Both the position numbers and the translations under genes were made by a program. Positions 1-64,000 of a DNA stretch of 64,000 nucleotides are shown here, piece by piece (positions within the stretch are counted from its first letter, which is position 1; each line of letters begins with the position of its first letter). Source of the stretch: Rebecca billardiae RCC1528 (lineage: Eukaryota > Protista > Haptophyta); contig OZ251225.1 in assembly GCA_965240325.2 (NCBI GenBank), forward strand, positions 806,001 through 870,000, in the 5' to 3' direction. Below the pieces are notes generated by a model. The model was not told the DNA's origin. It did not search any database and saw only the letters and a program-made list of their open reading frames with translations.

Positions 1-3000
1 CGGCGGAGGCGGCGGCCGCGCCCACCGCCGCCGCGTCCGCGGCCGCGAGCTCGGTCGCGGGCGCGCCGAGCGTGGCGTTGAGCGCGCTCAGCAGCGCGGC
101 GCTCTCGGCAGCGCCCACGCCCGTCGTCGCCGCCGCCGCGCCGATCGCCGCCGCCTGCGCCAGCGCGCTCAGCTGCATCTCGCCCGTCGCGAGCGCCGCC
201 GGCGGCGCGGCGCTCACAACCGCCTGCAGCGTGAAGGTGGCGTGTGCGCGCGACTCCGCCTCCTGCAGGGCGCCCGCGCGCGCGGCGCCCGCGCTGAGCT
301 GGAGGAGCGAGAGCGAGACGGCCGCCTCCGCGGCGAGGGACGCGTTGGCGGGCGCGGGGCCGCCCAGCTCCGCGGCGATCGCGCCGGCGAGCTGCAGCGA
401 GCGAGTCGTGTCGCCCGCTGCGAGCGCGAGCTGTGCGCGCGCCACCGCCGCGCTCACGGCCGCGTCTGCCACCGCGCCGCCCGAGCCGGGCACGGCGGCG
501 TCGGCGGCGTCGGCGCGGAGCGAATACACGCGCACGAATGCCGCCGCGCGCGCGCTCGCGCCGAGCGCGTCCGCCACGCGCACGTACAGCGTGCGGTTGC
601 CCGCGGGCAGCAGCGCGAGCGCGTGCGCCGAGCGCTGCGCCGCGCCGAGCGCCGCGGCCGCGCCCTCGTCCGCGGCCGCGTGCGAGAAGGCGTAGCTGAG
701 CGGCAGGTCGTCCGCGTCGTCGTCCGTCCAGCTGTCCGCGCGCAGCGCGAACACGGTGAGCGCCGCGATCCCGCGCTCCGGCGAGACCGCCAGCCCGCCG
801 CCGTGCGGCGGCCGGTTGACCACCACGACCAGCTCCGCGACCGCCGCGCGGCCGGCCGCGCCGTCCGCGCGCCGCGTCGCGCGCACCTCGAACGCGTAGG
901 TCGCGCCCGGGCTGAGCGCGCCGCTGCGGAAGCCGAGCGCGGGCTGCGCAGCGCCCGTCGTCGTGACGGCGGACGTGTCCGCTAGCTCGAGCGGCGCGGG
1001 CGCGCGCGCGCCGCCCGCGCCCACGAGCCACGCGCGCCACACAAAGTCGTGCGCCGCCTCCGCGTCCGCGCCGTCGGCGAGCTCGGCGTCCGCGGCGGCG
1101 TCGATGGTGGCGCGGAGGACGAGGCGGCCGCTGCTGCGCTCCCACGTGGGCGCGACCTTGCGCGTGCCGAGTGGCACGAGGCGCAGCGCCGGCAGCGGCG
1201 CCGATGCCGCCGCCACGTCCACCCTTGCCTCCGCCTCCGCGGGCGCGAGCGCGGGCGTGCCGGGCGCGGACACGAGCACGCGCACGAGATACGCCGCGCC
1301 GTGCGGCAGCGCGCCCGGCGGCAGCAGCAGCGTGGGCGAGGTGGCGTTGGCGAGGTCGAGCTCGACGGGCGCGCCGTCGGACGCGCGCGCCACCGCCCAC
1401 GCGAACGCGAGCCCGCCGCCCGCCGCCTCGTTCGGGTTGGCCGAGGCGGAGGCGTCCAGCCGCACCGCGTCGGCGCCGCCCACGCGCGCGGCGCTCGGCG
1501 TGAGCGCGGCGCGCAGCGGCAGGTACGGCACGCGCAGCGAGACGTCGGCGCTCGCGCTGAGCTCGGGCGCGGCGGCCATTGTCGCGAGCACGCGCAGCGT
1601 GTACGCGTGCCCCGCGCTCAGCGACCACGGCGGCAGCCGCAGCGTCGCGCCGGCGGCGTCGCTCAGGTCGGGCACGCGCGGCGCCGCGGCACTCGGCGCG
1701 GCCATGCCGCTGCGGTCGACGTCGTCGTCGCGCGTCACGTTGAGCACCGCCCAGCCGAAGCGCACCTGCGCGGAGAGCGTGGATGGCCAGCACGGGGACA
1801 GACCGACGTTCGCCGAGAGACGCACGGCGCTGCCCGCGCGCGCGAGCACGCCCGACGACCGCCCATCCACCTCGACGCTCGGGCCGTCCGGCGGCGCGCG
1901 CGCCACGGCGTGCGTCGCGGGCGCGGACGCGATGCCGAGCGCGGAGGTGAGGACGAGGGAGAAGACGAAGCCGCCCTCGGCGCCGAGCGCGGACGGGCCG
2001 AGCTCGAGCACCGCCTGCGTCGGCGGCAGCGCCTCGAGCAACGCCGACAACGCCGCCACCGTCGCGGCAGGCGGCGGGTCTGCCGCGAGCGGCGCCACGC
2101 GCCACTCAAAGGAGAGAGGCAAGACACCGCCTCCGCCGCCCACGCCGCCGACGAGGCGGAGGGCGGCGCCGGCGCACGTCGGTAATGCGCGCGCGCCGGA
2201 CACGCTTGCGATGGGCGCGGCGCACGCTGAGCTCACGCCGCACGGGGCGTCCGCCGAGATCACCACGCTCGCCGCAGCCGCGTACGCGTGCGCCGCGCAC
2301 GGCGCTGCGGGCGCGCGCGCCGCGCACGCGACGTGGGCGATGACCCCAGCGCGCACGCCCACGCGGTCGCCCGGCCGGACGAGCGAGGCCGCGCGCAGGT
2401 TCACGACGAGCGAGCGGTCGTCCCGCCAGTAGCACTGCCGCTCGCGTGCGCCGCCGTGGGCCGCCTCGGCCGCGGCCGCGTCGCCGGCCACGAGGCCGAG
2501 CGTCTCGTCGTCGAGCAGCGGCGCGCATCGCGCCAGCCCGGCGTTCAGCCCGCCGCGGTCGGTCGGCGCGTCGAAGCGGAGGACGAGGCTGGTGGCGCTC
2601 GCGTCGAACTCGGCGGACTCGAGCGCCGGCGCGGCGAGAGGTGGCGGCGGCGGCGGTGCCGAGGGTGGCGGCGGCGGCGGCGGGCCTGGCGGCGGGCTCG
2701 GCGGCGGCAGCGGAGGCTTGCGCGGAGGCGGCGCGCTTGGCGGTGGCGGTGACGCGCCCGAGGGCGGCGCCGATGGCGGAGGCGAGGGCGGGTCCAAAGC
2801 ACGGAGGCTTGGGGGCGGGGACGGCGGCGGGGACGGCGGCAGGCTCGAGGGCTGTGCCGGAGACGGCTGCGGCGGCGGGAACGGCGGCGGCGCGGACGGC
2901 AGAACGGCCGGAGGTGGGCTCGGCGGTGGCGACGGTGGCGGTGACCGCATCGGGCGCGGCGGCGAGGGTGGCGGCGATGGCGGTGGCGACGGCGGTGCGC

Positions 3001-6000
3001 GCGGAGGCGGTGGTTGTGGCGGTGGAGAACGCAGCAGGCCCGGTGGCCAGCTCGGCGGCGGCACTGGTGGCGGCGAAGGTGGCAGAGCAGGCGGCGCGCT
3101 CGGCGGTGGCCTGGACGGTGGCAACGGCGGAGGGCTTGGTGGCGGGTGCCGTGGCATGGAAGGCGGTCGCGACGGCGGCAGTGGCGGCATCGCCATGCCC
3201 GGGGGTTGCGACGGTGGCAGGAACGGTGGCAGCGACGGCGGTGGCGTCGGCGGCAGCGACGGGGGCGCAGACGGCGGCGGCAAGGGCGGCGGGCTGGGCG
3301 GCCGCAATGGGAAGGGCGCTGGAGGTGGGCTCGGCGGCGGCGATGGCGGGAACGAGGGCTGCGTGCTTGGCGGGGTAGACGGCGGCAGCGAGGGCGGTGG
3401 CGTGGGCGGCGGGGAGGGCAGCGGCGGCAAAGGTGGTGGACTGGGGGGCGGCGATGGCGGCGGCGAAGGTGGTGGGCTTGGCGGCGGTGATGGTGGCAGC
3501 GATGGAGGCGGTGACAGCGGGGGGGGGCTGGAAGGCGGGAACGGTGGCGGCGATGGGGGCGGAGAAGGCAGCGGAGCGGGCGGTGGCGGGCGTGGTGGAG
3601 GGCTGGGCGGTGGCAATGGCGGCGGCGAATGCAGTGGGCTTGGAGGTGGGCTCGGCGGCGGGCTCGGCGTCAGTGCCGGCGGCAGCGATGGCGGCGGCCT
3701 TGGCGGCACCGACGGTGGCGGTGATGGCGGCGGCGACGAAGGCGGTGCTGGCAGTGGCTGGGCCGGCGGCGGGCTTGGCGGCGGCGACGGCGGCGGCAAA
3801 GGCGGTGGGCTGGGCGGTGGCGATGGTGGCGATGATGGAGGCGGCGAAGGCCGGGGGCTTGGAGGCGGAAACGGGGGCGGCGATGGCGGCGGTGACGGCG
3901 GCGGTGCAGGCGGTGGCGGGCGTGGCCGCGGGCTCGGCGGTGGGGACGGCGGTGGCACCGACGGTGGCGGTGATGGTGGTGGCGATGGTGGTACCGACGG
4001 TGGCGGTGACGGTGGCGGCGCAGGCGGTGGCGGGCCTGGTGGCGGGCTCGGCGGTGGGGCCGGCGACGGCACTGGAGGCGGGCTCGGCGGCGGCGATGGC
4101 GGCACCGACGGTGGCGGTGATGGTGGTGGCGCCGGCGGTGGCGGGCCTGGCGGCGGGCTCTGCGGTAGCGAAGGCGGCGGCACCGGCGGCGGGCTCGGCG
4201 GCGGGGACGGCGAATCTGATGGCGGTGGCGAAGGTGGCAGTGCCGGCGGGGGCGCCGTTCGCGGCGGGCTCGGCGGTGGCGAAGGCGGCGGCACCGGAGG
4301 CGGGCTCGGCGGCGGCGATGGCGGCACCGACGGTGGCGGTGACGGTGGTGGCGCCGGCGGTGGCAGGCCTGGCGGCGGGCTCGGCGGTGGGGATGGCGGC
4401 GGCGATGGCGGCGGGCTCGGCGGCGGGGATGGCAGCACCGACGGTGGCGGTGATGGTGGCGGCGCCGGCGGCGGCAGGCCGGGCAGCGGGCTCGGAGGCG
4501 GCGATGGCGGCGGCGATGGCGACGGGCTCGGCGGCGGCGTTGGTGGCACCGACGGTGGCGGTGATGGTGGTGGCGCCGGCGGCGGCGGCGCGGGCGGCGG
4601 GCTCGGCAGCGGCGATGGCGGCGGCGATGGCGGCGGGCTCGGCGGCGGGAATGGCGGCACTGACGGTGGCGGTGATGGTGGCGGCGCCGGCGGCGGCGGC
4701 GCGGGTGGCGGGCTGGGCGGCGGCGATGGCGGCGGCGATGGCGGCGGGCTCGGCGGCGGGAATGGCGGCACTGACGGTGGCGGTGATGGTGGCGGCGCCG
4801 GCGGTGGCGGAGCGGGCGGCGGGCTGGGCGGTGGGGATGGCGGCGGCGATGGCGGCGGGCTCCTCGGCGGCGGGGATGGTGGCACCGACGGTGGCGGTGA
4901 TGGTAGTGGCGCCGGCGGCGGCGGGCCTGGTGGCGGGCTCGGCGGTGGGGATGGCGGCGGCGATGGCGGCGGGCTCGGCGGTGGCGAAGGAGGCGGCACC
5001 AGAGGCGGGTTCGGCGGCGGGGATGGCGGCACCGACGGTGGCGGTGATGGTGGCGGCGCCGGCGGCGGCGGGCCTGGCGGCGGGCTCGGCGGTGGGGATG
5101 GCGGCGGCGATGGCGGCGGGCTCGGCGGCGGCGATGGCGGCACCGACGGTGGCGGTGACGGTGGTGGCGCCGGCGGTGGCGGGCCTGGCGGCGGGCTCGG
5201 CGGCGGCGATGGCGGCGGCGATGGCGGCGGGCTCGGCGGCGGGGATGGCGGCACCGACGGTGGCGGTGATGGTGGCGGCGCCGGCGGCGGCGGTGCGGGC
5301 GGCGGGCTCGGCGGCGGCGATGGCGGCGGCGATGGCGGCGGGCTCGGCGGCGGGGATGGCGGCAACGACGGTGGCGGTGATGGTGGTGGCGCCGGCGGCG
5401 GTGGTGCGGGTGGCGGGCTCGGCGGTGGGGATGGCGGCGGCGATGGCGGCGGGCTCGGCGGCGGCGATGGTGGCACCGACGGTGGCGGTGACGGTGGTGG
5501 CGCCGGCGGCGGCGGGCCTGGCGGCGGGCTGGGCGGTGGGGATGGCGGCGGCACCGGAGGCAGGCTCGGCGGCGGCGATGGCGGCACCGACGGTGGCGGT
5601 GATGGTGGCGGCGCCGGCGGCGGCGGGGCGGGCGGCGGGCTCGGCGGCGGCGATGGCGGCGGCGATGGCGGCGGGCTCGGCGGCGGGGATGGCGGCACCG
5701 ACGGTGGCGGTGATGGTGGCGGCGCCGGCGGCGGCGGTGCGGGCGGCGGGCTCGGCGGCGGCGATGGCGGCGGCGATGGCGGCGGGCTCGGCGGCGGGGA
5801 TGGCGGCCCCGACGGTGGCGGTGATGGTGGTGACGCCGGCGGCGGCGGGCCTGGCGGCGGGCTCGGTGGTGGCGAAGGAGGCGGCACCGGAGGCGGGCTT
5901 GGCGGCGGCGATGGCGGCACCGACGGTGGCGGTGATGGTGGCGGCGCCGGCGGCGGCGGCGCGGGCGGCGGGCTCGGCGGTGGGGATGGCGGCGGCGATG

Positions 6001-9000
6001 GCGGCGGGCTCGGCGGCGGGGATGGCGGCACCGACGGTGGCGGTGACGGTGGTGGCGCCGGCGGCGGCGGGCCTGGCGGCGGGCTGGGCGGTGGGGATGG
6101 TGGCGGCGATGGCGGCGGGCTCGGCGGCGGGGATGGCGGCACCGACGGTGGCGGTGATGGTGGTGGCGCCGGCGGCGGTGGTGCGGGCGGCGGGCTCGGC
6201 GGTGGGGATGGCGGCGGCGATGGCGGCGGGCTCGGCGGCGGGGATGGCGGCACCGACGGTGGCGGTGATGGTGGCGGCGCCGGCGGCGGCGGGCCTGGCG
6301 GCGGGCTCGGTGGTGGCGAAGGAGGCGGCACCGGAGGCGGGCTCGGCGGCGGGGATGGCGGCACCGACGGTGGCGGTGACGGTGGTGGCGCCGGCGGTGG
6401 CGGCGCGGGCGGCGGGCTCGGTGGTGGCGAAGGAGGCGGCACCGGAGGCGGGCTTGGCGGCGGCGATGGCGGCACCGACGGTGGCGGTGATGGTGGCGGC
6501 GCCGGCGGCGGCGGCGCGGGCGGCGGGCTGGGCGGTGGGGATGGCGGCGGCGATGGCGGCGGGCTCGGCGGCGGGGATGGCGGCACCGACGGTGGCGGTG
6601 ATGGTGGCGGCGCCGGCGGCGGCGGTGCGGGCGGCGGGCTCGGCGGCGGCGATGGCGGCGGCGATGGCGGCGGGCTCGGCGGCGGGGATGGCGGCACCGA
6701 CGGTGGCGGTGATGGTGGCGGCGCCGGCGGCGCCGGCGCGGGCGGCGGGCTGGGCGGTGGGGATGGCGGCGGCGATGGCGGCGGGCTCGGCGGCGGGGAT
6801 GGCGGCACCGACGGTGGCGGTGACGGTGGTGGCGCCGGCGGTGGCGGGCCTGGCGGCGGGCTCGGTGGTGGCGAAGGAGGCGGCACCGGAGGCGGGCTTG
6901 GCGGCGGCGATGGCGGCACCGACGGTGGCGGTGATGGTGGCGGCGCCGGCGGCGGCGGCGCGGGCGGCGGGCTCGGCGGTGGGGATGGCGGCGGCGATGG
7001 CGGCGGGCTCGGCGGCGGGGATGGCGGCACCGACGGTGGCGGTGACGGTGGTGGCGCCGGCGGCGGCGGGCCTGGCGGCGGGCTGGGCGGTGGGGATGGT
7101 GGCGGCGATGGCGGCGGGCTCGGCGGCGGGGATGGCGGCACCGACGGTGGCGGTGATGGTGGTGGCGCCGGCGGCGGTGGTGCGGGCGGCGGGCTCGGCG
7201 GTGGGGATGGCGGCGGCGACGGCGGCGGGCTCGGCGGCGGGGATGGCGGCACCGACGGTGGCGGTGACGGTGGTGGCGCCGGCGGTGGCGGGCCTGGCGG
7301 CGGGCTCGGTGGTGGCGAAGGAGGCGGCACCGGAGGCGGGCTCGGCGGCGGGGATGGCGGCACCGACGGTGGCGGTGATGGTGGCGGCGCCGGCGGCGGC
7401 GGGCCTGGCGGCGGGCTCGGTGGTGGCGAAGGAGGCGGCACCGGAGGCGGGCTCGGCGGCGGCGATGGCGGCACCGACGGTGGCGGTGATGGTGGCGGCG
7501 CCGGCGGTGGCGGGCCTGGCGGCGGGCTCGGTGGTGGCGAAGGAGGCGGCACCGGAGGCGGGCTCGGCGGCGGGGATGGCGGCACCGACGGTGGCGGTGA
7601 TGGTGGCGGCGCCGGCGGCGGCGGGCCTGGCGGCGGGCTCGGTGGTGGCGAAGGAGGCGGCACCGGAGGCGGGCTCGGCGGCGGCGATGGCGGCACCGAC
7701 GGTGGCGGTGATGGTGGCGGCGCCGGCGGCGGCGGGGCGGGCGGCGGGCTCGGCGGTGGGGATGGCGGCGGCGATGGCGGCGGGCTCGGCGGCGGGGAGG
7801 GCGGCACCGACGGTGGCGGTGACGGTGGTGGCGCCGGCGGTGGCGGGCCTGGCGGCGGGCTCGGTGGTGGCGAAGGAGGCGGCACCGGAGGCGGGCTTGG
7901 CAGCGGCGATGGCGGCACCGACGGTGGCGGTGATGGTGGCGGCGCCGGCGGCGGCGGGGCGGGCGGCGGGCTCGGCGGTGGGGATGGCGGCGGCGATGGC
8001 GGCGGGCTCGGCGGCGGCGATGGCGGCACCGACGGTGGCGGTGATGGTGGTGGCGCCGGCGGCGGCGGGCCTGGCGGCGGGCTGGGAGGTGGGGATGGCG
8101 GCGGCGATGGCGGCGGGCTCGGCGGCGGGGATGGCGGCACCGACGGTGGCGGTGACGGTGGTGGCGCCGGCGGCGGCGGGCCTGGCGGCGGGCTGGGCGG
8201 TGGGGATGGCGGCGGCGATGGCGGCGGGCTCGGCGGCGGGGATGGCGGCACCGACGGTGGCGGTGATGGTGGCGGCGCCGGCGGCGGCGGGGCGGGCGGC
8301 GGGCTCGGCGGTGGGGATGGCGGCGGCGATGGCGGCGGGCTCGGCGGCGGCGATGGCGGCACCGACGGTGGCGGTGATGGTGGTGGCGCCGGCGGCGGCG
8401 GGCCTGGCGGCGGGCTGGGAGGTGGGGATGGCGGCGGCGATGGCGGCGGGCTCGGCGGCGGCGATGGCGGCACCGACGGTGGCGGTGACGGTGGTGGCGC
8501 CGGCGGCGGCGGGCCTGGCGGCGGGCTGGGCGGTGGGGATGGCGGCGGCGATGGCGGCGGGCTCGGCGGCGGGGATGGCGGCACCGACGGTGGCGGTGAT
8601 GGTGGCGGCGCCGGCGGCGGCGGGCCTGGCGGCGGGCTCGGTGGTGGCGAAGGAGGCGGCACCGGAGGCGGGCTTGGCGGCGGCGATGGTGGCACCGACG
8701 GTGGCGGTGATGGTGGCGGCGCCGGCAGCGGCGGCGCGGGCGGCGGGCTGGGCGGTGGGGATGGCGGCGGCACCGGAGGCAGGCTCGGCGGCGGGGATGG
8801 CGGCACCGACGGTGGCGGTGATGGTGGCGGCGCCGGCGGCGGCGGTGCGGGCGGCGGGCTCGGCGGCGGCGATGGCGGCGGCGATGGCGGCGGGCTCGGC
8901 GGCGGGGATGGCGGCACCGACGGTGGCGGTGATGGTGGCGGCGCCGGCGGCGGCGGCGCGGGCGGCGGGCTGGGCGGTGGGGATGGCGGCGGCGATGGCG

Positions 9001-12000
9001 GCGGGCTCGGCGGCGGGGATGGCGGCACCGACGGTGGCGGTGACGGTGGTGGCGCCGGCGGTGGCGGGCCTGGCGGCGGGCTCGGTGGTGGCGAAGGAGG
9101 CGGCACCGGAGGCGGGCTTGGCGGCGGCGATGGCGGCACCGACGGTGGCGGTGATGGTGGCGGCGCCGGCGGCGGCGGCGCGGGCGGCGGGCTCGGCGGT
9201 GGGGATGGCGGCGGCGATGGCGGCGGGCTCGGCGGCGGGGATGGCGGCACCGACGGTGGCGGTGACGGTGGTGGCGCCGGCGGCGGCGGGCCTGGCGGCG
9301 GGCTGGGCGGTGGGGATGGTGGCGGCGATGGCGGCGGGCTCGGCGGCGGGGATGGCGGCACCGACGGTGGCGGTGATGGTGGTGGCGCCGGCGGCGGTGG
9401 TGCGGGCGGCGGGCTCGGCGGTGGGGATGGCGGCGGCGATGGCGGCGGGCTCGGCGGCGGGGATGGCGGCACCGACAGTGGCGGTGACGGTGGTGGCGCC
9501 GGCGGTGGCGGCCCTGGCGGCGGGCTCGGTGGTGGCGAAGGAGGCGGCACCGGAGGCGGGCTCGGCGGCGGGGATGGCGGCACCGACGGTGGCGGTGATG
9601 GTGGCGGCGCCGGCGGCGGCGGGCCTGGCGGCGGGCTCGGTGGTGGCGAAGGAGGCGGCACCGGAGGCGGGCTCGGCGGCGGCGATGGCGGCACCGACGG
9701 TGGCGGTGATGGTGGCGGCGCCGGCGGCGGCGGGGCGGGCGGCGGGCTCGGCGGTGGGGATGGCGGCGGCGATGGCGGCGGGCTCGGCGGCGGGGAGGGC
9801 GGCACCGACGGTGGCGGTGACGGTGGTGGCGCCGGCGGTGGCGGGCCTGGCGGCGGGCTCGGTGGTGGCGAAGGAGGCGGCACCGGAGGCGGGCTCGGCG
9901 GCGGCGATGGCGGCACCGACGGTGGCGGTGATGGTGGTGGCGCCGGCGGCGGCGGGCCTGGCGGCGGGCTGGGAGGTGGGGATGGCGGCGGCGATGGCGG
10001 CGGGCTCGGCGGCGGGGATGGCGGCACCGACGGTGGCGGTGACGGTGGTGGCGCCGGCGGCGGCGGGCCTGGCGGCGGGCTGGGCGGTGGGGATGGCGGC
10101 GGCGATGGCGGCGGGCTCGGCGGCGGGGATGGCGGCACCGACGGTGGCGGTGATGGTGGCGGCGCCGGCGGCGGCGGGCCTGGCGGCGGGCTCGGTGGTG
10201 GCGAAGGAGGCGGCACCGGAGGCGGGCTTGGCGGCGGCGATGGCGGCACCGACGGTGGCGGTGATGGTGGCGGCGCCGGCGGCGGCGGAGCGGGCGGCGG
10301 GCTGGGCGGTGGGGTTGGCGGCGGCGATGGCGGCGGGCTCGGCGGCGGGGATGGCGGCACCGACGGTGGCGGTGATGGTGGCGGCGCCGGCGGTGGCGGG
10401 CCTGGCGGCGGGCTGGGCGGTGGGGATGGCGGCGGCACCGGAGGCGGGCTCGGCGGCGGCGATGGCGGCACCGACGGTGGCGGTGATGGTGGCAGCGCCG
10501 GCGGCGGCGGGCCTGGCGGCGGGCTGGGCGGTGGGGATGGCGGCGGCGATGGCGGCGGGCTCGGCGGCGGGGATGGCGGCACCGACGGTGGCGGTGACGG
10601 TGGTGGCGCCGGCGGTGGCGGGCCTGGCGGCGGGCTCGGTGGTGGCGAAGGAGGCGGCACCGGAGGCGGGCTCGGCGGCGGGGATGGCGGCGCCGACGGT
10701 GGCGGTGACGGTGGTGGCGCCGGCGGTGGCGGTCCTGGCGGCGGGCTCGGTGGTGGCGAAGGAGGCGGCACCGGAGGCGACCTCGGCGGCGGGGATGGCG
10801 GCACCGACGGTGGCGGTGATGGTGGCGGCGCCGGCGGTGGCGGAGCGGGCGGCGGGCTGGGCGGTGGGGATGGCGGCGGCGATGGCGGCGGGCTCGGCGG
10901 CGGGGATGGCGGCACCGACGGCGGCGGTGACGGCGGTGGCAGTGGCGGCGGCGGAGCTGGTGGTGGGCTCGGCGGCGGAGACGGTGGCGGAGACGGTGGG
11001 CCGATGGGCGGCAGGCTCGGTGGGAGCGACGGTGGCGGTGATGGCGGTGGCGACGGCGGCGGCGACGGTGGCGGGCTCGGTGGCGGCGACGGCGGTGGTG
11101 GGCTTGGCGGCGGTGATGGTGGCGGTGATGGCGGCGGGCTTGGCGGTAGCAATGGCGGCGGCGGGCTCGGCGGCGGCGACGGCGGCGGCGATGGCGGTGG
11201 GCTCGGCGGTGGCAATGGCGGCGGTGGGCTCGGCGGTGGCATCGGCGGTGGCGACGGTGGCGGGCTCGGTGGCGGCGACGGCGGTGGTGGGCTCGGCGGC
11301 GGTGATGGTGGCGGTGATGGCGGCGGGCTCGGCGGTAGCAATGGCGGCGGCGGGCTCGGCGGCGGTGACGGCGGCGGCGATGGCGGTGGGCTCGGCGGTG
11401 GCAATGGTGGCGGTGGGCTCGGCGGCGGCGACGGCGGTGGCGACGGTGGCGGGCTCGGTGGCGGCGACGGCGGTGGTGGGCTCGGCGGCGGTGATGGTGG
11501 CGGTGATGGCGGCGGGCTCGGCGGTAGCAATGGCGGCGGCGGGCTCGGCGGCGGTGACGGCGGCGGCGATGGCGGTGGGCTCGGCGGTGGCAATGGCGGC
11601 GGTGGGCTCGGCGGCGGCGACGGCGGTGGCGACGGTGGCGGGCTCGGTGGCGGCAACGGCGGTGGTGGGCTCGGCGGTGGGGATGGTGGCGGTGATGGCG
11701 GCGGGCTCGGTGGCGGCGATAGTGGCGGTGGGGCCGGCGGTGGCGACGGTGGCGGCGATGGTGGCGGGCTCGGCGGTGGTGGGCTCGGCGGCGGCGATGG
11801 TGGCGGCGATGGCGGTGGGCTTGGTGGTGGCAATGGCGGCGGTGGGCTCGGCGGCGGCATCGGCGGTGGCGACGGTGGCGGGCTCGGCGGCGGCGACGGC
11901 GGTGGTGGGATCGGCGGCGGCGACGGCGGCGGCGATGGCGGTGGGCTCGGCGGTGGCAATGGTGGCGGTGGGCTCGGCGGCGGCGACGGCGGTGGCGACG

Positions 12001-15000
12001 GTGGCGGGCTCGGTGGCGGCGACGGCGGTGGTGGGCTCGGCGGTGGGGATGGTGGCGGTGATGGCGGCGGGCTCGGCGGTAGCAATGGCGGCGGCGGGCT
12101 CGGCGGCGGCATCGGCGGTGGCGACGGTGGCGGGCTCGGCGGCGGCGACGGCGGTGGTGGGCTCGGCGGCGGTGATGGTGGCGGCGATGGTGGCGGGCTC
12201 GGCGGTGGCGATGGTGGCGGTGGGGCCGGCGGCGGCGACGGTGGCGGCGATGGCGGAGGGCTTGGTGGTGGCAACGGCGGCGGTGGACTGGGCGGTGGCG
12301 ACGGCGGCGGAGTCGGAGGCGGCACGGGCGGTGGAGGGCTGGGCGGCGGTGACGGAGGCGGAGAAGGCGGTGGGGCCGGCGGTGGTGAGGGCGGCGGCGA
12401 GGGCGGTGGACTCGGCGGGGGCGATGGCGGCGGTGGGCTCGGTGGGGGCGAGGGTGGCGGCGAAGGTGGCGGGCTCGGCGGCGGCGAGGGCGGCGGCGAC
12501 GGTGGCGGGCTCGGCGGCGGCGACGGCGGTGGTGGGCTCGGCGGCGGTGATGGTGGCGGTGATGGCGGCGGGCTCGGCGGTAGCAATGGCGGCGGCGGGC
12601 TCGGCGGCGGTGACGGCGGCGGCGATGGCGGTGGGCTCGGCGGCGGCAATGGCGGTGGTGGGCTCGGCGGCGGCGACGGCGGCGGCGATGGCGGTGGGCT
12701 CGGCGGTGGCAATGGTGGCGGTGGGCTCGGCGGCGGCGACGGCGGTGGCGACGGTGGCGGGCTCGGCGGCGGCGACGGCGGTGGTGGGCTCGGCGGAGGT
12801 GATGGTGGCGGTGATGGCGGCGGGCTCGGCGGTAGCAATGGCGGCGGCGGGCTCGGCGGCGGTGACGGCGGCGGCGATGGCGGTGGGCTCGGCGGTGGCA
12901 ATGGTGGCGGTGGGCTCGGCGGCGGCGACGGCGGTGGCGATGGCGGTGGGCTCGGCGGTGGCAATGGTGGCGGTGGGCTCGGCGGCGGCATCGGCGGTGG
13001 CGACGGTGGCGGGCTCGGCGGCGGCGACGGCGGTGGTGGGCTCGGCGGCGGTGATGGTGGCGGTGATGGCGGCGGGCTCGGCGGTAGCAATGGCGGCGGC
13101 GGGCTCGGCGGCGGTGACGGCGGCGGCGATGGCGGTGGGCTCGGCGGTGGCAATGGCGGCGGTGGGCTCGGCGGTGGCATCGGCGGTGGCGACGGTGGCG
13201 GGCTCGGTGGCGGCGACGGCGGTGGTGGGCTCGGCGGCGGTGATGGTGGCGGTGATGGCGGCGGGCTCGGCGGTAGCAATGGCGGCGGCGGGCTCGGCGG
13301 CGGTGACGGCGGCGGCGATGGCGGTGGGCTCGGCGGCGGCAATGGTGGCGGTGGGCTCGGCGGCGGCGACGGCGGCGGCGATGGCGGTGGGCTCGGCGGT
13401 GGCAATGGTGGCGGTGGGCTCGGCGGCGGCGACGGCGGTGGCGACGGTGGCGGGCTCGGTGGCGGCAACGGCGGTGGTGGGCTCGGCGGTGGGGATGGTG
13501 GCGGTGATGGTGGCGGGCTCGGCGGTGGCGATGGTGGCGGTGGGGCCGGCGGCGGCGACGGTGGCGGCGATGGTGGAGGGCTCGGTGGTGGCAACGGTGG
13601 CGGTGGACTGGGCGGTGGCGACGGCGGCGGAGTCGGAGGCGGCACGGGCGGTGGAGGGCTGGGCGGCGGTGACGGAGGCGGAGAAGGCGGTGGGGCCGGC
13701 GGTGGTGAGGGCGGCGGCGAGGGCGGTGGACTCGGCGGGGCCGACGGCGGCGGTGGGCTCGGTGGGGGCGAGGGTGGCGGCGAAGGCGGCGGGCTCGGCG
13801 GCGGCGAGGGCGGCGGCGAGGGCGGCGGCGAGGGCGGTGGCGAAGGCGGTGGTGGACTGGGGGGCGGCGACGGCGGCGGCGAAGGTGGTGGGCTTGGCGG
13901 CGCCGAGGGCGGCGGTGAAGGCGGTGGGCTCGGTGGTTGTGAGGGCGGCGGTGGGCTCGGCGGTGGTGAGGGCGGCGGCGAGGGCGGCGGGCTCGGTGGA
14001 GGCGAGGGCGGTGGTGACGGTGGTGGGATCGGTGGCGGCGAGGGCGGTGGTGGACTCGGCGGCGGCGACGGCGGCGGTGACGGCGGTGGGCTCGGCGGCG
14101 GCGAGGGCGGCGGTGAAGGCGGCGGGCTCGGTGGCGGTGAGGGTGGCGGTGGACTTGGCGGAGGTGACGGCGGTGATGAAGGCGGTGGGCTCGGGGGTGG
14201 TGACGGTGGCGGGGAGGGCGGCGGAATCGGCGGTGGTGGCAGGGGCGGCGGGCTCGGCGGCGGAGACGGCGGTGGCGACGGTGGTGGGCTCGGTGGCGGC
14301 GTAGGCGGCGGTGGGCGCGGCGGCGGCGACGGTGGCGGTGACGGCGGCGGGCTCGGCGGCGGCGTCGGCGGTGGGCTCGGTGGCGGTGCGAGGACCAATG
14401 CGGCCGGCGGCGGCGATGGCGGGGGGCTCGGCGGCGAGGGGTAGCCCAGCTCGTAGACGTGAAGCGCCCCCGCGTCCGACCCGCCATCCCAGTCCTTCGG
14501 CGCGCCCGCCAGCACGTGCACCAGCCCGTCCTGCGGCGCCAGCCCAAAGTCTGACGCGAGCGCCGAGCCCATCCACACGCCGATGTCCAGCGTGAGGCTC
14601 AGCCCGCCCTCCAGGTTGGAGAAGACCTGCTCGCTGGTGACCAGGCCGGCGGTGGACAGCTTCACCACCACGAACGATCCCGCCTCCCAGTCGCCGTCGT
14701 CGCCGCCCGGGAAGCCCAGCGCCACGTCGACTGTCCCGTCCGTGTTGTTGCCAACAGTCGCCATCGTGTAGCCGAAGAAGTCAAAGTTGTTGAGCGTAGT
14801 CGTCAAGCCGCCGGTGGCGCTGCCGATCTCCTGATAGGTGCTCACCGTGCCGTCACGGTTGAGGAAGAGCACGAACACGGACCCTTTCTGGCTGGCAGGC
14901 GCGCCGACGATCACATCGGGCACGCCGTCGCCGTCCAGGTCACCGAGCGGCGCAAACGCGGCGCCAAACTCATCGCTGTTGCCCAGGTTCTCGCTGAAGC

Positions 15001-15703
15001 CGCCCACGCCCTCGGCGATCTTGGTGTGCGACTTGACGTCGCCGTCGGCATTGGTGAAGAGCACCCACGCGGCGCCGCCGCCGTCCCCCGGCGCGCCGAC
15101 GATGAGGTCGCTGATGCCGTCGTTGTCGACGTCGCCCAGGTCCGCGATGCCGCGCCCGAACAAGTCGCCGGACGACAGCGTGCCCGTGAAGCCGCCTTGG
15201 CTGGAGCCGATGGTGACGTACGAGCTGACGGTGCCGCTCGTCGTTAGGTAGCACACGTACATGATACCGTTCCCGCCCCCACCGGAGGGCGCGCCGATGG
15301 CCACGTCGGGCACCAAGTCGCTGTTCCTGTCGCCTATTCGGGCGACGCTCAGCCCAAACTGGGCGCCCGATTCGAAGGTGGGCAGGCCACCCTGCCCGGA
15401 TCCGAGGCGCAGGTCGCTGCGCACAGTGCTGTTCGCGCGAAGGAAGAGTACGAGCAGCCCGCCGTCGCCGGATGCCGCGCCGGGCAGCCCGGCGATCGCG
15501 TCGGGAGCGCCATCCCCGTCGATGTCGCCGACGAACGCCAGGCCCTGCTCGCCCATCAGATCCCAGGCAGCGCTCGCTGTGGGGCTGAGCCCCCCAGAGA
15601 GCGCCGAGATCTTATGCTCGCGGGTGAGGCTCACGAATGCGCCCCCCGCGTCGGGCTGGAGGGCCAGCACGAGCAGCGCGCAGGCGGTCCCGGCGCGTAA
15701 CAT
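1..15703 (-). CDS. Giant secreted/surface protein (>5,230 aa, C-terminus beyond window): signal peptide, FG-GAP beta-propeller, ~3,900-aa Ser-Pro-rich stalk, REJ/PKD-like region
   Basis: ATG at 15703 reads MLRAGTACALLVLALQPDAGGAF (signal peptide), then FG-GAP repeats (FVGDIDGDGAPDAIAG; GDLDGDGVPDVIVGAP) and ...VYELGYPSPP. I checked the same frame at 14458, at 2593 (ALESAEFDASATSLVLRFDAPTDRGG..CYWRDDRSLVV) and at 694 (VVNRPPHGGGLAVSPERGIAALTVFALRADSWTDDDADDLPLSYAF). The ORF track lists nothing from this ATG, consistent with no in-window stop. Confidence 0.88.
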   Translation of the reverse strand, partial: MLRAGTACALLVLALQPDAGGAFVSLTREHKISALSGGLSPTASAAWDLMGEQGLAFVGDIDGDGAPDAIAGLPGAASGDGGLLVLFLRANSTVRSDLRLGSGQGGLPTFESGAQFGLSVARIGDRNSDLVPDVAIGAPSGGGGNGIMYVCYLTTSGTVSSYVTIGSSQGGFTGTLSSGDLFGRGIADLGDVDNDGISDLIVGAPGDGGGAAWVLFTNADGDVKSHTKIAEGVGGFSENLGNSDEFGAAFAPLGDLDGDGVPDVIVGAPASQKGSVFVLFLNRDGTVSTYQEIGSATGGLTTTLNNFDFFGYTMATVGNNTDGTVDVALGFPGGDDGDWEAGSFVVVKLSTAGLVTSEQVFSNLEGGLSLTLDIGVWMGSALASDFGLAPQDGLVHVLAGAPKDWDGGSDAGALHVYELGYPSPPSPPPSPPPAALVLAPPPSPPPTPPPSPPPSPPPSPPPRPPPPTPPPSPPPSPPPSPPPSPPPLPPPPIPPPSPPPSPPPSPPPSSPPSPPPSPPPPSPPPSPPPSPPPSPPPSPPPSPPPSPPPSPPPPSPPPIPPPSPPPSPPPSPPPSPPPSPPPSPPPPSQPPSPPPSPPPSAPPSPPPSPPPSPPPSPPPPSPPPSPPPSPPPSPPPSPPPSPPPSPPPSPPPPSAPPSPPPSPPPSPPPAPPPSPPPSPPPSPPPPVPPPTPPPSPPPSPPPPLPPPSPPPSPPPSPPPAPPPPSPPPSPPPSPPPSPPPSPPPPLPPPSPPPSPPPSPPPSPPPPLPPPSPPPSPPPSPPPSPPPPLPPPSPPPSPPPSPPPSPPPPLLPPSPPPSPPPSPPPSPPPPSPPPSPPPSPPPMPPPSPPPPLPPPSPPPSPPPSPPPSPPPPLLPPSPPPSPPPSPPPSPPPPSPPPSPPPSPPPMPPPSPPPPLPPPSPPPSPPPSPPPSPPPPLPPPSPPPSPPPSPPPSPPPPLLPPSPPPSPPPSPPPSPPPPSPPPSPPPSPPPSPPPSPPPPLPPPSPPPSPPPSPPPSPPPPLPPPSPPPSPPPSPPPSPPPPLLPPSPPPSPPPSPPPSPPPPSPPPSPPPSPPPSPPPSPPPSPPPSPPPSPPPPSPPPSPPPSPPPSPPPAPPPSPPPSPPPSPPPPVPPPTPPPSPPPSPPPPLPPPSPPPSPPPSPPPAPPPPSPPPSPPPSPPPSPPPSPPPPSPPPSPPPSPPPMPPPSPPPPLLPPSPPPSPPPSPPPSPPPPSPPPSPPPSPPPSPPPSPPPPLPPPSPPPSPPPSPPPIPPPPSPPPSPPPSPPPMPPPSPPPPLPPPSPPPSPPPSPPPSPPPPSPPPSPPPSPPPAPPPLSPPPSPPPSPPPSPPPSPPPPLPPPSPPPSPPPSPPPSPPPPLPPPSPPPSPPPSPPPSPPPPLLPPSPPPSPPPSPPPSPPPPSPPPSPPPSPPPSPPPSPPPPLPPPSPPPSPPPSPPPSPPPPLLPPSPPPSPPPSPPPSPPPPSPPPSPPPSPPPMPPPSPPPPLPPPSPPPSPPPSPPPSPPPPLLPPSPPPSPPPSPPPSPPPPSPPPSPPPSPPPSPPPSPPPSLPPSLPPIGPPSPPPSPPPSPPPAPPPPLPPPSPPPSVPPSPPPSPPPSPPPSPPPSPPPAPPPPAPPPSPPPSVPPSPPPRSPPVPPPSPPPSPPPGPPPPAPPPSPPPSAPPSPPPSPPPVPPPSPPPSPPPGPPPPAPPPSPPPSVPPSPPPSPPPSPPPSPPPSPPPGPPPPALPPSPPPSVPPSPPPSPPPVPPPSPPPSPPPGPPPPAPPPSPPPSVPPSPPPSPPPSPPPTPPPSPPPAPPPPAPPPSPPPSVPPSPPPSPPPVPPPSPPPSPPPGPPPPAPPPSPPPSVPPSPPPSPPPSPPPSPPPSPPPGPPPPAPPPSPPPSVPPSPPPSPPPSPPPSPPPSPPPGPPPPAPPPSPPPSVPPSPPPSPPPVPPPSPPPSPPPGPPPPAPPPSPPPSVPPSPPPSPPPSPPPSPPPSPPPAPPPPAPPPSPPPSVPPSPPPSPPPVPPPSPPPSPPPGPPPPAPPPSPPPSVPPSPPPSPPPVPPPSPPPSPPPGPPPPAPPPSPPLSVPPSPPPSPPPSPPPSPPPSPPPAPPPPAPPPSPPPSVPPSPPPSPPPSPPPSPPPSPPPGPPPPAPPPSPPPSVPPSPPPSPPPSPPPSPPPSPPPAPPPPAPPPSPPPSVPPSPPPSPPPVPPPSPPPSPPPGPPPPAPPPSPPPSVPPSPPPSPPPSPPPSPPPSPPPAPPPPAPPPSPPPSVPPSPPPSPPPSPPPSPPPSPPPAPPPPAPPPSPPPSVPPSPPPSLPPVPPPSPPPSPPPAPPLPAPPPSPPPSVPPSPPPSPPPVPPPSPPPSPPPGPPPPAPPPSPPPSVPPSPPPSPPPSPPPSPPPSPPPGPPPPAPPPSPPPSVPPSPPPSPPPSPPPSPPPSPPPGPPPPAPPPSPPPSVPPSPPPSPPPSPPPSPPPSPPPAPPPPAPPPSPPPSVPPSPPPSPPPSPPPSPPPSPPPGPPPPAPPPSPPPSVPPSPPPSPPPSPPPSPPPSPPPGPPPPAPPPSPPPSVPPSPPPSPPPSPPPSPPPSPPPAPPPPAPPPSPPPSVPPSPLPSPPPVPPPSPPPSPPPGPPPPAPPPSPPPSVPPSPPPSPPPSPPPSPPPSPPPAPPPPAPPPSPPPSVPPSPPPSPPPVPPPSPPPSPPPGPPPPAPPPSPPPSVPPSPPPSPPPVPPPSPPPSPPPGPPPPAPPPSPPPSVPPSPPPSPPPVPPPSPPPSPPPGPPPPAPPPSPPPSVPPSPPPSPPPVPPPSPPPSPPPGPPPPAPPPSPPPSVPPSPPPSPPPSPPPSPPPSPPPAPPPPAPPPSPPPSVPPSPPPSPPPSPPPSPPPSPPPGPPPPAPPPSPPPSVPPSPPPSPPPSPPPSPPPSPPPAPPPPAPPPSPPPSVPPSPPPSPPPVPPPSPPPSPPPGPPPPAPPPSPPPSVPPSPPPSPPPSPPPSPPPSPPPAPAPPAPPPSPPPSVPPSPPPSPPPSPPPSPPPSPPPAPPPPAPPPSPPPSVPPSPPPSPPPSPPPSPPPSPPPAPPPPAPPPSPPPSVPPSPPPSPPPVPPPSPPPSPPPAPPPPAPPPSPPPSVPPSPPPSPPPVPPPSPPPSPPPGPPPPAPPPSPPPSVPPSPPPSPPPSPPPSPPPSPPPAPPPPAPPPSPPPSVPPSPPPSPPPSPPPSPPPSPPPGPPPPAPPPSPPPSVPPSPPPSPPPSPPPSPPPSPPPAPPPPAPPPSPPPSVPPSPPPSPPPVPPPSPPPSPPPGPPPPASPPSPPPSGPPSPPPSPPPSPPPSPPPSPPPAPPPPAPPPSPPPSVPPSPPPSPPPSPPPSPPPSPPPAPPPPAPPPSPPPSVPPSPPPSLPPVPPPSPPPSPPPGPPPPAPPPSPPPSVPPSPPPSPPPSPPPSPPPSPPPAPPPPAPPPSPPPSLPPSPPPSPPPSPPPSPPPSPPPAPPPPAPPPSPPPSVPPSPPPSPPPSPPPSPPPSPPPGPPPPAPPPSPPPSVPPSPPPSPPPSPPPSPPPSPPPGPPPPAPPPSPPPSVPPSPPPNPPLVPPPSPPPSPPPSPPPSPPPSPPPGPPPPAPLPSPPPSVPPSPPPRSPPPSPPPSPPPSPPPAPPPPAPPPSPPPSVPPFPPPSPPPSPPPSPPPSPPPAPPPPAPPPSPPPSVPPFPPPSPPPSPPPSPLPSPPPAPPPPAPPPSPPPSVPPTPPPSPSPSPPPSPPPSPLPGLPPPAPPPSPPPSVLPSPPPSPPPSPPPSPPPSPPPGLPPPAPPPSPPPSVPPSPPPSPPPVPPPSPPPSPPRTAPPPALPPSPPPSDSPSPPPSPPPVPPPSLPQSPPPGPPPPAPPPSPPPSVPPSPPPSPPPVPSPAPPPSPPPGPPPPAPPPSPPPSVPPSPPPSPPPSVPPPSPPPSPRPRPPPPAPPPSPPPSPPPFPPPSPRPSPPPSSPPSPPPSPPPLPPPSPPPSPPPAQPLPAPPSSPPPSPPPSVPPRPPPSLPPALTPSPPPSPPPSPLHSPPPLPPPSPPPRPPPPAPLPSPPPSPPPFPPSSPPPLSPPPSLPPSPPPSPPPSPPPSPPPSPPPLPPLPSPPPTPPPSLPPSTPPSTQPSFPPSPPPSPPPAPFPLRPPSPPPLPPPSAPPSLPPTPPPSLPPFLPPSQPPGMAMPPLPPSRPPSMPRHPPPSPPPLPPSRPPPSAPPALPPSPPPVPPPSWPPGLLRSPPPQPPPPRAPPSPPPSPPPSPPRPMRSPPPSPPPSPPPAVLPSAPPPFPPPQPSPAQPSSLPPSPPPSPPPSLRALDPPSPPPSAPPSGASPPPPSAPPPRKPPLPPPSPPPGPPPPPPPSAPPPPPPLAAPALESAEFDASATSLVLRFDAPTDRGGLNAGLARCAPLLDDETLGLVAGDAAAAEAAHGGARERQCYWRDDRSLVVNLRAASLVRPGDRVGVRAGVIAHVACAARAPAAPCAAHAYAAAASVVISADAPCGVSSACAAPIASVSGARALPTCAGAALRLVGGVGGGGGVLPLSFEWRVAPLAADPPPAATVAALSALLEALPPTQAVLELGPSALGAEGGFVFSLVLTSALGIASAPATHAVARAPPDGPSVEVDGRSSGVLARAGSAVRLSANVGLSPCWPSTLSAQVRFGWAVLNVTRDDDVDRSGMAAPSAAAPRVPDLSDAAGATLRLPPWSLSAGHAYTLRVLATMAAAPELSASADVSLRVPYLPLRAALTPSAARVGGADAVRLDASASANPNEAAGGGLAFAWAVARASDGAPVELDLANATSPTLLLPPGALPHGAAYLVRVLVSAPGTPALAPAEAEARVDVAAASAPLPALRLVPLGTRKVAPTWERSSGRLVLRATIDAAADAELADGADAEAAHDFVWRAWLVGAGGARAPAPLELADTSAVTTTGAAQPALGFRSGALSPGATYAFEVRATRRADGAAGRAAVAELVVVVNRPPHGGGLAVSPERGIAALTVFALRADSWTDDDADDLPLSYAFSHAAADEGAAAALGAAQRSAHALALLPAGNRTLYVRVADALGASARAAAFVRVYSLRADAADAAVPGSGGAVADAAVSAAVARAQLALAAGDTTRSLQLAGAIAAELGGPAPANASLAAEAAVSLSLLQLSAGAARAGALQEAESRAHATFTLQAVVSAAPPAALATGEMQLSALAQAAAIGAAAATTGVGAAESAALLSALNATLGAPATELAAADAAAVGAAAASA
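4104..10950 (-). repeat. Coding tandem array, 111-bp unit (~62 copies) encoding approx. SPPPSPPPSPPPSPPPSPPPGPPPPAPPPSPPPSVPP
   Basis: Marker ACCGACGGT recurs at 5031, 5142, 5253 and onward (period 111). The distance 4104 to 10914 equals 61 periods plus 39 bp of in-frame insertions. Confidence 0.92.
11040..14330 (-). repeat. Coding tandem array, 63-bp unit (approx. SPPPPLPPPSPPPSPPPSPPP) with 189-bp higher-order repeats
   Basis: AATGG marker at 11151 and 11214 (63 bp apart); the TAGCAATGG variant recurs at a 189-bp period (AAT at 11151, 11340, 11529). The block AGTCGGAGGCGGCACGGGCG occurs at 12311 and 13631. Confidence 0.88.
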
Positions 15704-15868
15704 GTAGGGGCTCCCAGCACAGCGCATGCCCGCCATCCAAGTTCCAGATAGACCTGGCCGATACTTCTGCGTCGTTTGGTTAAACCGCGACGACCTCGCC
15801 CAACCAACTCGGCTCCAGATGGCGTCCACGCGCGTGCAACCATACGGTTCATGGTACTACCAGTACGG

Positions 15869-16758
15869 TGGCCAGCCTGGCCGATACACACCCTTACCGC
15901 TCTGCGCATGGGGAACCCATGCTCGCAGAGCGGCCGGGGCGAATCTCAGGGGCCTGAGGCGGTCCCGGACGCGCGCCCCGCGGCCACACCTGAGGGTGCG
16001 GGCGGGCTCTTCGATCATGTTGGTGAGCTCTCCGCCATCGGGGCGCGCTTCATTGCGCCGCCTCGCCTCGCGTACGGCGTTCCCGTCGTGCTCGCACTGA
16101 CAAGGCTGAGCAGAGCGTAGAGTGCCATCATGATTGCATTCGGTTCCAACTTGCTCGCCAGCCACTTCCAGCCAGGTGCGCGCGGCTTGGGAGTAGACGA
16201 TTAGTTCCGTGTGCCCGGGCTCGTCGTGACACCGGCATGCCGATCCCTCCCCAGCCGAGATGTCAGAGCGCGTGCGCACAGGCAGTCACAGGCAGTGCGC
16301 ACTGGTAGCCAAGTGGACGCGTGTGAGCGACGACAAGCCACGACGAGAAAACGGCCGCATCCAACCTTCTCACATACCACTAGACCACCGCGCAGAATGC
16401 GTCTGAGCCCGCCCATTCCCGCCCATAACGAGTTACAGCGGCTCGATTGTGAGGCGGGTGCAAAGGCGGCGGGTGAAAGCGAGCCCCGCGCGGGCGGCGA
16501 GAGAGACGCGCGTGCATAGACCTGATGCGGGAGTGCCCGAACAACGTGAAGGTGCGTCCATCTTCCAAGCGCGCGACCGGTCCGACACCGCGCCACGCCA
16601 AACGAGCACCACGCGTGTCGCCCCCCAGCGCCGGCCACGCGTCCCGAGGCGCTGCCATGTTTTGTCACGGGCCCGATCTCTGAGGTTAGCCCCGGCCGCT
16701 CTGCGAGCGTGGTTCCACCACGCGCAGAGCGGCCGGGTGTGTATCGGCCAGGTGGCCA
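15869..16758. mobile_element. ~890-bp element bounded by ~80-bp inverted repeats, each containing a GNA-loop hairpin (putative non-autonomous element)
   Basis: 15869-15949 (TGGCCAGCCTGGCCGATACACACCC..CCGCTCTGCG..CGCAGAGCGGCCGGGGCGAATCTCAG) is the near reverse complement of 16680-16758. No credible ORF inside; no target-site duplication identified. Confidence 0.55.
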
Positions 16759-17405
16759 GCCCCGATAAGCTACCCCAGTTCTTCATGCCGCATGATTATT
16801 GACCCTGTGCGTGAACGCCTCCAGAGAGTCAGTGTGTTATTGATGTGATCATCGTCCTCAATATTGAAAGGGCTGCGGCGAAGCCGGCTGGTCCCCAGAC
16901 GGCAGTCGCTCCGCTTTGTGCAGTTGGATTATTTCCAGAATGCCGGAGTCCTCTGCCGAGTGCCGAGTCTGCGGCTCAGCGACTCACACTCCAAGGCGGC
17001 CGAGTGGCCTGACCGGGTCCCGGGGCGTCGGCGCTGTGCGCGCCCGGCCGCCCGTGCGCCGCCGTCGCGGTTCACGGCGGGGCCCGATCCCGCCGCGCAG
17101 GCCGACCGAGTAGTGGCTTTGGGTCACAGTCACAGCTCGGGCTGCACTGGCATCACACGCGATTGGCCACACGGCAGCCCGTTTAAGTTTTCCAGAGACG
17201 CTGGCCCTGCGGCTGCGCATCGCCGGCATCCGCGAGACGTACATCGGTGCAGTGCAAACGCCACACCGGACACCCCACAGGCAGGGTTCCTAAGGCATCA
17301 GGAACTCAGCTCGGCAGCCCGGAGTCTCAAGCCGACCCGCACATCCGCGGTGGGTCGGGCAGCCGCACCGTGACGGGCCGTGCGGCGCTGTGCTCCCCCT
17401 CGGCC

Positions 17406-18404
17406 TCAGAGCAGGTCCTTGAGGAGGTCCATGCCGTCCTTGTCGTCGTCGTCGCCCGGCTCCTCGTCGTCGCCGACCGCCTGGTACCGCGGAGGCGGCG
17501 GCGTGCCGTCCCCGTCGGGCGTCGCGGGCGAATCGCCGGGCGCCCCGTCCGGGCCGTCGAACTCGTCCGGCGGCTTCTGCGGCTTCTTCTCGAGCTTCTT
17601 CTTCTCGCCCGTGATCGGATCGATGATCTCGTCCACGTCCCCAGCGAACGGGTTGACGTACGTGCCGGTCAGCTCGATCTCGCGCTGGCGCTCGAGCTCG
17701 TCGCGCGACTTCATCCAGCTGCGCGCGCGCGGCGATGCGGCGGTGCGTGCGCACGGTGCCGGGCGTCAGCGCACACCGCGATGAGGGCGCGCGCGCACGC
17801 GCGCGCAGGCTGCTCACCGCTCGACCTTGCGCGCGCCCTGCAGTGCGAGGTTACCGCCGACGACCGAGACGCCGACAAACGCCGCGAGACCGAGGGTCCG
17901 GCCCTCGTCGGCAGCATCGGCCTGGTCGTCGTAGTCGTATATCTCCTGCTGCACCTCGGACACGCGGTGCTGCTTCTCCGAGAAGATGAAGTCGCGCGTG
18001 ACCACCGAGTCCACCTTCACGCCCAGCTTACGCAGCCGGTCTGCGCTGAACTTTTCGCGCCGGAACGCCTGCTCGACGTCGGGCGGGACGTACATCCGAC
18101 CCGCGGCGAACGACGGCCGGGCGAGGCCGAGCGCGAGGCCGGCCGCGACGGAGCGCAGCGGCGAGATTCGGCCTGCGGCCGAGCGCAGGCCGGCGAGCAG
18201 GCGTGGCCGTCGGCCTGTGGGCTGTGCAGGCGCACGATCGTCATCGGCTGTGCAGAGGGTGTGCGCCCGCGCGGGAGCGTGTGGACGGATGCATGTGCTC
18301 GCGCGCGCGCAGCCCACGCCGGCTCGCGCCGGAAGCACCGCCGCCTGCGCGCCGAGCCCGAGCGCGACGCACAGCAGCGCTAATGGTGCAACACGTGCCG
18401 CCAT
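17406..18404 (-). CDS. Uncharacterised ~299-aa protein, probably plastid-targeted, with one hydrophobic helix and an acidic C-terminus
   Basis: Exons 18404-17818 and 17718-17406 (GTGAG..GCAG intron; the join reads KVER-WMKSR), 900 nt total. N-terminus MAARVAPLALLCVALGLGAQA followed by an R/A-rich transit-like segment. Confidence 0.7.
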
Positions 18405-18680
18405 CGATCGCAAATTGGCGCCGGACTGGCGGACTGACCGCTCCCGGACCCTGCTTGTCCTGTCCGGAACTACTGGGGTTTCCACTTTCCACTTCCGGTG
18501 TTCCACCGCCGCCGCCGCCGGCGCCGCAGCCGAGCGGCACCGTGCGTGCGCACCGGCACAGGGGCACCAGCTCGGCTCGGCCAGTGGACACTGGCGTCCC
18601 AGCAACAAGCAGCACGTCTCGGCTGCAGCTCGAGCTCGGCGAGTGGCAGGTCGGGCGCACAGTCGGCTGCGTTGGTGGCG

Positions 18681-19040
18681 ATGGAGTGCGACGCGCCTCC
18701 GACGCAGCGCGCATTTGCTTCGGGGGCGCGCACATCCCCGTCCTTCGCCCGCTACCTGCCGTTCGCGTACGAGAGCTGCGGCGACGACTGGACGTGCTCC
18801 CGGGACGCTGCCATCGACGAGTACCTCTACGAGCGTGTCGAGCACGAGGTGCAGACTGGGCACTACTCGGGGGCGATCTCGCCGACACGGAAGCGGACAC
18901 TGGATGACACGGCCGCCGAGCCGAAGCGCAAGTGCGTGCGCCAGATCCCGCTGCAAGAGGTGAACGCGTTCAAGCCGCTCGCCTTCGCGTGTGCCCCGAT
19001 GGTGGCCGAGTGCCCTCGTGGCGAGCACATGCAGCTCTAG
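18681..19040 (+). CDS. Small hypothetical protein (119 aa) with a basic NLS-like motif (RKR..PKRK)
   Basis: ATG 18681 to TAG 19040 with coding-like GC3 bias; lies divergent to the 18404 gene. No recognised domain. Confidence 0.5.
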   Translation: MECDAPPTQRAFASGARTSPSFARYLPFAYESCGDDWTCSRDAAIDEYLYERVEHEVQTGHYSGAISPTRKRTLDDTAAEPKRKCVRQIPLQEVNAFKPLAFACAPMVAECPRGEHMQL

Positions 19041-19607
19041 GCTCGTACTGTGACGGTGTACCCTCTTGCCGTTCTGTGTGCACGCACAGCTCTTTATTTA
19101 TTCGGTGGTGTACGCACCCCGCACCGCACACGCCGAGGCCCGCTGTGTCGAGGCGCAGTCGCTCTTCGGCGCCGCGGCCCGTGCCGCGCATGCGGCACTC
19201 CGCGGTCCCGGTGAATCGTGACATGCGTCGCCGGGCAGCGACGTCGGTGCCGACCTCCGGTCCCGGACTCCCTGTGCTGGTCAGGCGGGCCCTTGTGATG
19301 GTGAAATTGCAGCTCGGTGGCGCGTCAATCGTCTGAGAGTGCGACTGGACGACGCTGAGCCTACGATCCTTCCGTGGCAGCAGTAAGCAGCTAGCTGCTG
19401 GTGCTTTTTGACCACTGGATGACGACCGGTACAAGTAGGCTGCGGTCACGATTCCTCACCGGTCTTTCGTGATGTCTGCAAGGCCACCAGTGAGTTCTTC
19501 CTCGGCCAACCGACCCCACGGACGGAGGGATGCTGTTTTCCGCGGCGAGCCCAATGTCGTTTCGCGTGCTCTCGGCACCGGATCAGCGCCGCGCGCGGAG
19601 CGGAGTC

Positions 19608-20830
19608 ATGACGGACTCCAAGCACTACGTCGAGCGCGTACAATCGACGAAGGGTGACACGTTCGAGTCGAGCGTGAGCGCGATCATCTTTGGTGGCGAG
19701 AGCCAGAAGCCCCCTTCGGATGTGATCTCCACGGCGCGCAAGCCGCCGCGCATGGGCCGGAGCAAGCCCGACCCGTTTGTGAGCACAAAGCGCATGGTGG
19801 GCGCGCTCGAGGAGCTGCCGCCCGAGCTCTCGTCCGAGCGGTGGCCATCGAAGAAGATCGCCGATGCGTTCGCGTTCCGGCTCGAGCAGAAGGGCACCAG
19901 CGTCGAGGCGGTCACGCGCAACCTGCAGCGCCTCATGGTTGCGCTGCACGCCGGCGTGATGGAGGGGAACAAGGTGGTCGCCGTCTCGGCACCCGACTTT
20001 CAAAAGGTGGCGGCGGCGTGGGGCATCATCGTGGACAGGGCACAGGCGCGCGAGATCTTCAGCATGCGCGGCCTCCCGATCGACGCGCCCGCGCCGCTGC
20101 ACGTCTTCGTGCGCCAGTTCACCAACATCGGCAGCGAGCACAGCCTGCTCGAGGGCTCCCGGCCGCGCTCGCTCACGCGCGCGCCGCCGGTCGACTACAG
20201 CGGCGGCGCCGCGCCGTACGCGGGCGGGCGCGAGAATCAGGCGGAGCTCACGCGCCGAGACCTATACCAGACCGTGCGGTCACACCGGCGCGAGGAGCAG
20301 GAGGTGCGCTGCTCGCCACGCCCGCGCGCGCGAGCTGCCAGCAGCCAGCGGCCGCGCGGCGCTGAGACGAGTCGCCCCACCCCCTCGCCCGCTCACACGC
20401 GCACCCTCTGCGCGCTGCGCCCGGCCTCGCGCCTCGCCCTTGCCAGGAGGCGTGGCGTCAGCGCGGTCAGCGGAACCACCTCATACGGCACACACACGCG
20501 GTGCACCCACGCCCGCTCCGGCCGGACGCGGTGGTGCAGCTGCACGAGCGGCTCGGCCAGGCGGGCCTGACGCAGCACGACGCGGTCGCGCGCATCCTGC
20601 GCATGCTCGGGCACAGCGCCGAGCCGAGCGTGCTCGACGAGCGCTTCGCGGTGGGCAACCTGACGATGACGCCGCAGCTGCTCGAGCTGCTGTCCTCGCG
20701 CATGCACGTGCAGCTCTCCTCGGACGAGTCCGCCACGCTGATTTCGCAGTACGGCGGCAAGTCTGTCTTCGAGTTTGTGAAAGAATTCCTCAACCACGAC
20801 TTCAAGACGTTCATCCCCGTGGATAGCTGA
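19608..20830 (+). CDS. Hypothetical protein (~359 aa) with degenerate EF-hand-like helix pairs
   Basis: Exons 19608-20303 (in-frame upstream ATG at 19530 also possible) and 20447-20830, with a GTGCG..CCAG phase-0 intron. EF-like segments: VSAPDFQKVAAAWGIIVDRAQAREIF and MTPQLLELLSSRMHVQLSSDESATLISQY. Confidence 0.6.
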
Positions 20831-21580
20831 GCGCGCGCGGCGCGGCGCGGCACGCGTGGGGCTAGGCGCGACGCTGGTGGGCGGTCAGGCGGGCGGACAC
20901 GTGATGGGGCAGTCCGCGGCCCCAACGACTGCCATGCCTCATCGCGGAGACGACGCCCGGAGGCGATCATCAGTCATCATCACGGACACGGACCGATCAT
21001 CATCGGATACGGCAGACGATCTAAGCAGGCCTACGTACGCCCCCGGTACGGTGGTCGGTGTGACAGACAGACACAGTCATGGACATGAGTGCAGAGTAGA
21101 CACTATAACTCACTAGATACAGCAGTGATGTGTGGTCGCTCCTTATTGATCGACCTTTATTACTACTCGTCTCGGATCTAATTCTTATAATTTATAATTA
21201 GCGCCTCCTTGATCAGTTGATGTCCATCTGATCATGCAGGCCCAGGGTACAGACTACCGAGACCCCGACAGCACCCCGGCCCCCCGTGTCCGTGAGACCG
21301 TACGGCGTCGGCGTACCGTCGTCCGAGTCACTATACTCGTCACGATTACTCGTGCCGCCAACTGGCGTCTCGGGCCAGCCCCGGGGGCCGTCTCGGCCGC
21401 CCTGCGGACTCACTGCGCCACTGCGGCACTCTCAGCGTCACTGAGTCACTGCGGACTGGCCACTGGGCCGGCGCCGGCGTCGGCGAGTGCACGCAGCCTG
21501 CAGCCTGCTGACTCGACCGCTCCGGGGCAGGACTCTGTGACCGTGTACTGGAGTACAGAACGGTCGACTAGGTCAATCAG

Positions 21581-23032
21581 TCAGTGCGCACGCACACCCG
21601 GCGTGCCCGTGGGCGTGGGGCCCGCGCGGCCCGCGCCGCCTCCGAGTCCGATGGCTCCGCCTGCCGATCCACCTGCTGCACCTGATGACGCCACACGGGG
21701 CCCAGCGGATGCTGGCCGCGTCCGAGCAGCCGACTGCTGCTGCGCGGGCGCCAGCCGCGAGCCCGAGGACACGCCCCTCGGACCCCCTCCGCGGGCGCTC
21801 TGTGGCGCGCGCGCAGCGCCCGGAGCACCGCTCGCCACGGCCGCCGACGGTCGCATTGGCGACGGCGGGCTGGCGGCGCCAGACTCGCTTCCGCTCGCAG
21901 CGTTGGCGGCCGCGGCCGAGGCCGAGCTGAAGGCCTGCTTCTCGTCCGCATCCATCAGCCGCTGCATGAAGCGCGGAAGCGGCATGTCACGCCCGCTCAC
22001 TCGCACGGTCACGTCGACTCGGCCGACGGTGCGCTCGATCACGCGCGTGAGGTGCAGCACCCTCGAGCGCAGCGCCGCAACCTCGAGCGCGGCGCCCTTC
22101 TCGCGCGGCGTTCGGACCGGCGAGCCCATTGTGAGCTCCTGCCTCGCCCTCACGAGCTCAGCGCGCGTCGCGGCGGCGCCCTCGACCTCCGCCGCGAGCA
22201 GCACTTTGAGGTGGTCACGCTCTTCCCTCGCCTTGGCCAGGTCGCGCTGCATCGACGCGATCGCCGCCTTGTGCCGCGACTCCTGCGCGCTCAGCTTGGC
22301 GGCGCGCTCGCTCGACTGCCCCGCACGCCGCTCGACCTGAGCGAGCGAGCTCGACAGCTGCGCGTTGAGCTGGGAGAGCTCCCGGTTCTGCTTCTCGAGG
22401 GAGGCGAGCCTGCGTGGTGGCCGGGCGGGGCGCGTGGGATGCGGACTTCGCGGTGAGCGCCGTCGCGGCCGGGTGCGGGCGGTGCGGACGGGCGTCGAGC
22501 GCACCGCGCCCTTGGCGCGCTCACTTTGCATCCCTGGCCAGCCCGGAGGAGCGGAGGAAGCCCACAACCTGACGCAGCTCGACCTCGAGCGCCTCGGCTC
22601 GGGCGAGATCGGTGCCGACCGCGAGCACGCACGCCGCCTTGTCGTCCTCGTGCATGTCCACCAGCCCCTGCGCGCGCTCGAGCTGCGCGCGCACGTGCTG
22701 CAGGTCTGCGGCGCGCTCGTCAGCGAGCCGCTCGACCGCGCGCAGCTCGACGGCGTGCTTGGCCTCCACGGCAGCAGCGACCTTCTCGAGCACGCCTAAA
22801 CGCACGGACATCGACGCCTCCGCCTCGGCCAGTGCCGCTCCGCGCGCGTCCTTCTCACGCAGCAGCGAGTAGTAGTGCTGCTCCATGCGCTCGAGCAGCC
22901 GCCGCACCGTCGCCTTGTCGCGCGCTGGGATGGCGATGGACTCGATGATGCGGCGCTGCTCGTCGAGGCCTTCAATGTGAGCCACCTGCCCGCGCCGCGC
23001 GCGGGCGGGCGTCGCGCGTAGGTCCTTATACA
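21581..23032 (-). CDS. Coiled-coil hypothetical protein (5' end uncertain, may extend to ~23275)
   Basis: Intron 22524-22410 (GTGAG..GCAG) joins ARDAK to LASLEKQNREL. Heptad-rich E/A/L/R composition; stop at 21581. A further acceptor at ~22987 suggests additional upstream exons. Confidence 0.6.
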
Positions 23033-23390
23033 TCCGTGGCGAGCGCTTCAGCCACAGCGATGATTTTTTCAAATGCTGGACCGGCGCGCAGCCATCGCTG
23101 CCGGAGCAGGCCTTGCCTGAGTTCCCTCCACCCACCTGCCGCCGGCACAGGCCACAGCCAACACAGCTACACTACACAGCACGCCTGTCCGGGTTGCCGC
23201 CCCTGTGCGGCAGGCCGGCACAGCCGGCAGGCCCACGTGGGTGTCACCGGACTCGAGCTGCTTGGATCTCGCCATCCCCGAGATCGCTCCAGCCGGGCGG
23301 GCGCGAAAGGATCCGGCGTTTTCCAAGCGAGGCGCTAGATTCGGTCGGCGTCATTCGCTCAGCGCGGCGGGTCATCAGCGCGGCGGCACG

Positions 23391-24473
23391 ATGATGAGGC
23401 TCTTCGTTCTCCTCGGCCTGGCGGCGACGGCAAGCGGCTTCGGCGGCGGCAGCGTGGCGCGCAGCCGCATGACGCGCAGCGTGCGCGCGCGCATGTCCGA
23501 CGCGTACGGCGCGTCGCACACGTCCTTCTACACATCGGAGGAGAAGAAGGACTCGTACGAGACGCTCGACGAGGTCCTCACAAAATCGATGTCGAACGTG
23601 GAGCTGCGCACGCTGATCAAGGAGCAGATGGAGGCGTGCGTGAAGATCACCGACGCGCTGCGCACTGCCCTGGTCACCGTCGAGGGCACCGCCAACTCGT
23701 TTGGTGACGTGCAGCTGACCGTCGACGTGATTGCCGACAAGCTGATGTGGGATGCGTGCTTCCAGTCGGAGCTCGTCAAGGAGGCGTCGTCGGAGGAGGA
23801 GCCGGAGGTCAAGCCAGTGAAGGACACGGGCAAGTACATCATCTGCTGGGACCCGCTCGACGGCTCGTCGATCGTCGACAACAACTGGGCGGTCGGCACG
23901 ATGATTGGCATCTGGCCCGAGTCGACCGGCCTGCTCGGCGCGACCGGCCGCGACCAGGTCACGTCGATCGTCGCGCTGTACGGCCCGCGCACGACGGTGC
24001 TCGTCGCGCTCGACGACGGCACGTACGAGTTCACGCTCGGCGAGGGCAACCAGTGGATCTGCTCGCGCTCGAAGATCCAGATCGACAAGGACGCGAAGAT
24101 CTTTGCGCCGGCCAACATGCGCTCCGCACAGGACCTGGACGGGTACAGCGCGCTCATCGACCACTGGATGACCAACCGCTACACGCTGCGCTACTCGGGC
24201 GGCCTCGTGCCCGACGTGTACCAGCAGTTCACCAAGCGCCAGGGCATCTTCGCCAACCCCACCTCGGAGAACGCGCCGGCGAAGCTGCGCCTCGCCTTCG
24301 AGGCCGCGCCGTTTGCGCTCCTCGTCGAGAAGGCGGGCGGCAAGACGTCGGATGGCGTCACGGGTGGCTCGGTGCTCGATGTCAAGATCACGGGCATCGA
24401 CCAGCGCACGCCGCTGTGCATCGGCTCGGCGAACGAGGTCGACCGCTTCAACAAGATGGTGCTCAAGAAGTAA
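23391..24473 (+). CDS. SBP: Sedoheptulose-1,7-bisphosphatase, plastid precursor (360 aa)
   Basis: FBPase-family motifs NSFGDVQLTVD, SSEE, WDPLDGSSIVDNNWAVGT, LRYSGGLVPDV (SBPase-type) and KLRLAFEAAP. Bipartite leader MMRLFVLLGLAATASG|F. Confidence 0.9.
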   Translation: MMRLFVLLGLAATASGFGGGSVARSRMTRSVRARMSDAYGASHTSFYTSEEKKDSYETLDEVLTKSMSNVELRTLIKEQMEACVKITDALRTALVTVEGTANSFGDVQLTVDVIADKLMWDACFQSELVKEASSEEEPEVKPVKDTGKYIICWDPLDGSSIVDNNWAVGTMIGIWPESTGLLGATGRDQVTSIVALYGPRTTVLVALDDGTYEFTLGEGNQWICSRSKIQIDKDAKIFAPANMRSAQDLDGYSALIDHWMTNRYTLRYSGGLVPDVYQQFTKRQGIFANPTSENAPAKLRLAFEAAPFALLVEKAGGKTSDGVTGGSVLDVKITGIDQRTPLCIGSANEVDRFNKMVLKK

Positions 24474-25035
24474 GCGCCTCTGAGCTCCCGCGAAGCGTGG
24501 GCCGGCGCGGGCCGATCGATGCGACATCCTGTCGTCGTGCTATGCCGGTGCCTCGCCATGGGCATGGGCATTCACATTGGGGCCATGCCGCGCTACTGCG
24601 ACCTTGAACGCCGTGCCCGTGGCCCGCATTTCGGACTGCGCCTGCTCAAAGATCTGATCTAACAGTGTGCTGCTTCAGATTCATCAGAGTGTCATCCGAC
24701 GATCAGTGTGTCCGTAAGTGTCGTAACTCAGTGTCCGTCTACTGATAGTGAGCCCGAGTCGTCGGATGTACCGCGACTTCCACTATATACGACGCAGATG
24801 ATGAATCATCGCTGCTAATCAGAGTGACGATTGGATTGATGACTTCATCATGCTCGACACTGGCGCTGATCTGTGACAATCATGATCTCGTGATGATGAG
24901 TGAGCATCTGCCCGCGGGAACAGCATGCCCGCGCCGCTCGCCGCCGTGCGCTCAACCGCACAGCGCGTTGCGCGATGATCACCGGCAGACCGAGCCGTTG
25001 GACCCCGGCCCGAGGCCAGGTGTGCGCCGCCGCCC

Positions 25036-26490
25036 TCAGTTCACCTTGTTGAAGACGGCTGTGTGCAGCCCGCCGAGCTGTGCTGTCCACTTCTCGAGGG
25101 ACTGGTACTTCTTCGCGCCCTTCGGGTCCTTGTCGAGCACGAGGAGCTGCTGCAGCTGGTCGATGTGCCCGTCAACCTGTCCGTCGAGGATGAGCGAGAC
25201 GAGCAGCGACTCCACCTCCGCCTCGTCTACGTTGAGCTGGCTCGAGATGAACGGCAGCCGGATGCGCGTGTACGGCTGGATGAGCTTGAGCAGCACCTGC
25301 GTGCGGATCATGCGCAGCAGGTCGGAGATGTGGTCGGCGATGAACGCGTCGTCCATGATCGTGCGCTGGTTGCGCTTGAGGATCTTCTCGAACGTGCGGA
25401 TCTCGTTCCTGCGCGGCGGCGCAGCGGACGGGGCACGCGCGCGCCGCCGCCGATCAGCGCCGGCGCACCGGTGACGCGCCCGAGTGCGCTGCGCGCGCGC
25501 GCGCGCACGCGCGCGCACGCGCGGGCGGCAAGGCGCGGCGCGCATGGCGCCATGCGCGCACTGCATGTACGCCGACACGAGGTCGGTCATCGCGACGATC
25601 TCGGGGTCGTTCTTGTACGGCTTCGCCTCCTGCGAGTCGAACGGGTTGATGTCCGAGTTCATCAGCATGTTCGCGAGCACCAGGTACTTGAGGCACTGGA
25701 TCCGCCTCCGCTCGCCCGCCTCGTCATAGTTCTTGAAGGCCTCAAAGAAGTCGGTGCGCGCCTCCTCCCACGCGCGCTGCGCCATGTGCATCTTGCCGCC
25801 GCACTCGCGGATGACGCCCATGATGCGCGGGTGCGGGATGGCGGACTGGATCTGCAGCGCCTGCGTGTACAGCCCCGCGAGCTTCTTGTTGTCCTTCGTC
25901 GCCGTGTGCATCTGGATCTCGAGCGCGTACACCTCGAGCAGCTGCGTGCCCTTGCGCTGCGCGTCCGCGCCGTCCTCGCCCTGGCACGAGAGGTGGAGCT
26001 CGCGGATGATCTGCTGCAGCCGGCCGTACTCGGAGGTGTCAAAGTACAGCTTGCCCAGCTTGAGGTTCGTCTTGAACCATAACCGCTCGTTCTTCGCCTG
26101 CTTGAGCGCGTCGAGCGTCGTCTGGTAGAACTCCTGCAGCAGCGCCATGTCCGCCGAGCTCGAGACGAGATCAAGGATCTTGTTGATCACCTTCTCCGAG
26201 TAGTTGCGCGTGACGGCCGACTTGATGTACGTCAGCATCTCGCGGTACGCCTCGAGCATCGGCGCGTACTGCTTCAGCTTGAGCTGCAGCTTGACGATCT
26301 GCTTAAGCGCCTTAAAGCCCCACTCGCCTTTTTCACTCTCCATGTTCACGACCTCGCGGAAGCCCTGCAGCGCGTCGGAGGCGTCAGAGTCGACGAGGCC
26401 CTTCGAGTTGTAGTACTGGTTCTCGATGTTCACGTCCTCCTCCTCAGGGTCCTCGTCCGAGTACTCGAACCCATAGTCCTCGTCGTCCAT
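25036..26490 (-). CDS. CSN2: COP9 signalosome complex subunit 2 (433 aa)
   Basis: [45 protein letters not shown], and the PCI domain [16 protein letters not shown]. Exons 26490-25562 and 25408-25036; the 153-bp intron is in frame. Confidence 0.96.
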
Positions 26491-26763
26491 GGCGCCGTCG
26501 GCGGGCCGAGTCGCGTGCCGCGGCCGCGCGCACACGCACGCGCCCCCGACACGCGCTGCGCGGTCAGCGCGGCGGGAGGCACAGGCGCAGGCCGCAATGG
26601 GAGCCACGTGAGCCACGCAGACCCGCCGAGCGCTCCGCACGGCAGTGCGCCTCGCGCGCGGCGCGGTGGCGCGCCGTCGACACGGCGCGGAGCGCGCACG
26701 TCCGGTCAGTGCCGCCGCGCGCGGCAAGCGCGCGCTCGGACTCACGGGGGCGTACCTGGTACG

Positions 26764-28113
26764 ATGGCGTCGTCGGCGCAGCGGTTGCTCACGCACCTCT
26801 TCATGGTGGCTGGCTTGCCGGCGTTCGGCGCGCTCGGCACTGCGTGGCGGCCGGATTCCACGCTGATTAAGCCGCCGAGCATGAACACGTCGCTCGTCCC
26901 GCCGCCGAGCTTCAACACGTCGCTCGTCGTGCCGCCCGCCGGGCGCCAGCTCCGGCAGGTGGCGAATAGCAAGCACGCGACCTACTGCCACCCGTACTCG
27001 CCCGCGCACCCGAAGCGGACGGTGTGCTACCTGGACGCGCCGCGCGTCTGCCGCGCGGCGCCAACGAACATGGACCGGTACGCCTGCGTCTTTGTCGTCA
27101 CCAAGCTGACCGACAGCTACATTGACACGATCATCCTCAGCGTGCGCCGGCTGCGCACGCGCACGCGCGCGTGGATCATCGTGATCGCGCCCAAGAACGA
27201 GCCAGAAGTGCCGCCCGCGGCGCTCTCGAGGCTGCAGAAGCGCATGCAGGCGCTCGACCGCAAGACGATGGTGTACCTGCACGCGTGGCCCGCTGCGCCC
27301 GCCGGCGGCGGCCACCAGTCGGACGTGCAGCTCGAGTCGTGGTTTGTGGACGTGCTGCGCCAGCTGCCCAACTGCTGCGGCTGGCGCGAGTACTTCAAGC
27401 TGATCGCGTGGAAGCTGAACGCGTTCAAGCGCGTGATCCTGCTCGACCTCGACGTGCAGGTCCTCGCCAACCTCGACCACCTCTTCGGCTGCCCCGAGGA
27501 CATCAAGGCGATGTACGTCGCGGGCCCGTCCGGGCCGTGGCAGGGCGGCTTCTTTGTCGCCACGCCGAGCCGCGGCGTGTACGACGAGATGCTGCGCCGG
27601 CTGCGCGCGCCGCAGTACTCGCCCGCCAAGTTCTGGTTCAACACGGTGGGGCAGCTGCACAAGCAGTACCACGGCGACAACTGCTACGGCTGCGAGGGCC
27701 CCCAGGGCTTCCTCTACTGGTTCTTTGTGCTGCGCAAGAACAACCTGCTCGTGGGCGAGCTCGACTCGTGCGTGTACGACGCGATCAACCCGCACAACGG
27801 CTGCCTCGACTTCTGGAAGGAGGCCAAGTCGGCGCAGTACCACCTCAAGTCGATCCACAAGTTCTCCACGGTGCACTCCAACCAGGCGCTCTGCCGCTCG
27901 CAGGCCGCCGTGATCGCCGGGCACGTGCGCCGCATCGTCGGGTACAAGGACGCCAAGACGCTCTTCTTTGTGCGCCAGTGCGGCCTCGCCTCGGCCGACC
28001 CGTCGGTCGTCCACGCGTACCGACGAGAAGGCGGCTCGAAGCTGAGCGACCGGGGCGTCTCGGTGCAGACACTCTGCCAGGCGCATAAGACGTGCGCCGT
28101 GCCAATGCCGTGA
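26764..28113 (+). CDS. Glycosyltransferase family 8 (glycogenin/GUX-like), 449 aa
   Basis: GT8 signature [32 protein letters not shown] with Dx[10 protein letters not shown] and PQGFL. N-terminal hydrophobic anchor; short PPSxNTSLV duplication at ~26872-26930. Confidence 0.82.
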
Positions 28114-28716
28114 GGGCCAGTTTTACCGTGATGAGACGACGCCAAATGGCCCGGCGCGCTTGGCTCTGCGCAGCGGCGCAGCCTGTGACTGGCAGTCTGG
28201 CAGTGACTGGCTCTCTCTCACATCCGTGATCCAACATACATCGCCCGGCGGATGAGTCATCGGCGCCTGCCCCCATCACCACACTGTGTGCCCATGGCGA
28301 TGATGATGCGGCAGATGCGCATCAGATTATATCATCATCAGTCAGCGCAGCACTACGCGCTTAAATGATGCTGACGACGATGATGAATTAATATATATTC
28401 CGCCGCCGCCGATATATCCGTCACCGTGACGGTCACGGTGATGATTATATTATTGCTGTCAATGTCATCATCGTCGCGTCGTAATCATCATCATCGATAT
28501 CGATGATCGCGATCGTCGCGCGTCGTCACGATCGGATATGACTCGCTAGCCTCGGGGACAGTGATGACGAGCCGCGCGATGATGCACTGCGCTGACACTA
28601 TATCTATAACGACGACTACCGCCTATTCATAAGACATCGTCATCGCGTGATCGTCCTGGATCCTGCGACGACACCGTCGGCACACAGTCACACACCGCGC
28701 CGGCCCGGGTGCGCGA

Positions 28717-31700
28717 CTATCGTCTGAGACTGCTGTCGCTGAAGAACTCCTCTTTGGGGACGAGCCGCGGCAGCGAGCTTCTCGTGAGCTGCGGCGCGCG
28801 GCGGAACATGCCGGCGTGCGCGTCGAGCTCGCCCTGCGTCAGCGGCTTGAGCTCCTTGGGCTTGGGCTTAGGCTTGTGCGCCTCGAGCGTCGTGTCGTCG
28901 GCTGCCCAGTGCAGCAGGAAGTCGTCTGGCTCGCCGGTGAGCCCGTTGCGCGCGGTCCACTTGGACGGCTCGGTCTGCCGGAGGAAGTCGGCGAAGTCAA
29001 AGTTGTTGTCCTCCTTCGGGAAGATCGTGGTCGGCGGCATGGCCACCAGCGGCCGCTTCCCCCGGTACAGCCGGCGGATGGCCCTCTTCTGAGGGGAGTC
29101 GTGGAGAATGCCAACGTGCTTGGGCACGTCCGACTTGGCCGCATGGAAGGTGATGTCGTCGACGAGCACCTTCTGCTTCCAGCGGTGCGCCTCGAGCTGC
29201 TGCCGCGCCTTCTCCTCCGCCTCGAGCCCGTCCACGCCCTCCGCCGGGTCGGGCACGAAGATCGACTTGAACCATCCCGGGTCCTGCGTGAAGTAGTCGC
29301 CGCCGCGGTCTGAGGGCACCACCCATTCGGGCTTGCCCTTGGGCGCGCCCTCGTCCGCCTCCTCGCGCACGATGCCGGCGTTCTGCTGCTTGGTCGCACG
29401 GGCGCGCCGCACACGGCCCGTCGCGCGGAGCGCAGGGCGATGGAAGGCGGCGGCAGCGGCGTGAGAAGCGTGCCACTGGCTCCGGTGCGCGCGCGCGCGC
29501 CAGGGCACTTGGTGCCCGCAGGGCCAGCGCGCACTGCGCGGACCCCCGCGCGTGGGCGCGCGCTCGGCAGCTGGCACGCACCTTGCCAGGCTGCGGCTCG
29601 ACCCACGGCTGCCGGATGTAGTCGAGCCGGCCCGGATCCGGCTGCTTGATCTGCCACAGCGACCTGACCCACCCATCCCCCGTCTTGTCGTACTGCCGCT
29701 GGTCCCACAGCAGGATCTGAGGCCCGGACGAGTCCCACTCGCTGCCGCGGCCCTCGCGCTCGTCGCCGGACTGCGGGGTCAGGCGCGGCGGGCGGGCGGA
29801 CGGCGGCGCGTGAGCCGCTGCGGGGGTACGCTCTGCGCGCGCGCGCAGTGCCAGCAGCCAGCAGCCGCGCCGCACATGGCCGCGTAGGCCGCGTGCTGGC
29901 CGCCGCGCGCGCCAGCACACGCGGCGAGCCGGCCGCGCGGCGCGCAGAGTGGCGCGCGCGCCCACCTCGTCCTCCGACTCCTCGCCGATCTCGGCGGCGG
30001 AGAGGTACTCGGCGTTGTACGTGCGCAGCACGCCGGTGCGCTCGGCCTCCTCCTGGCACGCCTTGCGCAGCTGCGCCTGGTGCAGCATCGCCGACGAGTA
30101 CCGCTGGCTCGAGTAGATGTACACCTGGCCGTCCGGGCCGGCGAGATCGTCGCGGCTGAACTCAAACACGCGCTTCGGCCGGAGCGGGTTGGCGCACACG
30201 AGCGGCTCGGCGTTGCGCTTGACGTAGTCGAGCGGCTCGCGCGTGCGCCGCGCGCGGATCGACTCGGCGAACGACGTGGGCAGCCGCGAGTCCGTGTCCG
30301 CCTTGTTCTTGCTCACGGGCACGCGCTCGGCCTCGGCCTCGCCGTCCTGCGTGCCGCTCGCATCCTTGGCCGCGCCGCGCACCGCGTCGCGCTCGACCTC
30401 CACCGTGTTCTCGCGCACGCCGTGCCGGTCGGCGACGGTGAGCACGTCGCCGAACTTCTTGTCGAGCTCGAGCAGCGCGTCCACGGGCACCCACAGCGAG
30501 TTCTTGTGCATGTCGCGCAGCCGGTCCATCGCGAGCGTCGAGAAGATGCGCGTGAGCGCGCGCGCGCACGCCTCGGGCACACGTCCGTGCACGTACACGT
30601 TCGGCTTCGACATCAGCTCGGAGAAGGGCTGGCGCAGCTTGATCAGCTTGAGCGGCGTCTCGAAGGCGGTGTACAGGCGCTTGGGGAAGTGCAGCTTCCA
30701 GTTCGTCAGGTACCGCCGCCCGAGCTTCCGCTCCGACGCGTCGGTGCGGCGGAGGACGACGGCGAGCGCGGCCATGCCGTTGAGCGGCTGCGGTTGGTCG
30801 TCGTCCGCGCCCGTGCCCGCCTCCCAGCGCGCAAACCCGCCCTCGACGACGAAGAGGCGGAGGGTGCCGTCGGTGAGCTGGAAGCCGCTGAGGCAGTCGA
30901 GCCGCTCGTCCGCGAGGCCCGACGCCTTGTACTCGCTCCACGACGACGTGGACGACACGCCGGACATCGAGTTGACCTGCTCGATCACCCGGCTCATCCG
31001 GCCGAGCAGCTTGGTGTCGTCGTACCGCATCGTCACGACCACGCGCTGCAGGTCGTGCTCGAAGCCGCGCGGGCGCGCGCGCAGCGGCACGGCCGACTCG
31101 ACCTTGATGGTGACGCACGTGCCGTTCTCCACGTACTTGCCCGGGTAGTACGGCAGCGTGTCCACCGGGAAGAACGGGAACGTCGACGAGTCGGGAGGCG
31201 CGCGCTCCGCCGCGCGCTCGGACGGCACCACCTGCACGACGACCGTCTGCCGGCGCGAGGCAAAGGCTTTCACGTCCGGCCGGTCGCCGTGCGGCTTGGG
31301 CACGAGGGCGGCGAGGTTCACGGAGGCGACGCCGAAGGGCTGTTTCAGCTTGTCGTCCGCCGCCGTCGCCGCGGCGTCCTCGCCCGCCGCCGCGGGCGCT
31401 CCCTCGGCCGCCTCAGCCGCCGCCGCGCCGCCTCCGGCAGCCGAGTCATCGTTGGCCCCGCTGCCCTCGGCCGCGGCGCGCGCCGCCTTTGGTAGCGGGT
31501 CGCGGTCGTGCAGCTCGAGCTCGAGCGCCTCGGAGCTGAGCTCGGTGAGCAACGACTGCGGGTCCAGCGTGCCCGCGAAGATCGTCCGCTTCTCGTTCCA
31601 CCGCAGCGTGCTCGCGTGCGGCTGGCTGGTGGTGACGAACGTGCCCAGCCCCTGCGGCAGCCGGAGAGACACGTACACATGGCCGCAGCTGCGCGCGAGC

Positions 31701-32608
31701 TCCTCGAACGGGCCGCCGAGGCCGCTGTTGCCCGAGTAGTCGGGGGGCAGGCCCTCGGCGCGGACGATCTCGAACGTCATCGGGTTGAGCTCCCGCGTCA
31801 GCTCGTCGTCCAGCAGCCGCTCCCCGCTGCCCAGCCGCAGCCGCACGCTCAGTCGGCTCAGCGGCTCGAGGGCCGCGGGCAGCGCAGGCAGCGCGCGGTC
31901 CGAGCGCGCCGTCGGCGCCGAGGCGTAGCTGCGCGGGGCGGCGCGGGCGCGGGAGGGGCGGCGCGTGCCACGGCTCAGCGGTGCGCACGCTCGCGCCGCG
32001 TGCCCGCGTGGATGGATGGCGGCGGGGCGCGCACGTGGTCAGTGCTTCCGCCTCGCCACGCACGAGCGGCCAGAGGTCGGCGGCAAAGGTGGCGGCCTCC
32101 TCGCCCGCCGCGGTGAGGAGCCGCAGCACGGGGCCGCCCGCATCCGCCGTCGCCACCACCAGCTCGGAGCTCACGTCCAGCTGGATGCTCGCCTCTGCCC
32201 TCGCCGTCAGCGGCTGCGGCGTCGCGATCGGCAGCTGTGTCTCTGCTGGCGCGTGCTCGGCCGCGGCGTCAAAGGTGCACTTGAAGGTGCAGCCCTCCAG
32301 CGCGTGATGCTCAGGCGGCGCGCCGTCCTCGCTCTGGTCCGCGAGCTGGATCGACACATCCACGTGCAGCGTCACGCGTGGCGCAGCCGGAGGATCGGCA
32401 GCGGGGGCACTCTCGTCCGGTGCTCCACCCCTGCGCAGCGAGCGCACGCGCCGCGCGCATACGCGCGAAGAGACGGGCGAGGGCGCAGCGTTGAGTGGGC
32501 CTGATGCGGTATGGCGCGTGCGCGGCGCGCGCGGAGAGCGACCCCGGCGCCTCACCCGGCTGGTGGTGGCGGTGGCTGCGCCGGCTGCGCAGCCTGGCCT
32601 TTCGCCAT
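28717..32608 (-). CDS. CFAP92: CFAP92/KIAA1257-like (cilia/flagella-associated) protein with C2-like region, ~1,089 aa
   Basis: Exons 32608-32556, 32430-32035, 31928-29966, 29770-29582 and ~29385-28717; all GT-AG and frame-consistent. Motifs LNPMTFEIVRAEGLP, LELELHDRD, PFGVASVNL and DCLSGFQLTDGTLRLFVVEG resemble CFAP92 (from recall; needs a search). Confidence 0.55.
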
Positions 32609-32716
32609 GCTGGCTTTGACACGAAACGTCCAAACTCGCGCCCGCCAACGAAAAAAAACGGACCCGGACGGGGATGCACAGCTCGATCTTTGCTCGCGCC
32701 GCGCGGCGCGCCGCGC

Positions 32717-34582
32717 ATGCGCTGCACCGGCCGCTGGGCGCGATGGGCGGGCGCCTGCGCGCTCTCGGCGCTCGCGCTGCTCTCGTGGTTCGGCAACGTG
32801 GCGCTTCTCTCGTGGTACGACACCGAGCCCGCCCTGACACCAGCACGGCCCAGCCGCGAGGCGCGGGGGGCGGACCTCCCGCGCCTTGACCAGGCCACGC
32901 GCGAACGGCTCGCTGCGCTGGTCGACACGTACCTGCAGCCGTGGCGCGCATGCAGCGCGGCGCAGCCGGCGGCCGAGGCACTCTTCAATCGCACCGTGTC
33001 GCACCTGCACGCCATCGCGCTACACGCCGGCCGCGACGAGAACTTTCGCGGAAACTTCCTCGGCGTGTTGCACCTGGTGCACGAGGGCGACAGCGTGCTG
33101 CGGTACGAGCGCTTCGGCAAAGGCTGGTACTTCCGCGCGCACTCGGTGGCGTACCTCTTCGCCCGGCTGCTCGAGGCGCATCCGGACACGCCGCCCTTCT
33201 CGCTGCTCATCAACCTCTCGGACAACCCGATGGTGGATGCCGAGGCCGAGCGTGGCCCTCGCGGCGGCGACGCGTGCGAGGCGAGCCCGCCGCTCCTGCT
33301 CTCGTTCGGCACCGCGCGCGCGCACGCGGACGTGCCGATACCGGACTTCTCCTTTCACCACTACCTCGACGCGAACGTCGGAGGCTTTTGGCGCTTCCCG
33401 CCCCTGCGCGCGCTCCAGCAGCCGGGCGCGCTCGAGCACGTCGGGCGCGCGTGGGCGCGCAAGGCGCGCTCGCTGCACTGGCGCGGTGCGGAGCACAACC
33501 TCAAGGCAGACCCGGCGCGGCGCACGCTCGTCGAGGCCGTGCGCACGCTGCGCGAAGAGGACGAGCGTGCAGCGGGCGCGGGCGCGGCCGAGGCCGGCCC
33601 CATCGCCGCCACGCTCAGCGTAGGCGTACCCTCGGCGAGCGCTCGCGACGCATCGGGCCGCGCCGCCGCTGCACGCGCCGCGCCCTTGCGTTGGGACGTG
33701 CACTTCAGCGGCGCGGACGCGCCGCCCGCCTCGCCGCCCGGCGCCGCCGCCCCGTTCGCCACGCTCGAGAGCGCGTGCGCCCACCAGTACCTCCTCACCA
33801 TGGTGGGCATCGGCTTCTCCGCGCGCGACAAGTACTTACTCGCGTGCGGCTCGGTGCTCGTGCAGCAGCAGCCGGCGGTGTCGGAGTACTACGCGCCGCT
33901 GCTGCTGGCGGACGGCGCGCTGCTGCGCGTGCAGCGCGCGGGGGAGGACCTGCGCGCCAAGCTCGGCGGCGCGAGCGGCGAGGTGGGCGCCGAGCTCGCG
34001 CGCCGCGCCGCCGCCTTCGCCGTCGGCACGCTCTCGGAGGGCGCCGTGCTCGGCTACCTGCGGGAGCTGGTGGGCGCGCTGCACGCGCGCGGGCTGAGCG
34101 CGCCGCCGAGCGCGTGGACACACGCGCCGCCGTGGCGCACGTTCCCGTTGCCCCGCCCCGCCGCAGCCCTTTCGCGCATGTGCGTCGAGCTCGCCAACTA
34201 CGGCCCCAAGCTGGACAAGCTCGAGATCTGCCGGTGCGCCTTCTTGGCAGACCAGGGGCTGAGCGCGCTCGGCGGCCGGCCGGCGGGCGGCGCCAAGGGC
34301 TCGGCGATTCTGCGCGAGAGCGCGCCCAACGCCGTCGAGTGCTGCGCCAGGTGCCGCGCGCTCCCGAAGCGATCGTGCCGCTGCTTCGAGTTCGACCGCG
34401 CGACGCGCACGTGCGTGCTCGCGCGCGGCACCGCGTGCGACGGCACGCAGCCGCGCGAGGGCTCCGTCGCGGGCATGCCTTGCAAGCAGGGCACACCGGA
34501 CGTCACGTTTGCCTCGAGCGGCAAAGGCGGATGGGACGACCGAGTGCGACCCGAGCACGTGCGCGCATACGAGTCGGCATAG
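32717..34582 (+). CDS. Glycosyltransferase family 90 (CAP10/POGLUT-like) with C-terminal PAN/apple-like Cys domain (621 aa)
   Basis: Type II anchor (WAGACALSALALLSWF); GT90 motifs INLSDNP, DVPIPDFSF, WARKARSLHWRG, HQYLL..G.GFSARDKYLLACGSVLV and EYYAPLL. C-terminal ECCARCRALPKRSCRCFEFDRATRTCVL. Confidence 0.78.
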   Translation: MRCTGRWARWAGACALSALALLSWFGNVALLSWYDTEPALTPARPSREARGADLPRLDQATRERLAALVDTYLQPWRACSAAQPAAEALFNRTVSHLHAIALHAGRDENFRGNFLGVLHLVHEGDSVLRYERFGKGWYFRAHSVAYLFARLLEAHPDTPPFSLLINLSDNPMVDAEAERGPRGGDACEASPPLLLSFGTARAHADVPIPDFSFHHYLDANVGGFWRFPPLRALQQPGALEHVGRAWARKARSLHWRGAEHNLKADPARRTLVEAVRTLREEDERAAGAGAAEAGPIAATLSVGVPSASARDASGRAAAARAAPLRWDVHFSGADAPPASPPGAAAPFATLESACAHQYLLTMVGIGFSARDKYLLACGSVLVQQQPAVSEYYAPLLLADGALLRVQRAGEDLRAKLGGASGEVGAELARRAAAFAVGTLSEGAVLGYLRELVGALHARGLSAPPSAWTHAPPWRTFPLPRPAAALSRMCVELANYGPKLDKLEICRCAFLADQGLSALGGRPAGGAKGSAILRESAPNAVECCARCRALPKRSCRCFEFDRATRTCVLARGTACDGTQPREGSVAGMPCKQGTPDVTFASSGKGGWDDRVRPEHVRAYESA

Positions 34583-34716
34583 TCTCACCGCCGGTGTAGT
34601 TAGCAGTATGGCAAATCGGCCGTAGTGGCATCGTCACGGTCGAGTGCTGCGCGCGCCGCGCCCGCGCTGTCGCGCAGACTTTACATCGCACTGATTCATC
34701 TAGCGCAGCAGCAGTA

Positions 34717-35345
34717 TGGAGCGCTCGTTGGAACTTGACGCCGGTTTGGCGCCCGCGCGGCGAGGGCGACGACGGGCGTATACGGGGCCTGCGGCGGCGG
34801 GAAGCGCGCGGGCGCGGCCGGAGAACGGCACGGTCCGGACAGCCTCTCGCCAGCCGCGGACGCGCACCGCGCCTCCTCCTCGCACGCTGCTAACGTGATC
34901 CGGGTTAAACGGTGGTTTTGCTGCCGACCAGCTCAAGTTCCACGGCTGGTCAAGGTTCGGCTTGCGACCTCGCCGCTGGTGCTGCTTGCAAGAAGGTACA
35001 CGAGTTGGTCGAATAACTCCCACGCACCCGCTCTGCGCTCGTCGACGCTGCCCTCTGAAGGTGACCGTCGGGGTGCATGCGGGGCAGTGGAATGCAGTGG
35101 TTCGGCGTTGCCTCTCAGTCGTCCAGCGCGCAGGCCATGTAGCGCGGGTGTGGTGCGCGCATGGCCCGGTAATTCGGTCGCGGCATGTCTGTCTGGGCTG
35201 CCCAAGGCCAAGGCCTGCCGCACCGCGAAGCGAGCGCTCAGGAGCGTGTGCCGACCGTGCCAGCCCCGCCGAGATGAGGCACTTCGCTGGGAAATGCGGT
35301 GTCAAGTTCCACCGCCCCCGCTCAACTTCCAACGAGCGCGCTCCA
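34717..35345. mobile_element. MITE (~630 bp) with imperfect terminal inverted repeats and TA flanks (Tc1/mariner-type signature)
   Basis: Left end TA|TGGAGCGCTCGTTGGAACTTGAC; right end CTCAACTTCCAACGAGCGCGCTCCA|TA. Internal TCAAGTTCCAC copies at 34933 and 35302. No credible ORF. Confidence 0.65.
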
Positions 35346-35604
35346 TATAGTTCATATATACCGCCATATATATTTTTCAGCTTATTCGTCGTCTGAATAT
35401 CTTGTCTCTTGAGTAACCGTCTGCGCTGATCACATATATATCGTCATCGCCAGGCATGCATCCACATCGTCAGTCGTCATCATCAGCACTGCTATAGTGC
35501 TTATTGATCGGATGCGTTTGATGATGCGTAAAATAACTCTTATGATACTATCAGCGTCCGCAATCTGCACTCATCAGCAGTCTGCATGTAGTGCTGACTA
35601 CTAC

Positions 35605-35768
35605 GCCGGTCTGTGGCCGAGTCGGAGTGGGAGTACTGGCGTGCTCTTGCGTCTGAGGTCATGGGTTCAAAACCAGTTTCCAGGTCTCTCTTCGGAGAGC
35701 GTGCGATGAAGGATGGCGCGGCAACCTGCCACCGTGAGCCTTACGCACGTTAAAACAAATAAACTGTA
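35605..35768 (+). mobile_element. Putative tRNA-derived SINE or Pol III structured RNA (copy 1)
   Basis: A-box-like TGGCCGAGTCGG (35614), B-box/T-arm-like GAGGTCATGGGTTCAAAACC (35655), hairpin CTCTC-TTCG-GAGAG (35686-35699), and tail GCACGTTAAAACAAATAAACTGTA shared with 63567. Confidence 0.5.
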
Positions 35769-35892
35769 TACAATAATAGTGTACAGTACTGAGCTAGCTC
35801 GACGAGAAAACCGCGCTCTGCTAGCTCTCTCATCCGAGTCAGTCACTCGTCGGCGCTCCGTGACCGTACGTACTCCGCGCCGCGTGTAGTTT

Positions 35893-35954
35893 ACTAATTC
35901 TATGATTTATATAAAGACACAGGCACGAGGGCGCAGCTCTCCTGATTCGTCTGT
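35893..35954. repeat. Dispersed ~60-bp repeat, copy A (downstream of PEPCK)
   Basis: ACTAATTCTATGATTTA(TATA)AAGACACAGGCACGAGGGCGCAGCTCTCCTGATTCGTCTGT, matching 39034-39091 apart from a 4-bp indel. Confidence 0.9.
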
Positions 35955-36569
35955 ATAGTGGTACTGGTCGAAGCTTGCAGCAGTGGCAGTGGTGTGAGCA
36001 CGTTGATGTTGGTCGCCATGGTGGATGTCGTTGTTGTCGTCGTCGACGTCGTCAGGCCCACCAGCGGGAAGTGCATGGGTACCAAATCAAAGGCGAGTAG
36101 TGAGCATGTTGGCGTCGGCAAGGCCGTCCGCCCTACTTGGTCAGCAGCATTTAGCAGTCCCGGCCGTGTTAACGTCCGTCTCTAGCTACCGCGTTGGCCG
36201 TCAGGCGTCACTCGTCTAAGCGGCGCGGCTCACTCCGTCGCGGCTGCCCGACTGGCGACTCGGTGGGTCACGGGCGCGGGACGGGCTAGACTCGGTCACT
36301 ACTGAGTACTGACTACCGTCTCATTCTATTTCACTTACTGCTACTTATTAGTTATTAGTGGCAGCTACTCCGCGACGACATCGCGTCTAATCGGACAATC
36401 ACAAGCACGAGGCTGGCGGCGGACATCACTACGGCAGGCGGGCGGATGTGTGTGTGCTGCAATCACAGGCCGTGGCTCCGTCGTACGAGACTCGGGCGTA
36501 CGTTCAGTTTCTGCCGAGGGCACGGCGGCACGGCAAGCGACTGCCTAGCTCCGGTCGGGCTGCCGGAGA

Positions 36570-38592
36570 TCACTCGGGCACCTTGGGCTCGGCGGCGAGC
36601 ACGTCGGCGCTCACGGCGGACTTGAAGCCCTTCTTGGCGAAGTTCTCGACGAACGCGCCTGCGAGCTTCTGCTGCGCGGCGTGCAGCCGGTCCTTGTCGT
36701 CCCAGTTGTTGGACGGATTCAAGATCTCAGAGGGCACGCCCGGGCACTCCTTCGGGTAGCGCAGGCCGAACACCGGGTCACGCTCGAGCGGCGCGTTGGC
36801 GAGCTCGCCCGAGTGGATCGCGTCGACGATCGCGCGCGTGTACTTGAGCGGGCAGCGCTTGCCCGAGCATCCGAGCCAGCCGGTGTTGAGCAGCCACGCG
36901 TCCGAGCCGTGCTGTTCCAGCTTGTCCGCGAGCATGTTGGCGTAAACGAGCGGGTGCCACATGAGGAAGGGCTCGCCGTAGCACGAGGAGAAGGTGGCGA
37001 CGGGCTCGTTGATGCCCTCCTCCGTTCCGACCATCTTGGACGTGAAGCCCGAGACGAAGTGGTAGATCACCTGCTCGCGCGTGAGCTTGCTCACGAGCGG
37101 CAGCACGCCGGTCGCGTCGCACGTGAGCAGGATCACGTTGGTCGGGTGGCCGCCGACGGCGTGCGCCTTCGCGTTCGGGATGAACTCGAGCGGGTACGCG
37201 CAGCGCGTGTTCTCGGTGATCGTCAGGTCGTTGTAGTCGACCTTGTGCGTCTCCGGGTCGAGCACCACGTTCTCCACCACCGCGCCGAAGCGCACGGCGC
37301 GGAAGATCTCTGGCTCGGAGCCCTCCGAGAGGTGCGCGCACTTGGCGTAGCAGCCGCCCTGCGGGGAGCCGGGTGCGTGCGGCGGGCGCGCGCGCGGCGT
37401 TAGACGGGTGGTGCGCCACGGGCGCGCACGCAGCGGCGACGCTCACGCGCGTGCCCTCGCGCGCAGCCGTGCGCTTTCTTTCGCACCTCGATGTTGAAGA
37501 TGCCACTGTCTGTCCACACATGCTCGTCATCACCAATCAGCAGCCGGCGCGGGTCGGCGGAGAGCGTGGTCTTGCCCGTGCCCGAGAGGCCGAAGAAGAG
37601 GGTGCTGTCACCCGTGCGCGGGTCCTCGTTCGCCGACGAGTGCAGGCAGAGCTGGCCGCGCTTGGTCATGTGGTACATCATCAGCGTGAGCACGCCCTTC
37701 TTCATCTCGCCTGCGTACTGCGTGCCGAGGATCACCATCTCCGCGCGCTCGAGGTTGAGGTCGACGGAGCACGCCGAGGTCATGCCGTCGACGTACCGGT
37801 TGGCGGGGAACGTGCCGGCGTTGTAGATCACAAAGTCGGGCACGAACTGGTCGAGCTCGTCGTCGGGCACGGGGATGAGCATGTTGGTCATGAAGAGCGC
37901 GTGGTACGCGCGCGAGCACACGATCCGGATCTTGAGCCGGTGCTGCGCGTCGTGGCCGGCGTACGCGTCGACGACGTACAGCCGGTCTGCCTTGCGCAGG
38001 TAGTCCACCGCGCGCTCGCGGTTGATCATGAACGACTGCGTGCTCAGCGGGATGTTCACCGGGCCCCACCACACGTCCTCCTTGGACTCCTCATTCTGCA
38101 CGATGCGCTTGTCCTTGGGCGAGCGGCCGGTCTTGGCGCCCGAGGTGCACGAGAGCGCGCCCGTGGCGGTGAGTGCGGAGGTCTTGCCCTCGTGGCGCAG
38201 CGCAAGCTCCACGATCCGCGCCGGCGACGCGTTGCGGATGATGTCGGGCAGCTCGTCCGCCTCGTCGTGGCTGTGCCGCTGCGATGACAGGCGCGAGCGC
38301 GCGACGCGGTGGCGCAGAGCCGCAGCGGCGAGGGCGAGAGCGCGTGCGCACGAGGTGAGCAGCGCGCACGACGCGCCCGACCAGTGGCCGTGGTCGCACG
38401 CACCGCGCGCAGCGCACACTCGGTGGCCACGCACGCGCGCGCGCCGCTCGGGGAGGCGGGCGTCGCGCACACGCGCTGCGCCGCGCGCACCAGCACTTGC
38501 GGCTGCATGGACTTGTAGTACTCGAGCCACTTGGAGGGCGGCACATCTGAGCCCGCGAGGAGCGTCTGCATCTGGTCGTTGAAAGCCGACAT
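36570..38592 (-). CDS. PCK1: Phosphoenolpyruvate carboxykinase (ATP), ~560 aa
   Basis: [33 protein letters not shown]-loop [29 protein letters not shown]|GGCYAK and ENTRCAYP. Exons 38592-38491, 38278-37487 and 37358-36570. Confidence 0.95.
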
Positions 38593-38944
38593 TCGTCCGA
38601 GGAGGAGTACGCCGACAAGCGGCGCGGGGAGCGGGATGTTGGACGAGTGGCGGCCGGCTGTTGGACGCCACAACAAACACGTCGAAGTGTGCGCACCGCT
38701 CGTTTGGTGCTGCGAACTTCGTCGGCCTATTGCCACGGCGACATCAGCGCTTCGTCTGGTAGTGTCGCCCGGGTTCCACTTCGTAAATACGACGCCCAGA
38801 ATGATCGGTTGTTGTCTGCTTCGTGGGTTGGGTTTCGGCCGGCTTCGCTTGTTTTACCCGACTTCGCGAAGTCCAGGACTGGCTGGTTCGATCATTCTTC
38901 CTCATCTTCCGCCGGCTGGTCTCATGTTGCGCGCCAGCCGCTGC

Positions 38945-38973
38945 GATTGGCCAATCGGTTGGCCAATCGGTTG
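38945..38973. promoter_or_regulatory. Tandem/palindromic CCAAT boxes in the PEPCK-trehalase divergent intergenic region
   Basis: GATTGGCCAATCGGTTGGCCAATCGGTTG: a 12-bp palindrome plus a 12-bp tandem repeat. A perfect palindrome GACTTCGCGAAGTC lies at 38860-38873. Confidence 0.4.
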
Positions 38974-39033
38974 CCGCGCCCGAGCGCCGAGCTTCGCCGG
39001 AAAATGGGCCAACGGATGGAGCGCTGCGTCCGG

Positions 39034-39091
39034 ACTAATTCTATGATTTAAAGACACAGGCACGAGGGCGCAGCTCTCCTGATTCGTCTGT
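39034..39091. repeat. Dispersed ~60-bp repeat, copy B (upstream of PEPCK)
   Basis: Direct-orientation match to 35893-35954. Confidence 0.9.
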
Positions 39092-39416
39092 CGAAGTACT
39101 GAATGGAGTTAATGGAGGATGTCGGAGCGCGTTGGCCGCGGGTGAGGGAGTCGTCGTAACCGATGCTGATCACACGGTCACTGAGGTAGTAGGCGCCCGG
39201 GGATGCCGCTGTTTTGCAGTCGTCGTCGGCCTTGGTCATCATGTAGTTGCCCGTGTCGTCGTCGTCCGAGGCTGTTCAAGTTGATGCCGTAGTGCAGGTA
39301 GTGGATGTGGTCGCCCGGGCCGGTGTGACTACTCCGGAGCCACTCAGTCACTCACGCCCATTCATTTTCGTTCATGCATCATTTCCGCCTGGGCGTGATC
39401 GATCCTCATCGCGGCC

Positions 39417-41282
39417 ATGCTGGCCGACGCCTCCGCGCGCGCGTGCCTCGTGTACTGCAACGGCGCGCTCCTCGCCGCGATGCACGCAACCGGGCGCTTC
39501 GACGACTCGAAAACGTTCGTCGACCTGCCGCTGCGTCACGACCCGGAGCACGTCCTCGCCGCCTTCGACGCGCTGCCGCCCGACGGCCGTGGGCCTGACG
39601 CGATGCGCGCGTTCATGGACGCGCACTTCGAGCCATCTGCGAACTCGGACCTCGAGGCGTGGGAGCCGGGGGACCTGGTGGATCCGCCGCCACTTGCCGA
39701 GCGCATGCGTACCCCGCCCCTCCGCACGTGGGTGCGCGAGCTCAACCGGCTGTGGCGCGCGCTCGGCCGCCGCTCGAGTGCCGCCGCGCGCGCTGCGCCG
39801 CAGCGCACGTCGCTCCTGCCGCGCGCGCACGGCATGATCGTCCCCGGTGGACGCTTCCGCGAGTCGTATTACTGGGACTCGTACTGGATCGTCCTCGGAC
39901 TCCTCGCGTGCGGCATGGCTGAGACCGCGCGCGGCGTGGTCGCCAACCTGCTCGATGACGTGTCGCGCCTCGGCTTTGTGCCGAACGGCGGCCGCTGCTA
40001 CTACGTGAGCCGCTCGCAGCCGCCGCTGCTCGCCGCGATGGTGCTCGAGCTGTGGGACACGGATGTACGCGCCGCGGGTGGCGTGGCCAACGCCTCCGCC
40101 GCCGCCGTGTCCGAGCTCGCGCGCGCCACGCCTCTGCTGGAGCGCGAGCTCGGCTGGTGGGCTGCGCACCGTGCCGTGCCGGAGCGGGGCGCACCCGGCG
40201 GAGCAAGGCCGGAGCGCGGGGGCAGCGCGGCGCCGATCAGCCGGCTGTCGCGGTACGTCTCGGCGGAGACGACGCCTCGGCCCGAGTCCTTCGCCGAGGA
40301 CGCCGCCACGAGCGCGCGCGCGCCTGCGCGCGCGCGCGCGTGCGCAGACCTGCGCGCAGCCGCAGAGTCTGGGTGGGACTTCAGCGCGCGCTGGCTGCGC
40401 GCGCATGCGGCGGGGGATGGCGCGGACGGCGGTGACACGGCGGGTGGGCTCGCAACGATCGACACCGCAAACGTCGTGCCCGTCGACCTCAACTGCTTCC
40501 TGTACAGCGCCGAGCGCGGGCTCGCGCGCGCTCACGCGCATCTCGCGGCGCGCGCGCACGCAGGCGCGAGCGCTTCAGCCGAGGCGGCTCGGGCGCAGGC
40601 GGAGCACACGCGCGCGGCCGAGCGGTTCGAGCAGGCCGCGGCGGAGCGGCTTGAGGCCGCGCGCCGCTGGCTTTGGCACGAGGAAGACGGGCGCTGGGCT
40701 GACTTCTTGCTGCGCGAGGGGCGCCCGTCGCGCGTGCAGGCACTCTCCTCGTTTGCAGCGCCGCTGTGGGCGGGCTGGGTGGCGGCGGGCGGCGCGGAGG
40801 AGGCGAGGGTGCTGGCGGCCCTCGAGAGCAGCGGCCTGCTGCAGCCCGCGGGCGCGCAGGCGACGGTACTGCGCACCGGCGAGCAGTGGGACGCGCCCAA
40901 TCTCTGGCCCCCGCTGCTGCACATGCTCGCCACGGGCCTCGACCAGCCCGGCCGCTCCGAGCGCGCGCGCGCCCTGGGCAGGGACGTGGCGCGCCGCTGG
41001 CTCTCGAGCGCGCACAGCGCATGGCGCAAGGGCGGGCACATGTACGAGAAGTACGATGCGACGGCGCACGGCCATGGCGGCGGCGGCGGCGAGTACACGC
41101 CGCAGGTCGGCTTCGGCTGGACGAACGGTGCCGCGCTCGACTTGCTGCGCCGGTACGCAGAGGACTCCACCGTGCTGCCTGCAGACGAGGACGCATGGTC
41201 CAGATGGGGTCCGGCGGCGCCATCGGATTCGGAGGCGCGAGATTGTTATGACGAATGCGACGACACTGGCGGCGGACACTGA
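39417..41282 (+). CDS. TRE1: Alpha,alpha-trehalase (GH37), 621 aa
   Basis: DSKTFVD, PGGRFRESYYWDSYW, GFVPNGGRCYYVSRSQPP, PRPESF.ED, AAESGWDFSARW, PVDLN, QWDAPNLWPP, MYEKYD and GGGGEY.PQ.GFGWTNG. Confidence 0.95.
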   Translation: MLADASARACLVYCNGALLAAMHATGRFDDSKTFVDLPLRHDPEHVLAAFDALPPDGRGPDAMRAFMDAHFEPSANSDLEAWEPGDLVDPPPLAERMRTPPLRTWVRELNRLWRALGRRSSAAARAAPQRTSLLPRAHGMIVPGGRFRESYYWDSYWIVLGLLACGMAETARGVVANLLDDVSRLGFVPNGGRCYYVSRSQPPLLAAMVLELWDTDVRAAGGVANASAAAVSELARATPLLERELGWWAAHRAVPERGAPGGARPERGGSAAPISRLSRYVSAETTPRPESFAEDAATSARAPARARACADLRAAAESGWDFSARWLRAHAAGDGADGGDTAGGLATIDTANVVPVDLNCFLYSAERGLARAHAHLAARAHAGASASAEAARAQAEHTRAAERFEQAAAERLEAARRWLWHEEDGRWADFLLREGRPSRVQALSSFAAPLWAGWVAAGGAEEARVLAALESSGLLQPAGAQATVLRTGEQWDAPNLWPPLLHMLATGLDQPGRSERARALGRDVARRWLSSAHSAWRKGGHMYEKYDATAHGHGGGGGEYTPQVGFGWTNGAALDLLRRYAEDSTVLPADEDAWSRWGPAAPSDSEARDCYDECDDTGGGH

Positions 41283-41912
41283 ACGTCGTACGCGTATACA
41301 CTGTGTCATCACGGGTAATAACGGGTACGGGCCCGCGTCGGTATCGCCTCACGTTATCACTCCGCGCTTGGGCGACGTATTATAAATATGGCGCCCGGAC
41401 ACTGACTGCGCGATTCACGGGTGACTGCCCGTGTGGGCCGTCGGACGCGCCGCGGGCGGGCCCCGCGGGGGTGACGCGGGCTCAGACTCAATATAAGTAT
41501 AATAACTAGACGCGCGTCAATGCTGGCCTGCTCCGCGAACAGCAGCAGCGGCCACGGAGCGCCGAAGCCTGGACTGATCGAGCGTGAGACCGCCGCACTC
41601 GAAACCTGCTGTCGCTGATCATGATGATGCTGAGAGTGTAATAATAAGGCGATTCACCCGCCGATGTCGGATGTGCCAACTGAACTTGTCCGAGTCTGTT
41701 GTGAAGCCTCCGAGCCGCCCGGTGAACGGCGTACGTGCCGTGCGACGCTATCGGCGCGCGAAGCCAGCTGTGGCCGACGACGCCCGAGGGCCCAGGCGTC
41801 CCGGATCATGGCTCATACCGCCGCGCAGCAGAGTGGAGTCTGGAGAGCCAGCGTCCAGATGTGACAGACGCGCCCGCAACTGTCTCTCTCATCACTCCCC
41901 GCCCGCCCGTCG

Positions 41913-42845
41913 CTATCCGCTGGTAAAGTCGTTGACAGCCGCGCTGTTGGGCACTGGCTCGCCTCGGGCGTACACGCCGACGAGCACCAGCAGCGTCGCG
42001 AGCTGCGCCTCGTCCGCGTACTGCGCGCGCCCCGTGCCGCGCGAGGCCCCGCCACCCGCCCGCGCGCCCCCGCCGCCCCCGCCAGCGCTCAGCAGGCTCC
42101 GCCCGCCGTCCGGCCGAAGGGCGTACGCCGAGCCGAGCCGGCTGCGCGCCAGGCGCGGCGCGTCGCGGGCGAGCGGGACGACGAATGCGTCCGCGCCGAA
42201 CGCTGGCCCCGCCGACGGGTCATCGAGCGCGGCGAGTCCGGCGCCCGACACCTTGGGCAGCACAAGCGGCCGCCAGAGCAGACCTGCGCCCACTGCGACA
42301 CCGGCGCGCACGAGCACGAGCGCAGAGGCCGCGGCGAGTGCGCCGAGGGCTGCCTCAGGCACGCCGCCACCTGCTGCGCTCAGACCACCGAGCCCGGGCG
42401 CGAGCTCAGCCAGCCGCACCCCCACCTCGGGCGCGGCCGCGCCTGCGCGTGCGCCGGCGGCGCCAAGCGCGCCGAGCACGCCAGCCGTCTGCGCGGCCAG
42501 CCCGCCCGGCCATGTGAAGAGGAAGGCGTCAAGGGACGGGCGGGCCCCGCCGAGGCTTGCCCAACCCTTTGGGTTGTACCCACCTACCAGCGCCCCACTC
42601 GTTGTACGCGCCAGCACGACGGCAGGGCCCCGCCCGTCGACAGCGCGGTGGAATGCCGCCGCCGACCAGCCGTCGCGGTTCGCCGAGTACGCGACGCGCA
42701 AGCGGCGGCCGTCGAGGAGGGTGCCACGCAGAGCGCCGCGTACGAGTGCGGCATCTGGGCTGGCGAGAGCTTCGGCGGGTGGAGGGCGCACCTGCGGCCG
42801 CGGGAGCGCGCCGGCGAGCGCAACGAGCGCGACGTGCACCAGCAT
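41913..42845 (-). CDS. TLDc-domain protein with N-terminal signal peptide (~310 aa)
   Basis: YSANRDGWSAAAFHRAVDGRGPAVVL, GGYNPKGW, AFLFTW and GPAFGAD are TLDc motifs. Leader MLVHVALVALAGA. Confidence 0.75.
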   Translation of the reverse strand: MLVHVALVALAGALPRPQVRPPPAEALASPDAALVRGALRGTLLDGRRLRVAYSANRDGWSAAAFHRAVDGRGPAVVLARTTSGALVGGYNPKGWASLGGARPSLDAFLFTWPGGLAAQTAGVLGALGAAGARAGAAAPEVGVRLAELAPGLGGLSAAGGGVPEAALGALAAASALVLVRAGVAVGAGLLWRPLVLPKVSGAGLAALDDPSAGPAFGADAFVVPLARDAPRLARSRLGSAYALRPDGGRSLLSAGGGGGGARAGGGASRGTGRAQYADEAQLATLLVLVGVYARGEPVPNSAAVNDFTSG

Positions 42846-43302
42846 GCGCAGGCCGCGATGGCGGCACACCATGGGAATCATCGGATCCCGGATGCGCTTG
42901 GATAATCCGCTCATAATTCAGTTTAGCGCGGCTCGGCCAATGGCAGAGCGGCCGGACTTGCCTCATCAATCAAGCCCGGGCGGGCACGCAGAAGGAAGGC
43001 TGGCGAAGCTGAAGCTACCGTGCCGTCCCGTCCGTAGTCGTTGCGGAAACAGCTGTTCCCGGACCGGCGAGCGCCAAAGCCAGTTTCAGAAGTTGGCTCA
43101 GCTTTCAAACAGTCTGAAGATGCAGCCGGCGGATGCACGCTTCGTCATCAAGGCCAGCTGGCCTGCTGTTGCAAGTGCACCAGCCGGAGTGAGCATCTCG
43201 GCTCTTTCGGCCACGCAGCTCGCGCAGTGAGTGAGACGCAGCAGGTCGGACCCTTCGTCGGCCCTGCGCACGAACTCGCCAGCCGTAGTCCCGAAGTGAG
43301 GC

Positions 43303-46077
43303 ATGCAGCGCACACTCCCCGTGCTCGTGCTCGCGCTCGCGTTCGCGCTCTTCGCCGCACCAGCGGAGGCCAAGAAGAGCTCGCCCACGCCCACGCCCGC
43401 GCCGACGCCTGAGCCGACGCCGGAGCCGACGCCCACGCCGGCGCCGGACACGTCGTCGACTGCGGCTACGACGCCGGAGCCCGAGCCCGAGCCGGAGTCG
43501 ACGGCGGCCGGCAATGGCGCCACCGCCGTGTGGATCATCGCCGTCTCTGGCGTCATCGGCCTCCTCTTCGCCGTCTTCCAGCTGAAGCTCATCTCGAAGA
43601 TTGATGTCGAGCCGGGGAAGCGCGGCGAGGGCTACACGCAGATGGAGGAGGGCTCGGACACCAACGCGAAGCTCAAGCTGTATGAGGTGTACATCGCCAT
43701 CCAGGACGGCGCCAAGGCCTTCCTCTTCGCTGAGTACGTCCTCATGGGCATCTTTGTCGTCGTGTTTGGCGCGCTCGTCCTCGTGCTCACCTCGTTCACG
43801 CCGGACGGCTTCGACATGCTGCGCGGCGGGTGCACGGCCATCTCGTTCGTGCTCGGCGCGCTGACGTCGATCGTCTCGGGCTACGTCGGCATGATGGTCG
43901 CCGTCTACTCGAACGCGCGCACCACCATCGCCGCCGAGGGCGTCGACGAGGCGGGCTGGTCGGCTTCGTTCAACTGTGCGTTCCGCGCGGGCGGCGTGAT
44001 GGGCTTCTCGCTCACGTCGATCGCGATGCTGATGCTCGGCGTGCTCATCATGCTGATCGCCGCCATTGTCCCCGGCACGCTCGCCACCGACGGCGTCGAG
44101 TTCGCCAAGGTGCTCTTCGAGTGCGTCGCGGGCTACGGTCTGGGCGGCTCGTGCATTGCCATGTTCGGCCGTGTCGGCGGCGGCATCTACACCAAGGCGG
44201 CGGACGTCGGCGCGGATCTCGCGGGCAAGGTCGTGTCGGGCATCCCGGAGGACGACCCGCGCAACCCGGCCACCATCGCGGACAACGTCGGCGACAACGT
44301 CGGCGACGTCGCCGGCATGGGCTCGGATCTCTTTGGCTCGTACGCCGAGTCTTCGTGCGCGGCGCTCGTCGTCGCCGCCGGCTCGGCGCAGATCGTCGGC
44401 GCGGGCTGGGGCGCGATCCTCTTCCCGCTGACCGTGTCGGCTGTCGGCATCGTGATCTGCGCGCTCTCCTCGTTCCTCGCCACCGACATCTCGCCGGTCA
44501 AGAAGGAGAAGGACGTCGAGACCGTCCTCAAGATCCAGCTCGGCGTGACGGCCATCCTGATGTGCGGCGTCACCTACCCGCTCGCGCAGTTCCTGCTGCC
44601 CGAGACGTTCGACATCGGCGCGGTGATCGGCGCGACGCCGATCAGGGCGTGGTTCTGCATCGTCTCCGGCCTCATCGGCGGCTGCATCGTCGGCTTCGTC
44701 ACCGAGTACTACACCTCGCACACGTACACGCCGGTGCGTGAGGTTGCGCAGTCGTGCGAGACGGGCGCGGCGACCAACATCATCTACGGCCTGGCGCTCG
44801 GCTACAAGTCGGCGATCATCCCGATCACGGTGATCGCGCTGGTGACCTTCATCTCGTTCTCGAACTGCGGCATGTACGGCGTCGCCCTCGGCGCGCTCGG
44901 CTTCCTCGGCACGCTCGCCACCTGCCTCGCCATCGACGTGTACGGCCCGGTGTGCGACAATGCGGGCGGCATTGCCGAGATGTCCGAGCTGCCGTCGGCG
45001 GTGCGCGACAAGACGGACGCGCTCGACGCGGCGGGTAACACGACGGCGGCGATCGGCAAGGGCTTCGCCATCGGCTCCGCGGCGCTCGTGTCGCTCGCGC
45101 TCTTCGGCGGCTTCGTCACGCGGATCGGCATGCAGGTGCGCACACTCGCGCGCGTGAGCCCCCGGCGAGGCCCTCCCCTCGCGCGGCGGCGCAGGCAGCC
45201 GGATCCGCGCGCGCCCGCAAGCGCGTGTGCGCGTGCCGTGTGCTCACGCGCTCCTCGCGCACACGGCCTCCGCCCCTCCGTGCGCGCGCCCCCGCTCGGC
45301 GCAGGCGCAGGGCATCAACGTGCTCACGCCGGTCACCTTCGCCATGCTCTTCATGGGCGCGATGGTGCCGTACTGGTTCACGGCGCTCACGATGAAGTCT
45401 GTCGGCACGGCGGCGATGGCGATGGTGAAGGAGGTCGCCCGGCAGTTCCAGGAGATCCCGGGGCTGCTGGAGGGCACGCCGGGCCACGGCCCGCCGGACC
45501 ACGCCAAGTGCATCAAGATCTCCACGGATGCGTCGCTCAAGGTGCGCGCGCGCGCCCACCTCCTGCGCGCGCGCGCAGCGCACGCTGCCGAGCGCACGCT
45601 GCCGAGCGCACCGCTCTGCGTCCGGATGCTCACGCGCCCCACGCCCGGCGCGCCTCGCCGCGCCGTGGCCCCTCGCAGGAGATGGTGCCGCCCGGCCTCC
45701 TCGTCATCCTCTCGCCGATCGTCACGGGCACGCTGTTCGGCGTGAGCGCCGTCTCCGGCCTGCTTGTCGGCGCGCTCATCTCGGGCGTGCAGCTCGCCAT
45801 CTCGCAGTCCAACACGGGCGGCGCGTGGGACAACGCCAAGAAGTACGTCGAGAAGGGCATGGTCTCGATTATGGTGAACGGCCAGCCGGTCGCGCAGCGC
45901 AAGGGCTCCGACCTGCATAAGGCGGCGGTGTGCGGCGACACGGTGGGCGATCCGCTCAAGGACACGTCGGGCCCGGCGATCAACATCGTGATGAAGCTGA
46001 TGGCCATCATCTCGCTCGTCTTTGCCGACTACTTCATGTCCATCAACGGTGGCCACGGCCTGCTCAACATCCAGTAA
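43303..46077 (+). CDS. VHP1: Vacuolar-type H+-translocating pyrophosphatase, K+-dependent type I (~820 aa)
   Basis: [69 protein letters not shown] and [14 protein letters not shown]. Exons 43303-45135, 45311(or 45305)-45541 and 45679-46077. Confidence 0.96.
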
Positions 46078-46639
46078 GCAGGCGGGGTCGCCGTGGGGAC
46101 TCCGTACCCCACGCGTGGCGCTGCTGCCGCGCGCTGGGTGTCTGTTGATCCGATTCCTGCCGCGGGCACGATCGAGCCGTGGAAGCCCTGCTCTCGCCGC
46201 TCTGCCGCGCACGCGCGCGCTTCCATGACTGCCTCTTCACGCCGTCCGCTGCATCCAACCACGCACCTTCCTGTCTGCGACTGCTGACCACGCGAGGCAT
46301 GCACCACGTGCCTGTTGGGCGCATCGCGCGGTCATCCTGGCCGGGCGCGGCTCGCGACTGATCGACCAGGGGACGACAGCGGCCGAAGCCGCTGCTGACT
46401 TATTGTCTCGTCATCCATCCTGCTTCAGCGCCTTCAGCCAAACTACCGGCGTTCATCTGATTATGCCGTCTATGCCTTTATTATAATTCTTTCTTCGGCT
46501 ACTTCGGCGCTCCGACGCGGCTGCACGCGAGACAACCTGCTTAGACTAAACGGAGTAAACCCTAGGGCCGGCGGAAACCCGCCCGCGACGGCAAATGTTA
46601 ATGGGCGATACGCGCCGACACTCCCACTGCCTGTTTTTT

Positions 46640-46668
46640 TTCCCCTTTATAACGGGCTCCGGGTGATC
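46640..46668. repeat. 29-bp exact direct repeat, copy A
   Basis: TTCCCCTTTATAACGGGCTCCGGGTGATC, identical at 63246-63274. Confidence 0.9.
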
Positions 46669-46789
46669 TGTGTGTGGTGAGTTGACGGGACCGGCCATCA
46701 TATCGTCATCATGTCGATCAGATATCATCAGTCCACCAGCGCGCATGTTTCGATGGCAGAGTAGCTATTTTAGTATTTATAGATATAGT

Positions 46790-46940
46790 TCTCTCTCTCT
46801 CTCAGACTCTCTATCTACTCTCTAGTCTCTCTGCGGCTCTCTCTCTCAGAGTAGTCAGCATAAGAGTAAGACTCAGACTCTAGTCTCTCTCTCTCTCGGA
46901 GTCTCTCTCTCTCAATCATTCTGTCTCTCAGCTCTCTCTA
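46790..46940. repeat. Degenerate (CT)n low-complexity tract
   Basis: Interrupted CTCTCT runs interspersed with CAGA/TAGT. Confidence 0.75.
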
Positions 46941-47031
46941 TAATCAGCAGCAATTCGCGTGCTGCTGATGATGCTGCTGCTGCTGATATGATACGCGATG
47001 CATGCTGAGACAGCTGATGCATGATGCTGCA

Positions 47032-50000
47032 TCACGATGCAGCGGCGGCGGCGGGGTTGATCAGCCCCATGAAGCGGTCACGCACGGCCTTGGCGAGCAG
47101 CCGCACCGGCCGCTTGACCGGCTCGACGACGAACTCGAGCAGCCAGTCGCGGATGTCCTCGGGCAGGCAGCTGAGCAGCCTCTCGACGATCAGCACGATG
47201 AGCGGCACGCCGGGCTCCACCACGACCAGCTTGAGCGCCCACTCCTCGAGCCACGCCACGAGGATGGACGGCTCGGTGCCGGCAAAGGCCGCCCACACCG
47301 CCGGGTCGCGGATGCGGTTGCGCGTCGTCGAGTCGTTCGGGTCGGCGTTCGGGTCGTAGCCGGCGATCGAGTAGAGGACGATCTGAGTCGCCATCGCCGC
47401 GGCGAGCAGCAGGTGCCCCGTCCAGACGAGCCGGCGCTTCCACCGCTTGGGCCGGTTGGCCCACCACGTGCCGTCGCGCAGCTCGTCGTCCGTCAGCTTG
47501 GCGCGCGCGTAGATGAGCGACGCGCTCGCGCCGCCTACGCCCTCCGCCGCGCGCTCGTACGCCTCGAGGAGCGTGCGCGTCGCGGCGTCGGGCGCGGCGA
47601 CCACGTCGACGGGCGAGATCTGCCGCTCGTCCGCGAACGGGCTCCCCTTGTACACCACGTCCGCCATCTTGATCATCACCGCCTGCGCCGCCGAGCGCCG
47701 GCCGCGCAGAGGCGCGCCGTAGATGGCGTCCATCTCCTCGGCGCCGATGGGCGGCAGACCATACACGAGCTCGGCCTGCACGAAGCGGAGGTCGGGCACC
47801 TCGGCGGCCGCGGCGGCCGCCGCCTCGGGGTCGGCCTCGGCGTCTAGGCCCGAGCTCGCCGCCGCCGGCGCCGCAGCCGCCGCGTCGAGCGCCGCGGTGC
47901 CGGCGACGAAGAAGCCGACCAGCTCGCCCCCCTCTGTCATGATGGAGAGCAGGGCCTGCTGGGGCACCGCCACCGAGCGCTCGGGCTCGTCCGCGCCCGA
48001 CTCGCCCACCGTGTCCGCGCCAAAGCCGCGGCGGATGCCGCGGCCGAGCGGCGTTCTGGGCGAGAGCGGCGAGAGCGGCCCCCGGCTCCGGTCGCCGCCC
48101 GCCGTCGAGCGCGAGCCCGCGCGCGTGCCCACGCGCCGCCGTCCGATCGCCTGCACCGTCATTGGCCGCACGTACCGCAGGCGCATGCGCTGCGCCGAGT
48201 CGCCGATCACGATGCGACCGTCGGTGCGCGAGCGAATCGACGCGCGCTGCGAGGACGCGCTGCTGCGCTGCAGCGTGATGGCCGGCACGCTCGCCGCGAC
48301 CAGCTTGCGCACCGCTGGCACCCGCGGGATCGGCGAGCGCGAGCCGAGGACGGAGACGCCGACGCTGCGGCCCACGGCACCGGCCTCGGGCGCAGCCGGC
48401 GGCGGCGGCGGCGGCGGCGCGCGGCTGGACTGCTGTGGGGGCGTGCGAGGCGGCGTGGGCCCGCGGCTGGACTGCTGTGGCGGTGTGCTCGCCGCCGACG
48501 CGCCCTCGCCCGAGACGGAGCGCCGCATCCACTGCGGCGTGCCGGGGATCGACGCTGGCAACGACGGCGCGCGCGAGGCCGGTCGCGACGGCGACTGCGA
48601 CGGCGGCTGAGACGCGCGCTGCGACGGCGGCTGCGTGCCTGGCGGCGACGTGTGCTGGGACCCCGGCTGCTGCGTGGCTGGCTGTGACCCCGGCTGCTGC
48701 AACGACGCCAGGCTCGACGAGGGCTGCGCGCCAGCCTCCGACGGCGCTCTCGACGGCGGCTGCGACGCGTGCGCCGAGGAGGTGCCTGTCTGTGCGCCGG
48801 CCTGCTGCTGACGCGCCGCGCTCGACTCTGCGCGCGGAGCTGGCGCCGCCGCGGGCGGCACGCCCAGTTGGGCGCCGACGGCCGCCACCGCCCCGTCGAA
48901 CGCGCGCGACACGCCCTCAGACCACGCCCCCCACGTGCTGGACGGCGCTCGCGCGGGCTCGGGCGGCGGCGGCGCGGGCGGCGGCGGCGCGGGTGGCGGC
49001 GGCGGCGGCGGCTGCGTCGACGGTGGCGGCGGGCGCGACGCCGCCGCGGCCGCGCCGCTCGGCAGCGCGCCGGACGCCTGCGAGTCGTCCGCCGCGATGT
49101 ACGCGGCGGCGCGCGAGTTTGAGCGCGGCGTGAGCGCCGCTCTCTTCTGCTCCTCGCCCGTCATGTCGTCCGGCCGGCTCTCGAGCAGCCCGCGCCGCCT
49201 GTTCGCCCAGGTGAAGCTGAGCTCCAGCAGCTTCTCATACGGGTACGACAGGAGGAGTGCGATCAGGGCGACCAGCAGGGTCGCGACCGCCGCCGCGTTG
49301 TCCTGGCCGTAGAAGGCGGCGATGCCGAGGACCTCCATCAGCGCGACGTTGAGCAGCACGAGCACGCGCTGCTTCGCCGTCCACCGCTCCCCCGGCAGCC
49401 GCGCCACCCACGACGTGAGCGTCGAGCGCAGGATCATCGCCGCGATGAACTTGGAGCACGGCCCCCGCCCTTCTCTCCGCTTCCAGCGCGGCACCTCCGG
49501 GTTGGTCTCGACGCGCCGGTCGATCACAAAGGCGATGGCCTGGAAGAGGCAGAAGACGCCGAGGATGATGGAGACGATCACCACGCCCCACCAGTTCTCG
49601 AACACCACGTTCGTCAGGTCCACGCGGTTGACCGTCACCGTGCCGCTCTCGTCGTCGTCGCCGTCGTCGCCGCCGCCGCCGCCGCCGCCGTCGTCGCCGC
49701 TCGCCAGCTCGGCGATCGCGCCGGCGATCGCCGCAAAGTCGGTGAGGTGATCGCACTCGCACACGAGGAGCGCGTCTGTCGACTCGTCCGCGTTGGTCAC
49801 GCAGCCGGCTGTCGAGTACAGCGCCTGCGACTCGTTCCAGAAGTGGCACAGCGTGAGGTCGTCCGCGGCGGGCACCGCCCCGTCGAGCGCGCCGCCCGCG
49901 GGCAGCAGCGGCACCTCAATGCGGACGGCCTCCGGCAGTTGGCGCACGTCCAGCGGGGTGAGCGCGCCCGCGAGGAAGAGCTGCACGACAAAGAGGGTCG

Positions 50001-53000
50001 AGCGGATCGCCGTGAGCGCGTCGAGCGCGTCCGCGTCCGACGGCTGCCCGCTCACCGCCGGGTGCGTGTTGAACTCGAGCGAGATCATCTGCAGATCGAC
50101 GCCGGGCGCGACGGCGGCCGCGCCCTGCGCGTCAAAGAGGGCGTCGGGGAGAACCACGCCGCCCACGCCGCCGGGCCCGGCGAGGGGCTGGCCGGCGATC
50201 TGCGCGGGGTACTCGCGCGTGGAGGAGACGTTCACCTTCGCACCCAGCGCCTCGCGCGCCGCCTCGCCCGGCAGCACGCCCACGAGCAGCGTCGAGGCGA
50301 GCCCCTCCGCTGCGAGCTGCACGCGCACGTCCAGCACGCCCTCAGACTCGGCGTCCGCGCGCTCGGCCGAGCCCGAGCCGCCCGCCGCGGCGTCGGCGAT
50401 GTCGGCGGTGCCGGAGACGAGGACGGCGTCGAGCGCGCCGAGCGTGTTCGCCGCCGTCGACTCGTCCAGTCCCTCGCCGCGCGCGCCCTCCAGGATGGCG
50501 GACACCTGCTCGAGCCCCTGCACGCGCGCGCTCGCGTCGATGGCCTCGGGCAGCGCGAGCGCGGACGCGAGCGCGCCCGACAGCTGCACGCGCGCGGCCT
50601 CCGAGTCATCGGTGACGGCGGCGGCCGAGCTGATCAGGCCGAGCAGGTCGTTGACGAGCCCCTGCGCCGCGCTCGAGTTGCCCGCCGCGACCGTGGGCAG
50701 CGTCGCGCTCGCCACCGCCGTCAGCCTCTGCAAGGCGCTCTGGCTGTCGCTCGTAGCCACGTCCCGCTCCGCGTCGTCCAGGAGCGCGCGGATCAGGCCG
50801 AGGTCGGCCGCGTCGTCGGCGGGGAGCTCGGAGACGGAGACGGGGGCTCGGACGCTCGCCGTGCCGTCGAACTGGTCGAGCACCGTCACGTCCGCCTCGA
50901 GCTCGCCCGGCGGCAGGAAGCTCGTCGTCGTCTCGTCGAGCGAGAGCGAGCTGACCGCCTGCACGGTCGAGCCCGACGCCGAGCCGGCCGCGGCGCGCAC
51001 GTACCCAAACGCGTACCGGAGGGGCAGGTCGTCGCGGTCGTCCTGGAAGCCCGCCGCCGTGAGGACGAACTGCGTGAGCGCGGCGGTGCCGTTGGGCGGC
51101 GAGACGTCGAGCTCGCCGCCGTACGGCGGCCTGTTCATCGCCACCTCCACCGCCGCCGCCGCGGGCAGCGCGCCGCCCGTCACCTGCAGCGAGAGAAGGT
51201 AGGTGGCGCCCGCGGTGAGCACGCCCGAGCGGAACACAAACGATCGGCGCGTGTCCGCGGTGGTGGTGACGGTGCGCGCGTCGCTGATGTCGAGGCTCGA
51301 GGGCACCAGCTCGCCGCCCACCTTCTCCGACACCGCCCACTGGAACGCGAAGCTCACGTTCAGCTCGCGCTCGAGCGCCGCCGACGCCTCGTCCAGGCTG
51401 GCGGTGAGCGCGATCGACTCAGCGGGCGTCTCCCAGCGCGGGTTGAACTTGGGGCGCGGCAGCGGCGAGAGGGAGACGACGGGGACGAGGTCGTTGACCA
51501 CGTCGACGACGACGGAGGTGCTGGCGCTCAGCCCCGCCGTTGAGACGCCGAGGCTGAACGTGAACTCGCCCGTCGAGCCGAGCACGCCCACGGGCACGCG
51601 CAGCGTCGGCCCGTCGGTCGGGATTGCGCTCAGATCGACGGCCGCGCCGCTCGCCGTGCGCGCGCCGCTCCATGCGTACGCGAGGCCGGCTGCCGAGCCG
51701 ACGTTGGGGTCGGTGGAGGCGGAGCCGTCGAGCTCGAAGGCGCCGCCCGACGCGTTGAGCGACACCGTGCGGTCGCCGCCGCTCACCTCCGCCACGAGCG
51801 GCTGCTCCTCCACCACGAGCCGCACGCTCGCGTTGGCGGCCGCGCCCGGCTCATCCGCCATCGCCGCGCTCACGCGCAGCTCGTATGCGTACCCTGCGCG
51901 GAGCGAGTGCGCGTCGAGCTCGAGGGAGGCCTTGGCGGCGGCGGCGGCGGAGAACGGCGCGCCCACCGCCGCGCCGGACGAGCCGTCCGCCGGCGCCGCG
52001 CCGAGCAGCGCCCACGAGAAGACGACCGTCGAGGGGCGGCTGGGCGGCCAGCACGCGGCGAGCTTGGCGCTCGCGCGCAGGGTGGTGCGCACGTCTGGTC
52101 GGACGACGCGCGAGAAGGGGCCGTCGACGGCGGTGGTGGGGGCCAGCCCGCCCGAGCGCTGCACGCTGAAGCTCGCGAGCGCGGACTCGAGCCCGAGGAA
52201 CGAGCTCGTCTGCAGCAGGAACGCGTACTCCGCGCCGGCGGGGAGCGGGTCGATGCTGACGGTCTGCGTGTCGCTCGGCAGTGCGCCGAGCAGCGCGTTC
52301 AGCTCGGCGGAGGCGTCGCTCTGCGGCGCGGCGCGCCAGCGGTAGCTGAGCGCGCGCACGCCGCCGCCGCTCGAGCCGAGGCTGCGCAGCGTGAGCGCCT
52401 CGTCCGCGCACGCGCTCACCACCGACGGCCCGCTGATCGCCGCGCTCGGCAGCGGGCAGCCGCCGATGCACAGCGGGTCCTCGGGCTCTGAGTCGTCCTG
52501 TGGGATGGAGACCGCGCCCGACGCGCAGAACACGTCCGGGCACGGGGCCGAGCTGGCGGCGGGCTTGAGCGCGTCGGCGCGGAGCGCGACGGTCGAGCCC
52601 GCGGTGATCGCCGTGCGCAGGTTCAGCTCGGCCACCAGCGTGCTGTCGTCCTGCCAGTAGCACTGCGGCGCGCTCGCAAACGTGCCGCGCAGCGTCGCGA
52701 CGGTCGCGTCGTCGAGCACGCGCGCGCACGCCGCGAGCCCCGACATGCCCGCGCGGTCGGTGGGCTGCTCGTCGAACTGGATGACGAGCGCGGTCGCCTC
52801 GGCGTTGAAGCGCGCCGAGAGCAGCGTCGGCGCGTGCAGGCCCTCGAGGTACTCGAAGCTCGTCGCGTTCGCCGGCACGCCGGACGAGGCGGGCGCGTAC
52901 TGCCGCCCGTTCAGGCTGACGCGCACCGCCGCGCTCGAGCCAGCGCTGCCGGTTGGCGAGGCGACGCGGATCTGTGTGGCGGTGACGGAGGCGGGGACGA

Positions 53001-56000
53001 CGGTGCGCGTGCCGAAGCGCACGCGCAGCAGCCCCTCCGCCGCGCCGGGCGCGAGGCCCGTCGCGTTGAGCAGCGCCCCGAACCCGCTCCCCCTCAGCAC
53101 CACCTCGTTGCCGCCGCGCGGGTCGCCCTCCGCTGGCGCGACGCTCTGCAGCCGCGGCTCCTCGTAGTACGCGAACTGCACGGCCGAGCTCGTCGTGGAG
53201 AAGGCCGTGGCGTTGTTCAGCGAGAGCTCGAGCGACGCGACGCCCGGCGCGCCACCCGGCGCCGCGGGCATCTGGCACAGCATGCGCTCGACCGCGCCGC
53301 CGCCGATGGCTGCGAGGAGCACCGCCGGAGCCGCGCACCCGGCGCCGCCGAGCACGCAGCACGCCTCGTCTGAAGCGAGCGCGGCAAAGCCGCTGCCGCG
53401 CAGCGTGACGCGCGTGCCGCCGCTCACCGGCCCGCCCAGCGGCAGCGCCACGTCCAGCGCCACGCCCGCCACGTCGTACAGCGCCAGCTCGATGTCGTCG
53501 AAGAAGTTGGGCACGAGATCGGCCGGCACATGCGCATTCGTGCCGGCCGCGGTGTGGCCGTTGAGCGACAGCCGCACGGTGTAGGTGCGGCCGCTCACGC
53601 CGAGCCTCGCGGGCGCGGGGTCGCACACGGCGCGCGTCGCGCCGTCCACCGCCGCGGGCACCGTCGCCGTCTCCACGCTCGACAGCCCGACCGAGGTGTA
53701 CACGCACTTGGGCGCGTCGGCGCCGAGCGACACGAAGCCCGACCCCGTGAGGGTGACCGCGCGCAACGCGGCCGCGGGCGCGACGAGCGGCGCGGATGCG
53801 CTCACGCTCGCGCTGTACACGACAAAGGTGGCGTTGGACGGCGCAAAGCTCAGCCCGTTGAGCGTCACCTGCAGCGACACGGCCGAGCCCGCGGCGAGAC
53901 TCGGCGCGGCGCACCGCACCTCAGTCGGCGAGATGAGCGTCGCCTGGACGGGGCTCGAGCGCTCGCCAAAGCGGCAGCGCAGCCCTGCGCCGCCGTAGTC
54001 GGCGAAGCCGCTCCCTCGCACGGTGACGAGTCGGCTGCCCGCCGCGTACCCGCTCGGCAGGCCGGGGGGCACGCTCTCCGCCACCGCGCCCGCCGACGCC
54101 TCGTACACGACGAACGCGCGGCTGGCGAGAAGCTCGGTCGGCGCCGAGCCGAGCGCGCGCAGCTCGACGACGAGCGCCGGGCTGACGGGCAGCTCGGCCG
54201 TGGGCGCGCACACCACCTCGGACTCGGAGACCGAGCTCACGTTCACCAGCACAAACGCCTCGGAGCGCGACTCGCCGAGCGTGCCGTTCGGATAAAAGGC
54301 GCAGCGCAGCGCAGCCTCGCGCCCGAGTGCGGGCGCAAAGCTCTGCGCCGCGCCGACGATGGTGACGGCCGTCTGCTCGCCGGACGGCGCGGCGAGCGGC
54401 GTGGTCGCGATGATGTCGGCGACTGAGAGCAGGGGCGAGGGCGGCGAGGGCGGCGGCGCGGGCGAGACGCGCGGCGGCGGCGGCGGCGGTGGCGGCGGCA
54501 CGGGCGGCGACGAGGGCGGCGGCCGCGCGGGTGGCGGCGGGCTCGGCGAGGGTGGTGGCGGCGGGCTCGGCGGCGGCGGCGAGGTCGGCGGGCTGGGCGG
54601 TGGGCTCGGGTATTCGCACGTGCCGTCGTCGAACGTGGCACTCGAGTCATAGTTGAGCGCCTCCACTGCCGTGCAGCCGGGGTACAGCTCGGAGATGCCG
54701 CCCTCCTGCACGCTCAGCCCGAGCTCGCTCGACAGCTCCTCCTCGCCCAGCCCGCTCAGAGTGTCCGTCACGTTCACCTGCGGCGCGGCGTCGAGCTGGA
54801 AGATCTCGACCACGGCGCTGGCGGAGGCGGGCTGGATGGCGGCCACGCGCATCTGCGCGGCGGGCACGCCGAGCACGCCCTCGAGGCCGCCGAGCAGCTC
54901 GGCCTGCGCGCCGTCGTTCAGGTCGTCCACGTCCTCAGCGAGCAGCAGCTGCACGAGCGTCTTGCGCCCGGGCGGCGGAGGGCTCGGCGGGGGCGAGGGC
55001 GGCGGCGAGGGCGGAGGCGCCGGGCTCGGCGGCGCCGGTGGCGGGAAGGGCAGCTCGCGGGGCGGCGGCGGCGGCGCGTGCGGGCTCGGCGGCGAGGGCG
55101 GCGGCGAGAGCGGCGGCGGCGGAGGTGAGGGTGACGGCGGCGGCGGCGACGGCGGCGGCGGGCTCGGCGGCGGGGTGGGCGGCGAGCCAGGCGGCGGGCT
55201 GGGCGGCGGGCTGGGCGAGCTGACGAGCACGTCGAATGCGTCGCGCACGATCGTGTCGTTCCCGCCGCCGCCGTCGATGAAGTCGACACGCCCGTCGGCG
55301 GTGTTGATGTAGTCGTCGCCGGCGCCGCCAAACACGCGGTCGTACCCCGTGCCGCCGTGCAGCACGTCGTCGCCATCGCCACCTGCGCACGCGCGCGTGC
55401 GCATGGGTCAGGTGCAAGCGCGCACGCGCGGCACACACGGCGTGCACGGGCCACGCCGCGCACGCACGCAGCCGCCCATTGCGCCCGCGCGCACCGTAGA
55501 CCAGGTTGACCACAGACCCCGAGCGATCGCTCGCGTTGGCAGCGGCCGACACGTCGCCGCCGTAGATCACGTCCCGCCCCGCCCCGCCGTGCAGCACGTT
55601 CGTCACGGAGCCGCCGACGCTGCTGCCGTCCGCAGCGCCGCCGTCGCCGCCGTGAAGCACGTCGTCGCCGGCGCCGCCGCGCAGCACGTTCGTCGTGTTG
55701 CCGCCCGCGCCGCCGCCCGCGCCCGCGCCGCCGTCGCCGCCGCGCAGCACGTCGGCGCCGGCGCCGCCGTCGAGCACGTTCAGGGCGCCGCCGCCCACGC
55801 TGCCGGACGAGTCGGCCGCGCCGCCATCGCCGCCGAGCAGGGTGTCCGCGCCCGCGCTGCCGTTCACCACGTTGAGCACGCTGCCGCCCACGCCGCCCAG
55901 CCCGCCACTGCCCGCGTGCCCGCCGAGCACCGTGTCGTTGCCCGCGCCCGCGTCCACGCGGTTCGTCGCGCTCCCGCCCACGTTGCCCGCAAACCGCGCC

Positions 56001-59000
56001 TCGCCGGCTGAGCCGCCGCTGATCACGTCGTCCCCGCCCAGCCCGTAGACCGCGCTCTCGGCGGAGTCGCCCGTCGCGGGCGCGCGGCTGTTGAGTGCTG
56101 CGCCGCCCTCGCGGATGCCAGCGCTGCCGTTGAGCACGTCCGCGCCCGCCGTGCCCACCACCAACGCCACGCGAGGCGGCGGTGGCGGCGGCGGCGGAAA
56201 TGGCGGCGGGTCGGGCGGCGGGCTGGGCGGCGGCGCTGGCGGCGGCGCGGGTGGCGGGCTCGGCGGCGGTGTGGGCGGCGGGCTTGGCGGCGGTGTGGGC
56301 GACGGCGGCGGGCTGGGCGGCGGGCTGGGCGAGCTGACGAGCACGTCGAATGCGTCGCGCACGATCGTGTCGTTCCCGCCGCCGCCGTCGATGAAGTCGA
56401 CACGCCCGTCGGCGGTGTTGATGTAGTCGTCGCCGGCGCCGCCAAACACGCGGTCGTACCCCGTGCCGCCGTGCAGCACGTCGTCGCCATCGCCACCTGC
56501 GCACGCGCGCGTGCGCATGGGTCAGGTGCAAGCGCGCACGCGCGGCACACACGGCGTGCACGGGCCACGCCGCGCACGCACGCAGCCGCCCATTGCGCCC
56601 GCGCGCACCGTAGACCAGGTTGACCACAGACCCCGAGCGATCGCTCGCGTTGGCAGCGGCCGACACGTCGCCGCCGTAGATCACGTCCCGCCCCGCCCCG
56701 CCGTGCAGCACGTTCGTCACGGAGCCGCCGACGCTGCTGCCGTCCGCAGCGCCGCCGTCGCCGCCGTGAAGCACGTCGTCGCCGGCGCCGCCGCGCAGCA
56801 CGTTCGTCGTGTTGCCGCCCGCGCCGCCGCCCGCGCCCGCGCCGCCGTCGCCGCCGCGCAGCACGTCGGCGCCGGCGCCGCCGTCGAGCACGTTCAGGGC
56901 GCCGCCGCCCACGCTGCCGGACGAGTCGGCCGCGCCGCCATCGCCGCCGAGCAGGGTGTCCGCGCCCGCGCTGCCGTTCGCCACGTTGAGCACGCTGCCG
57001 CCCACGCCGCCCAGCCCGCCACTGCCCGCGTGCCCGCCGAGCACCGTGTCGTTGCCCGCGCCCGCGTCCACGCGGTTCGTCGCGCTCCCGCCCACGTTGC
57101 CCGCAAGCCGCGCCTCGCCGGCTGAGCCGCCGCTGATCACGTCGTCCCCGCCCAGCCCGTAGACCGCGCTCTCGGCGGAGTCGCCCGTCGCGGGCGCGCG
57201 GCTGTTGAGTGCTGCGCCGCCCTCGCGGATGCCAGCGCTGCCGTTGAGCACGTCCGCGCCCGCCGTGCCCACCACCAACGCCACGCGAGGCGGCGGCGGC
57301 GGCGGCGGCGGAAATGGCGGCGGGTCGGGCGGCGGGCTGGGCGGCGGCGCTGGCGGCGGCGCGGGTGGCGGGATCGGCGGCGATGTGGGCGGCGGGCTCG
57401 GCGGCGGCAGAGGCGGCGGGCTGGGAGGCGATGACGGCGGCGGTGAAGGAGGCGGTGCGGGCGGAGGCGGGCTGGGCGGCGGGCTCGGTGGTGGACTCGG
57501 TGGAGGCCGTGGCGGTGGGCTTGGAGGCGGCGACGGCGGCGGTGTGGGCGGTGGGCTCGGCGGCGGCGGCGGTGGTGGGCTCGGAGGCGGTGACGGCGGC
57601 GGTGAAGGGGGCGGTGACGGCGGAGGCTGGCTGGGCGGCGGGCTTGGCGGCGGCGACGGTGGCGGGCTCGGTGGAGGCAGTGGCGGTGGGCTTGGTGGCG
57701 GGCTCGGCGGCGGGGTTGGTGGTGGCGGCGGCGGTGGTGGGCTCGGCGGCGGTGACGGCGGCGGTGACGGCGGCGGTGACGGCGGAGGCGGGCTGGGCGG
57801 CGGGCTTGGCGGCGGCGACGGTGGCGGGCTCGGTGGAGGCTGTGGCGGTGGGCTTGGTGGCGGGCTCGGCGGCGGGGTTGGTGGTGGCGGCGGCGGTGGT
57901 GGGCTCGGCGGCGGTGACGGCGGCGGGCTGGGCGGCGGGCTTGGCGGCGGCGACGGTGGCGGGCTCGGTGGAGGCTGTGGCGGTGGGCTTGGTGGCGGGC
58001 TCGGCGGCGGGGTTGGTGGTGGCGGCGGCGGTGGTGGGCTCGGCGGCGGTGACGGCGGCGGTGACGGCGGCGGCGATGGCGGAGGCAGGCTGGGCGGCGG
58101 GCTCGGCGGCGGCGACGGTGGCGGGCTCGGTGGAGGCAGTGGCGGCGGGCTTGGTGGCGGGCTCGGCGGCGGGGTTGGTGGTGGTGGCGGCGGCGGCGCC
58201 GCCGGTGGCGGCGAGGGTGGCGGGCTCGGCGGCGGCGGCGACGGCGGCGGGCTCGGCGGAGGCAGTGGCGGCGGTGGGCTCGGCGGGGGCAGTGGTGGTG
58301 TGCTCGGCGGCGGGCTCGGCGGAGGCAGCGGCGGTGTGCTCGGAGGCGGTGACGGTGGCGGCGACGGCGGCGGGCCCGGCGGCGGAGGCAACGGCGGCGA
58401 AGATGGCGGCGGTGGCGACGGCGGAAACTCGAGGCTCAGCACATACACAGCGCCCTTGTTTGGAGCGCCCGCACCGCCCGTGCTCGTGGCGCCCACGATG
58501 ATCTCGGGGCTGCCGTCGCCCGAGAGGTCGCCGAGCAGTGCGCCCGAGAAGCCGAACGCGTCCTGGTCCGCGAGCGGGCCGAGCAGCCCGCCCTGCACCG
58601 CCGACACCTTCTTGGCGTCCTTCACCGTCCCGCCCGCGCTCAAGTAGATCAGGTAGATGGCGCCGCGGTCCACGCCGCCGTCGTCGTCGTACGGCGCGCC
58701 CACGAGCGCGTCGGGCACGCCGTCGCCGTCCATGTCGCCCAGCCCCGCCACCGCGCGGCCGAACTGGTCGCCGTCGCTCAGCAGCGGGCCGAGGCCGCCC
58801 TCCGTGTACGAGATCTTCGTCTGGCCGAGCACGCTGCCGGCGGCCGCCATCCGCAGCAGCCAGACGGCGCCGCGGTCCACGCCGCCGTCCGCGTCGTTCG
58901 GCGCGCCCACGAGCACGTCGGTGACGTTGTCGCCGTCCACGTCGCCGAGCGAGGCGGCGGCCAGCCCGAAGTTGTCGCTCGGGAGCAGCACGCCGTTGAA

Positions 59001-62000
59001 GCCGCCCAACCCCGAGCCGATCTCCACGTCCGCCTTGACCGTGCCGTCGGCGCGCATCAGCAGCGTGTACACTCGGTTGTCCCCAGGGCTGCCGACAAGC
59101 ACGTCGGTGATGTTGTCGGCGTCGAGCGTGCCCAGCGCGGCGAGCGACCAGCCGAAGTCGGCGCCGGTGCCGAACGTCGCGCTCAGCCCGCCCTGCCCGC
59201 TGCCCACCATCGCGCTGCCCTTCACCGAGCCGTCGGCGTTGAGGAAGGCGGTGACGACCACGCCGCCGAGCGTGACAGGATTGCCCACCATCACGTCTGT
59301 CACGCCGTCGCCGTCCATGTCGCCCAGGCTGGCGAGCGCGCTGCCGTACAGCGCGAAGGGCGACGAGTCGAGCACGAATTTGGTCGCGCTGCGCACCGTG
59401 CCGTTCGGCTCGAGCAGGCACACGTACATGTCCTGCCCGTCCGAGAAGTCCTCGCTGAACTTGTAGTCGAGGTTCGAGACGAGCGCGTCTGGCACGCCGT
59501 CGCCGTCAAAGTCGCCCAGCGCGGCGACCGCGCGGCCGAGCTCGCCGATCGGGTCGAAGGGGAAGTTGCCCTCGGTCTCGGAGATGCGCACCTCGCGCGC
59601 GACCTTCTGCACCGTCGCCGCCGAGGGCGGCGGGCTGGGCGGCGGGCTGGGCGGCGGCGGGCTGGGTGGTGGGCTGGGTGGCGGCGAGGGCGGCGGCGGG
59701 CTCGGCGGCGGCGCGGGTGGGTCGGGCGGGCTGGGCGGTGGGCGGGGCGGCGGTGGGCTGGGCGGCGGCTCGAGTGGCACGAGCGCGCTCGTGCTCACGC
59801 CGGTGGATGGCGAGTCCCCCCTCGGCGCCGTGTCGCCCTGCCCGAGCGTGCCGAACTGGTTGCGGCCCCAGCACCGCACGTGCGAGCCGTTGACGAGCGC
59901 GCACGACGCGTCGGGCCCGACCGCGACGCTGCTCGCAGAGCCGCCCGCGCCGAGGTCGACGGCGGGCAGCCGGTCTCCCATGCTCGCGTTCGTGGCGCCG
60001 CGCAGCTGCGTGTCGTCCGTGCCCAGCACGCCGTACGAGCCGTTGCCCCAGCACTTGACGAGCCCGCCCGCGATTGCGGCGCACGCGTGCACGCTCGCCG
60101 ACGCGTCGACGAGCGACGGCGCCGGCCCAAACGGCGTGGGCTCGCTCCCCAGGGCCACGATGGTGGTCGGCGGGAACGCCGTCAGGTCCGTCTCGCCCGG
60201 ATGGTCGCCGCGGCTCTCGAGGTCGCCCATGCCCAGCTGCGCGTCGCTGTTGTCGCCCCAGCAGAAGACGAAGGCGTTGCTGATGATGGCACACGCGTGG
60301 TGCTCGCCGCAGCTGCGCGCACACGTACACGCGCGCGCGCGCGCGCGAGCGTGCGCGCGCGAGTTTGGAGTGAGGTGTCGCGTGCGCACAGCGGCGGCGA
60401 GGGTCGCGGGCGGCGCGGGCGTGGGCGGGGCACGGCTGGCGAGACAAGGCGGGCAGCCGCGCACCTCACTTGGTTCACCGCCTCGAACTCGGCCGGCTGG
60501 AAGATATTCCGCAGCGTGGCCATCGAGCCAGTCTCGTTGCCGCGCGTGAGCGTGTCGCCCACGCCCAGCTGCGGGGGGCGCGCGCCGTGGACGCGGCGCG
60601 CAGCACATGCGTGAGGCGGAGCAGGCCGGCGCGGCGACGGCGGGCTGCGGCGCAGCGCACGGCGCACGCGCGCGCGCACCTCGCCGCGCCCGTTCTCGCC
60701 CCAGCAGTACACCCCTCCGTTCGACCAGGCGCAGCTGAAGCGCGCGCCCGCAGACACGCCCCGCAGGGAAATCCGCCCGCCCCCGGGGCTCACGAACGGC
60801 AGCGAGTCGCCCATCGTGGCCGGCAGGCCGCCGCGGCCCGCGATGTCGTCGTACCCGAGCTGCCCAAAGCCGTTCTGCGCGCCGCCGCGCGCGCGGGAAG
60901 CGAACGCGTGCGAGGGAGGGAGGGGGGCGTTCGGCGTCGGGTGGTGGCGCGGGCTGCTCGGAGCCGCGCACTGGCTAGGAGGCGCGCGCGCTGCGCTGTG
61001 CGAGGGAGGAGGTGCGTGCGCGGCGCACCACGCCCCAGCACTTGACGTCGTTGGTGTCCGTGCGCACACACGCGTGCGTGCTGTCGCCGCTCGAGCTCCC
61101 GCCGACCGAGACGTCCGCCACAACGATCTCGGCGCCGAGGTTCAGAACGGGCAGCGCGTCGCCCATCTGGCCTGGCCCTGAGCCCACGTCTGCGACCGCA
61201 CCCGTGCCGAGCCGACCGCCCGCGCCGCGCCCAAAGCACGAGACTGCGCCTGTCGTGTACAGCACGCACGTGACGGACGCGCCCGCGCTCACCTTGGACA
61301 GCACGAGCCCGCTCGGGAGCGACAGGTACGGCAGCGCGCCGCCCATCTCGCCCGGGTCGTCGCCGCGCGTGCCAGTGTCGCCAAGGCCCAGCTGGCCGTG
61401 GGCGTTGACGCCCCAGCTGAAGGGCGCACACGGCGGCGGCGGGTGCGCAGGGCGGGGGCCAGTCGGCGCGCGCTCGGGCGCGCGCACGCGCGCGCGCTCG
61501 CGCGCGAGCGCTCGCGCGCGAGCGCTCGCGCGCGAGCGCTCGCGCAGCTGCCGCGGGGGCGCCGTCGCACCACTTGAGCTCCTGGCTGTCTGTGACGGCG
61601 CACACGTGCCCAGCGCCCATCGACAGCTGCGAGAGGCCGAACGGAGGCGGCGGCGGGTTGGGCGGCGGGCTGGGCGGCGGGCTGGGCGGCGGGCTGGGCG
61701 GCGGGCTGGGCGGCGGGCTGGGCGGCGGGCTGGGCGACGGCGGTGTGCGCAGCGACAGCACGCGCACGCGCCCCTTCAGGGACCAGCTCGGCGAGCCCAC
61801 CATCACCCCGACGCTGCCGTCCGCCGCGAGGTCGCCGACCAGCGCGACCGAGGTGCCAAACCCCTCAAAGTCAGCGAGGGGCCCGACCAGCCCGCCCTGC
61901 GCGCTCGAGATCTTCTGCGAGACCTTCACGCCGCCGAGGGCGTTGAGGTAGAGCAGGTACACCGCGCCGCGTTGCGAGCCGCCGTCGCCGTCGTCCGGCG

Positions 62001-63132
62001 CGCCGACGATCGCGTCGGGCACGCCGTCGCCGTCGATGTCGCCCAGCGCCGCCACGGACGCGCCAAAATTGTCGCCGTCCGCCAGGCTCTGTCCGAACCC
62101 GCCCTGCGTGTCCGAGATCTTGGCCTGCGCCGCCACCGTCCCGGCGGTGGTGAGGAAGAGGACGTACACGCACCCGCGGTTGGAGCCGCCGTCGTCGTCG
62201 TTCGGAGCGCCCACGAGCACGTCGGTCACGTTGTCGCCGTCCACGTCGCCGAGCGAGGCGACGGCATCGCCGAATCTGTCCGAGCCACCGAGCGGGCCGA
62301 CAAAGCCGCCCTGCCCGTCGGTGATCCGCACATCCGCCTTCACGCTGCCGTCGGCGTGGAGGAAGAGGATGAACACGTCGTTGTCGGACGAGGCGCCCAC
62401 GACGACGTCGGTCACGTTGTCGCCGTCCAGCAGCCCGAGCGAGCTGAGCGCCTTGCCAAAATTGGGCTCACCGCCGAGCGTGTAGCTGAACCCGCCCACG
62501 CCTTCGCCGATCTGGACGCGCCCGCGCGCCGAGCCGTCCGCGTTCATGAAGACGGTGTACACGAACCCGCAGCAGTCACCGATGCCGTCGCCGATCGCCA
62601 GATCGCCCACACCGTCGCCGTCGATGTCGCCGATCGCCGCCACAGACTCGCCAGGCTCGTGGGACGGCGGCGCGCCGTCGAGCACGAACTTGGTCGCGCC
62701 CCGCACGGTGCCGTTGGGCGCGAGCGTGCACAGGTAGAAGTCGTGCCCGTCTGTCACCCCGCCGTCATCAAAGTTGGTGATGATCGCGTCAGGCACGCCA
62801 TCCAGGTTGATGTCGCCAATCGGTGCGAGCGCTCGCCCAAAGAAGCCGATTGGGTCGAAGGGGAAGTTGCCCTCTGTCTCGGAGATCACCTGCTCAGCCA
62901 CGACCTGGTGAAGGGCCGAGACGCCAGGCGGCGGCGGGCTCGGCGGCGCGCCCGGCGGCGGCGGGCTTGGCGGCGGGCTCGGCGGCGGGCTCGGCGGCGG
63001 TGGGCTCGGCGGGGGCGATGGTGGCGGGCTGGGCGGCGGGAATGGCGCGGCGCGAACACCGACGCAAGCCATTGCGGCGAGTGCGAACAGCCGTAGGCCG
63101 GCACGCCTGGCGCGAGCCGTGCTCACGCCCAT
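47032..63132 (-). CDS. Giant polycystin-1/adhesion-receptor-like protein (~5,101 aa): signal peptide, FG-GAP propeller, RCC1 repeats, second FG-GAP propeller, Pro stalk, 2x RTX Ca-binding modules, SEA-like domain, IPT/TIG, REJ, GAIN/GPS, ~5 TM helices
   Basis: Exons 63132-61571, 61416-61029, 60874-60680, 60568-60465, 60312-56609, 56496-55495 and 55382-47032 total 15,306 nt (divisible by 3). Every GT-AG join restores a motif (LKCWG, CWGVNG, GELG, VSCG, YGGDG). REJ motif NRPPYGG..DLPLRYAF; GPS CHFWN..GC..CECDHL|TDFA; PKD1-like W..KQRVLVL TM segment. Confidence 0.85.
55196..57370 (-). repeat. Near-identical 1,114-bp tandem duplication of an RTX (GGxGxD) exon-intron module
   Basis: Introns 55494-55383 and 56608-56497 appear identical and are 1,114 bp apart. 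The RTX exons differ at only a few bases (e.g. CGTTCACCAC vs CGTTCGCCAC; AAACCGCG vs AAGCCGCG). Confidence 0.92.
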
Positions 63133-63245
63133 CCCTCTCCGGCGCCGCGCGACACGCGGCCGCGGCGCCAACGGGCAACGACGGCGTGCGATGCGCGCGC
63201 GATGCTCGAAGTAGCAAGGGCCTTTGGTAGTAGTGTACTTTTAAA

Positions 63246-63274
63246 TTCCCCTTTATAACGGGCTCCGGGTGATC
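63246..63274. repeat. 29-bp exact direct repeat, copy B
   Basis: Identical to 46640-46668; lies ~115 bp upstream of the 63132 ATG. Confidence 0.9.
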
Positions 63275-63440
63275 AGACTGGCGGCCGAAGCCTCCAGCCC
63301 TACCCTGGCCAGCCCCCAACCAACCACCACCCTCACCCAACCTCAAACCACTGACCGATACACCGAGTGCCTTGACACCACTCCGCTGTGGACAGCCCGC
63401 CTCCAGAGGGGGCGGGGGTATGCCATTGCCGACAGCATAC

Positions 63441-63592
63441 AAGCCCAACACTGTGGGGTGGTCCCAGGTACCAGCAGTGCACTGCCTTGCAATTCGAGAT
63501 CATCGAGTTTGAGCCGAGTCGGCACGGACTGGGCACCCCCTAGGGCGCCCCAGTGTGGGCTAGTGTGCACGTTAAAACATAAGTAAACTGTA
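63441..63592 (+). mobile_element. Diverged second copy of the putative tRNA-derived SINE
   Basis: GTAC..GTGC..CTTGC..GAGATCATCGAGTTTGAGCC aligns loosely with copy 1. Shared tail GCACGTTAAAACA.AA.TAAACTGTA. Terminal stem AGCCCAACACTG/CAGTGTGGGCT. Confidence 0.4.
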
Positions 63593-64000
63593 CTAGTACC
63601 GTAATTGCGATTATAGTACGGGTACGCCGGGTGGTGACCAACATTTGAGCCGGGTAAAAGCTGCACCGCTCGAAAAATCGAAACTCACCCGCCTCCAACG
63701 GCCCTCAAAATCACCCCGTCCCATTTTTCGTTATTGACACTACTACTATTGCTGATCAAAAGATCTGTTTGACAACGTAGTAAGGGCCCGCGGCGCGGGC
63801 TCCACGCTACGCGCTCCGCCCTGCACCGCGGGCCATAAGAAGGTGCTCAGCCCGCTGTGAGCGCTCTGAGCTAGACTGTGGCGCGGCCCGCCGCCGGTGC
63901 CGTCGGTGCCAGTTCGGCAGCGGCACGTGCACACGCCCACGGTGCACGGGCTGCGCCTCCCTGCGCGCTCACTCCTCGCGGCGCACGGGCATGCCATCGA

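Follow-up and report, generated by a model that had tools for sequence, protein, structure and literature searches.

Does the minus strand of the Rebecca billardiae RCC1528 window analyzed here (64,000 nucleotides in total) carry one intact giant gene in a frame that is absent from the list of open reading frames (ORFs) and, if so, what kind of protein would this gene encode? A sequence-only reading of the window had proposed a hidden frame of >5,200 amino acids, masked by four giant shadow ORFs. A stop scan bore out this frame, as a minus-strand frame runs without a stop from position 15856 to position 2 (5,285 codons within the window); with 20 kb of left flanking sequence added, the whole frame comprises 6,590 intact codons (19.8 kb) and ends 3.9 kb left of the window. 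The frame is missing from the ORF list for the sole reason that it exits the window on the left, and the four shadow ORFs are present (4156, 3950, 3635 and 3625 aa). The GC content is approx. 80%, and shadow frames with >1,000 codons occur at the locus. The explanation that we favor, and hold to be rather probable, is that the frame represents one intact gene and that a pavlovophyte uses it to make a giant, type-I-like glycoprotein of its surface, with a propeller head, a Ser-Pro3 rod, a REJ/GAIN anchor and a mosaic origin (features in Table 1).

Table 1. Features of the giant gene, from the 5' end to the 3' end; positions are those of the window unless a contig coordinate or a distance is given.
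Feature	Position	Strand	Basis or description
Giant coding frame, in-window part	1..15736	(-)	Open from 15856; continues leftward
Candidate start codons	15736, 15727, 15703	(-)	
Signal-peptide-like N-terminus	15638..15703	(-)	Met, then Leu/Ala-rich hydrophobic core
FG-GAP beta-propeller head	14342..15637	(-)	Pfam, AlphaFold, Foldseek
Ser-Pro-Pro-Pro array	2597..14341	(-)	~3,915 codons, ~residues 505-4420; predicted polyproline-II stalk
Higher-order tandem repeat inside array	4953..11575	(-)	111 nt (37 residues), also 333 nt; TRF
Pre-REJ extracellular segment	1685..2596	(-)	~300 residues
REJ domain (PF02010)	503..1684	(-)	Pfam
Start of GAIN domain, helical subdomain A	1..520	(-)	Remainder left of window
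GPS motif (PF01825)	C7:805420-805539	(-)	Pfam, 27.3 bits vs cut-off 22.5
Membrane helix 1	C7:805231-805287	(-)	Hydropathy; ~45 residues after GPS
Weak IQ motif	~1.0 kb left of window	(-)	Pfam, E 0.028, below cut-off
Further membrane helices	~1.25-1.5 kb and 3.6 kb left of window	(-)	Hydropathy
Stop codon	G000:C7:802085-802087	(-)	Left of window, same contig

Outside the array of Ser-Pro-Pro-Pro (SPPP) repeats, the frame comprises 2,675 codons and contains no stop, as compared to 27.7 stops expected from base composition (P ~1e-12); the other five frames contain 4 to 30 stops each over the same stretch. Both the head (dN/dS 0.26 as compared to the contig-17 paralog) and the base (dN/dS 0.35-0.57) are under purifying selection. 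Part of the tail (approx. residues 5798-6113) shows dN/dS values of 0.7-0.9 and, between close paralogs, indels with lengths that are not multiples of three; this part may hold small introns. As introns that stay open in frame occur in the R. billardiae genome (e.g., at the HSP90 locus, L030), an open frame is no proof that introns are absent. One public sequencing run (7% of sampled words) yielded contig fragments only, none of them on the head; these fragments came from the edge of the array and from intergenic DNA (window positions 15872-16026 and 16171-16400).

Within the array, the lack of stops is uninformative, because other frames are also open there; the coding signature is instead found in the codons themselves. 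Among the 597 exact SPPP units, Ser is encoded by TCN in 373 and by AGY in 224, codons vary most at their third position, and the same units read in the other two frames give 103 different peptides. As Ser is thus encoded by two unrelated codon families, variation is highest at third positions and the alternative-frame peptides are irregular, these patterns indicate that the array is coding in the giant frame and that selection acts on Ser-Pro-Pro-Pro itself. Repeat frames on the plus strand and the other repeat frames on the minus strand were considered as the real gene and rejected, as they encode irregular peptides and join no domain.

The array consists of 71% Pro and 18% Ser, has no Tyr, no Cys and a single Lys among its 3,915 residues, and includes 42 SPPPP units; the earlier estimate of ~3,930 SPPP codons at ~14440-2640 was close to the extent that we measured. 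The higher-order repeat inside the array is present in approx. 60 copies (88% match), each unit encoding nine SPPP-like units, and the same repeat type is found in the arrays of paralogs at C7:266k and C17:1.86M. Among ten arrays measured, that of the giant gene is the longest and comprises three repeat sub-blocks. Its prolines are probably hydroxylated and O-glycosylated, giving a predicted polyproline-II rod that would measure approx. 1.2 micrometres if fully extended and that may be rigid. A prolyl-4-hydroxylase-type domain (PF13640) occurs at 49 loci in the genome, which speaks to the capacity for such modification only.

Upstream of the array, a signal peptide and calcium-binding FG-GAP repeats had been proposed. 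A signal-peptide-like N-terminus, hydrophobic and rich in Leu and Ala, is indeed present; hydropathy peaks at frame residues 59-77, and the hydrophobic core is kept in seven paralog heads. The FG-GAP head was confirmed by Pfam (1.2e-14 for FG-GAP and 1e-08 for FG-GAP_3), by three canonical DxDxDGxxD calcium loops plus one degenerate loop, and by an AlphaFold model (pLDDT 86; pTM 0.88) for which the top Foldseek matches were integrin alpha propellers (E 1e-15). The closest matches of the head in sequence were FG-GAP repeats of giant bacterial proteins (35-42% identity).

Downstream of the array, the pre-REJ segment matched no Pfam family; four paralogs match it at 93-95% identity, and it aligns with the gene at 47-55 kb of the window. 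The REJ match covers profile positions 34-420 of 452 (E 5.6e-30; 104.8 bits vs a cut-off of 25), and the suspected paralogy with the pre-REJ/REJ part of that downstream gene is real (35% identity over 872 residues, E 3e-82; ORF 47035-55404). A predicted model of the base (L001:2-2176:-) matches the GAIN domains of ADGRG6, GPR110, BAI3 and latrophilin-3 (Z 15-18). Left of the window, where the sequence-only reading had suggested looking for a GPS motif and membrane segments, both were found, the GPS motif being followed by hydrophobic helices; the proposed architecture thus withstood the check for which their absence would have counted as a refutation. A family profile matched the GPS regions of adhesion GPCRs at 1.8e-9, a better result than that of phmmer with the base against solved structures, which gave a weak match to the GPS region of ADGRG3 (E 0.45). 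The GPS cysteines and H-L-T-x-F are invariant across 14 sequences; with the catalytic H-L-T triad present, the GPS self-cleavage site is predicted to be intact.

The hydropathy profile of the tail shows three strong helices and one or two weaker ones, spread across approx. 1,000 residues. As the membrane part of the predicted model is of low confidence (pLDDT <50), the number and topology of these helices are uncertain. The base had been described as polycystin-like, which applies to its REJ domain and GAIN/GPS module and not to the remainder; the 1,304-residue tail showed no Pfam match to PLAT (at E up to 1) or to the PKD_channel family (PF08016) that would represent a channel half. PLAT occurs at only two loci in the genome, neither of them a GPS locus, and PKD_channel is separately encoded at 30 loci elsewhere in the genome. 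Pfam also showed no match to a 7tm_2 domain after the GAIN domain. EF-hand calcium sensing by the giant protein was considered and rejected, as Pfam matched no EF-hand and the IQ motif is below the cut-off. In searches of the protein Atlas, the C-terminal 310 residues found no usable match and the region of helices 1 to 3 reached scores of merely 0.86-0.87.

The gene is not a singleton and represents one recombinant within a family; GPS scores exceed the Pfam cut-off at 97 loci of the genome, most of which lie in open frames of 3,000-16,000 codons. All ten loci measured carry an SPPP array (1,900-3,960 residues in length), and each of the ten paralogs that we examined has head, array and base in a common frame. 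The head of the giant gene shows 91-93% identity to a contig-17 paralog, and its base approx. 90% identity to paralogs with other heads, including LRR heads, on contigs 7 and 10; in the contig-10 paralog, the pieces of the LRR head lie in different frames. AU tests on the head and base trees rejected a single shared history (p 4e-6 and 2e-5). As identity matrices and trees revealed three independent pairs of sister heads with discordant bases, mosaicism is a trait of the family. These data suggest, with the same confidence as the favored explanation of which this is part, that paralogs exchanged parts to form the gene, with breakpoints inside the shared repeat array.

An exhaustive protein search identified 1,323 relatives; a word-based search with the REJ region, restricted to proteins 2,885-9,179 residues long, retrieved none, a null result that reflects the limited sensitivity of that search. 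HSP90 is nearest to those of pavlovophyte haptophytes, with identities of 96% (Rebecca sp. RCC1486), 94% (Pavlova sp. CCMP459) and 91% (Diacronema lutheri), in agreement with the earlier placement of the DNA in a non-green alga. At D. lutheri locus L033, a clear signal peptide abuts approx. 1,900 SPPP residues, and this array is in frame with a REJ/GPS/EF-hand base; sequence comparison thus points to a stalk-on-REJ/GPS layout that is common to a second genus, Diacronema. The D. lutheri array is presumably translated, since the abutting signal peptide would otherwise make no sense. The public D. lutheri model (KAG8459354.1), the sole one for a related locus, omits the array, begins after it and lacks the signal peptide; it further has a first exon of one codon, which is implausible, splices out a 71-codon Pro-rich block, and contains in its tail two introns of 33-40 codons that are open in frame. 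The one-codon first exon and the absence of a signal peptide make this model resemble a masking artefact.

Searches of the literature on REJ, GAIN or polycystin in haptophytes, Pavlovales or proline-rich proteins brought up no account of the layout found here or of the family. Judged by layout, the closest described analogue is MST3 of Chlamydomonas reinhardtii, which provides a real precedent for the flagellar-hair analogy of the sequence-only reading. MST3 (8,572 residues) is the core of ciliary mastigonemes; its Pro-rich stretches form glycosylated polyproline-II helices of hundreds of nanometres that serve as a molecular ruler, and it determines the length of the ~0.9 micrometre hair and is itself anchored through a membrane domain of the polycystin family (Cell 2024, PMC11015965). 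Like the giant protein, MST3 is an algal giant with a signal peptide, long Pro-rich stretches, lectin-type or other binding modules, a membrane anchor of the polycystin family and a long cytoplasmic tail. The MST3 anchor, however, is a PKD2-like pore domain that is completed by SIP and has PKD2 as its partner, the mastigoneme core also having an MST1 coat, whereas that of the giant protein consists of REJ and GAIN/GPS with few helices; the near-continuous Ser-Pro3 run of ~3,900 residues, the propeller tip and the haptophyte host also distinguish the giant protein from MST3.

Polycystin-1, PKDREJ and the sea-urchin REJ receptors resemble the giant protein in having REJ, GAIN and GPS before helix 1, and use their large modular ectodomains in adhesion or in recognizing gametes; gamete receptor candidates include a REJ/GPS protein from a brown alga (PMC4700764). 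Compared to these receptors, the giant protein lacks PLAT after helix 1, the 11-helix layout, the channel-like C-terminal half and PKD Ig-like repeats, and it has a predicted micrometre-scale Ser-Pro rod that is absent from all of them. Adhesion GPCRs share with it the GAIN fold, the GPS and a long adhesive ectodomain on a cleavable juxtamembrane module; unlike them, it has four or five helices over 1,000 residues and no seven-helix secretin-type domain. Integrin alpha has the same seven-blade FG-GAP propeller with DxDxDGxxD calcium loops, and giant bacterial FG-GAP/VCBS adhesins have the same kind of propeller and loops. In the giant protein, however, the propeller directly abuts the SPPP array, with no thigh or calf legs, and the single helix plus cytoplasmic motif of integrins is likewise absent. 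In plant extensins, LRR-extensins (LRX) and the hydroxyproline-rich glycoproteins of chlorophytes (agglutinins, pherophorins), a signal peptide likewise precedes Ser-(Pro)3-4 repeats; a globular head on a rod is also a trait of LRX proteins and of Chlamydomonas agglutinins, and some paralogs of the giant gene have LRR heads. Conversely, the giant array exceeds the repeats of typical extensins ten- to a hundredfold in length and has none of the Tyr cross-linking motifs of extensins (YXY, VYK), and the protein has a predicted REJ/GAIN membrane anchor, is not wall-bound and belongs to a non-green lineage.

The array of a real gene might nevertheless not form one 3,900-residue rod, either because it is spliced out or because head plus array and the base are on separate transcripts; the product would then be far shorter, or would be a secreted hydroxyproline-rich glycoprotein accompanied by a separate receptor. 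We consider this quite unlikely even though this lineage has GC-rich introns that remain open in frame and the D. lutheri model starts after the array and removes a Pro-rich block, as the codon evidence for selection on Ser-Pro-Pro-Pro, the in-frame link between head and base in ten paralogs and the D. lutheri signal peptide directly abutting an array all argue against it, and the D. lutheri model itself looks like a product of masking. If, on the other hand, the array had been expanded in assembly or two paralogs had been mis-joined, neither the length nor the mosaic would be biological. The three genes sharing a higher-order repeat type fit this possibility, as a mis-join via similar arrays could mimic a mosaic, and so does the array being the longest of ten with three sub-blocks. 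However, the contig that encloses the gene is 4.1 Mb long, in an assembly of 41 contigs, the repeat copies of the array differ by approx. 12%, which is sufficient for accurate long reads, and discordant bases were observed for three independent sister-head pairs; moreover, head and base are merely 90-95% identical to their nearest paralogs and thus represent distinct loci. An assembly artefact therefore seems decidedly improbable. A recently duplicated, unexpressed or decaying copy, with a frame that is open since stops are rare at 80% GC, would be consistent with the long shadow frames, the almost neutral evolution of the tail and the disrupted LRR head on contig 10, but is hard to reconcile with the stop-free non-array part, the constraint on the head and the invariant GPS cysteines and H-L-T, and we regard it as very improbable indeed.

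The protein could also be mainly structural, i.e., a cell-covering fibril or flagellar hair in which the array is a ruler, or a scaffold on which other proteins assemble as in the Chlamydomonas mastigoneme, and the GAIN/REJ module merely an anchor or release site. Pavlovophyte flagella are described as carrying fine non-tubular hairs, which counts in favor of such a role, and an array without Tyr or Cys for cross-linking fits a free rod. MST3, which sets hair length on a polycystin-family anchor (PMC11015965), argues in the same direction. On the other hand, approx. 100 paralogs with swapped heads (FG-GAP, LRR and others) resemble a recognition repertoire, and a structural role overlaps with, and is compatible with, the receptor explanation. 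We thus view a mainly structural role as possible, albeit somewhat unlikely.

Under the favored explanation, i.e., an intact gene for a giant surface glycoprotein, a signal peptide would be followed by a calcium-binding integrin-alpha-type propeller as the distal binding head, by approx. 3,900 residues of Ser-Pro3 forming the polyproline-II rod, by a membrane-proximal REJ and GAIN with its GPS self-cleavage site and one membrane helix, by a cytoplasmic loop with the weak IQ (calmodulin-type) motif and two more helices, and finally by a long, fast-evolving cytoplasmic region with one or two C-terminal helices. The head would bind at a great distance from the cell, to a ligand or to a surface, and the rod would act as a spacer or ruler and transmit pull. 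The cleaved GAIN/REJ module would sense force or shed the ectodomain, and the signal would pass inward via the few-helix anchor, perhaps with a separately encoded PKD2-type channel. A bolder hypothesis, which we judge to be unlikely, is that these genes encode the fine hairs on the surface or flagella of pavlovophytes, every hair consisting of one polypeptide with a rod of >1 micrometre that is tipped by a binding propeller and has a cleavable GAIN/REJ force sensor at the membrane, and that recombination within the shared Ser-Pro arrays exchanges heads and bases between the approx. 100 paralogs.

If translated as read, the array would be among the longest continuous polyproline-type rods known in one protein (~3,900 residues vs 429 in the free helix of MST3). 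So read, the locus would also indicate that the REJ/GAIN sensory front of polycystin-1 works without the channel half and is used on a large scale in a protist. As standard annotation misses such genes (cf. the truncated D. lutheri model), descriptions of the surface proteomes of haptophytes are incomplete. The mosaicism of heads and bases suggests receptor diversification by recombination within coding repeats and, if the hair hypothesis is true, would provide a combinatorial repertoire for recognizing mates, prey, bacteria or surfaces.

The window covers G000:C7:806001-870000. On the minus strand, a single frame runs without a stop for 5,285 codons from position 15856 to position 2 of the window, and for 6,590 codons once 20 kb of leftward sequence is added, with the stop codon lying 3.9 kb left of the window. 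As GC content around the gene is locally 70-84%, long open frames in this region need caution, and, as several frames are open within the Ser-Pro-Pro-Pro (SPPP) array, openness there carries no information. In the 2,675 codons outside the array, no stops were observed vs. 27.7 expected from composition (P about 1 × 10-12), and every one of the remaining five frames contains 4-30 stops. A sequence-only reading had held that the real frame is missing from the ORF track and masked by four giant shadow ORFs; the ORF listing does contain four long ORFs over the repeat, and it lacks the giant frame because this frame extends beyond the left end of the window.

Coordinates of the giant gene and of its Diacronema lutheri counterpart (residues are counted along the giant frame)
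Feature	Location	Strand	Basis or remarks
Candidate start codons	window 15736, 15727, 15703	minus	giant frame
FG-GAP head	residues about 73-505	minus	Pfam FG-GAP match
SPPP array	residues about 505-4420; window 2597-14341	minus	composition, repeat units
Higher-order repeat, 111/333 nt	window 4953-11575	minus	about 60 copies, 88% match
REJ domain (PF02010)	ectodomain base, after the 300-residue segment	minus	E = 5.6e-30
Hydrophobic helices	residues 5524-5542, 5704-5722, about 5735-5760, 6489-6507, possibly one more	minus	hydropathy
D. lutheri open frame, 5,921 codons	L033:4051-21813 (GCA_019448385.1, JAGTXO010000041.1)		encloses KAG8459354.1

The array (71% Pro and 18% Ser, with no Tyr and no Cys) contains 597 exact SPPP units and has a period of 12 nt within the higher-order repeat; the earlier estimate of ~3,930 codons agrees with its extent. 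Read in the SPPP frame, the codons have 95% G+C at position 2 and vary most at position 3. Across the identical SPPP units, TCN encodes 373 of the serines and AGY the other 224; no single synonymous step interconverts these two codon families. When read in the two remaining minus-strand frames, these identical units yield 103 different peptides. Moreover, the array joins head to base in frame, as do the arrays of nine further paralogs (1,900-2,900 residues), that of the giant gene being the longest among the ten measured. By its codon patterns and frame continuity, the Ser-Pro3 array reads as coding in the SPPP frame. A 37-residue higher-order SPPP repeat of the same type (89% protein identity) was also observed at G000:C27:1052300-1052884, on another contig of the assembly (72 Mb, 41 contigs). 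The open frame there has only 1,050 codons and may represent a short gene with a stalk or a fragment.

The start codon at 15703 opens a Leu/Ala-rich hydrophobic stretch predicted, from sequence and hydropathy, to be typical of a signal peptide, and the hydrophobic N-terminal stretch is kept in seven paralogs. Three canonical calcium loops (DxDxDGxxD) and one degenerate loop were found in the head, the structure model of which is a propeller (pLDDT 86, pTM 0.88) with integrin alpha propellers as best structural matches (E about 1 × 10-15); these observations fit the proposal of a calcium-binding FG-GAP head behind a signal peptide. This head type is present in at least seven loci of the genome. 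Contigs of the only public sequencing run found are 99-100% identical to intergenic DNA just upstream of the gene (window 15872-16026 and 16171-16400), with none over the head; that run probably contains the source organism, or a strain close to it, at low depth.

At the other end of the array, a ~300-residue segment without known family precedes the REJ domain, and the structure model of residues 5060-5784 matches the GAIN domains of ADGRG6, GPR110, BAI3, latrophilin-3 and CELSR1 (Z 15-18). A leftward search for GPS and membrane segments, as suggested by the sequence-only reading, found both there: a Pfam GPS match above cut-off and hydrophobic helices. A 14-sequence family profile matches adhesion-GPCR GPS regions (1.8e-9), and the family alignment shows no variation in the GPS cysteines or in the H-L-T-x-F cleavage motif. 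A weak IQ motif lies between the first and second helices, and about 700 low-complexity residues separate the third from the fourth. PLAT, PKD_channel, EF-hand and seven-helix domains were not found by Pfam search of the tail; the polycystin-like base proposed earlier thus stands as to REJ and GAIN/GPS, but not as to PLAT or a channel domain.

An uninterrupted frame in this genome is no proof of an intronless gene, because the cytosolic HSP90 gene (L030:901-3522, on contig C24) carries an intron, about 57 codons long, across which the frame remains open and which reads as an Arg/Ala-rich string; the D. lutheri model has, in its tail, two introns of 33-40 codons with the same look. In the tail of the giant gene, dN/dS is 0.7-0.9 (almost neutral) across residues about 5798-6113, and non-multiple-of-three indels occur among 85-95% identical paralogs about 1.5-2.5 kb left of the window start (about 7500-8500 of L009, which includes DNA left of the window). 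Despite these frame-shifting indels, every paralog copy stays open across residues about 5798-6113, and indels in the flanks are all multiples of three. This pattern suggests either that the tail contains small introns or that frameshifts in a disordered region have been compensated; 6,590 codons is an upper bound on coding length. Upstream of paralog C10:1.89M (named, like the others, by contig and position), LRR-like pieces lie in different frames (L024:1300-3000) and the long frame begins directly in the SPPP array; the head of this paralog is either intron-split or decayed.

The two ends of the giant gene have different closest paralogs. The head and first ~100 array codons are closest to C17:1.86M (91-95% identity), the base of which is only 34-48% identical, and the base and last ~70 array codons are closest to C7:17k, C7:168k, C7:266k and C10:1.89M (86-98% identity), the heads of which are FG-GAP (61% identical) or LRR domains. 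Among the seven propeller-headed genes, three sister head pairs are 91%, 90% and 87% identical, with bases only 45%, 46% and 43% identical, respectively. Conflicting head and base pairs received 100/100 support in maximum-likelihood trees, and AU tests, on groups named after inspection of the identity matrix, reject one common history (P = 4 × 10-6 for head data and 2 × 10-5 for base data). The array comprises at least three blocks, i.e., a short one related to the contig-17 array, one related to the arrays of C10 and C5:2.98M, and one of the 111-nt repeat type common to C17 and C7:266k. Mis-assembly through the arrays is an alternative explanation for the mosaic of this locus; the simplest reading of these sequence relationships is that paralogs exchanged sequence within arrays. 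This mosaic history is new in this analysis.

HSP90 identities (Rebecca sp. RCC1486, 96%; Pavlova sp. CCMP459, 94%; D. lutheri, 91%) place the organism among pavlovophyte haptophytes, in line with the non-green alga of the earlier reading. In its genome, 97 matches to GPS exceed the Pfam cut-off, mostly in open frames of 3,000-16,000 codons; PKD_channel occurs at 30 loci and PLAT at only 2, with none at GPS loci. One PKD_channel match (C16:881490) sits in a 6,448-codon open frame. An exhaustive protein search found 1,323 relatives of the base, the nearest (34-38% identity) including D. lutheri KAG8459354.1 and KAG8462819.1 and a Pavlovales sp. CCMP2436 "REJ domain-containing protein"; no database protein among the matches listed contains a giant Pro-rich array. 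In D. lutheri DNA, one frame nevertheless runs from a textbook signal peptide through about 1,900 residues of SPPP to the annotated REJ/GPS/EF-hand part. The public model KAG8459354.1 (3,751 aa) starts just past the array with a first exon of one codon, splices out a 71-codon Pro-rich block, and looks shortened by repeat masking. As the DNA has the same layout but the model omits the array, the layout is common to two genera and concealed by annotation. The paper on the D. lutheri genome does not mention polycystin or proline-rich genes. A 4,643-residue eukaryotic protein (P0035; L011:2001-15932, GCA_024449685.1, JAANST011488362.1) combines FG-GAP repeats, REJ, GPS and C-terminal helices without a Pro-rich stalk.

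The predicted giant protein starts with a secretory-type N-terminus and a calcium-binding propeller; the coding Ser-Pro3 array follows, and then REJ, GAIN/GPS and a small number of membrane helices. The array would form a hydroxylated, glycosylated polyproline-II rod of about 1.2 micrometres (3,915 residues × 0.31 nm); prolyl-4-hydroxylase-type domains at 49 loci indicate capacity only. Well away from the membrane, the head would bind a ligand. The GAIN/REJ module would be cleaved and would sense or release under force, and the signal would cross the few-helix anchor, perhaps together with calmodulin; a PKD2-type channel from one of the 30 separate loci may also take part. Its working would be most like that of Chlamydomonas MST3, in which a polycystin-family anchor carries a polyproline ruler. 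In MST3, 429 residues were predicted to span 133 nm vs. 146 nm observed, confirming the same rise per residue (PMC11015965). The giant protein falls outside the MST3 type because the pore domain is absent. It shares REJ and GAIN/GPS with polycystin-1, PKDREJ and sea-urchin REJ receptors, but not the PLAT and channel of the polycystin-1 family, and shares Ser-Pro3 repeats with extensins, but not their Tyr cross-links. One REJ/GPS protein, from a brown alga, is a candidate for a gamete-receptor role (PMC4700764). Overall, the sequence-only reading was right on architecture, and its physics and function are unproven. No paper on this FG-GAP/SPPP/REJ/GAIN layout was found; in a striking family undescribed in the literature searched, the giant gene is one more member.

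Follow-up and report, generated by a model that had tools for sequence, protein, structure and literature searches.

The haptophyte Rebecca billardiae RCC1528 carries a giant gene in which five globular heads stand on a membrane base that is almost certainly the front half of polycystin-1 (PC1). We characterized this gene within a window of 64 kb (the whole stretch of DNA analysed, positions 806,001 to 870,000 of contig OZ251225.1, assembly GCA_965240325.2). The predicted protein runs from a signal peptide through an FG-GAP propeller, an RCC1 propeller, a second FG-GAP propeller, a Ser-Pro3 rod, two RTX-like solenoids, five IPT repeats, a REJ module and a GAIN domain to five transmembrane helices (TMs). 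Its heads are thus of three kinds (FG-GAP, RCC1 and RTX-like), and they are accompanied by Ser-Pro3 linkers. This architecture is one draw from a family and not a unique chimera. On balance, we lean towards reading the protein as a self-cleaving, multivalent adhesion or contact receptor, belonging to a pavlovophyte family that has expanded and uses the front half of PC1 as its base. The features of the locus are the following:

63246-63274 (-), 29-bp direct repeat, upstream copy, 113 nt from the ATG, with a TATAAA-like word inside
47032-63132 (-), whole receptor gene, 7 exons, 5,101 aa
63049-63132 (-), probable signal peptide with a basic start, a hydrophobic core and VRA/AP, as read from the sequence
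61753-62907 (-), FG-GAP beta-propeller 1, prokaryote-type, with four DxDxDG calcium loops (by motif)
59787-61630 (-), RCC1 propeller of seven blades, exons 1-5, holding introns 1-4
58434-59606 (-), FG-GAP beta-propeller 2
57294-58430 (-), main Ser-Pro3 rod, about 380-390 aa, ~75% Pro
55190-57414 (-), recent tandem duplication, period 1,114 nt, both borders in Ser-Pro3-coding DNA
56330-57293 (-), RTX-like solenoid copy 1, 30-residue coil, holding intron 5
55216-56179 (-), RTX-like solenoid copy 2, holding intron 6 (identical to intron 5)
54685-54960 (-), conserved ~90-aa "SEA-like" segment, SEA identity without support
54604-54681 (-), two-cysteine GCT..N(Y/F)D..AT.DDG.C module
52846-54420 (-), IPT/TIG repeats, five by eye, three scored by Pfam
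50701-52836 (-), pre-REJ domain and REJ module
49714-50583 (-), GAIN domain, HL/T cleavage triplet at 49749-49741 (aa 4197-4199)
49204-49593 (-), TM1-TM3, homologous to polycystin-1 TM1-3, without PLAT between TM1 and TM2
47446-49203 (-), cytoplasmic loop of ~590 aa, disordered over most of its length, a small alpha/beta part being conserved
47167-47445 (-), TM4-TM5, matching polycystin-1 TM4-5, the C-terminus following ~45 aa on without a channel domain
46640-46668 (-), 29-bp direct repeat, downstream copy, 363 nt past the stop, identical to the upstream copy

The gene reads on the minus strand from an ATG at 63132 to a TGA stop at 47032 (exons 63132-61571, 61416-61029, 60874-60680, 60568-60465, 60312-56609, 56496-55495 and 55382-47032), and its six GT-AG introns all measure 111-154 nt. 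The spliced coding sequence of 15,306 nt yields 5,101 aa with no internal stop, which bears out the single spliced frame of about 5,100 aa claimed in an earlier reading of the letters (the sequence-only reading). Introns 1-4 all lie within the single RCC1 propeller, and only splicing makes its seven C(W/F)G blades whole; introns 5 and 6 occupy an equivalent position in each RTX module. Exon 5 joins RCC1, FG-GAP, the rod and RTX without a break, and exon 7 does so for everything between RTX and the last TM. Because each of the six introns interrupts an RCC1 or RTX repeat, splitting the model in two would cut a domain, and a single gene is likely. Judged on these grounds, the receptor is very probably one intact gene. 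GC3 is 0.92 overall and 0.90-0.97 domain by domain, similar to the adjacent H+-PPase gene, so high GC alone does not explain the model. As the gene keeps its introns, a processed retrocopy is ruled out. A search for RNA runs containing the gene found none. One sequencing run provided a few contigs of 150-215 nt at low depth, four of them identical to exon 7; it places the DNA in a further sample and was uninformative on splicing.

Pfam was searched exon by exon, the joined protein being checked only for length, stops and hydropathy. FG-GAP was found in exons 1 and 5, RCC1 in exons 2, 3 and 5, RTX (PF00353) in exons 5, 6 and 7, and TIG, REJ (9.3e-38) and GPS in exon 7. The two FG-GAP propellers, the RCC1 repeats and the REJ-GPS-TM succession named by the sequence-only reading were therefore recovered, with the TM count fixed at five. 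Its IPT/TIG domains are present too, but by eye they number five and not the four or so proposed. The Ser-Pro3 linkers, which make up ~830 residues or ~16% of the receptor, were missing from its domain list.

The strongest evidence on the nature of the protein comes from its membrane base. In an AlphaFold model of aa 3919-5101, a confidently predicted GAIN domain is followed by three helices, a long loop without order, two further helices and a short tail. The predicted GAIN fold matches ADGRG6 (Z 20.7, rmsd 2.9 over 227 residues) and BAI3 (Z 19.2), and the predicted fold of the five helices matches residues 3071-3620 of human polycystin-1, that is, TM1-5 (Z 17.4, rmsd 3.6, 195 residues). Independently of the fold match, a profile of the receptor family finds human polycystin-1 with an E-value of 1.7e-14 over TM2-3. 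A PKD1/suREJ chassis had been proposed from the letters, and these data extend it to TM1-5 while limiting it to the front half. The gap between TM1 and TM2 is ~40 aa in the model, versus ~140 between the matched stretches in PC1, and both Pfam and this gap indicate that a PLAT/LH2 domain is absent there. The TOP domain and the six-helix TRP-like channel half are likewise absent; the stop lies ~45 aa past TM5, and the homologues end at the same place. Since only the front half is present, the receptor is not a full member of the PKD1 group and cannot serve as a channel subunit in the way that PKD1 does. We rejected a novel five-helix base, because the base is PC1 TM1-5, and also an adhesion GPCR, because the helices after the GAIN domain are these five and not a 7TM bundle.

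The receptor HL/T is intact, and HLT[DS] is the prevailing GPS triplet context among the homologues. By analogy, the GAIN domain probably cleaves itself at this site. The linker between GPS and TM1 is ~55 aa long, acidic and of Gly/Asp character; that of adhesion GPCRs is shorter, a point against the receptor reading.

The named top homologues of the base are Diacronema lutheri KAG8459354.1 and Pavlovales sp. CCMP2436 KAJ1635852.1. Together with the intron style and the GC content, they point to a pavlovophyte haptophyte as the source. Homologues recovered from other sequencing runs share the base, TM2-5 and part of the cytoplasmic loop at 25-50% identity. Among 150 relatives, many have a similar five-helix pattern that stops after TM5, the counts being indicative since some gene calls are truncated at introns. 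Bases with such a pattern include a cluster in the cryptophyte Rhodomonas salina and a protein of the euglenid Ploeotia vitrea, and the relative in the holozoan Chromosphaera perkinsii has eleven helices. Pfam detects neither an EF-hand nor another recognisable signalling module in the cytoplasmic loop of the receptor itself. In several of its relatives within the family, those of D. lutheri and Pavlovales sp. among them, the loop does contain EF-hands, which points to signalling. A paralogue in the same window (15.7 kb to 1) has one FG-GAP head and a rod of several thousand residues that leads directly into REJ. The D. lutheri member, from a genome of 73% GC (PMC8379373), has an open frame of ~5,900 codons with an unannotated upstream proline rod, and its GenBank model begins ~1,950 codons inside this frame. 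The REJ-GAIN-5TM family thus looks under-annotated. The sequence-only reading knew of no described protein with this architecture. Our literature search, in which subscription journals were thinly covered, likewise returned no description of the layout or of a 5-TM REJ-GAIN class, but the window paralogue and the D. lutheri and Pavlovales bases show that the receptor is not a one-off.

Turning to the heads, the two FG-GAP propellers share 57-59% identity and group as sisters in our tree, the product of an old duplication inside the protein. All of their close relatives with a name are from prokaryotes (Actinomycetia, Planctomycetota, Bacteroidota and Nitrosopumilus; 40-46% identity), in databases that under-sample spliced eukaryotic genes. 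A quick tree without outgroup, comprising the three copies from the 64-kb window and the 67 best prokaryote-type matches, has a poorly supported backbone and singles out no donor lineage. In a published FG-GAP tree, Diacronema falls in a eukaryotic clade beside bacteria, with transfer versus ancient loss left undecided (PMC13524835). The FG-GAP heads are, by sequence similarity, prokaryote-type, and the modules are fully ameliorated and intron-bearing. An integrin alpha identity was rejected: the propellers score 41 bits against integrins versus ~260 BLAST bits against single bacterial propellers, and Pfam finds no thigh or calf domains. Searches of IMG/VR and phages for a viral source of the heads returned no convincing match.

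The RTX-like modules contain twelve GxGxDxLxG-type nonapeptides, spaced mostly by 30 residues, and PF00353 scores above its cut-off, in line with the RTX motifs reported from the letters. A wide beta-solenoid was obtained in one of five single-sequence models. In a fold search with this model, SufB/D is the best match (Z 12.9), and RTX proteins score lower (Z 8.4-8.9) but at higher identity; against the Atlas, the model reaches TM 0.54 to an RTX cluster. Sequence relatives are generic RTX proteins only (29-45% identity), and low complexity precludes a useful tree. The label "bacterial-style" hence suits the FG-GAP propellers well and the RTX module loosely. An RTX toxin can be dismissed, as NCBIfam toxin models cover only ~45 repeat residues with 17-20 bits against cut-offs of 625-2000, and these models reveal no pore-forming or enzymatic toxin domain. 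The repeats are internal, and the protein has a probable N-terminal signal peptide and a TM base, a layout that differs from type I secretion. The module is, by its predicted fold, a widened, intron-containing solenoid and not a type-I-secreted adhesin. Downstream of it, the "SEA-like" segment is conserved, but its proposed identity finds no support in Pfam, the PDB or a named Atlas match; at the SEA cleavage motif (G/SVVV) it reads PASASAVV here and AGSAVL in one homologue, by sequence comparison. The two-cysteine module (GCT..DDGTC) was located where expected, at ~54681-54604, and is present again in a homologue.

From PC1, adhesion GPCRs and MST3 (PMC11015965), we infer cleavage, glycosylation, calcium binding, a ligand and signalling for a protein whose domain content and homology are established by sequence or predicted fold. 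In our proposal, the receptor would enter the ER and cleave itself at HL/T, and the ectodomain of ~4,170 aa would stay non-covalently on the base. The linkers would form stiff, hydroxyproline-glycosylated PPII rods of ~0.24 micrometre in total, keeping the heads away from the cell; the main rod would account for ~120 nm if it is a PPII helix. In Chlamydomonas, MST3 has glycosylated PPII rods of hundreds of nm (PMC11015965). The FG-GAP and RTX-like heads may provide calcium-stabilised binding surfaces for multivalent attachment. Binding or pull could then load REJ-GAIN and produce a signal via the ~590-aa cytoplasmic loop, in the style of a tethered peptide, or lead to ectodomain shedding. By analogy, we give some preference to a signalling role over a purely structural one.

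A passive surface hair, coat or anchoring adhesin is a possible but rather unlikely alternative, in which the five-helix base would be a mere anchor, the GAIN domain a release site without signalling, and the heads would cross-link mutually, to scales or to substrate. The share of proline rod (~16%), the rods of thousands of residues in the paralogues and the D. lutheri member, the role of MST3 as structural core of a flagellar hair (PMC11015965) and the absent channel domain would all suit such a hair. However, a conserved five-helix PC1-type base with a conserved cytoplasmic subdomain exceeds the needs of an anchor, family members have EF-hands, and this member combines a short rod with five different heads.

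The view nearest to that of the sequence-only reading is a split polycystin, in which the base would act in trans with a separate PKD2/TRPP channel as a two-chain, PC1-PC2-like mechanosensor. In PC1-PC2 structures, the channel contacts of PC1 come mainly from its six-helix half. This half is missing here, and we regard a split polycystin as improbable, even though the base is the exact N-terminal TM domain of PC1, split polycystins are known (MST3 plus SIP; PMC11015965) and an 11-TM relative exists in the holozoan Chromosphaera.

Within the self-cleaving receptor reading, the RTX modules suggest how the heads may have multiplied. The duplicated core has 3 mismatches in 1,069 nt, identical introns and a preserved frame. 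Unequal crossing-over between proline-linker repeats would produce such a pattern, although the duplication could also be a haplotype artefact. Such crossing-over in Ser-Pro3-coding repeats would duplicate and swap modules, so that head sets vary, the RTX duplication being a recent case and a plausible route to receptor diversification. That the receptor is not one expressed gene as modelled (but two genes, a silent copy or an RTX duplication created by assembly or haplotypes) is very improbable: the RTX copies are only 0.3% apart, a difference possible between alleles, and the flanking 29-bp repeat hints at a recent move or copy, but 15.3 kb run without stop or frameshift, GC3 stays at 0.90-0.97 across domains, the introns are all inside domains, the duplication junction keeps the frame and shows three more differences in its linker, and the architecture would be unchanged even with one RTX copy removed.

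The 29-bp repeat has two exact copies in the 64-kb window, where none is expected by chance, and was found at none of 116 other loci. No terminal repeats were found inside the two copies. Of note, a 62-bp repeat flanks a PEPCK gene of this window on both sides. Classical transposon cargo was rejected on both counts. These observations suggest that bracketing repeats reflect a process of gene relocation or duplication-loss that is general in this genome and not confined to the receptor.

Every head domain of the receptor is of an established type, and algae commonly shuffle domains in this way. Natural proteins with the front half only offer a direct test system for a channel-independent role of the five helices and cleaved GAIN domain of PC1, and they suggest that 11-TM PKD1 could have arisen by fusion. 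Tentatively, free-standing REJ-GAIN-5TM proteins could be an old, eukaryote-wide, channel-less signalling class, from which pavlovophytes might have built a combinatorial repertoire by Ser-Pro3 recombination, with domesticated FG-GAP and RTX heads recognising bacteria, surfaces or mates; this five-headed gene would then be caught just after duplication.

Among known systems, the receptor resembles PKD1 and the sea-urchin suREJ/PKDREJ family, with which it shares REJ-GAIN with HL/T, TM1-5 homologous in sequence and predicted fold, and a large modular ectodomain. It lacks their PLAT, TOP and six-helix channel half, has IPT where they have PKD repeats, and presents, in place of LRR, WSC and C-type lectin domains, a set of FG-GAP, RCC1 and RTX-like heads mounted on Ser-Pro3 rods. 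Adhesion GPCRs (ADGRG6, BAI, latrophilin) are similar in their GAIN fold (Z 17-21), predicted self-cleavage and adhesion domains at the tip, whereas the receptor has a five-helix PC1-type base and a REJ module; a 2026 review calls PC1 itself an atypical adhesion GPCR (PMC13197933). Nonapeptides and FG-GAP heads recall bacterial RTX adhesins, integrin-type propellers (PMC3192720) and the integrin-like family of Pirsonia (PMC13524835). Unlike the bacterial RTX adhesins, the receptor is an intron-bearing membrane protein of the secretory pathway, with internal RTX repeats of 30-residue coil and neither a toxin or enzyme domain nor a type I secretion context. Algae have already furnished one candidate REJ-GPS receptor: Ectocarpus Esi0130_0068, a male-gamete-specific candidate recognition receptor with REJ, GPS and multiple TMs, has 1,427 aa and 6-7 predicted TMs, and FG-GAP, RCC1 or RTX heads and proline rods are not described for it (PMC4700764). 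Finally, the mastigoneme core MST3 of Chlamydomonas, another giant protein from an alga, likewise combines proline-rich PPII rods with part of a polycystin membrane domain, and the paper describing it makes no mention of a REJ domain, which the receptor has (PMC11015965). MST3 retains the PKD2-like channel part; the receptor of R. billardiae retains the complementary front half of PC1.

Besides the receptor gene itself, the window holds a second member of the family, with an inverted repeat upstream of it:

15.7 kb to 1, minus strand: receptor paralogue, continuing beyond the window edge
15869-15949 and 16680-16758: 81-bp inverted repeat (86%)

The paralogue encodes, in order, a signal peptide, a single FG-GAP propeller, a very long Ser-Pro3 rod, a pre-REJ region and a REJ domain; it lacks IPT domains. 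Its propeller scores 154-169 bits against the two propellers of the receptor gene and up to 240 bits against bacterial propellers. Because the scores within the window are the lower ones, the sequence comparison hints that this propeller may have a separate or very old origin.

We also found a longer reading of the Diacronema lutheri member:

JAGTXO010000041.1, 4051-21813: reading frame that stays open for 5,921 codons

The GenBank model, KAG8459354.1 (3,751 aa), leaves out about 1,950 upstream codons of this frame, which encode a probable signal peptide and a proline rod.

Direct repeats bracket two genes in the window, and the genes next to the receptor gene are ordinary ones:

25039-46077: neighbours, namely genes for a PCI-domain protein similar to COP9 subunit 2, for a GT8-like glycosyltransferase, for PEPCK and for an H+-pyrophosphatase, the last of these convergent with the receptor gene
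46640-46668 and 63246-63274: exact 29-bp direct repeat flanking the entire receptor gene
35893-35954 and 39034-39091: direct repeat of 62 bp, its copies 94% identical, flanking the ATP-dependent PEPCK gene

The 29-bp copies, spaced 16,577 bp apart and containing a TATAAA-like word, resemble either an unusually long target-site duplication or what is left of a tandem copy. The PEPCK repeat presents the same pattern, here enclosing a housekeeping gene.

Beyond haptophytes, the relatives (P0058, P0074, P0108 and other database matches) include REJ-GAIN-5TM proteins from a cryptophyte and a euglenid and an 11-TM form from Chromosphaera. Within the family, the cytoplasmic TM3-TM4 loop carries EF-hands or IQ motifs in other members (P0019, P0021, P0023, P0167), whereas in the subfamily of the receptor gene (P0001, P0086, P0104, P0109) it contains a different conserved subdomain, alpha/beta in a low-confidence model.
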